63,111 bases of DNA. Origin: a virus. Lineage: Duplodnaviria > Caudoviricetes. Both the position numbers and the translations under genes were made by a program. Below, one piece after another: positions 1-63,111 of the stretch (position 1 is the first letter of the stretch; each line of letters begins with the position of its first letter). Where the stretch lies: the IMG/VR virus record IMGVR_UViG_3300048898_000040, positions 1 to 63,111 of that record; one strand, given 5' to 3'. The notes under the pieces were generated by a model, which was given only the letters and a program-made list of their open reading frames with translations, did not search any database and was not told the DNA's origin.

Positions 1-31
1 CAGAGTGCCCGAGGTAGTTCATCTCGGTAAT
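1..31. repeat. Terminal direct repeat (identical to 63081-63111); circular assembly overlap
   Basis: cagagtgcccgaggtagttcatctcggtaat occurs at both ends, and a reading frame runs across the junction. Confidence 0.95.
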
Positions 32-337
32 GCGCCCGTCGACCCCGGTGTGCTGTAATACGGAACTGAGAACCCCGTACACTCCGACCCCTGTATCCGG
101 GTTACCCAGAATCTGATCGATGCGTACATAACTGCCCCGGGTGTCGTGCACGTCCACCCGAAGTTGTCGCAAAAACCGTCCACGGGCTCCGCTGGCCACG
201 GGGGCGAGCCAACGGAGCACCGCGAACGGCTTGGTCGGGTTATCGAGGACGGCTCCGGGGGAATACCATCTCTCGGCAGGAATTGCCCCGACCAAACCAG
301 GACTGGCCAGAATGAGATCGCGCACGGTTGCTCGCAT
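1..337 (-). CDS. Tail terminator-like protein, 5' part (continues across the junction to the stop at 63007)
   Basis: ATG at 337 overlaps the stop of the neck gene; MRATVRDLILASPGL...LRVDVHDTRGSYVRIDQIL...YLGHSGDQEDDTYLTNYKFSSWQVIGVDL*; lies between neck gene and major tail gene. Confidence 0.7.
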   Translation of the reverse strand, partial: MRATVRDLILASPGLVGAIPAERWYSPGAVLDNPTKPFAVLRWLAPVASGARGRFLRQLRVDVHDTRGSYVRIDQILGNPDTGVGVYGVLSSVLQHTGVDGRITEMNYLGHS

Positions 338-711
338 TAGCCCATCCTGTCCATTATCTTGGTTAGCATGCCGATGACCTTCGGCGCGAAGCGTTCAATG
401 GCAGGCCATATGATGGGTTGGGCCCGCATGTTCTCGGTGCCCTCCTCGAGGTACACCCCGTAGTCCACCGAGTGCCCCAGCACGATGGCGAAGGTGGCCT
501 CCATGATGGCCCGCCGACTCTTCTGCGCGATGGCGAAGAGGCCGTTGCGCGCATTAGTCGTGCGGTCCGTCCAGGGAGCGTTGTGCTTCATCCATCGCTC
601 CGTGGGGCCGTCCCAGTACTTGACCACACCATAGAGCGCGCGCTGGAGCTTCTCCTCCATGTGACGCGGGCTCTTGAACTTGGAGATGTCCCAGGTGAAG
701 CTACTGCCCAC
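337..711 (-). CDS. HK97 gp10-like neck / tail completion protein
   Basis: APWTDRTTNARNGL and HSVDYGVYLEEGT motifs typical of this family; synteny. Confidence 0.75.
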   Translation of the reverse strand: MGSSFTWDISKFKSPRHMEEKLQRALYGVVKYWDGPTERWMKHNAPWTDRTTNARNGLFAIAQKSRRAIMEATFAIVLGHSVDYGVYLEEGTENMRAQPIIWPAIERFAPKVIGMLTKIMDRMG

Positions 712-1072
712 GGTAGACCACCTCCGCCTTCACTTGGTACTGCCTATTCTCGTTCACGAACACCACTTCGAAGCGGCTACCGCGATGCGTGAACGTATCG
801 AAGCGCTCTATGTCGGCGTCGAACATGCCTTGCAGCATGTACGTCGGTCGTACTGCCTTACCGTCGGCCGTGAATCTCTCGTCGCTACCGTCGGCTAGCG
901 GGATGAGCCGCAGTACCTGCGGAGGGAGCGGGGAGGGAGAGCCTTCAACGACCCCGCCCGCCCCGTCCGACAGCTTTCCAGCGCGGTAGAGCACCACTTC
1001 CAGGCTGTCCGCATCGATGAACGCCTTGGTGATCATGCGCTGGGCTCGTACCTCGGCCGACTGGATGGGCAT
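701..1072 (-). CDS. Head-tail stopper / closure protein
   Basis: Start MPIQSAEV at 1072 overlaps the upstream stop; beta-rich ~123 aa; synteny. Confidence 0.6.
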   Translation of the reverse strand: MPIQSAEVRAQRMITKAFIDADSLEVVLYRAGKLSDGAGGVVEGSPSPLPPQVLRLIPLADGSDERFTADGKAVRPTYMLQGMFDADIERFDTFTHRGSRFEVVFVNENRQYQVKAEVVYRGQ

Positions 1073-1392
1073 TACGCCACCGTCCTCCGAATGCGCTGGA
1101 TAACGGGACCGGTGGTCGTGTCGATCGCTCCGGCATCTATCCCGGCATACAGCTCGCCCATTTCGGTGGCGTTCTTGCGCAGATCGCTGAGCTTGCGGCT
1201 GGAGCCGCTCTCGCTCACGTCGACCAGGGAGGCGTACTGACCGGCCTTGAGGTACCAGACCTGAGCTGCGGCGGCGTTCAGAGTGTCCGTGCCGTCGATG
1301 GCAGCCGCCAGTTTCTCGTCGTCCCAGCCGCCGCACTCGTCGTCCTCGTTCACCATCTGCCGCAGCGTCAGGATCTGCCCCTCGGTGGCCAT
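1072..1392 (-). CDS. Head-tail adaptor protein
   Basis: 106 aa helical protein with AAAQVWYLKA...DVSESGSSRKLS; position after capsid genes. Confidence 0.65.
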   Translation of the reverse strand: MATEGQILTLRQMVNEDDECGGWDDEKLAAAIDGTDTLNAAAAQVWYLKAGQYASLVDVSESGSSRKLSDLRKNATEMGELYAGIDAGAIDTTTGPVIQRIRRTVA

Positions 1393-1919
1393 CAGTCCTC
1401 CGACTCCTCGAGCTCCTTGTCGTCCTGCTGGAGACGCTCGACCAGCTCGGCACGCTTACCGGTACGCGGGATGGCGTCCAGGTTGGCGGCCTTGCGGTCG
1501 ACGTTGCGGCTGTCGATCTCCTCCTGGAGACGGGCCACCGTCCAGTACTTCTCGTCGGAGTAGTCCGGCGTGGTATCCGGCGCGCCCTCGGGCGGCTGAC
1601 CGTCGACGCCGGTGTTGTCCCGGATCAGGCCGATGGCTGGGTCACCGGTCACGGCCACGTTCGGGTTAGCCTCCTCGGCCTGCTCCCGCTCCAGCCTCTC
1701 TATCTCGTTCTGAGCGTCGGCCATCTGGGTGCGCAGCTCCGAGATACGCTCCTCGCGGCTCATGCTGGCCTGCTTGGCTTCCCGGCCGTACTTCTCGTCG
1801 TTGGCCCGGAGACGCTGGCCCATGGTCATGTTGTTACCGGCCGGGGCGTCGAGGCGCTGCTCGATCCAAGCGCGGTCCTCGTCGCCGATCTCTTCGTCCC
1901 AATTGATCTCGCGTGCGAT
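1392..1919 (-). CDS. Acidic hypothetical protein after the capsid gene, with a C-terminal SAP/HeH-like motif; possible ATC start at 1919 (first ATG at 1829)
   Basis: C-terminal WTVARLQEEI...TGKRAELVERL; frame stays open up to an ATC 9 nt after AAGGAGG. Confidence 0.6.
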   Translation of the reverse strand: MAREINWDEEIGDEDRAWIEQRLDAPAGNNMTMGQRLRANDEKYGREAKQASMSREERISELRTQMADAQNEIERLEREQAEEANPNVAVTGDPAIGLIRDNTGVDGQPPEGAPDTTPDYSDEKYWTVARLQEEIDSRNVDRKAANLDAIPRTGKRAELVERLQQDDKELEESED

Positions 1920-1946
1920 GGCTACTGCCCTCCTTGCTGCAGAAGG

Positions 1947-1994
1947 GAGAGCGGGGAGGGCCAGCGACCGAAAGAACTAGCGCTCCCCGCGCTC
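1947..1994 (-). terminator. Hairpin downstream of the major capsid gene
   Basis: Minus strand GAGCGCGGGGAGCGCTAG...CTGGCCCTCCCCGCTCTC, imperfect inverted repeat. Confidence 0.45.
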
Positions 1995-1997
1995 CGG

Positions 1998-3266
1998 CTA
2001 GGCGTACTGCGACGGAACGGTGTAGGAACCGCTCGAGGTGATCTGCATGACGTACGTGCCGCCACGCTGCCGGACGCCGGTCCCGAAACCGCGCTGCCAG
2101 TACGAGTCCTGCAGCGGGTAGTCGTCCTGCCGGGTCTTGACCATCCGCAGGCCCCGAAGGTCCGGGCGCGCGTGCTCCCGGATGCCGACGGGGTTCTGGA
2201 GGTTCTCCGGGCCACCGGTGGCGCTGGTGACCACGTACCCGGCCGGGAAGTAGTCGTTCTCCAGGATCAGGCCGTCGCCGTACTGACCGAGAACCTTGAA
2301 GCCCCGGTAGGTGGAGGGCGGCTGGGGAACGCCGTTCTGGTTCGTCTGGAGCTGCACCGGGAGCAGGAAATTCGGCGTGCCCTGCGCCGGTATGAAGTCC
2401 CAGCGGCTGGTGCCACCGTTGTAGATGCTCTTGAAGGTGCGGATGGTGGCCGACTCCTGCTTGTTGACCAGGTGCAGGATGACGTACCCGTTGGCCACGC
2501 TGTATCCGTGAGACGCCAGATCGTCCTGGGCCTCGTCGAGGTCACCGCTGTTGATGGTGGCCGCGCCGCTGGTCACGAAGTGCGTGTGGCTGCCGGTGAA
2601 CGTGTTCGTGGTGTACGTCGGCGGGACGGTGCCGTCCGCGTTGTAGAACGTGTACACGTTGAACTGCTCGTTGTTGATGACCGCGAGCCGGTTCGTGTTG
2701 CGGTACAGCGTCCGCATGACCTCGAGGAACACGAGGCGCTGGTCGCCTTCGAGCACCATGTCGAAGACGCTGCGCACCTGCTCGGCGCTGGCTTCGGCGA
2801 GGAACTTCCAGGTGTACCGCGCGCCGGTGTCGTACCAGTCGAACGCGAAGCCCAGGCTGTAGTACGTGACGCCGGGCCGGATACCGACCGGGACGCCGTA
2901 CTCGGAGGCCTTCTCGAAGGTGGCCGTACTGCCCGCCTGCGGGATGCGCTCGTACGGGTTGGTGACGGTGTACGTGAGCAGGTCGACGAGAGGCTGGCGC
3001 TGGTTGCGCAGCAGGGTCAGAACCCGCGTGAACTCGTTGAACAGCTCGGTGGTGCTGATGCCGTCCGTGGTGGTCCGGATGACATCGGATTCGGCGTTGA
3101 AACCTTGCGGCTGCGTGCCGCCGAAGGGGGCGACCTCGAGACCGAGCTCCCGGCGGAAACCGGGGTCCATCATCAGGTTGATGGCACCGCGCACCCGACG
3201 AGCCGGGTCGATCATGCTGCCCGGGAGGACCAGTCGGCCGGTACCCGGAATGGTGAGCGTGGTCAT
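1998..3266 (-). CDS. Major capsid protein
   Basis: 422 aa, strong GC3 bias, follows scaffold and decoration genes; FEKASEYGVP and RGFGTGVRQRG motifs. Confidence 0.85.
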   Translation of the reverse strand: MTTLTIPGTGRLVLPGSMIDPARRVRGAINLMMDPGFRRELGLEVAPFGGTQPQGFNAESDVIRTTTDGISTTELFNEFTRVLTLLRNQRQPLVDLLTYTVTNPYERIPQAGSTATFEKASEYGVPVGIRPGVTYYSLGFAFDWYDTGARYTWKFLAEASAEQVRSVFDMVLEGDQRLVFLEVMRTLYRNTNRLAVINNEQFNVYTFYNADGTVPPTYTTNTFTGSHTHFVTSGAATINSGDLDEAQDDLASHGYSVANGYVILHLVNKQESATIRTFKSIYNGGTSRWDFIPAQGTPNFLLPVQLQTNQNGVPQPPSTYRGFKVLGQYGDGLILENDYFPAGYVVTSATGGPENLQNPVGIREHARPDLRGLRMVKTRQDDYPLQDSYWQRGFGTGVRQRGGTYVMQITSSGSYTVPSQYA

Positions 3267-3282
3267 GTCAGGGGTCCTCCTC

Positions 3283-3699
3283 TCAGGTGATGTTCTTGCC
3301 GGTCTGGCACCGGATGATCATGCGAGTGGCCTCGACGGTCCAGCCGACCATCTGGAGACCGGTGATGGTGCCCGACGCCGGGACGAGGCTGTTGCCGTCC
3401 GCCGCCGCGAAGTACCGCTGGCCCGCGATGAGGCCGGTCAGCTCGACGACCTCGCCGTCCTGCATGACGTCGACCACGTCGTTGGCGAACTTGTTGCCCT
3501 GCCAGATGCTGCCGACCTGGGTACCGGTGATGCAGACGATACCGATGAAGCCTGTCTGTCCGCCAGTGCCCTTGATGATCTTGCCGCTGGTGTTCAGGCT
3601 GACCGGCACGACCTTGTTCAGGTCCGCGCTCGACCAGTCAGCGTTCAGCGGTGCTCGGAAACTCCCGCTGAGCGGCTCGACTTTATCGAAACGAGCCAT
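3283..3699 (-). CDS. Capsid decoration / cement protein
   Basis: 138 aa beta-rich protein between scaffold and major capsid protein. Confidence 0.65.
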   Translation of the reverse strand: MARFDKVEPLSGSFRAPLNADWSSADLNKVVPVSLNTSGKIIKGTGGQTGFIGIVCITGTQVGSIWQGNKFANDVVDVMQDGEVVELTGLIAGQRYFAAADGNSLVPASGTITGLQMVGWTVEATRMIIRCQTGKNIT

Positions 3700-3717
3700 G
3701 CGATGACACTCCCTCCC

Positions 3718-4431
3718 CTATCGATTCAGGTACTTGTCGTAACGGGAGGGGACCTTGTCGTCGCCCGTCTTCCCGTTCACCTTGCTACCGATCTTCTGAC
3801 CGGTCGGAGCCTTGGGGGTCTCCTCTTTCCTGCCACCGTCGTCCTTGACGAGGTGCGGCTTCGCCTTGGCCAGCTCGGTGAGCTTGGTCTTCAGCTTGCC
3901 CGTGTCGACCTTGCCGTCTTCGCCGATCACCTCAGCGAGGTAACCCTGCCGCTCCGCCAGAGCGAGAGCGTCGGCCGGGTCGTGCCAGGTGATTTTCGTG
4001 TCCGCCGAAAGGAACGCGTTCTGCAACCGAAGACCAGCAATCTCCTCAGCCTGCTTCGCGTTCTGCTTGGTGAGCTCCTCGGCGCGCTCCGTCGCCTTGG
4101 TGAGCTCGTCCTTATTGGCGTCGTCGATCTCCTTCAGGCGCTTCTCGGCAGCGCTCCGACCTTTGTCGGCCGCACTGAGCTGCCTCCGAAGTTTGTCGAA
4201 ATCCTCACGAGATACCTGGCCCGTACCGCCGTCTTCCCCGTCTTCCCCAGTTTCGGTGGTGTCGTCGTCGTCCGACTCTCCGTTCGGCTCGCCTTCGCCA
4301 CCCTCCTCGCCTTCGGCCCCGAAGATCGGGTAGACGTTCCGACCCTGCCACGTGAACAGTGGCGCGAGGTCGAATCCGCTCTTCTGGGACTCGGTGGTGA
4401 CCCGCAGTACGTCGTTCTGGGTGTTCGTCAT
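3718..4431 (-). CDS. Capsid scaffolding protein
   Basis: Acidic low-complexity N-terminus, coiled coil, LAKAKPHLVK near the C-terminus; synteny. Confidence 0.8.
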   Translation of the reverse strand: MTNTQNDVLRVTTESQKSGFDLAPLFTWQGRNVYPIFGAEGEEGGEGEPNGESDDDDTTETGEDGEDGGTGQVSREDFDKLRRQLSAADKGRSAAEKRLKEIDDANKDELTKATERAEELTKQNAKQAEEIAGLRLQNAFLSADTKITWHDPADALALAERQGYLAEVIGEDGKVDTGKLKTKLTELAKAKPHLVKDDGGRKEETPKAPTGQKIGSKVNGKTGDDKVPSRYDKYLNR

Positions 4432-4542
4432 TTCGGTCTATTCTCCTGTTGAAAGGGACCGCACTGTGCCCGAAGGGGTGGCCGCGCCGTGCCATCGCTA
4501 CGGCCAGCATACCGGAGCTGGCCATCTATCCAGGGTACGGCT

Positions 4543-6009
4543 CTAGAGGCGCGCAGTTGCCCTCTGAGCGGTCAGAATTGCCCGAACATGCTCGGTCAAT
4601 ACCGCCGTCACATCTGCGGGGAGAGGGAGGGAGGGAGTTTCACTCGAGATGTTGTATCTCTCGAGATAATTGACCACCAGGCCATTGAGAACTCGCCAAG
4701 AGTCCAGCCGGTCAACCTGCCACCCGTTCAGGATTCGGTACTGTTCCGACCCGTTGACCACCCACGTAGCGAACACGCGGTACTGCTCCGTGGCATTCTT
4801 GGTGAAGGCGTTGTAGATGCGCCACGAGTCGGCTACGTCCTTCACGAAGCCAGTACCGCTCAGGATGGTGTACAGCTCGGAAGCGTCCTTCGTGAACGCG
4901 TTGGTGACCCGGTAGGTTTCGCTATTATTCTTCGTCCAGGAATTTAGGACGCGGTAGCTTTCCGGGCCGTCTTTGGTCCAGGTATTCAGTACTCGATAAG
5001 TCTCACCGAAGTTCGCCGTCCAGCCATTCAGCACCCGATACGTCTCGGGCGCGTCCTTTTGGAAGGTAGTACCCGAGAGAACGTTGTAGGTCTCCGAGGC
5101 GTTCTTCGTGAAGGCATTGGTGACGCGGTACTGCTCGACAACGTCCTTGGTTAGGCCGTTGGTTACTCGGTACTGCTCCGCCGAATCCTTCGTGAAGCCG
5201 TTGGTTACTCGGTACGTTTCTGCCGCGTTCTTGGTAAAAGCGTTCAGCACCCGGTACGTATCGGGGCCGTCTTTGGTAAACCCGTTCAGGACTCGGTAAG
5301 ACTCCGCCGCATTCTTGGTGAGGGCGTTGACGACCCGATACGTCTCACTAGCGTTCTTGGTGAACGCATTGACCACCCGATACGTCTCAGAACCGTTCTT
5401 TGTGAACGAGTTGAAGACGCGATACGTCTCGGTAGCATCCTTCGTGAACGGGGTGCCGCTAGCGTTGGCCTCATAGACCACGTCGACGAAGTAGACCTCG
5501 CTCGAAAAGTGGTCGTTGGGATAGCTGATGCTACCGGCATAGTTATACCGCCCATTGCGTACCAGCATCCCGGCGTAGGTGCTGTTGTGAGCGATGCCAA
5601 CGATGTTGCCATTGGTCAAGTCCGTATTCAGGATGCCAGAGCTGGAGGCGTAGCGACCGACACTGCTGAACACGGCGGGTACATAGACGGTGTCCTTGGT
5701 GACCGCTACGGGGGCGGCGAACGTGACGGTATTCCAGGTACCTGCGGTCAGAGTGCCAAAGGTACCGCTCGCGCCGCTTACCGCCGTGCCTGTACCACCG
5801 CCGGGGTCGTCCGAGCCACTGTCCTGGGTGGTCATGGTGTATAGCTGAGCGGTATAGGTGCCGCCGGTCAGACTCGTATGGGCGTAGAACTTGATGCCTT
5901 TGACCACACCGTCTTTGACAAACCGCATGGCCAGCCCGAAGCTGATGCCGTTCGCATCGAAGAAGAAACTACTTGGCGTCTGCGAGGTGAACAGATTCTC
6001 ATCAACCAT
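4543..6009 (-). CDS. Fibre-like protein: N-terminal DUF4082-like beta-sandwich plus ~19 tandem 14-aa repeats
   Basis: LAMRF...GIKFY...WNTVTFAAPVAV...YFVDVVY, then (F/W)TK(D/N)xxExYRVxN repeats. Confidence 0.7.
   Translation of the reverse strand: MVDENLFTSQTPSSFFFDANGISFGLAMRFVKDGVVKGIKFYAHTSLTGGTYTAQLYTMTTQDSGSDDPGGGTGTAVSGASGTFGTLTAGTWNTVTFAAPVAVTKDTVYVPAVFSSVGRYASSSGILNTDLTNGNIVGIAHNSTYAGMLVRNGRYNYAGSISYPNDHFSSEVYFVDVVYEANASGTPFTKDATETYRVFNSFTKNGSETYRVVNAFTKNASETYRVVNALTKNAAESYRVLNGFTKDGPDTYRVLNAFTKNAAETYRVTNGFTKDSAEQYRVTNGLTKDVVEQYRVTNAFTKNASETYNVLSGTTFQKDAPETYRVLNGWTANFGETYRVLNTWTKDGPESYRVLNSWTKNNSETYRVTNAFTKDASELYTILSGTGFVKDVADSWRIYNAFTKNATEQYRVFATWVVNGSEQYRILNGWQVDRLDSWRVLNGLVVNYLERYNISSETPSLPLPADVTAVLTEHVRAILTAQRATARL
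4645..5448 (-). repeat. Degenerate 42-bp (14-aa) coding tandem repeats
   Basis: FTKDATETYRVFNS / FTKNGSETYRVVNA / LTKNAAESYRVLNG and so on. Confidence 0.9.
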
Positions 6010-6021
6010 CGGGCTGCCCCT

Positions 6022-6261
6022 CTAGACCTGCGGCCAGTGCTGTGTGGTGTTGTTGCACTGTGTCAGGTTCCACAGCGTGGTGTCGAGGCCTTCCTTGGTG
6101 ACCAGGCTCTCCCGCTGCGGGAGTACCTCCGCCACGTCGTTGAAGACCATACGCACATCCCCCCCGTCCGCCTCCGCAGAGGTGAGCACGAAGGTACCGC
6201 CCTTCAGGGCGAACCAGCACCCAGTGTGGATGCTGGCCTCCGACGTGTTGATATTAGCCAT
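6022..6261 (-). CDS. Hypothetical protein
   Basis: 79 aa ORF tightly packed in the operon. Confidence 0.6.
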   Translation of the reverse strand: MANINTSEASIHTGCWFALKGGTFVLTSAEADGGDVRMVFNDVAEVLPQRESLVTKEGLDTTLWNLTQCNNTTQHWPQV

Positions 6262-6775
6262 CCCCGGTCACCCGCAGGGTGAAGCCGTCGCCGACGATGG
6301 CCGCCGTGCTGGCCGCCACGGTGCGCTTGAGCCACACCGCCTTGCACTGCCCGGCCAGCAGCGTGCCGATACTGAGCAGGCTCGTGCCGAAGGTACCGAC
6401 ACCGCTCGGGGCAGTGTTCTCGTCGGCCACCTGCGCCGCCTGCGCGCTGGCCGAACCGGCCGAGCTCGTGGCTATGTTGTCCAGGGCGGCCGTCGTGGTA
6501 CCACCGCCCGCCACCTCGCTGACCACCTGCACGCCGACATTCAGCGCGCTGTCCGTGGCGTGGCTGTTGTAGACGAACACGCACGAGTACTCAGTGTCTC
6601 CGGCGCTAGCCTCCGAGCTGCTGACGTCGTCGAAGTAGGCGTTGGGCGGGTTCGCCACGTCCGTGGTGGACATGTACTTACCGAGGCTGCCCGCCCGGGT
6701 GCCTGCCGTACTGTTACCGGCCGAACCGGTTGTGACGCTGTACCTGATCTTGATGTCGCTTGCAGCAACAACCAT
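6254..6775 (-). CDS. Putative virion structural protein (beta-rich, Ser/Thr/Ala-rich)
   Basis: Start MVVAASDIKIRYS; ...EYSCVFVYNSH...KAVWLKRTV. Confidence 0.55.
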   Translation of the reverse strand: MVVAASDIKIRYSVTTGSAGNSTAGTRAGSLGKYMSTTDVANPPNAYFDDVSSSEASAGDTEYSCVFVYNSHATDSALNVGVQVVSEVAGGGTTTAALDNIATSSAGSASAQAAQVADENTAPSGVGTFGTSLLSIGTLLAGQCKAVWLKRTVAASTAAIVGDGFTLRVTGDG

Positions 6776-6780
6776 CTTCC

Positions 6781-7116
6781 CTAGCCTTCCCTCGTAACTA
6801 CCTTGTCGAGACGTGCCTTGCCCTCGATCAGTCGAAACCGATCGGTGCCGACCAGGTGCAGGTCGTATACCGCCGTACCGACCCAATCGTATACGGCAGT
6901 TTCGTCCGAGGGGATCTCGAGTACTAGCTGGCGGTTGACTGTGTCCACCGTGAACCAGCTCGGATCCATTTCGGCCAGCACTTCTTCGCTGCTCTTGGTC
7001 TTGCGGATTTGCATCTCTCCGCCGTAGCCACCGAGCGTTTCCGGCCCGTCGACAATGTCCACCACTAGCTGATAGGTATCGGCCTGCGGGATGCAGATGT
7101 CGTATTGTGTGGTCAC
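6781..7116 (-). CDS. Small Ig-like virion protein (BppU-N / neck-appendage-like)
   Basis: GTG start; QADTYQL...MQIRK...AVYDLHL...RLIEGKARL pattern. Confidence 0.5.
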   Translation of the reverse strand: MTTQYDICIPQADTYQLVVDIVDGPETLGGYGGEMQIRKTKSSEEVLAEMDPSWFTVDTVNRQLVLEIPSDETAVYDWVGTAVYDLHLVGTDRFRLIEGKARLDKVVTREG

Positions 7117-7268
7117 TCTTCGGCCTCCACTTCTACCGGCGCGGGTGGCATACCGGCCAGATGTCGGTAAGCGTCCTCCGGGCTCATGCCCTGCTCTTCG
7201 GGCGGGGTTACCTCCACCATCAACACGTTCTCGTTGTCGGTAAGAGCTGTCTTCGGCTTGTCTGCCAT
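7113..7268 (-). CDS. Small acidic hypothetical protein (51 aa)
   Basis: MADKPKTALTDNENVLMVEVTPPEEQ...EAEE*; fills the gap directly after the ART gene. Confidence 0.5.
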   Translation of the reverse strand: MADKPKTALTDNENVLMVEVTPPEEQGMSPEDAYRHLAGMPPAPVEVEAEE

Positions 7269-7270
7269 TG

Positions 7271-9670
7271 CTACGCCTTCCCGGGCCAGCCCACGACACG
7301 CATACGCATGACGAAGGTGTTCCCCTCTTTACGAACGTTGAGAATCTTGTAGTTCAGACCAGTTCCGAGCAGCATCTCGTTCTCACCGGGGTGCTTGGAG
7401 AACGGCGCGATGCTACCGTCTTCGTTCTTCAGTTTGTCCACGTACATCATCGGAGTGCCGGGCGGGCATTCGATCTCCAGCGCTACCTCGCCGCCGAACG
7501 CGGCCCGACCAGCAGCGCTGGTGCTGAGGAAGCCCTTGTCTTCGAAGGTCTTTCCGGTGAGACCCCACAGCAGGTTGGTTTCCCCGCGATCCACTCCTAG
7601 CTGAATGAACTGATTAGCCCCAGTGCCTCGGCGTACGAGGATGTGCTCCGGGCTGGGCCGCATTCCGCGCTGAGCCTGCGAGATGGCCGAGAGATCTGTC
7701 CCGGTGGCCTTCCTGATCCCGCGCAGATGCCCGTTCATCTCGGTATAGGCGCTACCGGTATAGTGCCGGATACCCTGGAACTCTCCGGGACCGAACGGCT
7801 TGGCCTTGAGCATGCGCTGTTGCAGGTCCAGCGCCTTGGTCGGTGTCATCTCCTGGAACAGCGCACTATCAGCCGGGAGCGGTGGCTGGTTAGCCTCGAG
7901 CTCCTTGGCTAGCTTCTCAGCCTCCGCCTTCTTCTTTATCTGCTCGGCGAGCTTGGCCTTCTCGGCTTCTTTGATCTTGATGTGCGCGGTGCCCTCGGGC
8001 GTTGTGAGCCAGGTAGCTACCTTCTTCTCGAACAGATGGCCGTTTTCGACGCCTGCTTTTTTGGCACCCTCTTCGTCGATGACCCGCAGCAATTGCAGCA
8101 GGCTGAGATCATGGCCGAACTCCTTCATCTGGAGCTGGACATTTACCAGGCCGTCATAGTTAGAACCGGAGGGGCTGCTGAGATACGACTGAAAACCGGT
8201 GGATTTGAACTTGCTGAAGATCGACTGCTTAGTGGTGTCCTCTATACCGGACACCTCGCCGGACTGCGCCGCCTCTGCGACCACCGCTTTCGGAACAGCC
8301 TTGCCGGTGTCGGCTAGCGGGGTCTCGAACTTACCGTTGGCTGCGTTCCAATCATCGACAGCCTTCTTCCACGCCGTGACGCCGCCGTTGTTCTTGAAGT
8401 CCGACAGTACCGGCTTGGGAGAAGACACCGTCTTGCCCACCGAAGTGGCCGGGGTGGGCGCAGGCGTGTAGCCAGCTTCCGCCTTGGCCTCGACGTCCTT
8501 CTTCTTATCCTCGAGAGTCTTAGCCGCACCGCTCTTCTTGAGCGTGTCCGCTTGCGGCTGGAACGCGCCCTGCTTGGCGAGCTGCTTCTTAAGGGTGCTC
8601 AGCTTCTTACCACTGGCCAGATAGTTGGCAATAGCCTGCTTCTGCTTTGCCGGGTTCAGCCCGCCGGTCTTCAGCCCCACCTCGATAGCGATGGCCTGAT
8701 CCAGGTCCGGGTCCTTGGTGTACAGCGTCCACTTACCATTGCTGGCCGCAACTATCTTGTCCTTGGCAATGATGTACGCGCTGGCCACGTCCTCATCGCT
8801 GTAATGCTTAGCAGGAGCAGCAGCCACCGCCGCAGCCACCTCGGTCTTTATCTCCTTGGTCACCTTCGGCGTAGCCGTCGTCGGAACCCCGTTCGGCTTG
8901 GGGTCGGCGCTGGTCGCCTTCACCTGCGGCTTGGTCAGTGGGCTGTTCGGAGCGGTCTGCTTGACCGGAGCGGGCTTACCCTCCGGGACCTTGTACTTAC
9001 CGGAGACGACCTTCTTCTTCAGCGCACTTAGCTTATTGCCATCGGCCTTGTACGCATCAATCTTGGCCTTGACCTCATCACCGGTGTAGCCGGTAGCCTC
9101 GCCAATCTTCGCGTACACCAGTTTGTCCAACTCAGGGTTGGCACCCTGAATGCCCACCCCCTTCTCCTTCGCCAGGTCATCCTTGATCTTAACGAACATC
9201 GCGGCCACGTCTTCGTGACTCATGCTCCCAACGGAGTCACTGCCTGCGCTGACTGCGGAGGAAGGAGTGGGGGAGGCCGGACTCTCCTTGGCATGCGGGA
9301 TGCTGGTCTTAAGATGAGCGCTCTTGATCCAAGCCGCGCCGTTGCTCGGCTGGTAATTTGGGACCTCCAGCCGGTTACCAGTTGCCCCGTACACCACGGC
9401 TTTCATCTTATTGCCGGAGGTTACGACATAGCCGCGCCCATCGTGGTTGATGGCGGTATAGGCGAGAACCTTGGTGCCGCTAGGTATCTCTCCTTTCTCG
9501 ACCTTGGCAACGATGACGCCCCACTCGCCCAGCAGCTTGCTCTTGTTGAACTCGGCCTCCGTCTGCGGACTGCCGGTGCTGTGTGCGCCCATCTCCTGCT
9601 GCGCCTTGAAGGAGACCGAGCAGGTCTCCTCTTCGGTGCCCTTATACGGGTCGACGTAGCTATAAGCCAC
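7271..9670 (-). CDS. Large protein with a C-terminal VIP2-like (R-STS-ExE) ADP-ribosyltransferase domain
   Basis: YTGSAYTEMNGHLRG, LVRRG, KGFLSTS and ENEMLL motifs. Confidence 0.85.
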   Translation of the reverse strand: MAYSYVDPYKGTEEETCSVSFKAQQEMGAHSTGSPQTEAEFNKSKLLGEWGVIVAKVEKGEIPSGTKVLAYTAINHDGRGYVVTSGNKMKAVVYGATGNRLEVPNYQPSNGAAWIKSAHLKTSIPHAKESPASPTPSSAVSAGSDSVGSMSHEDVAAMFVKIKDDLAKEKGVGIQGANPELDKLVYAKIGEATGYTGDEVKAKIDAYKADGNKLSALKKKVVSGKYKVPEGKPAPVKQTAPNSPLTKPQVKATSADPKPNGVPTTATPKVTKEIKTEVAAAVAAAPAKHYSDEDVASAYIIAKDKIVAASNGKWTLYTKDPDLDQAIAIEVGLKTGGLNPAKQKQAIANYLASGKKLSTLKKQLAKQGAFQPQADTLKKSGAAKTLEDKKKDVEAKAEAGYTPAPTPATSVGKTVSSPKPVLSDFKNNGGVTAWKKAVDDWNAANGKFETPLADTGKAVPKAVVAEAAQSGEVSGIEDTTKQSIFSKFKSTGFQSYLSSPSGSNYDGLVNVQLQMKEFGHDLSLLQLLRVIDEEGAKKAGVENGHLFEKKVATWLTTPEGTAHIKIKEAEKAKLAEQIKKKAEAEKLAKELEANQPPLPADSALFQEMTPTKALDLQQRMLKAKPFGPGEFQGIRHYTGSAYTEMNGHLRGIRKATGTDLSAISQAQRGMRPSPEHILVRRGTGANQFIQLGVDRGETNLLWGLTGKTFEDKGFLSTSAAGRAAFGGEVALEIECPPGTPMMYVDKLKNEDGSIAPFSKHPGENEMLLGTGLNYKILNVRKEGNTFVMRMRVVGWPGKA

Positions 9671-9878
9671 GAGCCAGCCTCCGGTTCCGCTCCCGAGCCT
9701 TGCGGAGCTTGCTGAGCACCACGTAGCGCTGGTGTGGCGTCAGGTGCGGCCAGACCTTGTCGCGGTAGGTGGCCGCCGCCTGAATGGCCAGCAGCATCTT
9801 GGCCGGGTCTGCCCCTGTCCGTACGGTCACGCGCGCCAGCTCGGAGATGGCGGCTTCGAGCTCCGGGCTTATGGGCAT
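9660..9878 (-). CDS. Small basic hypothetical protein
   Basis: 72 aa ORF overlapping both neighbours. Confidence 0.55.
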   Translation of the reverse strand: MPISPELEAAISELARVTVRTGADPAKMLLAIQAAATYRDKVWPHLTPHQRYVVLSKLRKARERNRRLARGL

Positions 9879-10783
9879 AGCAGCTCGCTCGCGGGGGCGT
9901 GTGTGTACACCTTCTCGTCGAGGTACGCGTTGTATTCTCCGGCCAGGAAGTTCTCGATGAACTCGTCCTCGCCTAGCTGCTCGGGCGTTTGGTAGCAGAG
10001 GCAGTTGGGGTGACTACGCGGTCGCTGACCGACGGGGTACACCCCGTGTCCCAGGCCGTGAATATCCTGCTGAGCATATGTGTTGCACTCGTCTGGCTTC
10101 GGATGGCTGCGAGAAAGGTTCCACCGCATGCCCGTTGTCCAAGGCTCGTCGGCATATCGCTCGGCCTGACTGGTCTGATAGGCATGGTTGATCTCCGTTC
10201 GGGCCAGTCGATGCGCGGCATAGCTGACCCCACCGGCCACGTCCGGCAGGATGAGGTCTTTGACAGACTTGGCGATGGCCTTGGCGTTGTTGCCCAGGAG
10301 GAGACCCCGCTTGACAGTACGGTCCACCAGCCCGGTGGCAAGCGCCTGGCTCTTGTACACCGCGCGACTGAGTGGGATGCCGTTCTTGCTCTTGGCCAGC
10401 ACCGCCACGATGCCCTGCTTGGCCTGCTGCCTCCAGGCGGCCAGGAACGGGGCCGGGTTAGCGCCAGCCTTCGTGAACGTCGACAGTAGAACATCCTGTG
10501 CCGCCTCTGCCGCCCGAAGGTAGCCCGTCTCCACCCCCGAGCGGGTTACGCGCCCCAGATCGCCCCACAGAGCCGATTGCGCCACCTTCAGCTCGCGCAG
10601 TACGAGGGCTAATTGCGCCGCCTTCACGGTGCCGCCAGTGGTGTGCTGTTCTATGAGCTTGGGGATGAGCCGTTCGGCCTCTTGAGCACCATCGGTCAAG
10701 ATGTCGTCTAGCTCCTTCTTGGTGATGCCATATTGCGCCAGCACGTCGAGTAGCGGCTGGTTGCGCGGAATAGGCTGGGCCAT
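9869..10783 (-). CDS. MuF-like minor head protein
   Basis: RLARTEINHAY, W...SH...DECN and HPNCLCY motifs; follows the portal. Confidence 0.8.
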   Translation of the reverse strand: MAQPIPRNQPLLDVLAQYGITKKELDDILTDGAQEAERLIPKLIEQHTTGGTVKAAQLALVLRELKVAQSALWGDLGRVTRSGVETGYLRAAEAAQDVLLSTFTKAGANPAPFLAAWRQQAKQGIVAVLAKSKNGIPLSRAVYKSQALATGLVDRTVKRGLLLGNNAKAIAKSVKDLILPDVAGGVSYAAHRLARTEINHAYQTSQAERYADEPWTTGMRWNLSRSHPKPDECNTYAQQDIHGLGHGVYPVGQRPRSHPNCLCYQTPEQLGEDEFIENFLAGEYNAYLDEKVYTHAPASELLCP

Positions 10784-10784
10784 A

Positions 10785-11051
10785 TCACTCGCCCTCCCAC
10801 GCCTCGGTCACCTTTTGCTCCGCCACGGCCAGCAGGCCCTCTGCCACGTGCGGCAGGAGAGAGCCGTCCTTCATGCAGAGGTAGTACTCCGCGCGGGGAT
10901 CGCCCTCGCTGTCCACGCTGACCATGCATACGATGGCCAGCCAGTCTCCGAGCACTCCGACATCGCCCCCGCCTTCGAAAGGAAGAGAACTGACCCATTC
11001 CTCGAGGGAACGTGCCACCTGGGCGTTCGCCTCCTGGCCCGCCCAGCTCAT
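10785..11051 (-). CDS. Hypothetical protein
   Basis: ATG overlaps the portal stop; 88 aa. Confidence 0.55.
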   Translation of the reverse strand: MSWAGQEANAQVARSLEEWVSSLPFEGGGDVGVLGDWLAIVCMVSVDSEGDPRAEYYLCMKDGSLLPHVAEGLLAVAEQKVTEAWEGE

Positions 11052-12601
11052 TCCTGCGGCCCTGCGTCCAGGCCGCCATCGTCCGGGTTCTGGCCCGCTT
11101 GCTCCTGCGCCGCACGATCCTCGAGGGAGGTGTCGCCCCCGGCAGCCGCTGCCTCCGCTGTAATCTCGGCCAGCACGAGGTCTCCCTCTCGCGGATCGAA
11201 CACTCCGGTGAAGCCCTTCTTCTCCAGGTACTGCCGGGCACTGCCTGCGCTGAGGATGTGCGTGAGGACCAGGCTGTTGACCATGTCCACCTCGGCCTTG
11301 CGGTTCACCGGGAGTTTGTCCCCGAGCGCCGGTAACACCGTGACGTCGGTGAAGTTCATGCCCTCGAAGGCCGGGAACCACATCTGCACCAGGTCGTAGA
11401 ACATCTGGGCGTGCACATCCAGGATGATCTGGTCCTGCTCCTCGGCCAAGCTGAGGGTGGGCCCGAGCCGGAGCTGCAAGGCGATACCGCTCTCGGCCTC
11501 AGTGACCTCGATACGCCCGCGCGCCGCGTCGGTGGCTCCGGTAGCGTCAGCCATGTAGCCCTCGAGACGGCCGAGGTGTTCGGTGTACGGCTGAAGCCCC
11601 GTCAGCCCCTCGACCTTGCGCAGGCCCTTGCTGTTTTCGATGACCGCGCCCGGGTAGATGGCCCAGGTGGTGAGATTGCCCTGTGCGTCTCGAGGGCTCC
11701 CGGCCTCGTCAGTGGCGTACACACCAAGCCCCATGAGCGCGAGCGCCAAGTCCTCGTCTGTCATGCCCTGGTTCAGCCCGGCTTGCAGCACCTCGAGGCC
11801 GCGCATGGGGCTGGTACCGAACACTTCCCCGGTCTCTGGGCGGTGCGGGATGTGGTACACCGGGAAGGCCGTTATCTGCGGAGGAAGGAGGGAGGCGGGG
11901 ACAACGTTGGCCACCGGTTCTGCCGCGTCGTCGTCGAACCGCCACAGGAACCACTTGTCCGGCTCCCACAGGTCGACAACGGACTGAATCTGCCCGTTCT
12001 CCTGGCGGATGTAGCGCTGCGTGCGGACGCGCTGGTCCTCACCTACCACGACCAGTTCGGCCAGCACCACCATGACGAGTTTGTCCGGGTCCCCGCCCTC
12101 GACCGTCTCGTCCTCGTAAACCGGGAAGTAGCTCTGCGCCTTGAACGGTACGAGGCTGAGGCGCTGTCCCGCAGGCTTGGTGGCGTCCGCCGTGATGTGC
12201 CAGCCCCAGTCACCTTCGATGATGCCATCGCGCTTGGCGGCGGCGTACCGGCTGTTGAATCGCTCCCGGGTGAACAGGTCCGTGAAAGCCTTTTTCGCCT
12301 CCAGCTGAGTGTTCTCATTCCCGGTGCTGCTCTCGGTCTGGAAGGTCAGCTTGGGTCCGACGTAGCGGTTGAGCGTATCGACCACCACCCGGCTGCTCGG
12401 CACGTACAGCGGCATGTCTTCCGCGTCCAGGCCCCGGTTCATCACCTTGTAGTCGCTCGCGATGTGCGACCAGTAGATCTCCCGGTATACCTGGTACGCC
12501 GCAATGCGCAGTTGGTGGTCCGGCGGCACCCATCCGGGCAGATTCTTCACGAACTGCTGAGCACTGGACCACTTGCTGAAAGCCGGATATTGCGTCGCCA
12601 C
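11048..12601 (-). CDS. Portal protein
   Basis: ~517 aa directly after TerL; AESGIALQLRLGP motif; GTG start after GGAGG-like RBS. Confidence 0.85.
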   Translation of the reverse strand: MATQYPAFSKWSSAQQFVKNLPGWVPPDHQLRIAAYQVYREIYWSHIASDYKVMNRGLDAEDMPLYVPSSRVVVDTLNRYVGPKLTFQTESSTGNENTQLEAKKAFTDLFTRERFNSRYAAAKRDGIIEGDWGWHITADATKPAGQRLSLVPFKAQSYFPVYEDETVEGGDPDKLVMVVLAELVVVGEDQRVRTQRYIRQENGQIQSVVDLWEPDKWFLWRFDDDAAEPVANVVPASLLPPQITAFPVYHIPHRPETGEVFGTSPMRGLEVLQAGLNQGMTDEDLALALMGLGVYATDEAGSPRDAQGNLTTWAIYPGAVIENSKGLRKVEGLTGLQPYTEHLGRLEGYMADATGATDAARGRIEVTEAESGIALQLRLGPTLSLAEEQDQIILDVHAQMFYDLVQMWFPAFEGMNFTDVTVLPALGDKLPVNRKAEVDMVNSLVLTHILSAGSARQYLEKKGFTGVFDPREGDLVLAEITAEAAAAGGDTSLEDRAAQEQAGQNPDDGGLDAGPQE

Positions 12602-12646
12602 GCTTCCTCCTCTACACGGCGGCACGACATGGCCGCTGCGGGCATT

Positions 12647-14245
12647 CTACCGGCGGGCGTACCGGCGCGGCCGAGCCGTGCGTCCGGCCCTGCCCAGCGC
12701 GTCCGACATGCGCGGCGACTGGCTGGTGATGAGCCCGTGTCCGGCGAAGAAGCGGCCGAGCGCCTCCGGGACGTGGTTGTCCTTGTCCTCCGGCACCTCA
12801 GTACCGTTGGGCCCCATCCGCTTGCGCTTCTCCGGCCACTTGTAGGCATCCATCTCGTACCGGCCGTGCGTACAGGAGCGGTCGAAGCGCAGCCACGGCA
12901 CCCGCTCATCGTGCTTCCACGGCAGGTGCGGGTTCCGGTGCTTCAGCTTCTGCTCGATGGCCTCGATACGCGGTTTGATCTGGGACTGCGTACCGCCGAA
13001 GGCCGGGAGTCGCCAGTGCTCGCACAGCGTGGCCGTCGCCCCCGGGTCAGCGGGCTCCGGGTAGATACCCTTCGCATTGCGCACCAGCCACGAGAGCCGC
13101 CCGTCGTTCAGCACGTCGATGGCGAACTCCTCGGCCGTGCGGTGCGTGCGGTAGTACTCGGCTATGACGTTGATCTCACCGTGCGGCCCAGGCTGAATGA
13201 ACAGCGCCACGTTCGGGTCCGTGTAGCCGTAGTCGGTGGCTATGTACAACGGCCACTGCGGATTGTACGGCAGGTCCGTGACGTGCTTGTCCTCGTCCCA
13301 TGCCTTGAAGACCCGACCGACGTGCTCGCTGAAGCTGGCCTCGACTTCCTGGGAGAAGGCTTCCGGCGTCAAGTCTCGTGCCATTGCGATGATTTCCGGG
13401 TCAACGTTCAGTGCGCCTAGCGTGGCATCTTCAACGTCCGAACCGTGCTCCAGCAGCTTCTTCATCACCTCGACGTCTTCTGCCGTGGTGTACTTACGGA
13501 AGACGGCGGTGTTGACCCAGGAAGGATGCCGCCAGCTAGCCCACTCCGACTGGCGCGGGTCCTGCCCCGCCTGATAGATGTCGTAGAACCAGTTCTTACC
13601 CTCCGGGGTGGTGTTCCACACGCTCTCGCCCACGAAGTCGGCCAGGGTGGGTCGGATGAACCGCTGCCAGACCGACTCCTTGAGCTTTGCTGCCTCGCTC
13701 ATGATGACGCCGTGCAGACCTTCCCCGACCAGGGACTCTGGGTGCGCGCCACTCTTAGCGTGCAGGATGAACGCGCCCTCCCACAGGCTCACGCTCATGT
13801 TTCCCTTGGGGTCGTAGTACGTGCCCGGCTTGTCGAACGGCATGCCCTTGCGACGGCAGTCGTTGTAGAAGACCCGGAACTCCTTCTCACTGTCCGTGTA
13901 GTTCGGACCAACGATCCAGTACTCCGCCCGGATACCCAGGTCGTCTAGGATGGGCTTCATAGCGCGCGCACTGATGGCCCACGGCATGAGCTCCCGACCG
14001 CCTGCGACCGACTTGCCGGTACGCCGCCCGGCGCAGTTGACCCGGTGTCTCGTCCGGGAACGGTGCACCTTGCGCTGAGCGAGGTTGGGCTGATACTTGA
14101 GCTCCCGCCACAGCTTCACCTTGCTCAGGTTGGCCGTCTTCACTGCGGCCTCCTCCTGCACAGATGACTGTGCCCGCTGTACCCCAGCCAACACATCTTG
14201 CAGCACGTCTTCCCGCGTTTGTCCGTCGCGCGCCCGCATCGACAC
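12647..14245 (-). CDS. terL: Terminase large subunit
   Basis: Walker A GRRTGKS, Walker B-like VIMSEAA, TTPEGKNWFY, nuclease DYGYTDP...DNHVPEAL. Confidence 0.9.
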   Translation of the reverse strand: MSMRARDGQTREDVLQDVLAGVQRAQSSVQEEAAVKTANLSKVKLWRELKYQPNLAQRKVHRSRTRHRVNCAGRRTGKSVAGGRELMPWAISARAMKPILDDLGIRAEYWIVGPNYTDSEKEFRVFYNDCRRKGMPFDKPGTYYDPKGNMSVSLWEGAFILHAKSGAHPESLVGEGLHGVIMSEAAKLKESVWQRFIRPTLADFVGESVWNTTPEGKNWFYDIYQAGQDPRQSEWASWRHPSWVNTAVFRKYTTAEDVEVMKKLLEHGSDVEDATLGALNVDPEIIAMARDLTPEAFSQEVEASFSEHVGRVFKAWDEDKHVTDLPYNPQWPLYIATDYGYTDPNVALFIQPGPHGEINVIAEYYRTHRTAEEFAIDVLNDGRLSWLVRNAKGIYPEPADPGATATLCEHWRLPAFGGTQSQIKPRIEAIEQKLKHRNPHLPWKHDERVPWLRFDRSCTHGRYEMDAYKWPEKRKRMGPNGTEVPEDKDNHVPEALGRFFAGHGLITSQSPRMSDALGRAGRTARPRRYARR

Positions 14246-14338
14246 CTCATCGGAACGTGTTTCGGAAGTACCAGGCCAGCCAGCACATCGTGCCGAAGAT
14301 GCCGACCACTATGCCAGCGATGACGCACAAGATGATCT

Positions 14339-14788
14339 TCACGGCGTCACCACGTATTCCGCGCTGACCAGCACCCCCGTGTCCACGCACTCCCACGCGC
14401 TGAGCTGCCACTGCGCGGCCCGACCGATGACCTGCCCGAGCCCGGCCGTGATGTCGGTGAACTCCGGGTACACGATGAGGTAATACATGCCGGTGTTGAA
14501 CGCGCCGCGCATGTCCTCCTCGCTCGGGTCCGACTTGCCGCCCGGGTGCGAGTGGTACCAGGCGAGCGGCTTGCCGCCCTGCTCGTCCATCATGTCGAAC
14601 GCGCGCCGGACGTCCCTCGGTGCCGTCCGGTAGTACTTGGTCGGCTCTGGGTGAATGTTGGGCAGGGGGTGCACCGTCTGCGCGCGCAGCCCCTCATTAG
14701 CCCACACGAGCCCGCAGACCTCCTGTTGGGGCTGGGCAGCAGCCTCCCGAATAAGAGCCTGTACGGTCGACTTGTTAAGGCGTAGCAT
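14339..14788 (-). CDS. JAB/MPN+ (JAMM, M67) metallo-isopeptidase
   Basis: EVCGL...WYHSHPGGKSDPSEED (HxHx7Sx2D); ATG preceded by AGGAG. Confidence 0.85.
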   Translation of the reverse strand: MLRLNKSTVQALIREAAAQPQQEVCGLVWANEGLRAQTVHPLPNIHPEPTKYYRTAPRDVRRAFDMMDEQGGKPLAWYHSHPGGKSDPSEEDMRGAFNTGMYYLIVYPEFTDITAGLGQVIGRAAQWQLSAWECVDTGVLVSAEYVVTP

Positions 14789-14914
14789 CGGTCTCCTATC
14801 GTCAAAAAGCTCGACCCCGGCCGACTTAGCCCGACTGACCGCGTAACCGTCACGTACCGATTCAACGCGCGCCAGGACACTGTCCGACACCGAGGTCGAG
14901 CTTCACTCTTCAGC

Positions 14915-15040
14915 TTAGCAGTGCCCACGCTTCCGACGTAGGCCGTTGCTAATCTTAGCAGCCTTCGTCTTGCTGTAGCCCTTCCGCTTCAGCGCGCGGT
15001 ATACGCGCGGGCACTTGATGCTGTTGTCTCCGCGTGCCAT
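14915..15040 (-). CDS. Small basic hypothetical protein (41 aa)
   Basis: MARGDNSIKCPRVYRALKRKGYSKTKAAKISNG...; preceded by GAGG. Confidence 0.5.
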   Translation of the reverse strand: MARGDNSIKCPRVYRALKRKGYSKTKAAKISNGLRRKRGHC

Positions 15041-15047
15041 TGCTACC

Positions 15048-15302
15048 TCATTTCTGCGGTGGATGGTACGGCGACCACTGACCCGACGAGTAGTGATACC
15101 CCGGCGTCAGGGGCGATGCATCCGGGAGCTGCTTCAGCACCATGCGCCCGTGGTTGTGCAGGGCCACGAGGATGTACACCGGGAACCACAGGCCCAGCGT
15201 GAACAGGCACAGGATCCAGTGCAGCAGGTGGTTCGTCTTGGCCGGAACGTACTGATAGCCCATGATACCTTCTCCTGAGATGTAGTGACTCATGCGTTCC
15301 AC
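15048..15302 (-). CDS. Small membrane protein
   Basis: NHLLHWILCLFTLGLWFPVYILV hydrophobic motif. Confidence 0.6.
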   Translation of the reverse strand: MERMSHYISGEGIMGYQYVPAKTNHLLHWILCLFTLGLWFPVYILVALHNHGRMVLKQLPDASPLTPGYHYSSGQWSPYHPPQK

Positions 15303-15312
15303 GATACCAAGA

Positions 15313-16005
15313 TCAATCCTCCTCAGGGCGGTCCATTCCCTGACGCTCCGCGTAGCCCGCGTAGCGACGCCGCAGGTGTTCGGGCACGCCGGTGTCCGTG
15401 TCCGAGCCCATCACGTTGACTATCATCTGCTCCCAAGGCGCTTCCTGCTTGATGGTGATGTCCTTGGGGATGCCGCCGAACACCCGCTCCATGGCGTACT
15501 GAAGCATCTTGGCGCGCGTCTCCGGCTTCAGGTCCCGGCTCTGCGCCATGGCCAGGTACTGCTTGGCCACCGTGATGACGTCCTTATCGAACAGCTCCTG
15601 GAAGCGACGCTTGAGCTCGCGCTGGCAGGCTAGGTGGAACTCGCGCGGCACCAGCGCAGGCGGCCGACCCCGAAACCCACCATCGTCAGACTTAAGCTGC
15701 CCGCGCGCCAGCTCTTCTTCGTCCAGTCCCTCCGTGAACTCCGCCCAGGTGTACTCACCGTTCTTTATGTCCTGGACGATAGCCGACCAGCGTTTCCCCA
15801 GCTGAACCGACACTGTTCGTGGTCTGCGGTCGCGGTCGAACCCGGCCACCGTGTTGTTCTTGCCTGCGGGTGGCCGGGCCGGTTGTGCCTCTATCGGTCC
15901 GAGTGGAGCCTCTCGGGGGCGTCGGGGCCTGCGCCGAGGGGCCGGGGAGGGCACTTCCTCCGCCGACCCCTGCGCGCCAGTCGTGCGTCTAGGTGTCCAT
16001 CCCAT
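15313..16005 (-). CDS. Candidate terminase small subunit
   Basis: LDEEELARGQ...GGFRGRPP motif, helical, upstream of TerL. Confidence 0.5.
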   Translation of the reverse strand: MGWTPRRTTGAQGSAEEVPSPAPRRRPRRPREAPLGPIEAQPARPPAGKNNTVAGFDRDRRPRTVSVQLGKRWSAIVQDIKNGEYTWAEFTEGLDEEELARGQLKSDDGGFRGRPPALVPREFHLACQRELKRRFQELFDKDVITVAKQYLAMAQSRDLKPETRAKMLQYAMERVFGGIPKDITIKQEAPWEQMIVNVMGSDTDTGVPEHLRRRYAGYAERQGMDRPEED

Positions 16006-16959
16006 ACCGGTAGTCTACCGCCTGCGCGCCCAGCGGTAGTCCTTGCAGGAGCACGCTGTGCAGCGTGCCAGCCGCACTGAACGAAGTCAGCACGGCATGC
16101 TGTACCGGCGTAGCGAACGGCTGCCCGTTCATGTCGATACCGACCACGTACTGCTGCCCGGTCTGCACCTCCACCGGCGGGTCAAACGGCAGGTTCTGAG
16201 TGCTCATCGCGGCCACGTCACCCCCACCTCCTCGAGAATACGAATGAGCTGGTCAGCCGCCCACTCGTACATGTCCGTGCACAGGATCCATGTCCGCCAC
16301 CCCTCGTCTACGGTGATCATGTAGAGGGAAGTCCCCTGGTCCACCGCCCGGTCCGGCCGCTCACTCTGCCGCATCTTCTTGTACTGCAGCCTCTCGGGCG
16401 TAGCTGTCATAGGAGCCTCCTCATTTGCTCGTTGGTGCAGAAGTCCTTGGCTCCATTCCGGAGGAACCACGCCTCCAGCTCCCCAGGAACCCACTCGAGG
16501 ACAAGCACGTTTTCTGCACGATTGATATAGGGAGAGAATTTCTCCAATGCCTTCTCGTGGGTCCACACGGCCAATGCAGAACCGCCGGACCATGGTTCAT
16601 TCACTGCCTTGCCATGGGAATGCAGAAGCACAGAGCCCGGCGGCCTCTGGTGATTTATCTCGTGATCTGCAGAGCCGCCCTTGTTAGAGCCCCACAGGAT
16701 GGCCCCTTGACCAGGCTGGCGGGCCAACCATCTACAGCCAAGATAGGTGAACCTGCTCTGGTTGAAGGTGCCGTTTCGAAGGTACCAGATCACCTCGGAT
16801 CCACCTCGCCCGTGGTCTCTCGTTCCCGCGCTGCCTCGACCGAATCGCCCGGATCCGTCGGGTTGACACGACGCATCAGGCGCGCCTCTTCGGCCGCTGT
16901 CAGCTGATGCGGCTCGGGCTGAATCGGCCCCGGATAGCCGCCGTACTCACTCGGTTCTG

Positions 16960-17235
16960 TCATTGATCCTCCTCCGTCGGAATGGTCACGTTGGCCCTCA
17001 GCATAGCGTTGACGCCCTTCTTAAGGCGGGCCGCGTGGGGAAAAGGAGAAGAAGTTCCACTGCACCACTTACCCGAATCCGCACCACACTGCCAGCACTC
17101 GAGCCTATACGTTTCCGTCAGCACGCACTTCACGACCTCGTACACCACGCGTTCGAGCGCCCCGCGCAGTGTTCCTACGTACTTAGACATGCTGACGGCG
17201 GCCCCTTCGAGACCGAACCGTCTGCGATTTCTCAT
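16960..17235 (-). CDS. Hypothetical protein with a CxxC zinc-finger motif
   Basis: CWQCGA...WC...PHAAR. Confidence 0.5.
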   Translation of the reverse strand: MRNRRRFGLEGAAVSMSKYVGTLRGALERVVYEVVKCVLTETYRLECWQCGADSGKWCSGTSSPFPHAARLKKGVNAMLRANVTIPTEEDQ

Positions 17236-17534
17236 TAGCTTCGCTAACTACTTCGGTACGGCCCTGCACCCTAAGGGTTAGTTCCTTATCCATGACCATA
17301 GCCAGCCCCTCCTTGAGGATAGCGTTGTAGGCAGCCCCTTCCCGGCCCTCCTTCTCCCGAGCATTCTTGATGCTCTCGATGTCTTCCTCTTCCTCGATGG
17401 TCAGGTAAACCTTCCTGTATCCCATGGGTCCCAACCTACACCCTTGACACAGGGACCATACGTCTTTTGGTAAAACCCCTATCCCTCATATGAGAGATAT
17501 AAGAAAGAGAGAGATCGATCCGTTTCTACTAGGC

Positions 17535-17697
17535 ATTCTCTAGATTACCCCGTAGTCCGTACGTACCTACCCCGCGGTTCTCCAAGCCCGCGCCAACCGC
17601 CAGCTTAGAATTTCCGGGCCTCGCACGTCGCGTGCGCGCACGAGCGCTCGTGAGGTCCGGATTTTTTTACGTATAGCGGCGGCGGCGGCTAGAGAAT
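17535..17697. repeat. Nested inverted-repeat element in an AT-rich non-coding region
   Basis: attctctag/ctagagaat outer arms; tccgggcctcgc/gtgaggtccgga inner arms. Confidence 0.55.
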
Positions 17698-17718
17698 CTA
17701 CCCCTAACCCCTAAACCC

Positions 17719-18312
17719 CTAACCATCCCAGCCGACCCGCTTCCGCAACATCTCCTGGGACGCGAACCGGCGCAGGAAGACGAGAGCGTGCCGCAGCGCA
17801 TCTCGGCCGTGATCCATCCCCGGCACCCAGAGACCCCACAGCCGCAGCCGAGCATCCGTGATGACCGTACGCTCCCCCGGCATCTGTCGATGAGCGACGA
17901 CACCCCCGCCCGCCGCCGTCGACGCCGCCGCCGACGCCGCCGCAAGCCTGTCGAGCAACACGGCCTCGAACCGCACCGGCTCCAGGAGCGCCGGGTCAGT
18001 CGAGAGCATCTGCAACGAGAAGCCCTCGTACCCGATGACGACCACGTCCTCCTCCCCCGCCCTCTCCCACGCAGCCCGGCACAGCGCGAGATACGACGAC
18101 ACCGACGCCGTGGTCCCCGGCGACCGATACTGCCCGACGCGCCACCACATGAAGCGCACGCTCTCGACCTGTCCGAGCCGCAGCAGCGCACGGATGGGCA
18201 CCCGCACCACCGCCCAGCCCGTAGTGACTCCCGGGTCGGCCCACACCACCACCAACCCCGGTCCGGGGTCGAACACTTCTCCCGGCCCAAGCAACTCGTC
18301 CGTACCCGCCAC
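17719..18312 (-). CDS. RuvC-like Holliday junction resolvase
   Basis: WADPGVTTGWAV, GYEGF and HGRDALRH acidic catalytic motifs. Confidence 0.7.
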   Translation of the reverse strand: MAGTDELLGPGEVFDPGPGLVVVWADPGVTTGWAVVRVPIRALLRLGQVESVRFMWWRVGQYRSPGTTASVSSYLALCRAAWERAGEEDVVVIGYEGFSLQMLSTDPALLEPVRFEAVLLDRLAAASAAASTAAGGGVVAHRQMPGERTVITDARLRLWGLWVPGMDHGRDALRHALVFLRRFASQEMLRKRVGWDG

Positions 18313-18662
18313 ACCGCACCGCCTATGTATGTACATCCCAACAGGGAAGATCGGTCTAGAAAGCCCAAACCCCTACCGAGGGTACCCCTCGGCTCCTCTC
18401 GTGCCCCTACGGCTAAATGAAACCGCTTTCCTACCCCTTCTACGCCACGCCTCAACCCAGCCTCGGGCCTGCGGGGGCGGAGCGGGGTCAGGGCGGAAGA
18501 CAGAGGCCCGGTCGACGGGGTACCAGTGCGCACCGTCAGACGACCACACCACGATCGCCTCACTCCACCCGCAAGCTCGATAAGCTGCTTCGACCCTAAA
18601 GGCCGAGAGGCCATCCGCAACCGAAGTCACGGACCGCCCCTCGAACCACACGCCCCACCGCA

Positions 18663-19373
18663 TTACTCCGTCGACCATGACTCCACCGCTGCGTACAACT
18701 CCTCCACCGACGCCCCGAGCAGCACGCCCCACTGCACGCGGACCATCCGGCGGTCCTGCGCGTACCACCACGTCTCACACACGAACGGTTCCCCGGCCAC
18801 GTTCAGCGCCGCGATCAGTTCTCCGGGACTCTCCCACCACTCGGGAGCGCCACCGTCCCCGCAGAACCACTGCCGGACGGGCCACGGCCCCGAGCTCACC
18901 TCGTCTCCGTTCCGCAACGCCCACGCCGCCCGCGCCGCCACGTCTCCGTTCCGCGCCGCCGAACCTTCCTTCCCCGTGCTGTCCACGAACTCAGGCTTCA
19001 TCACGGCGGCGTACGGCGGCTGCAACTCCCCCGGCCCGTCCTCCGCAGGCGCGTCGGCCGAACTCCCGTACAACCGACCCGACGGAAACGGCGGCTCCGG
19101 GACGGGGTGCTGCATGACGACCGTGATGTCGGAGCGGTGCTGGTGCACCGGGTCCCCCAGTAGGCGGAAGCAGTAATACTCACCCCCGGCTGTTCCAACA
19201 GGCAGGTTCTGCATCTGCCAGACGCACGAACCACCCGCCGGGCTCCCAGCGTCGAAGGGGTGGTCGTCGTCGTTGTAGTGCAGGGAAGCTGAGTAGTTCA
19301 GCCCGCACGGCGTCTCTCCGGGCGGCTGGTCCTGGCACAGCCCGCCAACCACCCCGTCGAAGCGATGCCTCAC
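18663..19373 (-). CDS. Hypothetical protein with two H-x-F...C...C...H modules
   Basis: GTG start overlaps the upstream TGA; HRFDG...C...CG...H and HPFDAG...C...C...DPVH. Confidence 0.55.
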   Translation of the reverse strand: MRHRFDGVVGGLCQDQPPGETPCGLNYSASLHYNDDDHPFDAGSPAGGSCVWQMQNLPVGTAGGEYYCFRLLGDPVHQHRSDITVVMQHPVPEPPFPSGRLYGSSADAPAEDGPGELQPPYAAVMKPEFVDSTGKEGSAARNGDVAARAAWALRNGDEVSSGPWPVRQWFCGDGGAPEWWESPGELIAALNVAGEPFVCETWWYAQDRRMVRVQWGVLLGASVEELYAAVESWSTE

Positions 19374-19388
19374 AGCCCGTTCTCCTTT

Positions 19389-19451
19389 CGCTTGTAGGCG
19401 TCCTCGCGCCGCTTGTAGGCGTCCTCGCGCCGCTTGTAGGCGTCCTCGCGC
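19389..19451. repeat. Three perfect tandem copies of a 21-bp unit
   Basis: cgcttgtaggcgtcctcgcgc x3. Confidence 0.95.
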
Positions 19452-19755
19452 CGTGCCCACCAATCACGAGGAACACCGCGAGCGTCATCAGCCCGGCTAT
19501 CTGGCCGAACAGGATCCAGCTCACCTCAGCCGAGTCCTCTCCGTATTGTCCACGCCCGCCGCCATCGTCTTGGCAGCTTTGGCGTTCTTGGCCATCGCCT
19601 GATCCACGAGGCTCGGGATGGCGTTCGGCTTCCCCGAAGACATAGTGAGCGGCGGGGTACTCCGGACGACGTACTCCCCGACGACACCTCCGTCGGCTGA
19701 GCCGCTGGCCCGGATAACCACCCGGGTTTCGATCTCCACCTCGTAACGCACGAGC

Positions 19756-20232
19756 TCAGGCACGACGCCTCCCGTCCGGCACCACGATGATCTGCGGAGG
19801 AGACGGCGGGGGCGTCGTGTAGTGAATCACGACCGGGGCCTTGCCGACGATGCCGCCGTTGACCGGCGTCGGCTCCGGCCGCGAAGCCGAGCCGTACGTC
19901 TCCCCGAAGGACTGGTGGAAATCGCCGCTCGCGCCCAGCCACTCCTCGAGCGCCCGGCCCTCGACCACCTCCACCTCATCTATGAGAAGCTCCAGCGCTG
20001 CACCGGCCAGTCGTGTCAACCGATCGCGGAACTGTGCCCCCAGCCGCACCAGCTCGCCGCGAGGGAACGGCCCGTCCGACCGCCGCCGAGCCACCAGGCG
20101 GTCAAGGTCCCGCGCCGCTTCCAGCAAGGCATCCTCGATCTCCCCTGACGACCACTTCCGCACCTCTTCGTGCGAGTGCTCGTACCGGCGTGCGTTCGTG
20201 AGGATGGCCTCGAGGGCCTCCTGCTTGTTCAC
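19756..20232 (-). CDS. Hypothetical protein
   Basis: 158 aa ORF, translationally coupled to its neighbours. Confidence 0.55.
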   Translation of the reverse strand: MNKQEALEAILTNARRYEHSHEEVRKWSSGEIEDALLEAARDLDRLVARRRSDGPFPRGELVRLGAQFRDRLTRLAGAALELLIDEVEVVEGRALEEWLGASGDFHQSFGETYGSASRPEPTPVNGGIVGKAPVVIHYTTPPPSPPQIIVVPDGRRRA

Positions 20233-20896
20233 TCCCCACCCTCCAGTTCAATGGCGGTGGTGATGTGTAGCCGCACCCGCCGGAGCACGTCGTGCAGGTC
20301 CTCCCCGCGAACCGTGAACGAGGTGGTGTCCTCGACCTGGCGCTCGATAACCTGCGGGCTGCCCACGCCACTGGCCCCCGCCGCCCGGTAGGGAGGTGTC
20401 ACCTCCTTGATCTGCACGACCGCCACATAGTGGCTCTTGGGCTCTTCGCCCACTCGTACTGTCTGCATCTCTTCTCCTTAGTGCGGTAGCGGCGCGTACA
20501 TGACCCCGAGCAGGCAGGCCAGCACAGCCCCGACGATGAACACGTACAACGTGAGGCGGTCTCGGCTACTCACAGCCCCACCCAGCCCCGAACAGCCATC
20601 CGCCCGTACCGCTGAGCCAGCCGCCATTTCCCGCGACTGGCGGCGTACAGCGCCTTCTTACCCGGGCAGCACTTCGGGAACTGCACGTCCGGAGGAATGT
20701 CCTTGATGCCTGCCATCACAGCACTCCTATCAGATTTACGGTCAGAGCCGCTGCCCACAGACCGACCAGACCCAGCAGCAGCGCGCCCACCGCGCGGCCG
20801 AAGCTGCACATCCCGGTGTTCTGACCCTTCTTAGCGGCCTTCCCCTTCTTGACCGGGCGACCCCGGTACGGATTCGGATTGTAGCCGGGCCGGTCG

Positions 20897-22267
20897 TTAC
20901 CCATCCCTCCCCACCACCCTCGCCGCCGCAGGATCCGCCGCCCACTCCCGGGGGTCGATGGCCCCGACGAACAACGGCGTGTCGTTGGCATCCACGACCA
21001 CGCTCTTGGGGCCGACGCCGACCACCACCTCATGAGGCGGTACCACGTCGTACTCGCTGCCCCACTCGCTGCTGGGCCGACCGAGACGCTCGTTGGCGTC
21101 CACCCGCGCACGGATGGTGCAGCCCCGGTCGAACTTGGCCATGAACCCGCACTTGCCCTGCTGATAGCACACCGGCCGAACGAGGTCGGCGAACGCGGTG
21201 TACTGCCAGCCGTCACCATCGCGGTAGATGTACTCCATGCTGTCAGCTTCGGTGCGGTAGTACTCCTCGCTAAAACCAGCTGAGCCCCGCTCCCGCAGCG
21301 CCTTAGCCACGCCCGCGAACGCCTGACGCCAGTGGAACTGAGCCTGCGTGCAGGTACGCTTCCCAGCCTCCTGCAACAGCGTGCGCAGACTGACTGTCCA
21401 GTAGTACCGCGTCGTGATGGCATGCACCAGTACGTCGCGCGCTTCCTCGGCAGGCATGCCCGCCCCGATGAGCGCGTTGTAGTTGTCCTCGCTCTGGTTC
21501 ATGGCCTTGCGCCACACTCCCACCGCCGGGGCGTCCTGCGGGAGGGAAGCGAGGGAGGGCGGTAGCGGCACCTCCTGCGCCCAGTCCTCCGCCACCGCGA
21601 ACCGCAAGGACTCCTGCGCGAAGAAGCTGAAGCGGTTACGCACCGCCTGGTGCGTGAAGGCCCGCGACACTCCCTCGACCAGGAAGGTGAACTGGATGGC
21701 CTCGAGTGGCCCGTCGAGGGTCGTCGCCTGCATGTCCGCCAGCATCTGCCGCCGCTGCTCGTCGGTCACCTCGGACTTCGACCGGGCCACCTGCCCGGTG
21801 TAGATACCGCCGATGACGGCCAGCGTGCCCAGCGGATCAACCGGCGCATCGATGAGCGTGACGGTCGGTCCGAGCCGCGCCGCGTCCGGCATCGGCTGCC
21901 GCTCGTACTGCTGCGCATCGGCCTTGCGAACGAGCTGACCTTTCATCATGGCCTTGCGGGCGGCCTCGCGCCGGTCCAGCTCGGCCCAGACATGCAACAT
22001 CTGCGGGTACCCGCAGATCCGGGTTCCGCCGAGGTCGAGGCGATAGTCGCACAGCGTGGGCTCGCTCTTCTGCGGCACGAAGTCGTGCGGATGCGTGTTG
22101 ATGAGGTGCCGCTGCTCGGTCGACCCGGGGTTGGCGTGCGCCATGGCCTGCTGCCCGCAGATTTCCGCAACCTGAAGCGGGTGAGTACGGTCGTGAATGA
22201 ACTGGCACGAGGCCCCCGCCCGCAGCTCACCTTGGTACGGGTGGTCGGTAATGTATTCGTCTGTCAT
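20897..22267 (-). CDS. thyX: Flavin-dependent thymidylate synthase (ThyX-like), with a variant motif and an N-terminal His/Cys extension
   Basis: PLEAIQFTFLVEGVSRAFTHQAVRNRFSFFAQESLR (RxRx7S), GMPAEEARDVL. Confidence 0.85.
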   Translation of the reverse strand: MTDEYITDHPYQGELRAGASCQFIHDRTHPLQVAEICGQQAMAHANPGSTEQRHLINTHPHDFVPQKSEPTLCDYRLDLGGTRICGYPQMLHVWAELDRREAARKAMMKGQLVRKADAQQYERQPMPDAARLGPTVTLIDAPVDPLGTLAVIGGIYTGQVARSKSEVTDEQRRQMLADMQATTLDGPLEAIQFTFLVEGVSRAFTHQAVRNRFSFFAQESLRFAVAEDWAQEVPLPPSLASLPQDAPAVGVWRKAMNQSEDNYNALIGAGMPAEEARDVLVHAITTRYYWTVSLRTLLQEAGKRTCTQAQFHWRQAFAGVAKALRERGSAGFSEEYYRTEADSMEYIYRDGDGWQYTAFADLVRPVCYQQGKCGFMAKFDRGCTIRARVDANERLGRPSSEWGSEYDVVPPHEVVVGVGPKSVVVDANDTPLFVGAIDPREWAADPAAARVVGRDG

Positions 22268-22374
22268 GCCTGTCCCACAGTCTTCACTAGTACGTAGACG
22301 ACGATAGCGACAATGACGACCAGCAGAACGAACGCCGCCCCGTAGTCTCCGCCGCCGTTGTTGTTCTTACTCAC
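22264..22374 (-). CDS. Small single-pass membrane protein (36 aa)
   Basis: GTG right after the ACTACCCGGGAGGG motif; AAFVLLVVIVAIVVYVLV; stop overlaps the thyX ATG. Confidence 0.6.
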   Translation of the reverse strand: MSKNNNGGGDYGAAFVLLVVIVAIVVYVLVKTVGQA

Positions 22375-22414
22375 AATCCCTCCCGGGTAGTGCGCCCCTT
22401 TCCCGGGGCACTCG

Positions 22415-22605
22415 TGCTCGGCCGGGAATCGAACCCGGATTCAGGTGGCTAACCGAATGCCCTCGACTACCAGCCCTTCCTCAAAACCGGTAGCCGAGCC
22501 GAGCCACGGAGCCTTCACTCTCCGCGTGCAGTACGAGACGGGGGTCGTGACCCGTACCGCAACCATCGGGCGGCGCACCGCGAAGTAACCGCCCTGTAAG
22601 GTCTA
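22415..22605 (-). ncRNA. Structured RNA ending in a tRNA-like domain (22415-22504)
   Basis: Three hairpins, then GCTCGG/CCGAGC acceptor-like stem, a 12-bp arm, a 6-bp arm and T-arm CCGGG-TTCGATT-CCCGG. Confidence 0.65.
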
Positions 22606-22610
22606 ACGAA

Positions 22611-22639
22611 ACTATGTCAGGCCAGGGCCCGACAAGCAA
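22611..22639 (-). promoter_or_regulatory. Putative sigma70-type promoter for the structured RNA
   Basis: TTGCTT-17 nt-CATAGT. Confidence 0.4.
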
Positions 22640-22651
22640 GCCGCCACGCCT

Positions 22652-23353
22652 TCAGGACTCGTCCGCATCGAGGCGGAACATGCACCCGTTGACTTCCGGC
22701 CCCGATCCCAGGTTGTGCACGATAAGGCTGGCAAGCGAGCTCTTGGCCATGCCCCCGGCCAGTCGCTGGTCCCGCATCCGGGTGAGTCGCCCCGGCCCGA
22801 ACTGCGCCACAGTGTCGGCCGTCATGGGCGTGTCAGCCAGTAGCCCCGGCTCGTAGCCGTACACGAACAGGTTCGACCCCGCACCACTCAGCTCACGCGC
22901 CTTGACGCGTAGCGCCATGCTGAGCGCCGCTTTACTGGCGCAGTACGCCGCCGACCCAGAACGCGGCACGTGCGCGCTGTTGCTGCTGATGGCTACGTAG
23001 TGGTGCGGCACCCGTTCGGTGTCATTGTTGGCCAGCACCATGGTCCACGCCTGAAGCAGCTTCATCGGCATGACAACGTTGACACCGAAGTGCCAGCGGT
23101 ACCACTCCTGCAGGGCATCCGGGTCCAAGTCCTGCTCGGGGTTGTTGATGCCGACAGTGCACACCACGTGCGTCGGCTGCTCCTTCTCCAGGAAGGCCGC
23201 CAGGCTCAGCACGCTCGAACCTAGCGACAGCGTGCGCTCTTCTCCAGCTATTCCGGCAGTCACCACGTCGTACGCCGCGAGCGCCGCGTACATGGCAACT
23301 TCCTCGCCGAGCGAACCCTTACGGGCTCCGACGACCAGCACCTTCTTGGTCAC
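22652..23353 (-). CDS. Short-chain dehydrogenase/reductase (SDR)
   Basis: VLVVGARKGSLG Rossmann start, ISS, catalytic YCASK, PGLLADTPM. Confidence 0.85.
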   Translation of the reverse strand: MTKKVLVVGARKGSLGEEVAMYAALAAYDVVTAGIAGEERTLSLGSSVLSLAAFLEKEQPTHVVCTVGINNPEQDLDPDALQEWYRWHFGVNVVMPMKLLQAWTMVLANNDTERVPHHYVAISSNSAHVPRSGSAAYCASKAALSMALRVKARELSGAGSNLFVYGYEPGLLADTPMTADTVAQFGPGRLTRMRDQRLAGGMAKSSLASLIVHNLGSGPEVNGCMFRLDADES

Positions 23354-24009
23354 CCCTCCCCTCCGTCCCGCAGGTTCACGCGCGGCTTGACGTAGACCTG
23401 GCGCATGGCGTCGTTGTGGATCCAGTAGCTGAACGCGCCGTACGTCGACTGGCAGGTCTGCGCGTGAATGAACGCGTTGGCCTGCATGGCCTTGATGGTG
23501 TCCGAGTATGCCCGCTGCGTCGGCACCTTGAAGCTCAGGTGCGGGATAGGCAGCTCCGACCACTGGCCCCAGGTCGGCACCGCGCCCTCCGGGTACCAGA
23601 GCGCCTGATGCAGCGGGCTGAAGCCGTACCGCTTGTCCCGAGTGGCCTCGTCCATGCGCATTACCTCGAGCCGCCAGGTGCGGTGGGGGTGTCGGAGAAA
23701 GGTGTACGCCACGGCATACCGGGTGCCGAACGGGTTGGTGAACACGAGGTCAGTAGCCTCATTGAACAGCCGCCACCCGCCCACCATGAGTTCCCGGACC
23801 AGACCCTCCTTCGCACCGATGCCCGGAGCCAGGATGCTGGCCTCGTCGAAGTAGCACCCGGTCGGGAGCATGGGCGTGTACTTGTCGATGTACGTCTGAA
23901 CCATCTGCACATTGGCCGACACTGGGAGACGGCGGTCCCAGTAAAGCGGTTTCTGGCTCAGCGGCACCCGGAGAACTTCACCGTCGAGCTCAACTTCAGA
24001 AAGTCTCAT
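23350..24009 (-). CDS. Putative VOC/glyoxalase-fold protein
   Basis: LEVMR...SPLH...HLSFKV...FSYW pattern resembles methylmalonyl-CoA epimerase-type VOC proteins. Confidence 0.45.
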   Translation of the reverse strand: MRLSEVELDGEVLRVPLSQKPLYWDRRLPVSANVQMVQTYIDKYTPMLPTGCYFDEASILAPGIGAKEGLVRELMVGGWRLFNEATDLVFTNPFGTRYAVAYTFLRHPHRTWRLEVMRMDEATRDKRYGFSPLHQALWYPEGAVPTWGQWSELPIPHLSFKVPTQRAYSDTIKAMQANAFIHAQTCQSTYGAFSYWIHNDAMRQVYVKPRVNLRDGGEG

Positions 24010-27000
24010 TATCTCTCCATCGATAGGACATGGAGCTCGGTGGCGTACAGCGCCCGCCGGTACTCCGCTCGTTTGTAGCCCCGCACTAGCAAGAGGTCAT
24101 TATCCGGGTCCAGGTCCCAGATATCCTCCTTGTACTTCTCATACAGACCGCCATACCGGTGCACGGTAATTGTCAGCGGCCCAGTCTCGTCAACGCCCAG
24201 GATCACAGCGTAGTTGACGTACTGCGGCTCCTTCACCTTCTTGGGGTCCAGCTCCTCGCCGGTTCGGGAGCGGTGTAGTTCGTATATGTCCTTGAGGTTA
24301 CGGTGCACCACTCGGCCGAGCCAGACATGCTCGCCCCGAATGGCTTCGTATGGCACGGTCTCACTGCGCGAGGAGGGGAAGGGGAGGTTAGCGCGTTCAC
24401 CGTGCTTGTCCAGCCACCACCGCGCTCTGTCGAGCGTGCGCTTTAGCTCGTGAATACCGAACGGGTCGTCCTGTGCGCAGAACTCCTGCACCCTCTTCAT
24501 GGTGGCCGGGCCGATACCCCTGACCGCTACGTAGTCGGCCCACTCCATCTCCACCCGACGACCAACCGTGCGCCTCCACAGCGGCCGGTACTCAAGCATC
24601 AGCTCGGCCGTCTTCTCGCCAATCCCCTTCACCTGCACGAGGCCAGCCCGCAGCGCTTCACCTTCGATGGACCACGTGAGCTGAGACATCTCCGGATCTG
24701 GCGGGAGCACCCGGATGCCCTTGCTGGTAACCTCCTTCAGGATGTCGAGCACCTTGTCTTCGTCCTTGTACTTGCTCAGCGCCGCGCAGTAGAAGGCCAG
24801 CGGGTGATTCTGCTTTAGCCACATTGTCCAGTAGGCCAGCATCCCGTACGACACACAGTGCGCCGCGTTGAAGGCGTACGCGCCTGCTGTCACGAGCTGC
24901 TTCCAGATGCGCCCGGCCACCACCGGCCGTACCCCGAGCTCGCCCGACCCCTCCATGAACTTAGCCTGTAGCCGGTTGAAGGCCTGCTCGCCCTGTTTCT
25001 TGCTGATGAGCTTACGGACCAGGGCGGCCTCTTCCCACGAGAACCCGCCCAGCTCGCGGACGGTACGGAGGATCTGCTCCTGGTACACGATCTGGCCGTT
25101 GGTGTGCGCCGTGATTTCGGTCAGGACCGGGTGTAGCTTCTCCACCATCTTCTTGCCGTGCTTCGCCTGGATGTACTCAGCCGCCGCGCCACTGTGTAGC
25201 GGACCGGGACGGGCCAGCGCGTTGATGTCACAGACTTCAGCGAAAGTATCAGGTTTAACCTCTCGGTTAACCGACCGCATAGCACGACCGTCAAACTGAA
25301 AGATTCCGATGACCTCGTTGCGTTTGAAACCGTCGTAGACCTTTTGGTCATCCAAAGGAACAGCATAGAGCTCCTCCAGCGTCATACCTATGATGCCCAG
25401 CGCCCGGCGAATGAGGCCCATCGTGGTAAGGCCCAGTGCGTCAATCTTCAGCACGTTCAGGTACTCGGCGTCGTACTTGTCGATCGAGAGCACCTCTCCG
25501 ATGACTTCGCCCTTCGGCGTCGTGCGCTTGTACACCGCGAGGTTCTGGGTCAAGGGGCCGTTCGCCACCACAAGGCCCGCAGCGTGCACGCTGAAGCCTT
25601 TAATGTTGCCTTCGAGACGTTGGGCGGTCTCCAGGTCGGGCCACATGGCAAACACCTTGGCCACCTTGGGGAACAGCTCTCGGCTATCCTCGATGGTCTG
25701 GCCGTACCGTAGGTCACCTGACGACCTTTCAAGTAGCCCTCCCTTGACCTCCTCCACCGCAGTTTTGGGGATGTTGAACACCTTGGCCGCGTCGTCGAGG
25801 CTGTTCTTGCCCCGGTACATGGTGAAGGTGCCGATGTTGCCCACCCGTTCCGCGCCATACAGGTCGACCAGGTGGTCGCGCACCTTGTACCGCAGCTCGT
25901 CGTCGAAGTCCAGGTCCACGTCCGGCAGGTCGTGCCGGTTGACATCGATGAACCGCTCGAAGATGAGGTTGGGGAACAGCATCGGGTTGACCTCAGTGAT
26001 GCGCAGCAGCCAGCAGGCCAGTGACGCAGCCGCCGAGCCACGGGCGGGGCCGACCGGGATACCGTTCTGCTTGGACCACTTCACCATTTCCGAAATAACC
26101 AGGAAGTAGTCCGTGAACCCCTTCGACAGAATCAGCTCGGTCTCGTACTTCAGGCGGTCTAGATACCGTTTTCGCTCCGCTCCCACCAGGGCGTGAAGAC
26201 CCCGGTACCGCCATCCTTCTCGGAGCCACTGCATGAACAGCTCCCGCGACGGCTTAGTGCCTGGGAATACCAGGTCCTTAAGTTTCGGTAGCGTGACGTT
26301 GCATCTATCGGCAATCTCCAGACTTGTACCCACCGCCCGTTCAGCCGTACTGCTACGTAGCCCGGTCTCCAGGAGTCCGCTGTATACGGCATCACCCGTT
26401 TGGTGAGCCAGAACCAACCCGTATTCCCAGCTCTGCGCCTGGGCTTCAACCGTGTTGCGACTCCCTCCCCGGTCAATGGCGTGAAGGACGGGGTACATGT
26501 CCTGGTCGGCTTCCGTCGGGTAATGCACGTCACCAGTCGCGACGAGCGGTATGCTGAGCCTTCCCCCAATGCGACCCAAGGCTCGATTGTAAGCCTTCTG
26601 CTTTTCGAGCAGTGGGTGCGCCTGTACCTCCAGGTAGTAACGGTCCCCGAATACCTCTCGAAACTGGCTGGCAACACGAATGCCCGCTGCCAAGTCTGCC
26701 GACTTCTTATCGCCCTCACCCTTCCCTCCCATCACCGCAGTAGCGAGCCGTCCGCCCAGGCAGCCGCTCAGCACGACGAGCCCCTCGTTATGCTCGGCCA
26801 GCATCTCCCCGGTCGTGGTCGGCTTGTAGCGGAAGTTGTCCCAGCTCTTCGTCACGATCTGGTACAGGTTGTGCAGGCCCGTATCGTTCATCGCGAGCAC
26901 CGTCAAGTGGTGCTTGAGCTGGCCGCGCTCATCAGGCGTCTCGCAGTACAGCTCGCAGCCCTTGATGTCCTTCACGCCCACCTTCGCTGCCGCGCGCTCA

Positions 27001-27152
27001 GCGTTGGCGTGGCTGCTGACGTTGCCATGCTCAGTGAACGCCCGAGCCTCTATGCCCATCTCCGCGCACGCCTCTAGATGCTCCTCGGGCATCTTGAATC
27101 CATCCCCGGGGCTGAAGGTGGTGTGCCCGTGCAGCTCGGCGCGCTTACGCAC
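24009..27152 (-). CDS. dnaE: DNA polymerase III alpha subunit
   Basis: PHP domain LHGHTTFS, GPARGSAAAS, LPDVDLDFD, SVHAAG, LKIDALGL, YAFNAAH. Confidence 0.95.
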   Translation of the reverse strand: MRKRAELHGHTTFSPGDGFKMPEEHLEACAEMGIEARAFTEHGNVSSHANAERAAAKVGVKDIKGCELYCETPDERGQLKHHLTVLAMNDTGLHNLYQIVTKSWDNFRYKPTTTGEMLAEHNEGLVVLSGCLGGRLATAVMGGKGEGDKKSADLAAGIRVASQFREVFGDRYYLEVQAHPLLEKQKAYNRALGRIGGRLSIPLVATGDVHYPTEADQDMYPVLHAIDRGGSRNTVEAQAQSWEYGLVLAHQTGDAVYSGLLETGLRSSTAERAVGTSLEIADRCNVTLPKLKDLVFPGTKPSRELFMQWLREGWRYRGLHALVGAERKRYLDRLKYETELILSKGFTDYFLVISEMVKWSKQNGIPVGPARGSAAASLACWLLRITEVNPMLFPNLIFERFIDVNRHDLPDVDLDFDDELRYKVRDHLVDLYGAERVGNIGTFTMYRGKNSLDDAAKVFNIPKTAVEEVKGGLLERSSGDLRYGQTIEDSRELFPKVAKVFAMWPDLETAQRLEGNIKGFSVHAAGLVVANGPLTQNLAVYKRTTPKGEVIGEVLSIDKYDAEYLNVLKIDALGLTTMGLIRRALGIIGMTLEELYAVPLDDQKVYDGFKRNEVIGIFQFDGRAMRSVNREVKPDTFAEVCDINALARPGPLHSGAAAEYIQAKHGKKMVEKLHPVLTEITAHTNGQIVYQEQILRTVRELGGFSWEEAALVRKLISKKQGEQAFNRLQAKFMEGSGELGVRPVVAGRIWKQLVTAGAYAFNAAHCVSYGMLAYWTMWLKQNHPLAFYCAALSKYKDEDKVLDILKEVTSKGIRVLPPDPEMSQLTWSIEGEALRAGLVQVKGIGEKTAELMLEYRPLWRRTVGRRVEMEWADYVAVRGIGPATMKRVQEFCAQDDPFGIHELKRTLDRARWWLDKHGERANLPFPSSRSETVPYEAIRGEHVWLGRVVHRNLKDIYELHRSRTGEELDPKKVKEPQYVNYAVILGVDETGPLTITVHRYGGLYEKYKEDIWDLDPDNDLLLVRGYKRAEYRRALYATELHVLSMER

Positions 27153-27170
27153 CGCGACTACTCAGCTTGC

Positions 27171-27311
27171 TCATCGGCAGACCGCCGTCCAGAAGTCCGG
27201 AAAGTGCTCCGCCCCACCCGGGAGGATAATGGCGCACACCAACGTCACCCCGAACAGAAAGCACAGGAGCCCAAAGAGAAAGGATTGCCAGAGAGAAACT
27301 CGCTTAGCCAC
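27171..27311 (-). CDS. Small membrane protein
   Basis: MAKRVSLWQSFLFGLLCFLFGVTLVCAIIL... Confidence 0.5.
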   Translation of the reverse strand: MAKRVSLWQSFLFGLLCFLFGVTLVCAIILPGGAEHFPDFWTAVCR

Positions 27312-27816
27312 GAGCGGGCTCCGCTCTGGTCTGGCCCTGGTAGTGAGACCCGAGTCCAGCCGAACCGTACGGGCGACCGACTGCCACGTCCGTAGCGTGG
27401 AAGGTGATCTGGCAGATGGCCATACCTGCGGAGAGGTAGATGGGGGAGTGACTCATGTTCTTCAGTTCCAGCGTGATGGTGCCGTCGAACCCGGGGTCCA
27501 CCAACCCGGCCGCCTCCACCATCAGCCCACGCCGCGCCCAGGTGCTCTTGCCGTGCACCAGCCCCGCGATGTGGTGAATGAGCGTGATGCGTTCCATCGT
27601 GCAGGCGAGCATGAACTCGCCCGGGCGAATGACCGTGTGGCTTTCGATGTATCGGGAAGGGGTATCCATCCCGCCGTCGGCCGTTTCCCGGGCCCAGGAG
27701 TTGCCGAGCCGTAGGTCGACACTGATGGGCTGGAATTGTTGCTCTTCTGGCCTGGGTACGATCTTGACATCCCCGGAAAAGAGCAGGGCGTTGATGGTCC
27801 TATCGGACAGCAGCAT
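27304..27816 (-). CDS. dcd: dCTP deaminase (trimeric dUTPase superfamily)
   Basis: MLLSDR, QPISVDLRL, GKSTWARRGL, AGLVDPGFDGTITLEL, YQGQ. Confidence 0.9.
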   Translation of the reverse strand: MLLSDRTINALLFSGDVKIVPRPEEQQFQPISVDLRLGNSWARETADGGMDTPSRYIESHTVIRPGEFMLACTMERITLIHHIAGLVHGKSTWARRGLMVEAAGLVDPGFDGTITLELKNMSHSPIYLSAGMAICQITFHATDVAVGRPYGSAGLGSHYQGQTRAEPARG

Positions 27817-28381
27817 TCGGGACCTCCAGAACGGCCTTGAACTGTTCGAACATGAGCGGTCGGTTGGACCGCTGGTAGATACCGTATGCCGGGTGCCGCA
27901 GGTACAGCACGGGCGCGAACGACCCGCCGACATACGACCACTCGCCGAGGGCCGTTGCCCCGACAGCGTTCGCAGCGTGTCGCCCGAGAGCCACGAGGGG
28001 CGGGTAATCCAGGAGCGCGTGCTCGCGCCACAGGTAAGCCCTCCCGGCCTCCACCTCCGCAGGTTCGGGGTCCCGGTTGTTGCGGGGCCGGTACTTGACC
28101 ACGTTGGTGATGAACACCTCCGAGCGTTCGATACCCACCGACTCCAACATTTCGTTCAGCAGCTCGCCACTAGCTCCGACGAAAGGCTTACGGGCTAGAT
28201 GCTCCTTAGCCCCCGGAGCCTCGCCGACGAACAGTAGGCGCGGGTTCGTAGGCCCATCGCCGGGCACCAGCGCACCACCGGCTTCGGCCCGAACGCGCCG
28301 TAACGCGGGATCTACGGCGTACCTGGCATACAGCCGCCGCAACAGCACCCGACGGCCAGCCTCGCTAGAACCCGGGGGCAT
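27800..28381 (-). CDS. Uracil-DNA glycosylase, family-4-like
   Basis: FVGEAPGAKE, PFVGASG, ITNVVKYRP, NRDP and HPAY motifs. Confidence 0.85.
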   Translation of the reverse strand: MPPGSSEAGRRVLLRRLYARYAVDPALRRVRAEAGGALVPGDGPTNPRLLFVGEAPGAKEHLARKPFVGASGELLNEMLESVGIERSEVFITNVVKYRPRNNRDPEPAEVEAGRAYLWREHALLDYPPLVALGRHAANAVGATALGEWSYVGGSFAPVLYLRHPAYGIYQRSNRPLMFEQFKAVLEVPNAAVR

Positions 28382-28721
28382 CGACAACCGCCTTGTAGCC
28401 CGAACCGCTACTGATGAGCGGGTACACCTTGTCTTGCCCATCCCCGCTCCTCACCCGCAGGACCATGGCCGTCTCGGGCTTGCCGATACAGTCGATGAGC
28501 ATCCCGAGGCCGTACTTGCCGACGAGGTGCAAGGCCTGTTCGTGCGACACCTGCATCTCACCAAATAGTTCGGTTAGACTGGCCCGGACGGTGAGTTCAA
28601 CGAACGGCTCCGGCCGTGGTACCCCGTCGCAGTACACCTCGTTGGCCATTACCAGATGCTTCGGATGCTCGTCCGCAGCACCGCAGTACTCGTTCCGCAG
28701 GCCGTTGTCGATACTGGTCAC
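28365..28721 (-). CDS. Hypothetical protein
   Basis: 118 aa with CGAADEHPKH...CDG. Confidence 0.55.
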   Translation of the reverse strand: MTSIDNGLRNEYCGAADEHPKHLVMANEVYCDGVPRPEPFVELTVRASLTELFGEMQVSHEQALHLVGKYGLGMLIDCIGKPETAMVLRVRSGDGQDKVYPLISSGSGYKAVVDAPGF

Positions 28722-28869
28722 TTTTTCCTCACCAGCGCCTTCAGCAGCCGAGAAAGCTTACCCTCCGGCTTCGGCCCGTTGCCCCAGTGGTACGGCCCGT
28801 TCGTGGCCCCCGGCTGCACTCGGTACCCTGGCCGAATGGCCTTGGAGGCGTCGTACTTCGGCTCTTTGC

Positions 28870-29349
28870 TCACTTGCCCCACCGGTTCCCTTCCTCGATG
28901 TTGGCAATGGCCAGTGCGCACAGCGCGGACAGGTCGTACAGCGTGTCCAGCACCGACTCGTCTTGCCCCTCCGGAACCACGGACTCTACCTCGTCCCGCC
29001 ACAGCATGTTCTTGAGGCGGCTGGTCTTGCTCAGGATCCGGGCCAGGTTACCCATGTAGCCCTGCTTCTGCCAGGCGTTGCCGTACGCGACGTCCTTCTT
29101 CTTGAGCAGTGCCAGCACTGCATCGCTGTGCCCCTGCCACACCGCCATAGACGACCCCGGCCAGAACTGCCCGCGAACCGTAAAGTGCTCCGGGAAGGTT
29201 TGGATTTTCTCGAGCACGCTCGGCGGCCTGACCACGACGTGGATGGGGTCGGCGACCTGCTTCTTGCACTGGCGCGCGCCGTCCTCGGAGCCCGCGACAT
29301 ACAGACACTCGAACCCTGGACCGGAGCCCTTGAACGCGTGCGGCTTCAC
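28870..29349 (-). CDS. Nucleotide-modification-associated domain 1 (Nmad1/DUF1599)-like protein
   Basis: LLKKKDVAYGNAW...ARILSKTSRLKN...DESVLDTLYDL. Confidence 0.7.
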   Translation of the reverse strand: MKPHAFKGSGPGFECLYVAGSEDGARQCKKQVADPIHVVVRPPSVLEKIQTFPEHFTVRGQFWPGSSMAVWQGHSDAVLALLKKKDVAYGNAWQKQGYMGNLARILSKTSRLKNMLWRDEVESVVPEGQDESVLDTLYDLSALCALAIANIEEGNRWGK

Positions 29350-29722
29350 AGCATCACCACCCAGTACGCGCACTTAGCGGCGACAGCCACGAGGGAGAGA
29401 CCGCAGCCCCACATCGTGACATCGATGGCAGTGTGCTGCACGGCCTTGTGGAACTCGGCGTCCCGCCAGCGGGCCCTCAGGCGGCCCCAGCGCGTACCCG
29501 CTTCGGTCTCCAGCTCCATCGTCGACCCCTCCTGGCTCTCAGCCCCGACCACGGCCCCGTTACGCCGCCGGTTGCGCGGGTGCAGCTTGGCCATCCAGCC
29601 GTGCGTACGACGCTGACGCGGACCGAAGACCGCCCGACCCCGTTCGTCGCGGGTCACGTACCTGGTCTCCCCTTCGAGGTCCTCGATGTAGTAGCCGTTG
29701 CGGTCGAACATTTCATCTATAG

Positions 29723-30367
29723 TCATTGCTCTGCCTTCCATTTATCGAGCTGCTCCCGCAGCCAGTCAAGTGTCTCTTCATGGGTACGCAGCGCTGGCCA
29801 CGGACCAAACTGACCCCCGACCGATATCGCCTTGTACTGCCGCTCGTTGTGGTATCGCTGGGCAAACCCCACGGGCAGCCCTAAAGCCTCTGCTCTCCGA
29901 CACTGCTCTGGTAGGTCATCGAGTACGGCCGCCACCCTATCGCCACCCACCGTGCGCACCAGTTCACGGTACTTGTGTTCACCCCAAATGATGCCCTGAT
30001 ACAAGGCTCCATTGCGGCGCAGATTGTGTCTGGTATGGTCATCCACCTCGTCATGGCTGAGGTAGGGCCGAGTGGTGCAGAACCAGATGTCGACACCCCA
30101 CCGACGCACCGTGTGCGTAAGGTCCATCACCTGCGGAAAGGGGAGGGGGAGGGGCGGCAGCGAACGCTTCATCGCGCCGCGCCGGTAGGCCAGCTTGCAC
30201 GCGCGATAGCTCTGCTTGCTCACGCCCAGGTACTTGGCCAGCGAGATGCGCGCGTCATACCCGTGCTCGTCGATGGGCTTCCCGAAGTACTGCGTGGCGA
30301 ACCGCAGGAAGTGCGGGTAGTAGTCGAGTAGCGTCCCGTCTAGGTCCAACCCGACAACCGGCTTCAT
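29723..30367 (-). CDS. HAD-superfamily (5'-deoxy)nucleotidase-like phosphatase
   Basis: GLDLDGTL motif I, CTTR motif II, K, LDD motif IV. Confidence 0.8.
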   Translation of the reverse strand: MKPVVGLDLDGTLLDYYPHFLRFATQYFGKPIDEHGYDARISLAKYLGVSKQSYRACKLAYRRGAMKRSLPPLPLPFPQVMDLTHTVRRWGVDIWFCTTRPYLSHDEVDDHTRHNLRRNGALYQGIIWGEHKYRELVRTVGGDRVAAVLDDLPEQCRRAEALGLPVGFAQRYHNERQYKAISVGGQFGPWPALRTHEETLDWLREQLDKWKAEQ

Positions 30368-30542
30368 GCCTTCTCCTCCGGAGCTAACAAGTCGCCGTCC
30401 TTCTCGCTGCCTACTTCCCACTCTACGGCCTTCCAGCCCCGACCGAGCATTGCCACCCGGCGTTCCGCTAGCTTCTCGGTCTCCCACAACGAGTCGACCT
30501 CGTTCGGGTCGTAGTTGCTGTACACCACTACCCACACCGTCT

Positions 30543-31421
30543 TCATACCTCACCCCTCGCCATTGCCGCGTACAGGCCCGTCGGGGTCCGCCACGGTCCC
30601 GGGAACCTCTCCATGAGCTTGCGCCCCATCACCTCGGCAAACAGGCTGTCGCCCCTGTGCAGGTTCACCGGCTTTTCGCGTACCCAGATTCCTTGCGTGC
30701 CTTCGGTGCGCAGCTCGGGGAAGGCCTGCCACGCTGGCTCCTTCAGGCGCGGTTCGTTAACCTCGCGCCAGTGCGTACCGCTGAATGCCGCAGCGATGCG
30801 CTCATCGCGGTACGGCATGATGGCCCGCACGCTAGCCTCGGCGCAGATGGCTTGCACCGCACCGCAGTTACCACGGTCCTCGTCCCAGTAGATGCGGCGC
30901 AGGGCATCTATGCGCGTGCTGTTTCCATCCTCGCGTACATGCTGGCGCTCGGGGCCGGGGATGCCCTGTGCTCGGTCGTAGTTTCGGCTGATCCAGTTCC
31001 CGTTTATGTAGTACCCATCAGCCTGGTCGCCGGTGTACAACACGCTGACCCCCGCCGCAGCAGCCACCTCGGCAATGAGCACCATGGGCGCGAGGGACTC
31101 GACTTGCATCTTGGTCCGGTAGCCGTGCCCTATCACTGTACGTGCCAGCGCTTCCAGGTCGGCAGGCTTGGTGCTCACTTCGGCGCTATAGAACGATAGA
31201 TCTAGGAGAGCGGCATTGGTCCGGGCGTAGGCGTGGTCAGTCGACTCGTGGGTGTCCGGCGTGTAGCTGATGATTACGGGACGCATACCCCGACGCAAGC
31301 ACGCGGCCAGCACCGAACACGAGTCAATACCCCCACTGAGCGCGATGCCCACCCGGCCCGTACGTCTGACATTCGCCTCCAGCCTGCGACGGAGGAGGGC
31401 CGGGAGGGTTAGCCCGGTCAC
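30543..31421 (-). CDS. Asparagine-synthetase-like PP-loop ATP pyrophosphatase (no glutaminase domain)
   Basis: GIALSGGIDS, LYTGDQADG, MPYRD, K...REK motifs. Confidence 0.8.
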   Translation of the reverse strand: MTGLTLPALLRRRLEANVRRTGRVGIALSGGIDSCSVLAACLRRGMRPVIISYTPDTHESTDHAYARTNAALLDLSFYSAEVSTKPADLEALARTVIGHGYRTKMQVESLAPMVLIAEVAAAAGVSVLYTGDQADGYYINGNWISRNYDRAQGIPGPERQHVREDGNSTRIDALRRIYWDEDRGNCGAVQAICAEASVRAIMPYRDERIAAAFSGTHWREVNEPRLKEPAWQAFPELRTEGTQGIWVREKPVNLHRGDSLFAEVMGRKLMERFPGPWRTPTGLYAAMARGEV

Positions 31422-32248
31422 AGCATCCCCCGCGTCTCGTAATAGGCCTCATGCACGAGAACGCCCTTGCGCCACTTTCCGTAGCGGCCAAGGCGGTGCC
31501 AGGTACGCCCGACGTTGCAGTCGCAGTCAGTGCTCAGCGGCTTCTGTACGCGCGCGATGCCGGAGATGGGTGGCTTGGGCCCGTCAGGCCATTCGAGCGT
31601 GCTGTGGCCGAACACAGTGGCCGCGCGGTACCAGCGTGGGCTCTCGTGCGCATTGCACTCCACCGTCATGTCTGGCGCGTAGTACGGCATGGAACGCTGC
31701 GTAGCAAAGTCCTCTCGGGGACCGCCCATCGCCCACACGTCCTGTGTCACGAACTTGTGGTCCTCCTGCTTGCGGCACAACGACTTCGCCGGGATGGTGC
31801 ACAGCACCTTGGGTAGCAGGTACGAGAACTCGAGAGCCTTCATGGGGGTGATGACGGCAGGCTCAATGCGCGGGAACCACCGCTCCCACAGCACGTCGTA
31901 CACCTTACGCAGATCCCAGGCCAGATGGTTGGCTTCCGCGCCGTACTCGTCGGGGCTGACAGCCCCGTCCCACGCTGCACCGTACACCTTGCGCCGGTAA
32001 TCCTCGGGGTAGCCGTTCAGGAAGTACCGCACGCTCTTACCCGCGACCACACCGGTATCTATTCCCGGGATAGAGGCGTGCAGATACTGACACCCGTGAA
32101 GCTCGCTCTTGGCTGGGTTGCCGTCGGGCCCGGGAGAGCTGTATACAGTGACCTCCCTCCCCCTCTCCTCCGCAGCATGCGCAGCCAGTAGACCGGCCGG
32201 GCCAGCCCCGAGCACCACCACCGGCTTCTTCCTCTTGAACGCAGCCAC
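31418..32248 (-). CDS. FAD/NAD(P)-dependent oxidoreductase
   Basis: VVVLGAGPAGLLAA dinucleotide-binding motif, CTIP, C-terminal LGRYGKW. Confidence 0.8.
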   Translation of the reverse strand: MAAFKRKKPVVVLGAGPAGLLAAHAAEERGREVTVYSSPGPDGNPAKSELHGCQYLHASIPGIDTGVVAGKSVRYFLNGYPEDYRRKVYGAAWDGAVSPDEYGAEANHLAWDLRKVYDVLWERWFPRIEPAVITPMKALEFSYLLPKVLCTIPAKSLCRKQEDHKFVTQDVWAMGGPREDFATQRSMPYYAPDMTVECNAHESPRWYRAATVFGHSTLEWPDGPKPPISGIARVQKPLSTDCDCNVGRTWHRLGRYGKWRKGVLVHEAYYETRGML

Positions 32249-35097
32249 TATTCCTCCAGGTCTCTTACAATGCGGATAAGGTCCGGGGTCATGCTGATGT
32301 ACCCCTTACTGCGACGGCGGACCATACCCATGCGCAGCAAGGCTGCCACGGCCTGCGTAGCCTCCTCGGGCGTGACACCACCGAACTCCGTGAAGTCGCG
32401 GCCCCGAAACTGCGTGTCGTTGATGGTGGTCTTGAGCGTTTCGAGGATAGGCTCGTTGCCCGCCAAGAACAACCGACACTGCTGGTCGTAGTCTCGAGCG
32501 TTCTGACGCGCCCGTATTTCTTTTCTGCTGTGGTCAGCGTACCCGAACCATCGCTTGCCATACAGCATGTCGAGCAGCTCCACTGCTGCGTCAACGTGCT
32601 CCTCTTTTACGAGGACTTCTTCCCCGGTACCACTGTGACTAAAGAGCCGGGCAGCAACGGCCACCGAGAGCCGGGCAAGCTTGACCCGTACGTTCTCAGG
32701 CTGCACCAACGGAGGGTCAGCAATATAGCGGCCCCCGAGTTCTTCGGCGCAGGCCAGTACGTGACGCTCCACGCCCTTGCTCCAGTGAACCTGATCAGGA
32801 CGACGGGACCATGCCCAGGTAACAAGAGCACTTGCGAGGTCGCGAGTGGCCCGATGTGGTGCCCGTGGAGGGGCCGCACTGTTGATGATCGCACTATTCA
32901 CATCCTCCTGCGCCGCCACCATCGCGAAGTCGAACCGGGCGATGTCCTCTGGGTTCTTGATGAGCATCTGGATAGCGTCAATAGCGCCATTGTTTGTGGC
33001 TTGGATGGGTCGACCATCAACCGGATTACTAATCCAGATGGTACGGGTCCTCGCAAAAGTCTCCTGACTAACAATCTTGCTGACCTGCGCTCGGCCACTG
33101 CTGCGCACCGCTGACATCTGCTCGATGATGTTCTTGTCATTCATACCACTGACTTCATCGAGGATTACCAGCCTTCTATCCTGAAGGGGGATTGTGCCCC
33201 AGGTGATGACCCAGCTGTTGCCGATTTGCTGGGCACCCCCGACCAGACCAGCCAGGGTAGCCCCCTCGCAGCTCTTGAGTACCCCACATTGATAGTGATG
33301 CCGGAGCCGTTCTGCCGCCTCACTCTTACCCGTTCTGGTGTCACCCATGACGAGAAGCTCGAGCCAACCTTTGCCGAGACGGTTACCCCGGAAAGAGTAG
33401 TCAAGGACCGAGTGCCAGACCAGGTCGTACGCAATGTGCAGTTCCGGTCGTCCGTAGATGTGCGTGACATTGGCAGCCAGGTCCCGAGCCAGCTCTTGCA
33501 GCTTATCCATTGGGGACTGTGATGGTCCCGGCTGGAAGACAGCCTCCAGAAGTCCACGTAGGTCTCCCGTCATCTCGAATCTATCGAGGCTGGTCTTGGT
33601 CTCCTCGAAGCCCCAAGCCTGGAACACCACCTGCCCGCTCTTGGGGTTCGGCGTGCTGATACCCGTCAGGCGTGCCGTAGTGTTGACGGCCGTCAGCTTG
33701 CCAGCCTCGGTGACGTTGAACACCCGACGGAGGACCTGGTCGCCATCGCTGTCCTCGGGGTCGTCGATATTAGGAACCACCGCCAACTCGTCGACGCGCC
33801 ACTGGCTTTCCAGATGCACCTCGACACGCGGACAGGTACCCGGTACCTCCAGGCTCCGCAGCAGCTCCCCGCGTCGCTTGTCGTCTGGCAGGTCCATCAT
33901 CTGCAACAGCACACGGTCGTCGGCTGGAACCTCGCCCTTATGCTCGCCGCCCCATCGGTCGTTCATCGGGCACACTGTGCACTTGGTCTTCTGCCAATCC
34001 TGACCGCAGTTGAGGGCGTAACTGCGCGGGAGGGCCGTCGGGGTGGCGCTACGGCCAGAGATGGTCGCCACCATTGAGACGGGCTGATCTACCAGCGAAG
34101 GGTCGAAGCTATCCCGCATCCGTACCTCGGGTACCTCCGCCACCGCGCGACCCCGGCTAACCCGCCGGTCGCGGTACGGCGGCGTGGCCTTGCATAGGTC
34201 GATGAAGTTCTGCTTGCCGTAGCCCTGGTTCACGTAGTAATCGGTCTGGTCGCTGCCCGCCACCGTTAACGGGAGCTTCACCACGTGCACGGACTCCGCG
34301 ACATTGCGGAGTTGATTGGCCACTTTCCGCGCGCCCTGTTCGCCGCCCTGGTCCACGTCATAGGTGATGTAGACAATCTTGCCAACGAAGTGCACGTTCC
34401 ACTCGGCCAGCCAGGTTCCGGCCCCTGCGGTGGAAGAGAGGGAGGGGAAGCCGTATTGCCGCTGCAACAGGGCATCCATCTCCCCCTCATGCAGGAAGAC
34501 GCGCTTCATCTTCAACGCGTCCATGCCCCAAAGAGCTGCATCCCCGTACCCCGGCCAGTTCATCATCTTGTTGACTTTGGCACCCATCTTGTACCGGCGC
34601 ACATTGATGAGCTGTCCGAGCGGGTCACGAACTGGGATGATGAACCTCTCCCCGTCGTACCCGATTTTATAAGTGGCGAGCGTGGACTTGCGCAGACCAC
34701 GCTTCGTGAGCATCTCCTTGAGGAGCAGATGGTTGCCCAGTAAGGCATCCCGCCACTCCTCGATGGTTGCCTCCGACGGAAGCTGTACCGCCTCGGCTAC
34801 CCCTTCAGCCTTGCGCTTGCGCCGCCGCCTTTCGGCCAGTTCGTCGCGCTTGCGCTCGACACGAGGCTCTGGCACCTGTCCGCTCTTCATCGCTGCCACC
34901 AGCCCCTGCATGCTGTACCCGCCGCATCGGCTGAAGCAGTAGAACTTGCCCGCACCGAAGTTGAAGCTGGCGCTGGGCGTGCGACTGGTCTCGGGGTCCT
35001 CGTGTAGCGGGCAGTACGACCGTGTCTCTCCCTGCTCATCCTCCTGGCCCGTGAGCCACGGCGCGAACTTGTCGCGCCACCCTGCACCACGCGCCAT
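32248..35097 (-). CDS. Primase-helicase fusion (zinc finger + TOPRIM + MCM-like AAA+)
   Basis: CPLHED...CFSRC; EGEMDAL, YDVD; MGDTRTGKS, TLAGLVGG, ILDEV, ARFD. Confidence 0.85.
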   Translation of the reverse strand: MARGAGWRDKFAPWLTGQEDEQGETRSYCPLHEDPETSRTPSASFNFGAGKFYCFSRCGGYSMQGLVAAMKSGQVPEPRVERKRDELAERRRRKRKAEGVAEAVQLPSEATIEEWRDALLGNHLLLKEMLTKRGLRKSTLATYKIGYDGERFIIPVRDPLGQLINVRRYKMGAKVNKMMNWPGYGDAALWGMDALKMKRVFLHEGEMDALLQRQYGFPSLSSTAGAGTWLAEWNVHFVGKIVYITYDVDQGGEQGARKVANQLRNVAESVHVVKLPLTVAGSDQTDYYVNQGYGKQNFIDLCKATPPYRDRRVSRGRAVAEVPEVRMRDSFDPSLVDQPVSMVATISGRSATPTALPRSYALNCGQDWQKTKCTVCPMNDRWGGEHKGEVPADDRVLLQMMDLPDDKRRGELLRSLEVPGTCPRVEVHLESQWRVDELAVVPNIDDPEDSDGDQVLRRVFNVTEAGKLTAVNTTARLTGISTPNPKSGQVVFQAWGFEETKTSLDRFEMTGDLRGLLEAVFQPGPSQSPMDKLQELARDLAANVTHIYGRPELHIAYDLVWHSVLDYSFRGNRLGKGWLELLVMGDTRTGKSEAAERLRHHYQCGVLKSCEGATLAGLVGGAQQIGNSWVITWGTIPLQDRRLVILDEVSGMNDKNIIEQMSAVRSSGRAQVSKIVSQETFARTRTIWISNPVDGRPIQATNNGAIDAIQMLIKNPEDIARFDFAMVAAQEDVNSAIINSAAPPRAPHRATRDLASALVTWAWSRRPDQVHWSKGVERHVLACAEELGGRYIADPPLVQPENVRVKLARLSVAVAARLFSHSGTGEEVLVKEEHVDAAVELLDMLYGKRWFGYADHSRKEIRARQNARDYDQQCRLFLAGNEPILETLKTTINDTQFRGRDFTEFGGVTPEEATQAVAALLRMGMVRRRSKGYISMTPDLIRIVRDLEE

Positions 35098-35100
35098 GTG

Positions 35101-35364
35101 CTACTCGCTCTCGTACGGATTGATCTCCCGGCGCTGGATGCACCGTACGCGATAGTCCGCGTACTCTTTGATCATTTTCTCTTCAGTCCAGCCGAGCTCC
35201 TTCAGGCCCAGCAACAGCACATGCCGGACGAAGGCAGCCTGCGGGATACCGCCACCGCACTGCGCATTGCTGACCGCCATCGCGAAGCGCTCCTGACCGT
35301 TCAGGTGCGTCTTCGCAATTCGGCTGGTGTCGAAGCCAACCGGCAAAAGGGTGTCGTCTGCCAT
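35101..35364 (-). CDS. Small putative DNA-binding protein
   Basis: 87 aa with a ribbon-helix-helix-like pattern, upstream of the primase. Confidence 0.4.
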   Translation of the reverse strand: MADDTLLPVGFDTSRIAKTHLNGQERFAMAVSNAQCGGGIPQAAFVRHVLLLGLKELGWTEEKMIKEYADYRVRCIQRREINPYESE

Positions 35365-35517
35365 AACCCTCCTTCCTTTACGTATGTGATGTCTGTCTGT
35401 CTGATTCTGCTACAGAGAGAGCACCACAGCGTGTGTGCCGCTGGGCTTAGTTGCGGCCTGGCCACTGTACCGCCGTGCGGCCCGCTTGCAAGGTCTTTTC
35501 TTGGGTCCCTTCATCAT

Positions 35518-35642
35518 GTCTAGAACCCGGGCCGTCGCCGGGCCGCCGCTGCAAATCATCGCCTCGCGCGTCGCGAGCGCGCCTGCGCACGCGAGGGCCT
35601 GATTTTTGTTGTAACTAGCGCTGGCCGGGCTGGGTTCTAGAC
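35518..35642. repeat. Long nested inverted repeat, candidate replication origin
   Basis: gtctagaaccc/gggttctagac, aaatca/tgattt and cctcgcg/cgcgagg nested arms. Confidence 0.6.
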
Positions 35643-35739
35643 GCCGACGCCAGACGACTTTTCGAGCGCACCCCCAGACGGGTATGCCCTCCCGCCCTCC
35701 CTCCCCGCAGAGCTCATCTGAGACCCGATGCCGGGGCAT

Positions 35740-35768
35740 GAAAAAGGGCCCGCCGAAGCGGGCCCCTC
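35740..35768 (-). terminator. Rho-independent terminator
   Basis: GGGCCCGC-TTCG-GCGGGCCC followed by a T run on the minus strand. Confidence 0.8.
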
Positions 35769-35779
35769 GTTGAATTCGG

Positions 35780-36025
35780 TCACACCACGTCGAACTGATC
35801 CGCGAACTCAGTGGAGCTGACCTTGGTGTAGTCGCCGTTCTCGGCCACCACGTAGTCGCCGGGGCTGATGACGTAGTTGCCCACGCCAGTGCTCACCATG
35901 AGCGGGTTCTCGAAGATGTCGTGGGTGCACCACTCCTTCAGCTCGGCAATGCTCTCCGGGCTGCCGTCGTACTGCATGGCCTCGAGCTGAGTGGCCTTAC
36001 GCTTGACGTTGATGACGGTTGGCAT
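35780..36025 (-). CDS. Small conserved-type phage protein
   Basis: AAGGAGG RBS; EAMQYDG...ISPGDYVV...FADQFD. Confidence 0.65.
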   Translation of the reverse strand: MPTVINVKRKATQLEAMQYDGSPESIAELKEWCTHDIFENPLMVSTGVGNYVISPGDYVVAENGDYTKVSSTEFADQFDVV

Positions 36026-36220
36026 GTTTCCTCCTTCGTTAGAAAGGGGCCGACCTCCCCAACGAGGCCGACCCCTCCTGCTATACACCTTCACTCGGCG
36101 CGGCTAGCCGATTGGTTACGGTTCTGCTTCGGCCTCTGCCCTTCGGTGTCAGCGCCTAGTGCGCGGTTACCGGGTCCCGCGTTTCCCCTCGGTGGGCACT
36201 AGCTCTGGCGACGCCTGTTT

Positions 36221-36403
36221 CTAGTCCTCCGACACCTCGAGGGTGATCAGACAGAACTCGCCCTCGTCGTTGTTGTACTCCGCGTCGATCCCGTCGAACA
36301 CGGTGTCCCGGTCGTTGTCGTATCCCTGGGTCTCGAGGTCTCCGTGCGCGGCTTTAACCACTTCGAGCATCTCGATGAGCTGGCTGATACGCGGCCGATA
36401 CAT
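36221..36403 (-). CDS. Small acidic hypothetical protein
   Basis: ISQLIEMLE...HGDL motif. Confidence 0.55.
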   Translation of the reverse strand: MYRPRISQLIEMLEVVKAAHGDLETQGYDNDRDTVFDGIDAEYNNDEGEFCLITLEVSED

Positions 36404-37266
36404 CAGGACCGCCGACGCCGGGTGGTCGTGGTGGCCTTCACGGGAGCCGCTGCCTTGGCGGGAGTAGCCTTCGTGGCGCGGGAACGGCGCGCGGGCTTCG
36501 CGGGCTCCGGCTCGGGCTCGGGCTCCTCGTCGGCGTCGCCGCCCTCGTCGAAGCCGTCCTCGAACTCCTCCTGGTCTTCGCCGCCCTCGTCGTCGCCGCC
36601 TTCATCGTCGGACTCCTGCTCCGCCAGGATGGCCTCGATGAGCTCGGCCTTGTACTTGCTGCCGTCCCGGTCGCGGCGGCTCTTCTTGGGGAAGTCGTCG
36701 TCGTCCTTGGGCAGCTCGAACTCCTCGGACAGGATCTCCTCGAGCTCGGCCACCTCCATGTCGGCCAGCTCTTCGGCGGTGTAGTCCTCGATGGGCTCGT
36801 CCCCGGCGTCGACTTCGTCGGGCAGCTCGGCTTCCTTCTTGGCCGCCGCCTTGTCCGGCACCGAGGCCAGCATAGGCGCGACCTTCGCGATGCGAACCTT
36901 GTCGTTGTACTCCTCGGTCTTCAGCTTGACCGGCTTGAGCTTGGCGACCCAGGCGTCGAGAGCCTTCTGGTTCTCGAAGTCGACGGTCACGTCCTTGGCG
37001 ACGCCTCCCTGCACGGCCTTGATGGTGGCCTGCGTCTTCCAGTAGACGTTGTCACCGGGATCGAGCGGGAGGTACATCCCCCGGCCCCAGCCCTTGTAGT
37101 CGCCGTCGTTGATCTCGAAGATGATCTGGAGCTGGTCGTCCTCCTCGAGGTACTTGGCCTTCTTCGCCACAGCGTTGAACCACTTGCCGACGGGCGGGTC
37201 CTCGCCGGTGTAGTCCTCCCAGGTGGGCTCCTGGTAGTCCTTGAAGCTAATAGTGCGCTTCGCCAT
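36403..37266 (-). CDS. Putative single-stranded DNA-binding protein
   Basis: Aromatic beta-rich N-domain plus very acidic tail; follows an AAA ATPase and an exonuclease. Confidence 0.55.
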   Translation of the reverse strand: MAKRTISFKDYQEPTWEDYTGEDPPVGKWFNAVAKKAKYLEEDDQLQIIFEINDGDYKGWGRGMYLPLDPGDNVYWKTQATIKAVQGGVAKDVTVDFENQKALDAWVAKLKPVKLKTEEYNDKVRIAKVAPMLASVPDKAAAKKEAELPDEVDAGDEPIEDYTAEELADMEVAELEEILSEEFELPKDDDDFPKKSRRDRDGSKYKAELIEAILAEQESDDEGGDDEGGEDQEEFEDGFDEGGDADEEPEPEPEPAKPARRSRATKATPAKAAAPVKATTTTRRRRS

Positions 37267-37278
37267 GCTGTCTTCTCC

Positions 37279-38100
37279 TTATCGAGCCCGACGACGCCGT
37301 GTCGCCGGTACCGCCTGTTCGCCCGCAATACGCGCGAGCATCTTGGGGATGCTGGGGTCAACCATACCGGTCCCCAGCTTGGTTGTGCGGTCTCTGGCAA
37401 TCCAACGGGTGCTGGACTGCGTTAGGATCTGGCGCTGAACGCTGCCGCCGTCTTCGTCGCTGGTCACCTTGCGCATGTAACCCACGACGCCGTGCTGGGC
37501 GCAGAGTGCGCTACTGAGGTCACCGCGCTTGCGGCTACCGATGGCGGGCATGGCCAGCGTGACAGTGTCCTCGCCGTCCTCAGTCTCCCGCTCGATACGC
37601 ATGGTGTGCGCAATGAACAGCGTATTGACCGGGCTGCGGCCGAGCAGGCTCAGTTGCTCCTTGAGCTTGGCCCACACGAACGGGTAATCCGCCTTGCTGG
37701 GCTGGTACTGGCTGGCCCGACGCACCTCGCTGCTGCTGAGCTGCTCTTGCCAGCAGAGCTCCTCGAGCTCGGTGACGGTGTCTACATGCACCCACTCGTA
37801 CTCACTGGCTCCGCCGCCGTATCGGATCCAGGCCACCGCCTCAACGAACTCCTTGAAGCTGTCGATACGTAGCTCGTCGGCAGTACTGCCCAGCGCCTTA
37901 GCGCTCTCGGTGCCTTCCACATCGGTGGTGAGGAACAGTGCCTTGGGTGCAGTGCCCGCCAGTACCGTCTTGCCCGAGTCGCTCTCGCCGTGCACGAGCC
38001 ACTTCTTATACCGGGGTGCTGCCTGGTCTTGCAGGCTCGTGATAGCTGTCGGTCTACGGTGCGCACTACCGCCAGTAGACGCTCTTCTCCTGGGTGGCAT
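37279..38100 (-). CDS. AAA (Sak4-like) ATPase / recombinase
   Basis: HGESDSGKT Walker A, VHVDTVT Walker B, FIAH, ARDR. Confidence 0.8.
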   Translation of the reverse strand: MPPRRRASTGGSAHRRPTAITSLQDQAAPRYKKWLVHGESDSGKTVLAGTAPKALFLTTDVEGTESAKALGSTADELRIDSFKEFVEAVAWIRYGGGASEYEWVHVDTVTELEELCWQEQLSSSEVRRASQYQPSKADYPFVWAKLKEQLSLLGRSPVNTLFIAHTMRIERETEDGEDTVTLAMPAIGSRKRGDLSSALCAQHGVVGYMRKVTSDEDGGSVQRQILTQSSTRWIARDRTTKLGTGMVDPSIPKMLARIAGEQAVPATRRRRAR

Positions 38101-38107
38101 AGCCCTC

Positions 38108-39226
38108 CTAAACTTCGACGCCGCCGTCTTGCATCGCTTCCCGATGGTCTGCATACGGGTCGCGCTTTACCAGCGTAGCGTCTGCCATGGCCCGCGCTTC
38201 CTCCGGGTCGAACTCTTCGATCTGGCACACGTCGAAAAGAGGACATCGCACGCAGTCCTCGGTCGGATGCTTCAAGAGGGGTAGCCTACCGCGCCGAATA
38301 AGGTCCATATGCGTCGCTTCTTCCAGGACCTTGCGGCCCTGGTTCACGCGCTGCTCAATGCCTCGGTCGGTCGTGTACCTGCGGAAGAGAGGGGTGGGCT
38401 GGACGGCGCGCGGGTCGCCCTTCACGTCGAGACCCCACTTGAGGGCCAGCTCGGCGAGAGCTTTCACGCCCATTTTGGGTGGCACTGCGGTGGAGATTGC
38501 GCCAGCCGCCTTCAGAGCTGTCTCGTAGTGGTGGCGCTTCGGTAGGTTGTACCGGATGCCGTCCTCGGCTACCGGCTGCGGCATCGCCTTGCGTGCCATG
38601 TTGAACACGATGCCATCGATGTGGTCCTTGGGGCCCAGCATCCCGAGATTCCGGAGAACCTCCGGGGCCACCCACAGGTACGAACCCGCCTGATCGTTCA
38701 GGTCGTAGAACGTCCAGTCCTGCTTGAACTGCGCCCGGGTCTTGTGGTCCACCAGCCGGTATACCTTGTCTACGGTGTCCCAGACGAACAGGTCCCAGGT
38801 ACCGCAGTACACCGCGATCAGCCGATTGGTACGCGGGTGCCGCACGTCAATCTGGAAGGGCTGTTCGGTATGTAGCACGTGCCAGCGCTTGTCTTCCCCG
38901 TACTTCTTGACGTACCCGGCGAGCATGGCCTTACCCAGCTCGATGCCGTCATGTACCTCTTCATCGTCGAGGTCGCCGCCCTTCTCCCACACCCGACGGT
39001 GTTCATCACCAGCCCTCTCTTCGAAGGCGTCAATGATGTCGACTAGCGACGCTCGCTTGGTTCCAGGCTGGTAGCGCACTTCGAGGGCGTAATGCCAGGC
39101 CGTTCCGAACCAGCTCCAGGTGGGTACGGTCGGGCTGCTGTAGCCCAGAACCCAGTGCCAGTACCAATACCACTGGCAGCTCTTGAAGTCACCACGCTCA
39201 CTCGTTCGGATCAGCGGGACAGCCAT
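38108..39226 (-). CDS. RecB/Cas4-like PD-(D/E)xK exonuclease
   Basis: FKSC, FGTAWHYALE, GTWDL...VDHKT, Q...Y, CVRCPLFDVC. Confidence 0.85.
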   Translation of the reverse strand: MAVPLIRTSERGDFKSCQWYWYWHWVLGYSSPTVPTWSWFGTAWHYALEVRYQPGTKRASLVDIIDAFEERAGDEHRRVWEKGGDLDDEEVHDGIELGKAMLAGYVKKYGEDKRWHVLHTEQPFQIDVRHPRTNRLIAVYCGTWDLFVWDTVDKVYRLVDHKTRAQFKQDWTFYDLNDQAGSYLWVAPEVLRNLGMLGPKDHIDGIVFNMARKAMPQPVAEDGIRYNLPKRHHYETALKAAGAISTAVPPKMGVKALAELALKWGLDVKGDPRAVQPTPLFRRYTTDRGIEQRVNQGRKVLEEATHMDLIRRGRLPLLKHPTEDCVRCPLFDVCQIEEFDPEEARAMADATLVKRDPYADHREAMQDGGVEV

Positions 39227-39239
39227 AGCCACGTCACCT

Positions 39240-39479
39240 GGCATTCCAGAACGATGAGAATAGCGCAAAGCCAGAGCGTTTCGCTTCTCGACACAGCTTC
39301 TCCTCTGTGTTGGCCAATCGACGAGTTGGGGCGAGGCTACGAAGCCCGGATGGCAACGTGGAAGAGGCCGTCCGTAAGCACCTCGCCCCTCGTCGTGCAC
39401 CAAACCGTGGGTGCCCCGGCAACGGTCATCAGAGCTTGGGACAAGATGTGGGAGTCTCGGTTACCCTGAAGCCGTTACG
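39240..39479 (-). ncRNA. Candidate structured RNA immediately 3' of a tRNA-like element
   Basis: CGACGAG/CTCGTCG, GGGCGAGG/CCTCGCCC, ACACAG/CTGTGT and GTAACGG/CCGTTGC stems. Confidence 0.45.
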
Positions 39480-39568
39480 TGGTGGGGGCTGGATTCGAAC
39501 CAGCGTCCTTCGACGGGTGGCACGCCAATGCTGCCGCCGACGCTCTAGGGCCTCTGAGCTACTCCACC
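39480..39568 (-). ncRNA. tRNA-like element with an elongated, non-canonical anticodon arm
   Basis: GGTGGAG-TA-GCTC...GAGC-G-(31-nt arm)-AGGAC-GCTGG-TTCGAAT-CCAGC-CCCCACC-A. Confidence 0.75.
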
Positions 39569-39599
39569 GTGCCGCACACGTTGCCGTGCGCGGGTCCTG

Positions 39600-40112
39600 C
39601 TAGAACGGGGCCTTGCGGACGCGCTTGGCCGGGGCGGCCGTCGGGGCCGACTCGGGCTCCGGGCCGGGAGTGGTGGCCGCCGCCTTGCGGGCGCGCGGTG
39701 CGCGAGCCGGGGTCGGGGTCTCGGTCGCCGCCTCCGCACCGGCCGGGGCTGCCTTCGCGCGCCGCGAACGGGTGGGCTTCGGGGCCTCCTCGGTGGGGGC
39801 TTCGGCCTCGACCTGAGCCGCCTTGGTGGCCTCGCGCTCGGCCTTACGCTGCGCCTTGGCGGCCTCGGCCTTCTCCTTGGCCTCGTCCACTCCCGCCAGG
39901 TACTCCTCGTAGGCGTCGGAGGCGCGGAACGCCGCCCGAGTGGTCTGCGCGAGGTACAGGTGTTCGGGGTCGATGTCCACGTCGTAGTTCGCCTTGATCC
40001 AGGCGACGTGCGCCTCCTGGAGCGCGCCGGGACCGCGCTTCTGGCCGCCGGTCTCCTCGACCACGGGCTCCGGCTCGGGGGCCGGGGCGGCTGCGCGACG
40101 GGTTCGGGCCAT
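39600..40112 (-). CDS. Ala/Lys/Glu-rich putative nucleoid / DNA-binding protein
   Basis: Short helical core plus histone-like tail; strong codon bias. Confidence 0.5.
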   Translation of the reverse strand: MARTRRAAAPAPEPEPVVEETGGQKRGPGALQEAHVAWIKANYDVDIDPEHLYLAQTTRAAFRASDAYEEYLAGVDEAKEKAEAAKAQRKAEREATKAAQVEAEAPTEEAPKPTRSRRAKAAPAGAEAATETPTPARAPRARKAAATTPGPEPESAPTAAPAKRVRKAPF

Positions 40113-40714
40113 GCTGATCTTCTCCTTGATAGGGAATGTGTACGCTCTGTTCTTGCGACCTGACCATCATGCCACGCCTACGCCAGCATCACGGCCTTGT
40201 TTATGTCTTTCTTCAGTCCAGCTATCGCTTGCGACCATGCAACCGGCGGCGGCTACCCGGTACGCTCCGCAGGCTGATTCGGTTGATGATGGGGTCACCC
40301 TGCGGCGAAGAGGGCGGGGTGGGCGCAACCACCGTCAGCTCTACTGGCTCTGAAGCGCTCTGTACTCGGCGAACCCTGCGGTACGCCCACATGCCCCCGA
40401 GTACGCCCAGAAAGGCCGCTGGCGTCGAGATGAGGCCCGCCAGATACGCTGCTACGACCACGAGCCGAACACCCCGTACCGCTTGGCCCCGCACATGCAC
40501 TCGTCTTCGTGCGCCATGCCTGGACCGATAGTGCACCAGTGCGCACCGTGATTACCCCCGACGCATACGGTTCCACCACCGACGCATCGCCAATGAACGC
40601 GAGCGCCACCGTGCTTGCTGATGTGAACCTCCGGCTCGCCCCACAGTCCCGGGTGCAGGCTCGGGTCGGTGTACCGGAAGGTGAGGAACAGTCGCCAGCG
40701 GTTCAGCAGGCGCT

Positions 40715-40999
40715 TCATAGCTCAGCCTCCATCATCGCCAGTTCCGCCTGGATAACGTTGGCTAGGTAGGTGGCCTTGTCCCGCCACCAATTGCCTGCGC
40801 CCAGTGCATCCCGTAGGGCTATGTTCACGCTCTTGATTTTGTCCTGCTGGACCACGTCGTCAACGTTGCTATCTTCCAAGTACTGGTTGAGCTCTCCGTT
40901 GAGGCGGTTCCACTTGGCGTCGAACCTCTGCGTCTGCTTCACGGCCTCCTGCATCAGAGCCCGAAGGCTTCGAAGGTAGGCGGTTTGTGCGGCGTTCAT
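40715..40999 (-). CDS. Hypothetical helical protein
   Basis: 94 aa, coupled to the helicase stop. Confidence 0.55.
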   Translation of the reverse strand: MNAAQTAYLRSLRALMQEAVKQTQRFDAKWNRLNGELNQYLEDSNVDDVVQQDKIKSVNIALRDALGAGNWWRDKATYLANVIQAELAMMEAEL

Positions 41000-42849
41000 A
41001 CTGCCTCCTTGTCGTACTGAGCGAGCTCCTTGGCGTACTCGAGGCCGCGCCGCCCGTCGAGGAGGCGTGCCTGCTTCTCGTGTCGGTCGGCTACGTTGTG
41101 ACCGAGCTTCTCGTCGATGGTGCCCATACTGCGGTACAGGTAGAAGAACACCGCGTGCGCCCGACCGCGCCGGAAGATGCGCCCGAAGAGCTGGGTCATA
41201 CTATCCGGGTCGCTCTCGTCAAGCGCGTGCAGCTCGTCGGCCGCGTCGAGCGTGATGCTGACTCCGCCCGCCTGCGTATTCAGGAGGAAGATCTGGTACT
41301 TGCGGTTGACGTGCGTGTCGCCCTGGAAGGCGCTCATGGCCGCTTCGCGCTGTCGGTCGGTGGTCTTGCCGTCGATGCGCAGCGTGTGGCGACCCTCTTT
41401 GTGCAGCCGCCGCTCGACCGCGTCGAGAAACTCGTTGTACTGGCTGGCCACCACGACCTTACGACCATCGGTTAGGTTGTCCAAGTGTGACAGCAACCTG
41501 TCAATCTTGCAGCTGAAGCCGGTGTAGACAACCCTCCCGCCCTCTTTCCGCAGAGCCCCGTTCGCGAACTGGCGAGTGCGGGTCAGGTAATCAAGCGTGC
41601 CGACAGTGCTGATAATGCCGCCTTCTACGGCCAGCTCGGCGTCCTGTGTGAACTTCTTGTACTGAGCGAGCTGCGCTCCCTCCATCTCACACATGACCTC
41701 GATCCAGTTCTTGAGGCCCTTGTGCTCTTCGCTCACCTCCTCCATGGTGCGCCGTAGCACGCGCGGCCCCATGTCAGCCCACATTCCCTTCTCGTTGATG
41801 ACCTCCCCGATACGGCGCACGGTCTTAGTGGCTCCGCCGCCATCCTTGACGTACACCTCATCTTCCTCTACCCGGAAATACTTACGCAGCCACGACCACC
41901 TGCTAGTGAACTCGTCCGGCCATAGCCAGTGCAGCGTGCCGAACAGCGCCTCGGTGCGACCGCCCTTGCCGAACGGCGTGGCGCTCACAGCTAGCTTGAG
42001 CCGGTTCGGTGCGTAGTTAAGCGCCCGGATGCCTTCTCCGGCCAGCGTAGCTCTGACCACATCCATGGCCCCGAGCACCTTGTGGCTTTCGTCCACCACT
42101 ACTGCTGACCACTCCACCTCGAAGAGGCCGGGGTACTCGTAGCCGTGGAACTCAGTAATGCGCCCCTTGCTTCGGTCAGCCCGAATACGCAGCATCTCGG
42201 ATACCACGACCAGCACCTTGAAGGGGTGGGGGTCGGCCAGGAATGCCAGAATGATCTTCTCTCTACTCGAGCGTGCGCCGTGGCAGGCGTAGACCGGGAT
42301 GTCCGTGTGTCGGGTGATTTCACGAAGCCATACCGGCCGCACCGAGATCTTGGGGCACACGATGAGAGTCGGTCCGGTGATATCAGCCTCAACCAGACCG
42401 GCTATGACACCAACCGTCTTTCCCGTACCGACCTCGTCGGCTAGCAGACCACCACCCCGGTAAGCATTGGCCACCCAAGCGGCCGTTACACGCTGATCTC
42501 CCTTCAGCCAGTCGTTCAGCCGGGGATACTGCGCAGAGAGGCGGGGGAGGGTGGCGTCGGTATCCTGGGTGCGTGCCACCTGCTCGATGCGCTCCTGGTG
42601 CGCGACCCGGAACCACTCCGCTAGGGTCTTGTGCACCCGGAGGGCTGAGCCCCACGCCGCGCGCATCTCGTAGCACTTGTCGACGCTCAGCGGGTACCGG
42701 AACACGTAGCGCCCGACCGTGCGGTCGCTGTCTGCCTTGCTGAACCGGCTGGCATCTACCTCTTTGCGCACTGCGTTAGCTGCGTCATAGTCGCTGGCCA
42801 GCACATGTACGTTGATGGTGGAAATGCCGAGGTAGGCTTCGATACGCAT
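40996..42849 (-). CDS. SNF2-like (SF2) helicase
   Basis: LADEVGTGKT, VVDESH, SATP, AGGVSITL, QLFGRIFR; ATG follows the ACTACCCGGGAGGG motif. Confidence 0.9.
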   Translation of the reverse strand: MRIEAYLGISTINVHVLASDYDAANAVRKEVDASRFSKADSDRTVGRYVFRYPLSVDKCYEMRAAWGSALRVHKTLAEWFRVAHQERIEQVARTQDTDATLPRLSAQYPRLNDWLKGDQRVTAAWVANAYRGGGLLADEVGTGKTVGVIAGLVEADITGPTLIVCPKISVRPVWLREITRHTDIPVYACHGARSSREKIILAFLADPHPFKVLVVVSEMLRIRADRSKGRITEFHGYEYPGLFEVEWSAVVVDESHKVLGAMDVVRATLAGEGIRALNYAPNRLKLAVSATPFGKGGRTEALFGTLHWLWPDEFTSRWSWLRKYFRVEEDEVYVKDGGGATKTVRRIGEVINEKGMWADMGPRVLRRTMEEVSEEHKGLKNWIEVMCEMEGAQLAQYKKFTQDAELAVEGGIISTVGTLDYLTRTRQFANGALRKEGGRVVYTGFSCKIDRLLSHLDNLTDGRKVVVASQYNEFLDAVERRLHKEGRHTLRIDGKTTDRQREAAMSAFQGDTHVNRKYQIFLLNTQAGGVSITLDAADELHALDESDPDSMTQLFGRIFRRGRAHAVFFYLYRSMGTIDEKLGHNVADRHEKQARLLDGRRGLEYAKELAQYDKEAV

Positions 42850-43006
42850 TACGCCCTCCCGGGTAGTAGACACCTGAGAAGCATAGCCTAGCTCACGGCA
42901 CGAAGCCATGAGCTGGACTTCGCCGCTCAGAGCGTGTACAGCCAGAGCTCGAAGTACAGGGCCGACACGAGCACCAGCGCCGGTGTCATAGCCGCCAGCA
43001 ACCCCT

Positions 43007-43288
43007 TCACGACCCACCTCGCAACTTCTTGACCAGCGGGTACGCGGGCAGGTTCGGCCGCATGTAATCCGAGTCGCGGTAGTAGGCGTACACGACGCTT
43101 GTACCGACAATCGTGCAGGTGCCGCGCCAGCCGTTGCCGTGCGTGAGAGCTGCCGCATACACCACTTGCCGGAAGGACTCCGGCTGACAGGTGAACTCCG
43201 CGCCCTTCGTGGCGATGAACGCCTCACCCGGCCCCAGCTTCCGCACGCCGCGTACGTAGTGATAGTACTTGCTTCCCGGTGTCAACAT
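43007..43288 (-). CDS. Hypothetical protein
   Basis: 93 aa ORF with GAGGAG RBS. Confidence 0.5.
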   Translation of the reverse strand: MLTPGSKYYHYVRGVRKLGPGEAFIATKGAEFTCQPESFRQVVYAAALTHGNGWRGTCTIVGTSVVYAYYRDSDYMRPNLPAYPLVKKLRGGS

Positions 43289-43310
43289 CGCTTCTCCTCG
43301 ATGCCGGTCG

Positions 43311-44003
43311 CTACGCGACCGTGTAGATGCTATCGACCCGCACGACGCGCGTCGGGCCGCTCATGTGCTTGCCACGGTCACTGTCGTAGCCCGCGTACTC
43401 GCGGAAGTACAGTACCCGCTCGTCACTTTCCTCGTCACGCACGACCTTGACCCACTGCGGGTCTACGTGCACCTTGCCCTCCTGCGGCACCCAGCGCCGG
43501 TCCTCCGGGCCCCAGGTTTCAGGGTCCGTGTTGGTCAGCTTGGCTAGGTCAATAGCCCATTCAATGCGGCGACCGACCAGCATGGCCTCGACGGCTTCGT
43601 CCTCCATGTCTCGGGGGATGACATGCCCGTCGCGGACAAGGGCCTCTTTGCGCATGTACGCCGGTACGCCCCTGCTGGCCGGGCCCGTGGGCTTCGGCGT
43701 GCTGCCCTTGCGCGGTGCATTCGTGCGCGGCACCTCGCCCCGGTTCACCATGGCGTAGTACCGCCGAGCCGTGCCCGCACCGCTCTTGCTGCCGGGCAAG
43801 CTGAGCTTGGCACCGATGGCCATCCAGCTCAGCTTCTCCTCGTCACGCAGGCGCTTGACCTCCTGTGCCCGAGCCAGCTCGGGGTCCTGCGGAGGAGGGG
43901 CGGGGCGGGAAGCCACCACACGCTCGGTGGCCTCCTCGACGATGGCTGCTGCCTTGCGAGCGGCAATCTTGGCGCGCATTGCGCCGCGTTCCTGCCTGCT
44001 CAT
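43311..44003 (-). CDS. HTH-containing hypothetical protein
   Basis: LRDEEKLSWMAIGAKLSL...TARRYY. Confidence 0.55.
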   Translation of the reverse strand: MSRQERGAMRAKIAARKAAAIVEEATERVVASRPAPPPQDPELARAQEVKRLRDEEKLSWMAIGAKLSLPGSKSGAGTARRYYAMVNRGEVPRTNAPRKGSTPKPTGPASRGVPAYMRKEALVRDGHVIPRDMEDEAVEAMLVGRRIEWAIDLAKLTNTDPETWGPEDRRWVPQEGKVHVDPQWVKVVRDEESDERVLYFREYAGYDSDRGKHMSGPTRVVRVDSIYTVA

Positions 44004-44212
44004 ACCGCGCCAACCGTGACAAGCACGCGCTGACCGCCGACGACCGCGAAGAAGCTGACGGTGCCCTCGTTCATGTCGGTTTCCGCGTCGCCCACGTCGG
44101 TGACCTGGTGGTCCTCGGCCTCGTTGTAGTTGGTCACGCCCTCGCCGGTGCCCCGCAGGTCGTCGAGGTGGTCAGCCAACTCCTGCGCCACGTTGGCGAT
44201 GATGTCATTCAT
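44000..44212 (-). CDS. Small acidic hypothetical protein
   Basis: ATG directly after the ACTACCCGGGAGGG motif. Confidence 0.65.
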   Translation of the reverse strand: MNDIIANVAQELADHLDDLRGTGEGVTNYNEAEDHQVTDVGDAETDMNEGTVSFFAVVGGQRVLVTVGAV

Positions 44213-44250
44213 GTCACCCTCCCGGGTAGTAGGTACATGGTCACTCTACG

Positions 44251-44742
44251 TCAGTCGATGAACGGGTGCAAGAGGTGGTCGTTGTCCCAGTCGAGCTCAC
44301 CGGTGTACGGCTTCGGCTCGTGCATGTCGCCGACCGCCCGTTCGAACTTGCCGGGAGGTAGGTCCTTTCCTCGGCCGCCACGACCACGCCGTGCTCGGTC
44401 CATAGCGGATTCATGCACTTCTTCGGGTGGCAGTAGGTTCCGCGTGTTGTCGTTGAGTGGCATATCGAAGGTCATTTGGTGTCCGTCGAAGCTGCCGAGG
44501 TACTCGCTGCTCTCATGCTCGCTCTCAGGTCGCCCGCATCGCCCCACGACGAAGGCCTCGTTAGAACCAATCTGCACGATGCAGCCCTGGCTATCATCTC
44601 GCGGCGAACCGGCATCGTACGCGTGGTCCACGATGGACTTAGCCGGGAACGGCACGTACTCATCCACGGCGGGCCCTCCGAGCTCGGCGCTTGCTCGCCC
44701 GTTCCGCCACCACGTTACGAACAGGTGCGGGTTCAGCGGCAT
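44251..44742 (-). CDS. Hypothetical protein with an H-x-Y...C...C...H module
   Basis: DHAYDAGSP...GC...RCGRPESEH. Confidence 0.5.
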   Translation of the reverse strand: MPLNPHLFVTWWRNGRASAELGGPAVDEYVPFPAKSIVDHAYDAGSPRDDSQGCIVQIGSNEAFVVGRCGRPESEHESSEYLGSFDGHQMTFDMPLNDNTRNLLPPEEVHESAMDRARRGRGGRGKDLPPGKFERAVGDMHEPKPYTGELDWDNDHLLHPFID

Positions 44743-45196
44743 TCTCGACCTCCCAGCGGTTCATGACTTGTGCGCGGACGGACTCCACGTCCGGCAGGTA
44801 CGGGTTCTGCATGACGGCCAGCACCCACGCCAGGCTACGCGCCGCGCCCACGTCGTCGGGGTCCGGCTCTTCGCCGCTGTCCTGGATGCCGATGAGCCGA
44901 TCGGTGACGACCATCATCTCGCGCCAGATGAGGTCCATGATGGTCTCGCCGCCGCAGTCGTAGCTACCCGCCTGCACGTAGGCGGCACGAAGCGCGTCGG
45001 CCAGAGCGTTAGCCGCCTCCGGGAGCAGCTCGGGGGTTTCGATAGAAGCCCGGCCACCGGAATGGCGAACACCTGCCTGGATGGTGCGCTGCTGGGTTGC
45101 TGTAGCCGGGGTCTCCTTCGCGTACACGTGACCCCAGGACCAGTACGTGCCGTCATGTTCCTCACTGCGGTGCAGCTTCGTACTACGCCCGGTCAC
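44660..45196 (-). CDS. Hypothetical protein
   Basis: GTG start after GGAGGAG; ~178 aa. Confidence 0.5.
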   Translation of the reverse strand: MTGRSTKLHRSEEHDGTYWSWGHVYAKETPATATQQRTIQAGVRHSGGRASIETPELLPEAANALADALRAAYVQAGSYDCGGETIMDLIWREMMVVTDRLIGIQDSGEEPDPDDVGAARSLAWVLAVMQNPYLPDVESVRAQVMNRWEVENAAEPAPVRNVVAERASKRRARRARRG

Positions 45197-45762
45197 TTCA
45201 CTCCTCCCGGCCAAGATGATACACCCACTCTCATTCTTCAGCCGGACCGCACACGCGACCGGGTCTGCCAGCCAGTTCATCTGCCCACCTCCGCGCAGGC
45301 ACCCGCTAGGGCGAGGGGGCCAGCAATCAGGACCCCCACAAGCACGACCAGGCCGAACATGCAGGCCCAGAACTCTCCCCTAGTCACCGTAGTTGCTCCT
45401 CGCCCCGAATTCGCTCTCGAAGCACCTCACGTGGTAGCTCTCGATACGACCGTCTAGTCTGGCTACCCGCTCGTAGGCCCTCCCCACCCCCACTCGGTGC
45501 AGGCAGCAGACGCACGTACGATTCTCGCTAGTATTCTCTCGGGTTGTCACACCCAGGATCTCAACTGCACCCCTCGGCATCAGACACCTCCTGCATCTGT
45601 ACGTTGCTCGGGTCTGAAAGGGCCGTGGCGCGCCGTTGGGCTTGCCACTGTTCCTCGAGTGCCACCTCCACCTGTTCGGGCGTGTAGCCCTCGTTGAGGA
45701 GGCGCAAGGCCAGAACGACACCCCCTTCGAATGCGCGCTGGCCCTCCGTCTTGTCGGTCATG

Positions 45763-46743
45763 TCAGCTGAGCTCCTTCGTTCCGCCACCACGGTTGATAC
45801 CGACCTGGCGAGCCGCAGCCCGGCCCGCCATCCGGCCGCGCTCTGCCGCCACGCTGTTGTAGTCCGGACCACGGCTACTGCGACCCATCGGGATGTAGTG
45901 CTCTCGACAAGCACCGCGCTTGCTCCTAGCGCACGCCTCGCACCGGGGACCCTCTTCTGCGGAGGGGAGGGCGGGGGCGGGCTTCTGCTCGGGATAGAAG
46001 GCGTAGAACGCCTCGTTGATGCGCTCCTTACGCCCGTGCAGCACCAAGCCACCACCGCTCGCGTTCGCCGCCTGCCGAGCCGACCACAGCCGGTTGCTGA
46101 GCGTGACCACGAACTGGTCGGCGTACTGCTCGCGGTATGCTGCGCCGGTAACGCCACGGCCACTCAGCATGGCCTCCTCGCCGCGTTCCTCGCACTCTGC
46201 CTTGTACAGCCGACCGACCCGGGCGAGGAACGCCTTGTCGGTGTTGCCCCACAGCGCCTGCGCCACCCGAACACGCTCCATGCCGCTGGCCCGCAGCCGG
46301 TACGCGTTCACCTGGTCGCTGACGTTCGGGTCGATCTTAGGCTCGAGTCGTTCGGCGAACACTAGGCGGGCACTGGTGAACATCATCTCCGCGTACTCGA
46401 CGTCCTCGGCGTAGCCAACGGCGTGAGCCGTGAGGCGGTAGCCCTCTTCGCCGTACTTGTACTCAGACCACTCCCGCACCTCGCAGTGCTTGGCGATGTG
46501 CCACCACATGATGTGGTACCGGTCGCGGTACTTACTGCCCTGGCTAGCCAGAACGATGTCTCGCTGCACCGGCTTGGCCACAGCCGGGTCGACCGCGATA
46601 GCCTGCTCCTGTTCGACGCGGTACTTGACCATCAGCTCTTCGGCCTTGGTGCGGTAGCTGGCCGCCGCTTCGAGGTTGCCCTCGTTCTCGTAGCTCTCGG
46701 CCGTGTCGAGCAGCGCGCGGACCTTGGCTCCCATGTCGCTCAT
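45763..46743 (-). CDS. DUF2786-like domain protein
   Basis: KVRALLDTAES...EAAASYRTKAEELMVKY; start after the motif. Confidence 0.7.
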   Translation of the reverse strand: MSDMGAKVRALLDTAESYENEGNLEAAASYRTKAEELMVKYRVEQEQAIAVDPAVAKPVQRDIVLASQGSKYRDRYHIMWWHIAKHCEVREWSEYKYGEEGYRLTAHAVGYAEDVEYAEMMFTSARLVFAERLEPKIDPNVSDQVNAYRLRASGMERVRVAQALWGNTDKAFLARVGRLYKAECEERGEEAMLSGRGVTGAAYREQYADQFVVTLSNRLWSARQAANASGGGLVLHGRKERINEAFYAFYPEQKPAPALPSAEEGPRCEACARSKRGACREHYIPMGRSSRGPDYNSVAAERGRMAGRAAARQVGINRGGGTKELS

Positions 46744-46777
46744 TGCGACCCCTCCCGGGTAGTGGTTGTGCTTTGCG

Positions 46778-46845
46778 TGGGCGTGAGCGGAATCGAACCG
46801 CACCCTCCGGGTTTCCCCGGCGCTCTCCCAGTGAGCTAAGCGCCC
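46778..46845 (-). ncRNA. tRNA-like element with a GAAA tetraloop in place of the anticodon loop
   Basis: GGGCGCT-TA-GCTC-ACTGGGA-GAGC-G-CCGGG-GAAA-CCCGG-AGGGT-GCGG-TTCGATT-CCGC-TCACGCCC-A. Confidence 0.75.
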
Positions 46846-46902
46846 TAGGTGCCACTCTACAGAATGGCGGGGTGCCCCGGGTTGCCCCGGGGCCTCCAGA
46901 GT

Positions 46903-47073
46903 TCAGGAGTTACGGTCCATGCGGGCCTTGAGCGCAGCGTTGGCACGAACCTTGTGAATGTTCTCCCGGATGTAGCTGCCACCGAAAGCTACGATGACCT
47001 TCGGGGCGCGGAAACTGTCGCACATGTTGTTCGCGGCGGTGGTGTTGACGTGGTTGCAGGTGGTGTGCGACAT
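46903..47073 (-). CDS. Small hypothetical protein (56 aa)
   Basis: MSHTTCNHVNTTAANNMC...; CCGGGAGG RBS and its own promoter. Confidence 0.6.
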   Translation of the reverse strand: MSHTTCNHVNTTAANNMCDSFRAPKVIVAFGGSYIRENIHKVRANAALKARMDRNS

Positions 47074-47113
47074 GCTGGGCCTCCCGGCTGAGTTCTTACT
47101 TGCTGATGAGAGA

Positions 47114-47143
47114 ACATTAGCAAGGAGAGGTCACGGTCCGCAA
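47114..47143 (-). promoter_or_regulatory. sigma70-type promoter
   Basis: TTGCGG-18-TAATGT then TCTCTCATCAGCAAG. Confidence 0.65.
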
Positions 47144-47157
47144 CCCCTCTGGACTGA

Positions 47158-47691
47158 CTACTTGTCGATGCAGACCGGGCCGATACCCAGCTCGCGATAC
47201 TCACTGGTGAGGGTCTTGCCGCACCGACCGCACCGGCCGATGAGCTGACCGTACCGGGCGAGAGCTGCCTTGGGGTCCAACGCGATGGCTTCGAGGATAG
47301 CCTCACGACCCGAGGGGTTGCGGATGGGGTAGTAGTCGTCGCTGGCCTGCACGTCTACGAACCAAACGCCAACCCTGCGGCCCCGCTTGACCCGGTAGAA
47401 CTTGACCTCCCCGTCCTGCTCCAGGGCGTAGTGGAAGCTGTGCGGCTTACCAGACTCGGGAAGGGGAGAGACGCCCGCGTACTTTTCGGTAACCGTGACC
47501 GCCACCTGCTGGCTCTTGAGCCACTCGATGACCTTGCTGGCCTCGGCTGCGGAAGAGGGGCGGGTGGGGAAGACCTTGCGGAGCTGCTCGGCGCTAATCC
47601 CGCGCTCCTTCATCATGGTGTTGATGAGATTCGCTTGGTTCTGGGTGTACGGCTTCGGAGCCCAGCTCGGCTTGCTGTCGACTGCGTTCAT
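47158..47691 (-). CDS. DUF6011-like zinc-finger protein
   Basis: YGQLIGRCGRCGKTLT...GIGPVC. Confidence 0.7.
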   Translation of the reverse strand: MNAVDSKPSWAPKPYTQNQANLINTMMKERGISAEQLRKVFPTRPSSAAEASKVIEWLKSQQVAVTVTEKYAGVSPLPESGKPHSFHYALEQDGEVKFYRVKRGRRVGVWFVDVQASDDYYPIRNPSGREAILEAIALDPKAALARYGQLIGRCGRCGKTLTSEYRELGIGPVCIDK

Positions 47692-47725
47692 GCGACCCTC
47701 CCGGGTAGTAACCACTTATGAGAGA

Positions 47726-47755
47726 ACCCTATCACGCGGTCGAGCCGGGGAGCAA
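47726..47755 (-). promoter_or_regulatory. sigma70-type promoter
   Basis: TTGCTC-18-TAGGGT then TCTCTCAT. Confidence 0.65.
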
Positions 47756-47787
47756 GACAGCCTCCCCGACCCCTCCTTCCGCAGGTG

Positions 47788-48750
47788 CTAGCAGGCTCCG
47801 GAGCCGCCGATATAGGCGTTGGCTCCGGTGCCGCCCTGGGACGCCACGTTCACGGGTAGCGTGTTGTACCAGGACGAGTTGGTGATGGTGCCCCACGTGC
47901 CCATCGTCACGTAGTCGCCGACCGCGTACTTCCAGGCCGTCACGTTGGCCCGGGTGCCGCTGCCAGTCGCCAGGACGCCGTTCCCCATGTCGGTGCAGGG
48001 GCCGACGGTGGTGTCATCGTCGTAGACCTCGCCGAACACCTGAAAGAAGGTGCCCTTGTCGAAGGTGAACGACGGGGACGCGCCGGTCCAGAGCGTCGGC
48101 GGGTAGTAGCCGAGCGCCTGGCCGTCGTAGTACGCCCACCAACGGCCAGTGGGCGAGTCGTAGATCCACTGGTAGTTCTTGCTGCTGGACGGGACGATCG
48201 CACCGAGGTCGGTGGCGTTCGGGCCGTAGTCGACCCAGCCGTCACCGGAACCGATGTAGGAACCGCCCCAGACGTTGTTGACCCACCGGCTGGCGAACAG
48301 TTGGACACTGCACGTCGGGCACTGCTTGACGCAGCCCAGCTCCAGGATGGCCTGTCGGTTGCTGGTTCCCGCCTGAACGGTGGCTTCCATCAGACTGTGG
48401 TCACCGCTGTCCACGGTCGGCGGGCTACAGACCGCGATGTTCCCGGCGAGCGCCGTCTTGCCACCCGTGCGGGTGTCCTGGCCACCGGCGTAGTCGTACG
48501 CCGGATTGACCGAGAACGTCGAAACGCCGCCGGTGTTCTTCTTGGTCGGAATCGCGTGATGTTTCAGGTGGATGGCCGGACCGGGCTTGGTCTTCTCGGC
48601 GTGTCCCGGGGCGGGGAGGTTGAACCCGGCCCCGCCGATCGGCTTCGGCGGAGTCGGGCTCGCCGCCGTCGCGGGCGCTGAGATCGACGCTGCGCCGAAC
48701 AGTGCCACCGCCAGCCCCACGAGTACCCGTGACCAGAGTTTGTCTCGCAT
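47788..48750 (-). CDS. Secreted neprosin-like (DUF239) glutamic peptidase
   Basis: Signal peptide; HSLME, ILELG, WWAYYDGQALGYYP, FGEV and TDMGNG motifs. Confidence 0.7.
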   Translation of the reverse strand: MRDKLWSRVLVGLAVALFGAASISAPATAASPTPPKPIGGAGFNLPAPGHAEKTKPGPAIHLKHHAIPTKKNTGGVSTFSVNPAYDYAGGQDTRTGGKTALAGNIAVCSPPTVDSGDHSLMEATVQAGTSNRQAILELGCVKQCPTCSVQLFASRWVNNVWGGSYIGSGDGWVDYGPNATDLGAIVPSSSKNYQWIYDSPTGRWWAYYDGQALGYYPPTLWTGASPSFTFDKGTFFQVFGEVYDDDTTVGPCTDMGNGVLATGSGTRANVTAWKYAVGDYVTMGTWGTITNSSWYNTLPVNVASQGGTGANAYIGGSGAC

Positions 48751-48828
48751 ACAGCCTCCTAGGCCGCTCAAACGGTTGAGCCCACACCCTATCAAGGGCA
48801 TGGGCTCGGTGGTGCAGTTTGGAGCGGT

Positions 48829-49377
48829 TCACTTACCTGTGGACTGCACCGACCGGGTCTTGCCCTTCGGGTGCACACCCGCCCAGCCGCCCTTCGGCGC
48901 GGGAACCGGCTTGCCGTGGCCATCGAGGTGACTGTCCCACTTGTCCATGGCTTTCTGGAGGCCCTCAGGGGTCACCTTGTCTGCGTGCACCACGATGTCC
49001 CAGAAAGCCTTCTTGCACTCGCGCCGCGCGGCCGGGGTCTGCGGGTGGCTGTGGCCCTTGTGGTTGAGCTGGGGGCGACGGTCGCCCTGCGCCTTGGGGC
49101 CGGTGCTGGCCGCCTTCGGCTTCTGCGCTAGGTTGAGCTCCGGGTGGCAGATCCAGCAGCTCTCCATGGCGCTCAGCTCATCCTGCTCCGCCTCACTGAG
49201 GTCGGCACCGTTACCCGCCTCGACCTGCGCCGAGATGCCCGCGTGGTTGTAGTCGCTGTGCGTGTTCTCCTGGCCGCCCTCTTCGAAGCAGTAGTTGCAC
49301 ATCTGGCTGCCAGGGGGAGCGGTGTCGACCTTGGCTCCGGTGTAGGCACGGCGCGTGTTGCAGACGTTGCAGATCAT
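48829..49377 (-). CDS. Cys/His-rich hypothetical protein
   Basis: CNVC, CNYC...H..H, CWICH, HPQTPAARREC; start after the motif. Confidence 0.65.
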   Translation of the reverse strand: MICNVCNTRRAYTGAKVDTAPPGSQMCNYCFEEGGQENTHSDYNHAGISAQVEAGNGADLSEAEQDELSAMESCWICHPELNLAQKPKAASTGPKAQGDRRPQLNHKGHSHPQTPAARRECKKAFWDIVVHADKVTPEGLQKAMDKWDSHLDGHGKPVPAPKGGWAGVHPKGKTRSVQSTGK

Positions 49378-49422
49378 GGGGCCCTCCCGGGTAGTAGTAG
49401 CTGCTGCCTTGCTGATGAGTTT

Positions 49423-49451
49423 AGCTTACACAGTCATCAGCCCCGGTGCAA
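49423..49451 (-). promoter_or_regulatory. sigma70-type promoter with the -35 box inside a hairpin
   Basis: TTGCAC-17-TAAGCT; GCCCCGGT...ACCGGGGC. Confidence 0.65.
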
Positions 49452-49471
49452 GACCGGGGCCGTGAGTTTTG

Positions 49472-49672
49472 TCAATCCCAGAGTTTCTCGTCGAGATCAA
49501 TGCGGGGTACCTCGATTTCTCGCTTGATACCGAATCCGCAAACCTCGAGATGCACGAGCATGTCTCCGCCAGCCTGTTCTGTCATACCCCAATAGTGGAA
49601 ATACAACCCGTCATATCCTACGAACACGCTCCCGTCGACAGGCTCCGCCTTGAGCTGATTGGTGGTAAGCAT
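49472..49672 (-). CDS. Small hypothetical protein
   Basis: ATG after the motif. Confidence 0.6.
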   Translation of the reverse strand: MLTTNQLKAEPVDGSVFVGYDGLYFHYWGMTEQAGGDMLVHLEVCGFGIKREIEVPRIDLDEKLWD

Positions 49673-49701
49673 GTGACCCCTCCCGGGTAGTTGGTGAACT
49701 C

Positions 49702-49730
49702 AGCCTATCCGCTCGTCAGCCCCGGCGCAA
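49702..49730 (-). promoter_or_regulatory. sigma70-type promoter with the -35 box inside a hairpin
   Basis: TTGCGC-17-TAGGCT; GCCCCGG...CCGGGGC. Confidence 0.6.
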
Positions 49731-49747
49731 TGACCGGGGCCAGCGAA

Positions 49748-50143
49748 TCAGATTACGTGCAGGACCCTCTCGGCGATGATGCGGGCCATCTCGAGCCCGG
49801 CCGCCTCGTCCGCCAGTTCCTGGGTGAGAACAGCCGTTCCAGCCGTGTGTACCGCCTGCTTGAGCGCCGTCTCGGCTGCTTCGAAATCCCCGCTGTACAG
49901 CTCCGCCATGAGATGGGCGGCGGAGGTGATGAACCCAGCACGCCGACCGGCGTAGTAGTCGGTCTTCTCCCTCTGAGCTTGCCGCGAACGCACTCCCGCC
50001 TCGGAGCGTAGCGCGCCCCGGATGAGCATGAAGAGCAACGAGCGGTGCGGAGCCGTGGTCGGGATGTTGGTCGCTGATGAGACGAACTCCGCAGTGTTGG
50101 CCGCCATGTCTACCGCCACGACACCGTCTTCTGTCTCGAACAT
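49748..50143 (-). CDS. Hypothetical helical protein
   Basis: AAGGAGG RBS, MFETEDG start. Confidence 0.6.
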   Translation of the reverse strand: MFETEDGVVAVDMAANTAEFVSSATNIPTTAPHRSLLFMLIRGALRSEAGVRSRQAQREKTDYYAGRRAGFITSAAHLMAELYSGDFEAAETALKQAVHTAGTAVLTQELADEAAGLEMARIIAERVLHVI

Positions 50144-50167
50144 TTCCCCTCCTTGGGATGGAATACG

Positions 50168-50236
50168 TGCCCCTGGCGGGATTCGAACCCGCACCCTCCG
50201 GTGTTTGCCGGTGCCGCACCGCGCGGCGTCAGGGGC
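50168..50236 (-). ncRNA. tRNA-like element with a shrunken anticodon arm
   Basis: GCCCCTG-AC-GCCGC-GCGGT-GCGGC-A-CCGG-CAAACA-CCGG-AGGGT-GCGGG-TTCGAAT-CCCGC-CAGGGGC-A. Confidence 0.75.
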
Positions 50237-50262
50237 TGGTGGGGCGGTTGCCGCCCAGTTGC

Positions 50263-50625
50263 TCACTCCTCGGAAGCGCCCAGGAGCATGGCCTCGAGCT
50301 CGTCCTCTTCCATGTCTAGCAGCTCCTCGGTGATGGCCAGGTCGACCAGCACCCGCCGGATGGCGGAGACACTGAGGTGCAGTTCGTTCGCGATGGACCG
50401 CATGCTACGCGGCGCGATGAAGAGGACACCCTCGGACTCGTCAGCCTCCTGGCCCTCCCGCTGCGCCCGCACCCAGACCGCCTCCTCGAGGGCCTTGCCG
50501 CTGAGGAAGTGCCGACGACGGAGGGTGCCGTCCTCGCGAACGCTGTGGACCTGGGCAACGCCCGCGTTGAGAGCCTCGAGGATGTCGGAGTCGGCAGTGG
50601 CGGTGGCGGTGATGATGAGTTCCAT
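50263..50625 (-). CDS. HTH DNA-binding protein
   Basis: SMRSIANELHLSVSAIRRVL; start after the motif. Confidence 0.75.
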   Translation of the reverse strand: MELIITATATADSDILEALNAGVAQVHSVREDGTLRRRHFLSGKALEEAVWVRAQREGQEADESEGVLFIAPRSMRSIANELHLSVSAIRRVLVDLAITEELLDMEEDELEAMLLGASEE

Positions 50626-50663
50626 TGTGACCCTCCCGGGTAGTTGGCCTTGCTGATAGAAGA

Positions 50664-50693
50664 ACAGTAGCACGGGTGTAGGACCCTACGCAA
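50664..50693 (-). promoter_or_regulatory. sigma70-type promoter
   Basis: TTGCGT-18-TACTGT then TCTTCTATCAGCAAGG. Confidence 0.65.
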
Positions 50694-50712
50694 GGCCCTT
50701 TTCCCAGGGACT

Positions 50713-51177
50713 TCAGGATACCTTGGACCTGATAGCCCGAACGTTGCTGACCTGCGGCTTCCTGCGGGAGGAGGGCTGGGAGGGAGCTGCCTTGGCGTGC
50801 ATAGCCGAGCGCGCCAGCGCCATAAGCACGTCGACGGTGAAAGGCATGGCGTGCGCGCTGATTGGGTCAGTTCCACCGAGCGTGAACATATGCGTGAGGT
50901 GCCAGTACGAGACCCAGGCGGCAATGAGAGCTATGACCCCCACCCCCACCTTCCGCAGGAGACCGGCCCGCCCCTTGGCGGGCACCCTCTCCACCATCTC
51001 CAGCGCCAAGAACAGCGCTACCGGGGCCCAGAACCCGGTCGCCAGCCCGACCCAGGTGTGCGCACTCGCGTACATGTTGGCTGCCACGGTGGCCGCGCCG
51101 GTGGCGTAGAAAGTGCTTCCGGCGGTAATGCGGGTGTTACGGGCGCGCCGCTGCGCAGCCGTGAGCTTGGCGGTCAC
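50713..51177 (-). CDS. DUF2637/SpdA-like membrane protein
   Basis: Several TM helices; AAWVSYWHL...MPFTVDVLM. Confidence 0.65.
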   Translation of the reverse strand: MTAKLTAAQRRARNTRITAGSTFYATGAATVAANMYASAHTWVGLATGFWAPVALFLALEMVERVPAKGRAGLLRKVGVGVIALIAAWVSYWHLTHMFTLGGTDPISAHAMPFTVDVLMALARSAMHAKAAPSQPSSRRKPQVSNVRAIRSKVS

Positions 51178-51381
51178 ATTCCCTCCGCGTCATGGTCGGT
51201 CTCGATCTCGTGGCGAGTGAGCTCGTCTTTGGTGACGTAGCCCTTGCCGCACTCGTTACACTCGTGCTTGATAGTCCCGCGCGCTGTCTGAGCGTCGCTC
51301 ATGATTGCTCTCCCGAGCTAGTGAGATGTTCGGCTGAGATGCCGGGACAAGGCACCCTCGTGGGGTGCCCTCTCCGTGGTC

Positions 51382-51504
51382 TCAGACGTAGCGAACGACA
51401 GGAGTGTACCGACGGCCAGTGCTGGCCTCGAGGTGCGTACCCTTCGAGCTGAACTTCCTCACGAGAACGTACTTGCGACCAGTGCTGCGCTCTGTGAACT
51501 TCAT
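51382..51504 (-). CDS. Small basic protein (40 aa) with an internal STGR(K/R)Y duplication
   Basis: MKFTERSTGRKYVLVRKFSSKGTHLEASTGRRYTPVVRYV*; ATG after the motif. Confidence 0.6.
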   Translation of the reverse strand: MKFTERSTGRKYVLVRKFSSKGTHLEASTGRRYTPVVRYV

Positions 51505-51545
51505 GAGACCCTCCCGGGTAGTGGACCTGCCTTGCCGATGAGAGA

Positions 51546-51574
51546 ACACTATCACGTCGCAAGAGACCCCGCAA
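51546..51574 (-). promoter_or_regulatory. sigma70-type promoter at the start of the accessory region
   Basis: TTGCGG-17-TAGTGT then TCTCTCATCGGCAAGG. Confidence 0.65.
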
Positions 51575-51670
51575 GACCTGAGTCCTACGGGGTCCCTGTT
51601 GCGGCGGGACGAACGAAGTGCTACCGGCTCGGGGAGAAGTACCGAAGCCAGCTACGTCCAGTGTAGCAGC

Positions 51671-52051
51671 CTAGTTGTTGAAGCCGCTGGTGACTTGTGT
51701 CGGTGCCGGTCGGTCGGTGCTGGCCGCCGGAGCGAACCAGAGTCCGAGGCTGAGCCCGACCGCCGCGACGACCTGGTACCAGTCGTTCAGGTCCAGGCTG
51801 CTGAAGCCGCCGTTGCCGACCAGGTACTGGAGGATGGCTACACCCGCCAGCAGCGCCGTGACCACCGTCTTGAGGCTCTTGAACTGCGGGAACACCGGCA
51901 CCAGGTAGACCAGGATGTTGTTCCCGAAGGCGATGACGATCACGACCGTTTCCGCCGTGTCGACGTGGTGGTCGCCGCTCACGAGCGGGATGATGACTGT
52001 GACCACCGCCCACACGAAAGCCACGAAAGATTTGCCGTACTTAGCCCACAT
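51671..52051 (-). CDS. Holin-like protein (4 TM)
   Basis: Four hydrophobic segments; at the end of the late operon. Confidence 0.65.
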   Translation of the reverse strand: MWAKYGKSFVAFVWAVVTVIIPLVSGDHHVDTAETVVIVIAFGNNILVYLVPVFPQFKSLKTVVTALLAGVAILQYLVGNGGFSSLDLNDWYQVVAAVGLSLGLWFAPAASTDRPAPTQVTSGFNN

Positions 52052-52060
52052 GATGTCTCC

Positions 52061-52378
52061 CTAGCAGTTAAATTCCTTGTCAACGAGCAGATGCAACCTC
52101 CGAGCGAACTCCTTGGAGTCCTCGCTGACGGGTGGCTGGCCCGCCGTGGGCTCCAGGAGCTTCTGATACCGCTGATCCAGAGGAACGAGGAACGAGCACC
52201 AGCGCTTGTCCGCGTTAGCCTGGGTCCAGGCCGAATACCAGATGGTGAAGCTGATAAGAAGACCGAGGGCAACTAGCCCGATGATGGCCTCCGTGATACG
52301 CGCTTTGCGCTGTCGCTCCGACTCGTCCTTCCAGTGAGCGACCTGCGCTTCGAGCATTTCCTTGGTGTACGGACTCAC
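52061..52378 (-). CDS. Single-pass membrane protein (lysis accessory)
   Basis: One TM helix and two C-terminal Cys. Confidence 0.55.
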   Translation of the reverse strand: MSPYTKEMLEAQVAHWKDESERQRKARITEAIIGLVALGLLISFTIWYSAWTQANADKRWCSFLVPLDQRYQKLLEPTAGQPPVSEDSKEFARRLHLLVDKEFNC

Positions 52379-52397
52379 CCCCCGATCCCCTCCGTGA

Positions 52398-52655
52398 TCA
52401 CTGCGAGGACGACGACGATGACGAGGACGATGACGGTTCCGACGAGGATGGCTCGGTTGTACTCGGGCCACCGTTGCTGCGCTGCGACCAGAGAGCCAGG
52501 CCGGTCGGACCCATGAGCAGAGTGACCCCCGCTGGAACCAGGATGGCGCTTGGTTCTGACACCATCACGGTTTGCCACACCAGGATGAACGCCCCGACGA
52601 GAATCAGGGTGACGTCCCGTAGAACGATGGTCCTTCTTTTGCTCTTGTCTTCCAC
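52398..52655 (-). CDS. Two-TM membrane protein (lysis cassette)
   Basis: Two hydrophobic segments and a Ser-rich tail. Confidence 0.55.
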   Translation of the reverse strand: MEDKSKRRTIVLRDVTLILVGAFILVWQTVMVSEPSAILVPAGVTLLMGPTGLALWSQRSNGGPSTTEPSSSEPSSSSSSSSSSQ

Positions 52656-52678
52656 CCATGCCCAACCTTCCTGGTTCT

Positions 52679-53476
52679 CTATTTAGCGTACGTAATAGTG
52701 AGCTGGGGTGGCGTGTAACCGCTCCCCACCCCGGCAACGACACCGAGAAAATTGGGGTCGCTACTAGGCGCTTCGAGCACCAACCCTTTAGCCGTCCCCG
52801 CCCGCAGAACCTGCGCGAACGCGAAAGGGAGATTGTGTGTAGATATCTGCCCCGATTGAACATCACCCTGGTACCCATACCGAAGAATGGTGGTCGTGAC
52901 ATCGTACGTCGTCGGCTCACTGGCTTGGTTGTGCATACCTACCGCCAGCGTGGTCGTAGTATGCGCGGCACTTAGCACCGAAACCGTGAGTTGAACGGAC
53001 TGGATGGTGCTGCTAGCCAGTGCCGTAGCGATAGCGGCGTAGTCGAAACCGACAAGCGCCTTCTGATATCCGTTAGCTGTATCACTGCCGAACACCGCAT
53101 TGACCTGGCCCTGCGTGTCGTTGCGCTTCGCGCCGCTACCGGCGTAGGTCTGTGACCACTGAGCCAACCAGGTCTGCTGGAAGGACTGCGGAGGAGAGGG
53201 CTGGGCGGGCTTGGTGGGATACGCCGGAACTGCCGGTGGACTGGTGATGTCACTACGCATGGGGTAGTCGACGTACACGTACGCGCTGCCGTTCCAGTAT
53301 CGACCGCGCAGACGCCCGTCATAACGCATCCAGAGGTTCGTGGGGTCCGTCTCGGGCGGATCAGCTGCGAACGTGGGGATGACGAAGCGCTGCTGCCGCA
53401 TCATCGAGGAGATGAGCTCGGCTACTTGCTGGCCGAACTTCCCCTCCGGCGTCGTCGGAACCTGGCGACTGCTCAT
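52679..53476 (-). CDS. Minor tail protein
   Basis: Beta-rich; PPQLTITYAK C-terminus; tail module. Confidence 0.65.
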   Translation of the reverse strand: MSSRQVPTTPEGKFGQQVAELISSMMRQQRFVIPTFAADPPETDPTNLWMRYDGRLRGRYWNGSAYVYVDYPMRSDITSPPAVPAYPTKPAQPSPPQSFQQTWLAQWSQTYAGSGAKRNDTQGQVNAVFGSDTANGYQKALVGFDYAAIATALASSTIQSVQLTVSVLSAAHTTTTLAVGMHNQASEPTTYDVTTTILRYGYQGDVQSGQISTHNLPFAFAQVLRAGTAKGLVLEAPSSDPNFLGVVAGVGSGYTPPQLTITYAK

Positions 53477-54618
53477 ACCGCTCCCCCGCTGTCCACCTCG
53501 GGCACTTCCCGGTCGTTCAGGTTTACCGTGAGCGTGACCGTGTTGTTGTCTGGGTCCATCTCCCGACCAAGGATGCGACAGTTGCTAATGTCGAAATTCA
53601 TGAACCGATCTTCCACCTGAACTCGACACCTGTCACCCTTCGTGTAGCTGAACATGCTCGGGGCGTCCATACGCACTAGGAAGCTCAGCGCGCTCAGGTA
53701 GTCGGCCCGGTACAGGCGCTCCGTGCGCGCGTAGCTGGCCAACTGAGCTAGCGTGAAGTTGCCGCTGTACTGGCTGGTCTGGTCAGTACGGAGCGTGTAA
53801 CCGCCCGCCAGTGCCGGAGACTCGTCAGAGGCCCACGGTGTGCTCTCGGCGTTCGGCCCCTCGCCGATGGCCCAGATACGACTCGCCACGGCCGAGGCGT
53901 CGTCGGAGGTCTCAGTTATCTTGAGGATGTTGCCACCCGCCGGAGTCTTGCGGAATACGAGCCCCTGGACGGTGGAGCCACGCTGAGGAATGTAGAACTG
54001 CACACGAATCTTGGGGTACCCATCGCCAGCAATGTACGGCTCGACCTCCCACTCGAAACCGCCATTGCTCAGGCTGCCCAGTTCATCTAGATGCGTACCG
54101 AGGGACTTGAACTCGACCCCGGTCACGATGTAGTTGCGTAGAACGCCAGTGGGGTAGAAGGCCGACTCGATGGGTGGCGTGCCGTTGTTGTACGTGGCGC
54201 TGGCCCTGTCGATGATGTAGCTGGCGATGGCCAGTTGATCTGTGTTCGTAAAGTTCTGCGTCCACGGATCTGTGGTGCCCACCTTCGGACCTATGATGAG
54301 CCGATAGAACCAGCTCTTCCAGTCGATGGCCGTGATGGTTAAGGTGTTCGTATCTGAGTCCCAGTCCCGGTTTACGATGGGACCACCGAAGCTGATGCTA
54401 CCGTCCCCGGGCAGGGCATATATCGATGAACCGTACGGCACCGTGTTGGCACGAATGCCGTCGGCCACCATGGGGTTATCCGGTACCGTCACCTTTCCAG
54501 TGAACGTTGTGCCGCCGTTGACGACCTCCGTCCACTTGGCCTCCCGCACGTCAAGCCGACCCATCCGCGTTCGCGTCACGGGTTGGTATACCTGGTACTG
54601 GAACTCGGGTGCGGTCAC
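53473..54618 (-). CDS. Minor tail / baseplate hub protein
   Basis: W..VVNGG, GGPIV.RDW and GFEWEV pattern of actinophage tail hub proteins. Confidence 0.7.
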   Translation of the reverse strand: MTAPEFQYQVYQPVTRTRMGRLDVREAKWTEVVNGGTTFTGKVTVPDNPMVADGIRANTVPYGSSIYALPGDGSISFGGPIVNRDWDSDTNTLTITAIDWKSWFYRLIIGPKVGTTDPWTQNFTNTDQLAIASYIIDRASATYNNGTPPIESAFYPTGVLRNYIVTGVEFKSLGTHLDELGSLSNGGFEWEVEPYIAGDGYPKIRVQFYIPQRGSTVQGLVFRKTPAGGNILKITETSDDASAVASRIWAIGEGPNAESTPWASDESPALAGGYTLRTDQTSQYSGNFTLAQLASYARTERLYRADYLSALSFLVRMDAPSMFSYTKGDRCRVQVEDRFMNFDISNCRILGREMDPDNNTVTLTVNLNDREVPEVDSGGAV

Positions 54619-54637
54619 CGGATAACCCTTCTGGCTA

Positions 54638-55432
54638 CTAGCTCTTGGTGGCCGACGACGCCTTATTGGCGACCGGAGGCTGGAGTAGGTTCAGGATCTG
54701 GGTCAGATTGGCGTTGATGCTTGCGATCTGGCCCTTCACCTCATCAAGCTCCTCTTGAAGCTCGTTGATCTGGCCGCGACCTTCGCTGTATCCGATCCAC
54801 TGCCGGAGAGTCAGCTCCCGGTCGGGCGTGTTCGGGTCGGCGAAGTCCGGAATCTTGATCGTGTTGATGGCGTTGGCCAGAAGGCTGTTGAACTCGGCCT
54901 GCGTTGTCACGAGGTCTCCTTGAGAAGAGGGCGGAGCGGGAGGGACGTAGACGCCCCAGGAGCGTACGTCGCGCTCAGCTTTCGTCTCGTATCGAGCGCT
55001 GAAGTGCGCATGGTTGTAGTGCTTGTCGGAAGAAGCCGTGTAGGTCTTTCCGGCCCAGTCAGCATCCTTGTCGTAGATGACGCCGCGCCAGATGACGTAG
55101 TTGAGACGACACATGTCGTTGGGGTCCATCCACCGCCGTTTCTCTTCGGCAATGATGGCCTTGATCTTCTTGTCGAACCAGCCGCCCGCCTCACCGCCCC
55201 TTCCGTCCGGCCAGGGTCCAGTCGAGTCGATGTCCAGCGCGTGGACCTCGTTGATGTGGTCGGCATCCTTGTTCCGCAATACCGACGAATCTTCGTCCGG
55301 CGTGTGGTCCGACGAAGACGAATGGCTGGTGTCTCCGATAGTCCCGTCTGCGCCTTTGTCTCTGGCAGGAGAAACGAGATTGAACTCGTCCCGCAGTGCC
55401 ATCAGGCTCGGAATAGTGACCCAACTGCTCAT
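54638..55432 (-). CDS. Endolysin-like Zn peptidase (H...D...HxH)
   Basis: DGTIGDTSH...SDH, VHALDID, YVIW, HYNHAHFS. Confidence 0.7.
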   Translation of the reverse strand: MSSWVTIPSLMALRDEFNLVSPARDKGADGTIGDTSHSSSSDHTPDEDSSVLRNKDADHINEVHALDIDSTGPWPDGRGGEAGGWFDKKIKAIIAEEKRRWMDPNDMCRLNYVIWRGVIYDKDADWAGKTYTASSDKHYNHAHFSARYETKAERDVRSWGVYVPPAPPSSQGDLVTTQAEFNSLLANAINTIKIPDFADPNTPDRELTLRQWIGYSEGRGQINELQEELDEVKGQIASINANLTQILNLLQPPVANKASSATKS

Positions 55433-55445
55433 GGATACCTCCTTC

Positions 55446-63111: not shown

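Follow-up and report, generated by a model that had tools for sequence, protein, structure and literature searches.

The thymidine hypermodification pathways of the phages M6, ViI and PaMx11 start with a ThyA-family dUMP hydroxymethylase and need a 5-HMUDK kinase and aGPT-Pplase transferases; PaMx11 gp47, a FAD oxidase with the GR2 fold, works on a flipped-out base of the DNA (PMC8989533, PMC11472151). For the phage enzyme CmoY, the accessible part of PMC12783734 reports experimental proof that glycine is joined to 5-carboxymethylcytosine (5cxmC) in DNA. PolB, an actinobacterial homologue of ThyX, acts in polyoxin biosynthesis as a C5-methylase of UMP and dUMP, and the pathway continues to 5-hydroxymethyl and 5-carboxyl UMP according to the available text of PMC5003785.

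The stretch of DNA analysed here in its full length of 63,111 nucleotides (IMG/VR record IMGVR_UViG_3300048898_000040; henceforth called the window) is the complete genome of an uncultured actinobacteriophage of about 63 kb, and the block under study (20897..32248) is its replication and pyrimidine-nucleotide module. A preliminary description had proposed that ten genes of this block may together make a modified base or nucleotide incorporated by the phage DnaE. This interpretation was partly supported: a CmoY homologue, an Nmad1-like protein, an NT5C-type phosphatase and an altered ThyX speak for such a pathway, whereas the genes were not inherited together, CmoA and CmoX were missing, and palindromes were avoided.

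Gene content of the module

All ten genes were found where the preliminary description had placed them, and each name received support from the tools used. They are encoded on the minus strand, as are the other genes given below; this co-orientation is real but uninformative, since that strand carries almost all genes of the genome. One IMG/VR relative carried all 13 genes in identical order at 27–79% amino-acid identity, and hence the gene order was considered real and under selection. Directly upstream of the block, and mentioned for context, lies the gene of a primase/MCM-type helicase (32248..35097; Toprim_2 and MCM P-loop domains, DnaG domain at 6e-10), which also stands beside the FAD enzyme in the close clade. 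Two ORFs had no Pfam or PHROG match, i.e., one of 131 aa (29346..29741) with weak relatives in 3 of the 42 related loci described below, and one of 118 aa (28365..28721) with relatives in 2 of them.

The FAD-dependent enzyme (31418..32248; 276 aa) was recognised by N-terminal FAD/NAD Rossmann motifs and phrog_8720 (1.3e-68), had 623 homologues, and was present in 126 actinophage records. Its AF2 model (pLDDT 92) adopted the GR2 two-domain FAD fold and matched UDP-galactopyranose mutase (4dsg_A, Z 14.3) and class A flavin monooxygenases (Z 12–13). The predicted fold appears to single out no one chemistry, which was counted against the modification reading. A HAD phosphatase of the NT5C (5'(3')-deoxyribonucleotidase) type (29723..30367) was identified via its DLDGT motif and phrog_415 (1.8e-18); the ORF stays open to 30553, and homologues begin at MKPVVGLDLDGT. 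The NT5C model PF06941 was matched at E ≤ 1 by 11 of 15 members of the HAD family (best 1.5e-7), with no match for the window's own protein.

The DnaE-type replicative polymerase (24009..27152; PHP, core, finger, and HhH domains) was 44–47% identical to the DnaE proteins of Streptomyces, Arthrobacter, Mycobacterium cluster D, and Microbacterium phages. The dCTP deaminase (DCD; 27304..27816) passed the equivalog cut-off of TIGR02274 (141.9 bits, cut-off 92.8), and its start codon, an ATG at 27816, lies within the last codons of the gene for a family-4-type uracil-DNA glycosylase (UDG; 27800..28441; PF03167 5.4e-30, 104.8 bits vs 24.3). Against the family-4 profile TIGR00758, the UDG scored 120.8 bits, narrowly under the cut-off of 125.3. 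Family 4 UDGs possess Fe-S ligands, which are absent here because the whole protein contains a single cysteine (C6).

For the protein encoded at 23350..24009, the guess of a VOC fold (glyoxalase/methylmalonyl-CoA epimerase-like) was borne out by structural matches of an AF2 model (pLDDT 95) to VOC proteins. The best match was the methylmalonyl-CoA epimerase-like 3gm5 (Z 11.7, rmsd 3.0, 135 residues aligned), followed by glyoxalase I 3hdp (Z 11.1), a Foldseek comparison gave E 6e-6, and the model is predicted to contain the paired beta-alpha-beta-beta-beta modules of the superfamily. Residues invariant in the homologue alignment include E56, E115, H134, and H157; candidate metal-binding His and Glu residues were assigned to strands solely by the DSSP string, and on the last strand K208 and R210 occur instead of Glu. 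All 86 homologues were metagenomic, and the phage collection yielded no match. The GTG start of a divergent short-chain dehydrogenase/reductase (SDR; 22652..23353; adh_short 1.5e-9, YxxxK, phrog_3142 ‘FabG-like’) overlaps the VOC stop codon (GTGA). The helical Nmad1 (DUF1599)-like protein (28870..29373; phrog_1485 1.6e-8) matched PF07659, ‘Nucleotide modification associated domain 1’, weakly by itself (13.6 bits, cut-off 25); its naming was supported by the family, 7 of 14 members of which matched at E ≤ 1 (best 1.3e-5).

The ThyX-like protein (20897..22267; PF02511 6.9e-29, 101.4 bits vs 24.8), presumably a flavin-dependent pyrimidine C5 one-carbon transferase, has extensions at the N-terminus (1–107) and C-terminus (330–456) and misses the NCBIfam equivalog cut-off (TIGR02170, 77.8 bits vs 87.9). 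In place of the signature RHR-x7-S-x-R-Y, it reads R210-N-R212...S220-L-R222-F223. Across the subfamily, the motif R..R...S.RF was invariant in 35/35 sequences, all with F at the Tyr position, and the canonical His was lost (the two commonest residues being Q in 27 and N in 5). The dUMP-binding arginines and the serine were kept, and R277 and R304 aligned to R147 and R174 of Thermotoga maritima ThyX. The latter we take to be the arginines binding the phosphate and base of dUMP, with the numbering reconciled with the chain's 12-residue tag offset. As the accessible text of PMC5003785 gives 80% of the dUMP activity for the PolB mutant Y99F, the exchange of Tyr for Phe fits dUMP methylation; with the dUMP-binding residues kept and this exchange tolerated, its product may be no more than dTMP.

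The PP-loop ligase

The Asn-synthetase-like ATP-dependent ligase (30543..31421; 292 aa; PF00733 3.3e-12) contains the PP-loop motif as SGGIDS and stands alone, without a glutaminase domain, and thus shares the architecture of CmoY, i.e., a stand-alone PP-loop domain with an SGGxDS motif. Alignment to the CmoY of Synechococcus phage S-B43, which is encoded between CmoA and CmoX, covered residues 21–270 at 25% identity (E 1e-15), and by these sequence comparisons the ligase is a distant homologue of the CmoY DNA-base amide ligases. Its family comprised 223 representative clusters; four out of ten longer homologues carried a C5 DNA methylase domain as a fusion, and a CmoX-like methylase gene accompanied the ligase relative in 74 out of 76 other viral loci.

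Profile searches of the window yielded no match to PF00145 (CmoX) or TIGR00740 (CmoA) at E ≤ 10, and the scans of the window proteins revealed no other methyltransferase either, which agrees with the earlier statement that no DNA methyltransferase was recognisable; in five relatives, two of them complete, neither profile gave a match at E ≤ 1. Hence, neither CmoX nor CmoA was encoded in the three complete ligase-bearing genomes (the window and two relatives). A quick tree computed from 81 rows, with outgroups on very long branches, placed the seven ligases from FAD-enzyme contexts in a clade of their own (SH-aLRT 98) beside 72 rows from Cmo contexts (90), so that the window ligase would belong to a sister clade of the CmoY ligases. 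It was the only window gene that occurred in both ligase-positive genomes and was absent from three ligase-negative complete relatives. As no other gene tracks its presence, any ligase substrate would have to come from the shared core or the host. A CmoY relative without its usual partner enzymes makes a new base or nucleotide modification in this phage plausible, albeit unproven.

Co-occurrence across related loci

Co-occurrence was determined in 42 related IMG/VR loci containing the FAD enzyme and at least 9.5 kb downstream of it. The FAD enzyme, the NT5C-type phosphatase, and DnaE were found together in all 42, the divergent ThyX in 34, and the SDR in 30. VOC and Nmad1 were both present in 13 loci, and in none was one found alone; the UDG was detected in 12, the dCTP deaminase in 8, and the ligase in 3. 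The block is therefore not one fixed pathway, and the ten genes are not co-inherited as a unit, which was counted against the modification reading.

The genes instead fall into three layers. The conserved core consists of the FAD enzyme, the NT5C-type dNMP phosphatase, DnaE, and the divergent ThyX, and is common to more than 100 isolated phages of Mycobacterium, Gordonia, Microbacterium, Streptomyces, Arthrobacter, and Nocardia. Comparing per-genus totals of isolate records, the FAD enzyme and the ThyX-like gene were counted 46 and 46 times in Gordonia, 36 and 36 times in Microbacterium, and 32 and 28 times in Mycobacterium phages, and the two genes were adjacent in two listed Microbacterium phages. 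The dCTP deaminase and the UDG form the second layer, an ordinary supplement that provides dUMP and keeps uracil out. The third layer comprises lineage-variable, putative tailoring enzymes, namely the SDR with its coupled VOC-fold protein, Nmad1, and the CmoY-like ATP-dependent amide ligase. In Xenia2, a SAM methyltransferase and MazG occupy the slot of the tailoring genes. Related phages thus exchange tailoring enzymes, as biosynthetic clusters do, which was counted for the modification reading.

Proposed pathway and alternative explanations

A lineage-variable pyrimidine tailoring pathway is the leading, if tentative, reading. The gene identities, folds, co-occurrence, CmoY homology, and absence of CmoA and CmoX are results of the analysis; its chemical steps, its substrate, and any presence of its product in DNA are inferred. 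The core would act on a pyrimidine deoxynucleotide, with the dCTP deaminase yielding dUTP or dUMP, the ThyX-like enzyme adding a one-carbon unit at C5, and the phosphatase stripping the unwanted dNMP. The FAD enzyme, the SDR, and the VOC protein would then oxidise or rearrange the C5 substituent, and in the few ligase-bearing genomes the ligase would adenylate the resulting carboxyl group and form an amide. If true, this would constitute a CmoX-independent route to an amide-type base.

Restriction-type palindromes were strongly avoided in the related genomes. GCCGGC was found 0–1 times in six of them, with or without ligase, where 38–58 occurrences were expected, and CCGCGG, CAGCTG, and CTGCAG were likewise depleted. 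Such depletion speaks against shielding of the DNA along its whole length, and a modification, if there is any, is probably partial or not restriction-blocking. The avoidance fits an explanation that we regard as possible and only slightly less probable than the tailoring pathway, i.e., that the dCTP deaminase, ThyX, UDG, and dNMP phosphatase provide ordinary dTMP supply and uracil hygiene beside the replisome, and that no modified base is made. The FAD enzyme, SDR, VOC protein, Nmad1, and ligase would then be unrelated accessories, e.g., genes that help ThyX with cofactors or redox steps, or mobile ‘morons’. The SDR beside ThyX, for one, could presumably be a pteridine or folate reductase by analogy to FolM/PTR1. 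Ordinary supply also agrees with the equivalog-level match of the dCTP deaminase, the retained catalytic arginines and serine of ThyX, the patchiness of the accessory genes across the 42 loci, and a literature search in which modified DNA was not reported for any of these phage clusters. However, dTMP synthesis needs neither the phosphatase nor the FAD enzyme, both fixed beside DnaE in 42/42 loci with a ThyX-like gene in 34 of these. The ligase family is otherwise linked to DNA C5-carboxymethylation (74/76 loci), and the ThyX subfamily lacks the His of RHR in 35/35 sequences, the window protein scoring below the NCBIfam cut-off.

Two further explanations differ from the tailoring pathway in where the product would reside or in what the ligase would act on. 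The cluster may make a free modified nucleoside or nucleotide outside DNA, e.g., a host-takeover or anti-defence metabolite, with the NT5C-type phosphatase releasing the nucleoside last. The phosphatase always adjoins the FAD enzyme, palindrome avoidance is consistent with unmodified DNA, and nucleoside-antibiotic pathways of actinobacteria use the ThyX homologue PolB followed by oxidation to 5-hydroxymethyl and 5-carboxyl UMP (available text of PMC5003785). We nevertheless consider this unlikely, since the genes lie within the replication module around DnaE, the ligase relatives act on DNA (accessible part of PMC12783734), the name Nmad1 derives from nucleotide-modification neighbourhoods, and the scans of the window proteins turned up neither exporters nor other small-molecule genes. 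Least probable is an action of the ligase exactly like that of CmoY on 5cxmC in DNA, with the host, or a phage enzyme that escaped recognition, providing the carboxymethylation. Homology to the S-B43 CmoY from end to end and the near-universal CmoX link of the family point in that direction; the three complete ligase-bearing genomes nevertheless have no CmoA or CmoX, the ligases of the actinophages group apart from the 72 CmoX-linked rows of the quick tree, and no other gene follows the presence and absence of the ligase. In addition, the C-only sites GCCGGC and CCGCGG were purged from ligase-bearing genomes, too; this would not be expected with an S-B43-like modification of C in GC contexts.

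Comparison with described systems

The module resembles those of isolated actinophages (PBI1 and Gumball of Mycobacterium cluster D, Onyinye, the Gordonia DV phage Xenia2, Microbacterium phages, and Nocardia phage P3.1), in which the order oxidoreductase, phosphatase, (FabG-like), DnaE, ThyX-like is the same and the genes are likewise located downstream of helicase, Cas4, and ATPase. These replication modules are only 36–49% identical to that of the window; the ligase and the VOC gene matched no actinophage record of the isolate collection, and the Nmad1-like gene was absent from two isolate regions checked. Xenia2 has its SAM methyltransferase and MazG instead.

With the pathways of M6, ViI, and PaMx11, the window shares the combination of a thymidylate-synthase-type enzyme with tailoring enzymes (PMC8989533, PMC11472151), and its FAD enzyme belongs to the same broad fold class as gp47. 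Unlike in these phages, none of the hydroxymethylase, 5-HMUDK-type kinases, or aGPT-Pplase-type transferases was recognised among the 41 window proteins in general Pfam/PHROG scans, nor were glycosyltransferases; likewise, the scanned window proteins included no recognisable dNMP kinase or DNA transferase. PolB is, like the window protein, a ThyX homologue of actinobacterial context, and its altered loops change substrate use; in the available text of PMC5003785, it is chromosomal, belongs to an antibiotic pathway, and keeps the motif His (His83, listed as essential), whereas the window protein has N at this position and long terminal extensions. S-B43 differs from the window by the presence of CmoA and CmoX, while the window ligase sits between the FAD enzyme and the dNMP phosphatase and falls into a separate clade of the quick tree. 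Both systems have in common a stand-alone PP-loop ligase of about 270–290 aa that aligns end to end, and CmoY is, like the window ligase, an optional add-on, the accessible part of PMC12783734 counting 5615 CmoX genes and, on the contigs that carry them, 2251 ligases.

Conservation of the gene set

All ten co-oriented genes from which the preliminary description had proposed a base-modification pathway around DnaE were found in the block (20897–32248, minus strand). Their co-occurrence was scored in IMG/VR loci around the FAD-enzyme gene, for which the best 80 of 124 relatives were fetched and the 42 loci with at least 9.5 kb downstream were retained. The HAD protein and DnaE accompanied the FAD enzyme in all 42 loci, the ThyX-like gene in 34 (in some loci it may fall past the flank), and the SDR in 30; VOC and Nmad1 were each present in 13, UDG in 12, dCTP deaminase in 8, and the PP-loop ligase in 3. 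VOC and Nmad1 were strictly paired and never occurred singly in these loci, and the complete gene order of the window was kept in one IMG/VR relative. Among isolates, the FAD enzyme was present in 126 records and the HAD protein in 83, and the ThyX-like gene numbered 46/46 in Gordonia, 36/36 in Microbacterium, and 28/32 in Mycobacterium phages relative to FAD-enzyme records, these being counts and not a record-by-record match. Oxidoreductase and ThyX-like gene are neighbours in two listed Microbacterium phages, and Onyinye, P3.1, and Xenia2 share the order oxidoreductase, phosphatase, (FabG-like), DnaE, ThyX-like, with a class I SAM methyltransferase and a MazG-like protein as extras in Xenia2.

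The locus counts and isolate gene orders therefore indicate a fixed core of FAD enzyme, phosphatase, DnaE, and ThyX-like gene with variable surrounding enzymes. The ten genes thus do not form one fixed pathway, those outside the core being patchy, ligase and dCTP deaminase most clearly. FAD enzyme, dNMP phosphatase, and ThyX-like protein occur in more than 100 isolated phages of laboratory hosts, cluster D mycobacteriophages such as PBI1 and Gumball among them; the literature searched held no functional description of them, and papers sought on what the module does turned out to be genome announcements only.

In the Gordonia DV module (Gordonia phage Xenia2, locus L201, 13622–16439 and 20720–21376), the class I SAM methyltransferase matched Methyltransf_11 (4.7e-6), and a MazG/PRA-PH-like pyrophosphohydrolase lies beside DnaE together with several family-less ORFs.

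Enzymes encoded in the block

The FAD enzyme (31418–32248, minus strand) has a Rossmann start in Pfam, matched phrog_8720 at 1.3e-68, and has 623 homologues. Its AF2 model (pLDDT 92) is a compact two-domain FAD fold, for which the best VIA match was UDP-galactopyranose mutase (4dsg_A, Z 14.3, 254 residues aligned), with which Foldseek concurred; class A flavin monooxygenases followed just below in VIA (Z 12–13), and the modelled fold is compatible with more than one chemistry. The sequence match against the PDB was confined to the Rossmann start, and PaMx11 gp47 (NGTO) was not among the matches listed by Foldseek or VIA, with which a kinship would still be compatible. Five cysteines (C53, C158, C198, C242, C244) are invariant across 43 aligned sequences and may serve to bind a metal or as a redox disulfide, either being unusual for the fold class. 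The public gene call (P0001) comprises 210 aa, i.e., 76% of the 276-aa ORF; homologues of 264–295 aa span the whole ORF with its GAGPAG dinucleotide-binding start. The deposited gene call probably begins too far downstream.

The start of the HAD protein (29723–30367, minus strand) was set to 30367 by homologue comparison, and 11 of 15 family members matched NT5C, the deoxy-pyrimidine 5'-nucleotidase family. A small ORF between ligase and HAD gene (30364–30546) was set aside as being without relatives; Onyinye and P3.1 also have small ORFs in this position, none of which is related to it. The 167-aa Nmad1-like protein (28870–29373), taken alone, is a weak match to Nmad1/DUF1599, but 7 of 14 family members match, and a search of the literature on Nmad1 yielded nothing useful. 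Neither the HAD nor the Nmad1 profile matched the PDB.

UDG (27800–28441), dCTP deaminase (27304–27816), and DnaE (24009–27152) were clear assignments. The suspected VOC fold was borne out for the protein at 23350–24009, a 219-aa orphan that models as such (pLDDT 95); tblastn of its gene against the phage collection gave no match, and the ESM Atlas provided a poor model only, without a usable lead. The GTG start of the SDR (22652–23353) at 23353 shares GTGA with the VOC stop codon, and a sequence search of the SDR against the PDB returned nothing at E ≤ 1e-5.

The ThyX-like enzyme

In the ThyX-like protein (20897–22267, minus strand), the Thy1 core occupies residues 161–325 with a long extension on either side. 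Alignment to T. maritima ThyX showed that the dUMP-site residues R210, R212, S220, R222, R277, and R304 are kept, and that N takes the place of the His in the RHR motif and F that of the Tyr following the second Arg. In 35 distinct family members from the loci retrieved, R, R, S, R, and F do not vary, and His was not among the residues listed for the His position. The protein scores under the NCBIfam ThyX cut-off and, judged by its sequence, represents a distinct subfamily. For PolB, the equivalent mutant Y99F is reported to keep 80% of dUMP methylation and only 15% of UMP methylation, and the motif His is listed as essential in the same paper (PMC5003785). With the dUMP-site residues kept and dUMP activity retained by PolB Y99F, the enzyme could therefore have remained a thymidylate synthase.

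Residues 1–107 form a Cys/His-rich extension restricted to the closest relatives (lengths 404–510 aa), and residues 330–456 form a more widespread extension with a CxxxxxC...C cluster; the shortest family members have about 295 aa. Neither extension was given a domain.

The PP-loop ligase and its relatives

The ligase (30543–31421, minus strand) matched Asn_synthase at 3.3e-12. Its relatives in the phage collection are distant (24–29% identity) and stem from Erwinia phages, Pseudomonas phage PaBG, Synechococcus phages, and a few others. In Synechococcus phage S-B43, the relative is flanked by a gene with a methyltransferase domain and by a DNA-cytosine methyltransferase; these three genes are CmoA (Cx-SAM synthase), CmoY, and CmoX of PMC12783734. 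There, CmoX is described as carboxymethylating C5 of cytosine in DNA and CmoY as ligating glycine onto the carboxyl group in an ATP-dependent manner (PMC12783734). Residues 21–270 of the window ligase aligned with S-B43 CmoY at 25% identity (E 1e-15). PaBG carries the same trio, and in pEa_SNUABM_5 a methyltransferase adjoins the ligase relative. A library-wide HMMER search returned 223 representative clusters, almost all of which are stand-alone proteins with a length of about 270–290 aa. Ten longer homologues were scanned and revealed fusions to a C5 DNA methylase in four, a SET domain in one, and a weak UDG match in two, the latter being UDG superfamily matches below the Pfam cut-off. The fused relatives are the homologous proteins P0249, P0284, P0342, P0280, P0254, P0307, and P0337; their UDG fusions echo the UDG gene close to the window ligase.

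Viral loci with a ligase relative (80 in total) were divided into 4 of actinophage type and 76 others. Among the latter, a CmoX-like gene was found within 8 kb in 74 and a CmoA-like gene in 69; of the two loci lacking CmoX, one is a fragment of 2 kb and the other a contig end. Searches of the window with PF00145 and TIGR00740 gave no match even at E ≤ 10, five ligase-bearing relatives (two of them complete genomes) had none at E ≤ 1, and a Pfam scan of ten more early-region proteins of the window detected no methyltransferase. In a quick tree with long outgroup branches, the seven actinophage ligases formed one clade (SH-aLRT 98) placed beside, not within, the 72 Cmo-context sequences.

The ligase is absent from five complete relatives. 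Of 83 window ORFs compared across five complete genomes, two ligase-positive and three ligase-negative, the ligase alone had that presence/absence pattern, and no co-varying partner gene was found in this set; its substrate must then be supplied by the host or by the core genes shared among these phages. A sequence search of the ligase against the PDB returned nothing. A 7-deazaguanine route was discarded, QueC not being among the matches listed for the ligase. The ESM Atlas version of the protein begins at residue 46.

Genome layout and restriction sites

The window, which is the entire virus record of 63,111 bases, is flanked by direct terminal repeats, has a GC content of about 63%, and carries almost all genes on the minus strand. 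PHROG scans assigned the small and large terminase, portal, MuF-like head protein, scaffold, and major head protein to 2–16 kb in an ordinary tailed-phage layout, and a helicase, a Cas4-type exonuclease, a Sak4-like ATPase, and a primase/MCM helicase to 32–43 kb, directly adjoining the block (20.9–32.2 kb). DnaE shares 44–47% identity with its counterparts in Streptomyces, Arthrobacter, Mycobacterium cluster D, Microbacterium, and Nocardia phages, and the phage collection contained no near-identical DNA; this makes the phage, which stems from soil, an uncultured actinophage.

DnaE is intact in the window and split in several relatives (locus L003, 12574–15949; locus L001, 14266–17814; Arthrobacter phage Wollypog). 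In L003, tblastn aligned it in two pieces about 230 bases apart, in Onyinye a small ORF lies between two DnaE ORFs, and in Wollypog an HNH endonuclease separates the parts. A 799-aa protein (7271–9670, minus strand), whose residues 668–793 match the PHROG ADP-ribosyltransferase exoenzyme toxin family (9.6e-20), adjoins the MuF-like head-morphogenesis protein (9869–10783, minus strand). The arrangement resembles that of an effector packaged in the head and joined to MuF by fusion or linkage, and is present in two of five complete relatives.

Palindrome counts were compared with the expectation of a maximal-order Markov model. In the window, GCCGGC and GGCGCC are missing (43 and 34 expected), CCGCGG occurs once (34 expected), and CAGCTG (11 vs. 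37), CTGCAG (6 vs. 24), and GATC (158 vs. 253) show that T-containing sites are also depleted, less completely. Five related complete genomes with and without the ligase (G001, G002, G006, G007, and G008) contained 0–1 GCCGGC against 38–58 expected, with similar losses elsewhere. A dependence of avoidance on the ligase was rejected, as ligase-positive and ligase-negative genomes behaved alike. Purged sites other than GCCGGC (e.g., GGCGCC, GAGCTC, GGGCCC) vary among the window and these genomes, which suggests different host restriction systems. Palindrome purging is typical of phages with restriction-sensitive DNA. As indirect evidence, it speaks against a blocking base in place of all C or all G and against GC contexts being marked in the manner of CmoX, and is compatible with a partial or non-blocking modification.

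Possible functions of the module

We tentatively favour a lineage-variable pathway of pyrimidine tailoring, a reading held at somewhat below even confidence. It is supported by a DNA-base amide ligase family occurring without its usual partners, by the presence of an Nmad1-like protein, an NT5C-type phosphatase, and an altered ThyX, by an FAD enzyme accompanied by phosphatase and DnaE in every locus, and by accessory enzymes (SDR, VOC, ligase, methyltransferase, MazG) swapped across lineages. Against it stand the patchy distribution, the intact ThyX active site, the avoided palindromes, the fact that enzymes of other hypermodification systems were not seen, and the silence of the literature searched. 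Ordinary dTMP supply with unrelated accessory genes is a serious, if doubtful, possibility and is rated somewhat lower. Uracil-DNA was dismissed as not fitting a phage that encodes both UDG and ThyX. A free nucleoside as the product, set beside purged palindromes on the one hand and a ligase family acting on DNA bases on the other, appears quite improbable. A true CmoY function of the ligase on 5cxmC, for which its kinship to CmoY speaks and the missing CmoA and CmoX do not, is very improbable.

For the tailoring pathway, a chemistry can be sketched by inference only. The divergent ThyX-type one-carbon transferase would place a C5 one-carbon unit on a pyrimidine deoxynucleotide, which FAD enzyme, SDR, and VOC would then convert into a C5-oxidised or carboxylated pyrimidine deoxynucleotide; in some lineages, the CmoY-like ligase would turn the carboxyl product into an amide. 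That this widespread actinophage group follows precisely such a route is considered unlikely.

Base modifications govern the fate of phages against restriction and CRISPR and are a source of enzymes for DNA chemistry. If no modification is made, the very common actinophage "oxidoreductase/phosphatase" pair still needs a function. If the sketched route exists, it would be an amide-type DNA base hypermodification without Cx-SAM or a C5-methylase homologue, and the first modification pathway built on ThyX instead of ThyA. To our knowledge, all routes of pyrimidine hypermodification begin at ThyA-type enzymes or at C5-methylase homologues. A route founded on ThyX and served by a separate clade of amide ligases would add a third entry point.

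Follow-up and report, generated by a model that had tools for sequence, protein, structure and literature searches.

A covarying element before the early genes of an uncultured actinophage: a probable RNA hairpin carrying the ribosome-binding site

Introduction

Why would a phage place the same fourteen nucleotides immediately before the start codons of gene after gene in its early region, when only part of that motif is a Shine-Dalgarno sequence? The question is raised by a single stretch of DNA, referred to here as the window, which comprises all 63,111 nucleotides of the viral record IMGVR_UViG_3300048898_000040 and which, judged from its sequence, is a complete 63-kb siphovirus of the actinophage type, an uncultured soil phage. 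An initial annotation had listed nine exact copies of a 14-mer fused to ribosome-binding sites and had suggested a translational regulon or operator, naming two phage proteins that might read it.

The virus has no close cultured kin. By DnaE its nearest cultured phages are only 45–47% identical and infect Streptomyces, Arthrobacter and Mycobacterium; the motif region found no match among 50,697 phage records by megablast or blastn, and the capsid protein, used as a query in the search for a host, found no relative among genome contigs. Comparison was made possible by eight related viral contigs whose DNA is about 70% identical to that of the window and in which the element is also present. The four relatives that carry the exact 14-mer can be aligned to the window over 6.7–43.9 kb only, at 70–73% identity, and their early proteins are 29–79% identical. 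Wider searches added little: a 16-mer scan of genome contigs gave 107 loci, each with a single match and none in a promoter-plus-start context; a leader-pattern scan of viral contigs gave, among matches listed that were otherwise at chance, one locus in the right context, which was from the known relative G003; a search for related loci with a 120-aa helix-turn-helix (HTH)-like protein of the window found only one relative, G002; and no RNA data set was listed for the region.

Copies, Orientation and Spacing

The nine exact copies of ACTACCCGGGAGGG stand as first described, at 22378, 42854, 44217, 46750, 47696, 49382, 49678, 50631 and 51509, all on the minus strand, and an exact match appeared in none of 100 dinucleotide-preserving shuffles. 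Allowing up to three mismatches gave 19 matches against 9.5 expected; the ten inexact ones carry two or three mismatches each, which is the chance level, and the window has no copy with a single mismatch. The reported spacing of 3–6 nt was also correct: in order of position, the last G lies 4, 5, 5, 4, 4, 6, 4, 4 and 3 nt from the start codon, which is ATG in eight cases and GTG in one. Likewise, the nine led genes all lie in the early and replication part of the genome (51.5–42.8 kb and 22.4 kb), as the claim of a restriction to non-structural genes requires, and none of the head, tail or packaging genes of the window is led by the element.

Two variant copies had been missed at first reading, ACTAGCTCGGGAGAGC at 51307-51322(-) and ACTCAGCCGGGAGGC at 47079-47093(-), which brings the window to 11 elements, nine exact and two variant. 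Searched with a covariance model and no filters, the window gave 11 minus-strand hits at E<=0.015, and the best of the remaining hits scored 13.9 bits; the 11 window sites belonged to the training alignment of that model. The relatives have 10–11 elements each, with element-to-start spacers of 3–8 nt, and four of them contain 4, 6, 7 and 5 copies of the exact 14-mer, giving 31 copies over five genomes. At the 64 other gene starts in the window, AGGA, GGAG, GAGG or GGAGG occurs at 38 and the ACU-hairpin at none; these genes have varied Shine-Dalgarno sites of the AAGGAG type.

A Small Hairpin at the Ribosome-Binding Site

Taken together with its variants, the 14-mer is probably the commonest class of a wider element, a small RNA hairpin in which the ribosome-binding site of early genes is embedded. 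Its layout is ACU, one or two nucleotides, a stem of 3–4 bp with a GGGA loop, the 3′ strand of the stem and, 3–8 nt further on, the start codon, so that the Shine-Dalgarno sequence (GGGAGG) is made up of the loop and the 3′ stem strand. In class I, the exact 14-mer, ACTACCC is followed by GGGA and GGG; in class II, ACTCAGCC is followed by GGGA and GGC; and in class IV, which has a 4-bp stem, ACTAGCTC is followed by GGGA and GAGC.

The fold originally drawn for the 14-mer, CCC-GGGA-GGG, is backed by stem covariation across the relatives, where the loop and the closing C-G pair are invariant and the remaining stem pairs covary. The stems found at start codons are CCC/GGG, GCC/GGC, GCC/GGU, ACC/GGU and GCUC/GAGC, and they include switches at orthologous genes: the stem before the DUF6011 gene is CCC/GGG, ACC/GGT or GCC/GGC and that before the helicase gene CCC/GGG, GCC/GGC or GCC/GGT, always paired, the latter two types accounting for three of four helicase sites in the relatives. 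In an alignment of 61 sites from nine genomes, all 183 cells of the three inner pairs were paired. The closing pair was C-G at all 61 sites; another was C-G at 53 and U-A at 8; and the third was C-G at 40, G-C at 19, A-U at one and G-U at one. The covariation score of these sites, 0.419, compares with 0.151 in shuffles and was reached by none of 500, and sliding the partner strand by 1–3 columns reduced pairing to 17–51%.

The perfect pairing of the 61 sites is partly built in, because the filter used to collect them required ACT and at least three pairs. Three selections are free of this bias: a set defined by a promoter regular expression, a metagenome scan and a set that counted elements lacking ACU. 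The metagenome scan left the stem bases free and returned 80 loci, mostly unrelated coding sequence that served only as a null set; all eight hits in promoter context were fully paired, as against 9 of 44 unrelated hits. Of 63 elements counted, 61 have ACU itself, and the other two are plausible elements without it. Exceptions to full pairing do occur, namely an outer C.C mismatch at a metagenome locus that is probably a family member (L426) and a start-associated variant in G002 whose loop is AGGA and whose outer position is unpaired.

Conservation is concentrated in the element. Mean pairwise identity at orthologous sites was 1.00 for the loop and 0.84–0.85 for the stems, compared with 0.36 over the upstream 30 nt and 0.53 over the first 30 nt of coding sequence. 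The stem variants fall into a few discrete classes, each individually invariant and recurring in up to eight genomes. The predicted hairpin is weak, with an energy of -3.6 to -5.3 kcal/mol; in arbitrary -35/+30 contexts its mean predicted probability was 0.43, and it was near 0 at three of the 11 window sites. Since only one G.U occurs among the inner pairs, the case for pairing in RNA and not in DNA relies mainly on the transcribed position of the element and on its ribosome-binding role.

Promoters and Leaders

Many elements follow a SigA-type promoter. In five genomes, a regular expression for such promoters gave 28 matches on the gene strand; an element comes after 27 of them, in every case with three pairs, and the same expression gave three matches on the opposite strand. 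A scan for the TTGACA/TATAAT consensus over 41–56 kb found only one site, the promoters here being of the TTGCnn/TAnnnT type, which lies outside that scan.

In the window, where every feature given here is on the minus strand, six of the nine exact copies have a promoter match upstream. The class I element at 51509..51522 leads a 40-aa open reading frame (ORF, 51382-51504) and lies 23 nt from a match to TTGCGG-17-TAGTGT (51546..51574). The one at 50631..50644, which leads the 120-aa HTH-like ORF (50263-50625), lies 19 nt from TTGCGT-18-TACTGT (50664..50693), and the one at 49678..49691, before a 66-aa ORF (49472-49672), lies 10 nt from TTGCGC-17-TAGGCT (49702..49730), whose -35 is within a GC-rich hairpin. 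The greatest distance, 27 nt, separates TTGCAC-17-TAAGCT (49423..49451) from the class I element at 49382..49395, which leads a 182-aa zinc-ribbon ORF (48829-49377). A 177-aa DUF6011 ORF (47158-47691) is led by the element at 47696..47709, 16 nt from TTGCTC-18-TAGGGT (47726..47755), and a 70-aa acidic ORF (44000-44212) by that at 44217..44230, 12 nt from TTGCAC-17-TAGAGT (44243..44271). The class II element at 47079..47093, before a 56-aa ORF (46903-47073), also has a promoter match upstream, TTGCGG-18-TAATGT (47114..47143). A further class I element, at 42854..42867, leads the SNF2 helicase (40996-42849).

Other elements are placed after tRNA-like structures or intercistronic hairpins. The class I element at 46750..46763, leading a 326-aa DUF2786/DUF7168 ORF (45763-46743), is 14 nt downstream of a tRNA directly upstream of it (46778..46845; Rfam RF00005, 34.9 bits against a gathering score of 29). 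That at 22378..22391 leads a 36-aa membrane-peptide ORF (22264-22374) upstream of ThyX and comes after a small hairpin and a tRNA-like structure directly upstream (22415..22499), which has an acceptor stem and a T arm and scores below threshold for every Rfam family. The class IV element at 51307..51322, before a 42-aa C2H2-like ORF (51174-51302), is preceded by an intercistronic hairpin and no promoter. GC-rich hairpins stand between early units and overlap the next -35.

Comparison with Known Systems

The likeness to the start-associated sequences (SAS) of cluster K mycobacteriophages, proposed at the outset, holds feature by feature with the exception of the sequence itself. In both systems an asymmetric motif of 13–14 nt occurs in 11–19 copies per genome, in one orientation, 3–9 nt before start codons in the ribosome-binding position, and is conserved where pairing with 16S rRNA is impossible. 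Both sets lie mostly in the non-structural arm, with a SigA-like promoter (the ESAS of cluster K) before many copies. The cluster K sequence differs, however (GGGATAGGAGCCC), and cluster K phages are temperate. Their ESAS includes an inverted repeat of 17 bp; in the window the -35 is instead straddled by a GC-rich hairpin. The accessible parts of that literature propose no structure for the SAS, whereas covariation is clear here; among the SAS variants tabulated in 2025, the available part of the table shows, at positions 1 and 13, one compensatory change (CGG...CCG) along with several single mismatches. Described in 2011, the SAS had a role still called unknown in papers from 2024 and 2025. 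We found no described function for the SAS or similar motifs in the papers searched, no mention of either in PMC9262239, and no published occurrence of the exact 14-mer.

Cluster EF phages resemble the window in several respects: they are lytic siphoviruses, their genes all lie on one strand, their G+C content is similar (63.8%), and so is their gene order (tail, lysis genes, helicase, RecB-like exonuclease, RecA-like, primase/helicase, oxidoreductase, ThyX and DnaE). They also share the layout in which a promoter-like box is followed by a short leader and then by the invariant motif and ATG. Their motif is a different one (GGGAAAGGACCCC), with eight exact and two single-mismatch copies in the 38.7 kb examined, and because it is near-invariant it permits no covariation test. 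A covariance model of the present element run against AnnaSerena gave nothing significant (best E 0.84). The element thus appears to be the same kind of thing as the SAS, while its sequence makes it a member of neither the cluster K nor the cluster EF set.

Other parallels are more partial. T4-type phages have PeSL (promoter-early stem-loop) cassettes, in which a hairpin and an early promoter are repeated ahead of early genes that are small and variable. In both cases the cassettes coincide with module boundaries, but no structured ribosome-binding site is known to define PeSLs, and their hosts and sequences are unrelated. RNA hairpin operators are a further precedent, among them CsrA/RsmA sites, T4 RegA/RegB targets, the Mu Com-mom leader and lambda boxB. 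The element has in common with these a short hairpin at or beside the Shine-Dalgarno sequence of a set of mRNAs and a GGA or GNRA loop; it differs in that the phage yielded no cognate protein, the stem has only 3–4 bp and about 11 leaders per genome carry it.

Competing Explanations

Several explanations can be envisioned that would give the element no role, or a role at another level. It is hardly credible that the motif does no more than lengthen the pairing with the host 16S rRNA 3′ end, for although CCUCCU pairs with GGGAGG, the 16S tails of three Actinomycetes (GGATCACCTCCTTTCT), which may not match that of the host, contain nothing that could pair with ACTACCC; this agrees with the original statement that ACTACCC is not needed for a Shine-Dalgarno sequence. 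Further complementarity would require AAA in place of the CCG found 5′ of GGAGG, the predicted duplex of class I (-11.1 kcal/mol) is weaker than those of two ordinary window sites (-12.7 and -13.0) and far from the full complement (-24.3), and other genes of the window use AAGGAG-type sites instead. Cassette recombination, in which promoter-leader-RBS cassettes are exchanged between early genes and ACTACCC is a functionless by-product, is quite improbable as a full account. Elements do flank small genes unique to one genome (the 40-, 42- and 56-aa ORFs, which have no tblastn match in the relatives), similarity blocks between genomes often begin 10–140 nt from an element, and orthologous genes can carry different classes; yet the core is invariant while the adjacent leader is 36% identical and variable in length in genomes about 70% identical, and the stem changes are compensatory. 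Recombination may use the cassettes, but this does not explain their conservation. A DNA operator is also improbable. Cluster A stoperators are 13-bp duplex DNA sites bound by the immunity repressor of temperate phages, and a repressor bound to an asymmetric site downstream of promoters would block elongation. Like stoperators (named in PMC3203893), the elements are many asymmetric copies in short intergenic spaces, in one orientation relative to transcription and often just downstream of promoters, and the HTH-like early protein is itself element-led. The elements, however, keep a fixed distance to the start codon while that to the promoter varies from 10 to 27 nt, some of them stand after tRNA-like elements or hairpins without any promoter, and of the 76 ORFs scanned none matched an integrase or immunity repressor family. 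Unlike stoperators, the sites covary as a hairpin: a DNA operator is disfavoured because the stem bases differ between sites of one genome while staying complementary.

Explanations at the level of RNA must be weighed as well. Lambda-type nut sites comprise boxA and a boxB hairpin read by an N-like protein and are placed independently of start codons. A nut-like signal, in which a GNRA hairpin and a single-stranded box in the nascent RNA load a factor onto RNA polymerase for read-through of hairpins, would fit a GNRA-loop hairpin near the start of each early transcript and the GC-rich hairpins that overlap the next -35 between units, but we consider it very unlikely: the element is locked to the start codon and not to the promoter, nearly every unit has its own promoter, and neither a boxA-like sequence nor an N-like protein was recognised. 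CsrA sites have a short hairpin that overlaps the ribosome-binding site and exposes GGA in its loop, and two GGA motifs are used. The noted resemblance to CsrA/RsmA sites survives in the shape of the hairpin, given the GGGA loop, the short covarying stem and the overlap with the ribosome-binding site; it is with the protein that this reading, as a site for a host CsrA/RsmA-type regulator, becomes weak and on balance improbable. The phage encodes no CsrA. The family (PF02599) was found in 38 of the 201 genomes sampled from the Streptomyces phylum, but in none of four named Actinomycetes (Streptomyces, Nesterenkonia, Nocardioides and Micromonospora, which may not include the phage host) and not in the control, Corynebacterium glutamicum, and the nearest cultured phages infect Streptomyces, Arthrobacter and Mycobacterium. 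The leaders inspected appear mostly to lack a second GGA and to have AAGGC upstream instead. As a blanket rule, the absence of CsrA from Actinobacteria is contradicted by the same 38 genomes.

A Candidate Translational Operator and Its Readers

T4 RegA or RegB shuts off early translation, and Mu Com opens a hairpin on mom mRNA, thereby activating its translation. By analogy, a phage RNA-binding protein might read ACU and the GGGA hairpin on all early leaders and so shut off or activate their translation, a tentative proposal that would refine the explanation by an RNA start module without contradicting it. ACU and the loop are kept beyond what the hairpin or 16S pairing needs, the variants form a few discrete classes, the element is restricted to the early region, and several small early proteins to which no function is assigned are conserved in all relatives. 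Against this, no RNA-binding family was found in any protein of the window, and the invariance of the loop requires no reader, since no tetraloop other than GGGA can belong to the GNRA type and at the same time form part of GGAGG.

Neither of the two proteins suggested as readers could be confirmed. The HTH protein at 50263-50625 gave HTH matches below threshold only. Its AlphaFold model is good (pLDDT 84.7), but a PDB fold search with that model found no match at E<=0.001, and the weak rows were DNA-binding domains (sigma region 4, KorA and LuxR), so that, if anything, the protein resembles DNA-binding proteins. The Com-like zinc ribbon, at the N-terminus of the 182-aa protein (predicted structure at pLDDT 41), has no counterpart in G003, which still has 10 elements. 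Thus, the suggestion of a translational regulon or operator divides: the DNA form is disfavoured by stems that differ and stay paired, action at the RNA level is favoured, and the reader itself was not found.

A Proposed Start Module

The explanation we prefer, with a probability of roughly 0.6, is that the element is a start module acting at the RNA level on early cistrons, standardised and independent of context for ribosome binding. It would serve those early and replication cistrons that need their own initiation, as the first gene after a SigA-type promoter, a tRNA-like structure or an intercistronic hairpin, while translationally coupled downstream genes and all structural genes would make do with ordinary, varied Shine-Dalgarno sequences. 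We infer that the module works by insulation and nucleation. The weak local hairpin would shield the G-rich Shine-Dalgarno sequence from the variable, C-rich flanks of a high-GC mRNA, and GGA would be shown in a pre-stacked GNRA loop, where pairing with the 16S anti-Shine-Dalgarno sequence could nucleate and then open the stem.

The chances are about even that a trans-acting reader, of phage or host origin, also recognises ACU and the loop and would switch the translation or stability of the early set together; this is so because ACU and the discrete classes are explained by neither the hairpin nor 16S pairing. The stricter formulation, an RNA operator consisting of ACU and a GNRA-looped hairpin that holds the Shine-Dalgarno sequence, read by a phage or host RNA-binding protein, is possible but clearly less probable than the start module.

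Implications

For a phage known solely through metagenomes, the element marks the early transcription units and the true starts of very small ORFs (36–56 aa). This uncultured lineage also supplies natural stem variants that stay paired, which, as far as the accessible sources go, has not been shown for the near-invariant motifs of clusters K and EF, and such variants give a concrete structural model with clean mutational predictions for the stem, loop G8 and ACU. A further possible use is as a compact promoter-leader-RBS part in high-GC Actinomycetes. If the RNA operator is real, the approximately 11 early transcription units of each genome would form one translational regulon, and the SAS of actinobacteriophages in general would be structured RNA operators, beyond being strong ribosome-binding sites.

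The Phage and Its Gene Order

The window, 63,111 bases long, is a complete virus record (direct terminal repeats and 100% completeness in the IMG/VR classification), and every convincing gene is encoded on the minus strand. Followed as it is transcribed, the genome opens with packaging and head genes (small and large terminase, portal, MuF-like protein, scaffold and major capsid). The tail genes (major tail protein, chaperone, tape measure, Dit and minor tail proteins) occupy 63.0 to 52.7 kb on the minus strand, and small genes with no known function lie between 51.5 and 42.9 kb, also on the minus strand. The replication genes come last and encode an SNF2 helicase, a PD-(D/E)XK exonuclease, a Sak4-like protein, a primase/MCM-like helicase, a DnaE-type polymerase and ThyX. 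Because the 76 ORFs scanned in the window include no integrase or repressor family, the DnaE protein is 45–47% identical to its counterparts in Streptomyces, Arthrobacter and Mycobacterium phages, and none of 50,697 phage records matches the window at the DNA level, this is an uncultured actinophage-type siphovirus, probably with a lytic lifestyle. Its DNA is present in two metagenome runs, one labelled as soil and one as root. In the head-gene region, a 799-aa protein (7271–9670, minus strand) has a C-terminal ADP-ribosyltransferase match (phrog_3895, residues 668–793), and its MuF-like neighbour (9869–10783) also gives a weaker match to ADP-ribosyltransferases.

A Conserved Element at Non-Structural Gene Starts

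The initial annotation had singled out a 14-nt motif at the starts of nine genes, all of them non-structural, and motif counts, shuffling and start-codon spacing bear this out. The motif, ACTACCCGGGAGGG, occurs nine times in the window, on the minus strand only (at 22378, 42854, 44217, 46750, 47696, 49382, 49678, 50631 and 51509), with a start codon 3–6 nt past the end of each copy (ATG in eight cases, GTG in one), and was matched in 0 of 100 shuffled windows. The window holds no copy with one mismatch, and matches with two or three mismatches are at chance level (19 observed versus 9.5 expected).

Enumeration of all ACT...CGGGAG sites revealed further forms of what is a wider element, composed of ACU, one or two nucleotides, a stem of 3–4 bp and a GGGA loop. 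The 14-mer is class I (ACTA-CCC[GGGA]GGG); the stem variants are class II (ACTCA-GCC[GGGA]GGC, also ACTCG-GCC...GGC and ACTCG-ACC...GGT), class III (ACTA-GCC[GGGA]GGC or GGT) and class IV (ACTA-GCTC[GGGA]GAGC). One class IV copy (51307–51322, minus strand) leads a 42-aa C2H2-like ORF at 51174–51302 and one class II copy (47079–47093, minus strand) leads a 56-aa ORF, which with the nine exact 14-mers makes 11 elements in the window. A covariance model finds these 11, which belonged to its own training set, at E ≤ 0.015, each on the minus strand and well separated in score from the next match (13.9 bits). The ACU-hairpin is absent from the window's remaining 64 gene starts, which carry AGGA (13), GGAGG (12), GAGG (7), GGAG (6) or none of these (26). 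The 42-aa ORF (minus strand) scores just above the Pfam threshold for C2H2 zinc fingers (25.8 versus 25.2 bits), and tblastn found no counterpart to it among the four relatives.

Within IMG/VR the exact 14-mer is present at 45 loci, four related contigs holding 22 copies together (4, 6, 7 and 5), and string searches for classes II and IV yielded four additional fragments. Three complete relatives and a fragment of 15.9 kb can be aligned with the window, over 28.8, 43.9, 29.3 and 6.7 kb, with an identity of 70–73%; their early proteins are 29–79% identical, and several small ORFs are confined to a single genome. Between orthologous sites, identity is 100% in the loop and 84–85% in the stems, as against 36% in the 30 nt upstream and 53% in the first 30 coding nucleotides. 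Since loop and stem identity lies so far above that of the flanks, the comparison of sequences indicates that the element itself is under selection, and that recent copying is not the cause of its conservation.

Base Pairing of the Stem

In an alignment of 61 elements from nine genomes, the three inner pairs that flank GGGA form in 183 of 183 cells, the closing pair being C-G throughout (61/61), the second C-G in 53 and U-A in 8, and the third C-G in 40, G-C in 19, A-U in one and G-U in one; a fourth pair is formed in only 34 of the 61. The covariation score is 0.419, compared with 0.151 for shuffled alignments (none of 500 shuffles scored as high), and sliding the 3′ partner along the alignment reduces pairing to 17–51%. 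One caveat is that the aligned sites were collected by a script that demanded ACT and at least three pairs; three selections made without a pairing filter (a promoter pattern, a metagenome scan and orthologous genes) agree with the result.

The promoter pattern (TTGCNN, 17–18 nt, TANNNT), applied to five genomes, matched 28 times on the gene strand versus three times on the opposite strand; an element follows within about 40 nt in 27 of the 28, with three pairs in 27 of 27, the sole match without one lying at 34435 in the relative G003. The metagenome scan, which looked for a conserved leader box, ACT, 4–5 free bases and GGGAGG, returned 52 distinct sequences, of which the eight in a -10-like context were all fully paired (five from new contigs, three from the relatives G001 or G003), as were 9 of the remaining 44. 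Orthologues of the DUF6011 gene have the stems CCC/GGG, ACC/GGT and GCC/GGC, and those of the helicase gene CCC/GGG, GCC/GGC and GCC/GGT, always paired. There are exceptions: one apparent family member (locus L426) has C.C at the outer pair; at 38407 in the relative G002, where ACTAGCCAGGAGGA lies upstream of a start codon, the loop is AGGA and the outer position does not pair; and plausible elements at 7228 in G001 and 53135 in G003 lack ACT. Intramolecular pairing is the simple explanation of the stem variation, and base-by-base reading of duplex DNA by a protein is unlikely, because stems vary within one genome yet stay complementary.

Promoters and tRNA-Like Structures Upstream

Of the nine exact copies, six have a match to the promoter pattern 10–27 nt upstream. 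At the helicase copy there is a -10-like TATGCT and no -35 at the spacing of the pattern, and the helicase copies of G002 and G004 have full promoter matches. Among 20 element-linked promoters in five genomes, 12 have a TGn extended -10, and 10 have a conserved box ATC(A/G)GCA... at the expected transcription start. In fuller form this box reads ATC(A/G)GCAAGG, lies about 7 nt past the -10 (for example at 49405–49414, 50648–50657 and 47097–47106, minus strand), with a stretch of pyrimidines, TCTCTC, in front of it. The box may serve as a DNA target of the HTH-like early protein or as a signal in the initial transcript. The -35 is often straddled by GC-rich hairpins (49423–49470, 49702–49745 and 47726–47775, minus strand, with equivalents in all four relatives), which place it (TCTTGC) in the loop or 3′ arm and look like terminator or 3′-end hairpins that belong to one unit and overlap the promoter of the following unit.

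Two exact copies have a tRNA-like structure upstream in place of a promoter: a tRNA at 46778–46845 (minus strand; Rfam, 34.9 bits), directly upstream of its element, and a fold at 22415–22499 (minus strand) that is sub-threshold (19.2 bits, E 0.24), with weak matches to tRNA-Sec and mascRNA. Because both structures directly precede elements and the arrangement is repeated in relatives, it suggests that the mRNA 5′ end is made there by tRNA-type processing. Elsewhere in the non-structural arm, also on the minus strand, are a tRNA at 39479–39568 (Rfam, 39480–39568; a 90-nt tRNA-Ala according to ARAGORN) and an ARAGORN call with an odd two-base anticodon at 50167–50236. Class IV copies have an intercistronic hairpin upstream and no promoter. 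The distance from element to start codon is constant while that from promoter to element is variable, and the feature that element-led genes share is a cistron needing independent initiation.

A Model for Initiation and Its Alternatives

In the model that we favour, the loop and the 3′ strand of the stem together constitute the Shine-Dalgarno sequence. Under the GNRA tetraloop rule, GGGA is the sole tetraloop that both fits and continues into GGAGG, and the closing C-G pair employs a Shine-Dalgarno G, so that the invariance of positions C7 to G13 comes from the overlap of two constraints. The hairpin alone is predicted at -3.6 to -5.3 kcal/mol, weak enough, it would seem, to be opened by the 30S subunit. 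The element may thus be a standardised initiation module, which would shield its G-rich Shine-Dalgarno from stray pairing in variable high-GC contexts and present stacked loop bases from which pairing to the anti-Shine-Dalgarno could nucleate. Predicted thermodynamic support is modest, and the case for the hairpin rests on covariation, because the predicted hairpin probability in arbitrary contexts averages just 0.43 and is low at some sites.

The near-constant ACU and the few discrete, individually invariant classes are not accounted for by the initiation-module model, and for this reason we put the chance that a trans-acting reader takes part at about even. Neither of the two readers first proposed was confirmed. 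The HTH-like protein (120 aa) has only sub-threshold HTH matches, and its confident predicted model (pLDDT 84.7) gave no Foldseek match at E ≤ 0.001, with weak rows to sigma region 4, KorA and LuxR DNA-binding domains; if it is a regulator, the promoter or start-site box would be a likelier target than an RNA hairpin. The 182-aa zinc-ribbon protein has a poor predicted fold (pLDDT 41), and its ribbon has no counterpart in G003, though that genome keeps 10 elements. Pfam and PHROGs returned no RNA-binding family in the phage proteins. Reading by a host CsrA is a weak but live proposal: of 201 genomes sampled from the phylum 38 have CsrA, but it was not found in the phage, four named Actinomycetes or the Corynebacterium control.

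Longer complementarity to 16S rRNA is a disfavoured reading, the 16S tails of three Actinomycetes being GGATCACCTCCTTTCT, with no partner for ACTACCC. Helix 45 in the last 40 nt of these rRNAs (CCGTACC-GGAA-GGTGCGG; L436–L438) likewise forms a GNRA hairpin closed by C-G, with UA in front, and resembles class I (CTACCC-GGGA-GGG), probably through coincidence between two small GNRA hairpins. It is plausible that the cassettes serve recombination as a side effect, since unique small genes bring their own cassette and homology blocks begin near elements, but such a role leaves the conservation of the element unexplained.

Relation to Known Start-Associated Sequences

The closest known kind is the start-associated sequences (SAS) of cluster K mycobacteriophages and cluster EF Microbacterium phages. 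Published descriptions present these as short asymmetric motifs in the ribosome-binding position of 10–19 non-structural genes, conserved beyond the needs of 16S pairing, often with an ESAS upstream that contains a SigA-like promoter, and describe their role as unknown. The cluster EF phage AnnaSerena has gene order and a promoter-leader-motif-ATG layout in common with the window phage. Arthrobacter phage Wollypog, in which the gene order is likewise found, carries only a looser motif (CACAAGAAAGAGGCCC in form), repeated upstream of four early genes. That motif (CACA(A)GAAAGAGGCCC, then 3–6 nt and ATG; 3537–3558, 4077–4098, 5135–5156 and 6083–6104 of locus L353, MW055913) may be another start-associated motif in a phage of like gene order. 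In sequence the element is unlike the cluster K, cluster EF and Wollypog motifs; its covariance model has no significant match in Rooney, Gumball, Wollypog or AnnaSerena, and the 14-mer string is absent from the published papers searched for the exact motif.

The K and EF sequences may form hairpins as well, since each contains GGG...CCC that is able to pair (-1.9 and -3.1 kcal/mol). Among the cluster K variants in supplementary Table 3 of PMC12699233, at least one is compensatory and several are single mismatches: the SAS of Pixie, CGGATAGGAGCCG, is changed at both positions 1 and 13 with complementarity kept, and several others are altered at just one of the two. The cluster EF motif hardly varies. 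The element described here is a real feature under selection, and a new, structured form of a kind of start-associated sequence already known yet unexplained; through it, the question of what such sequences do becomes a testable structural hypothesis.
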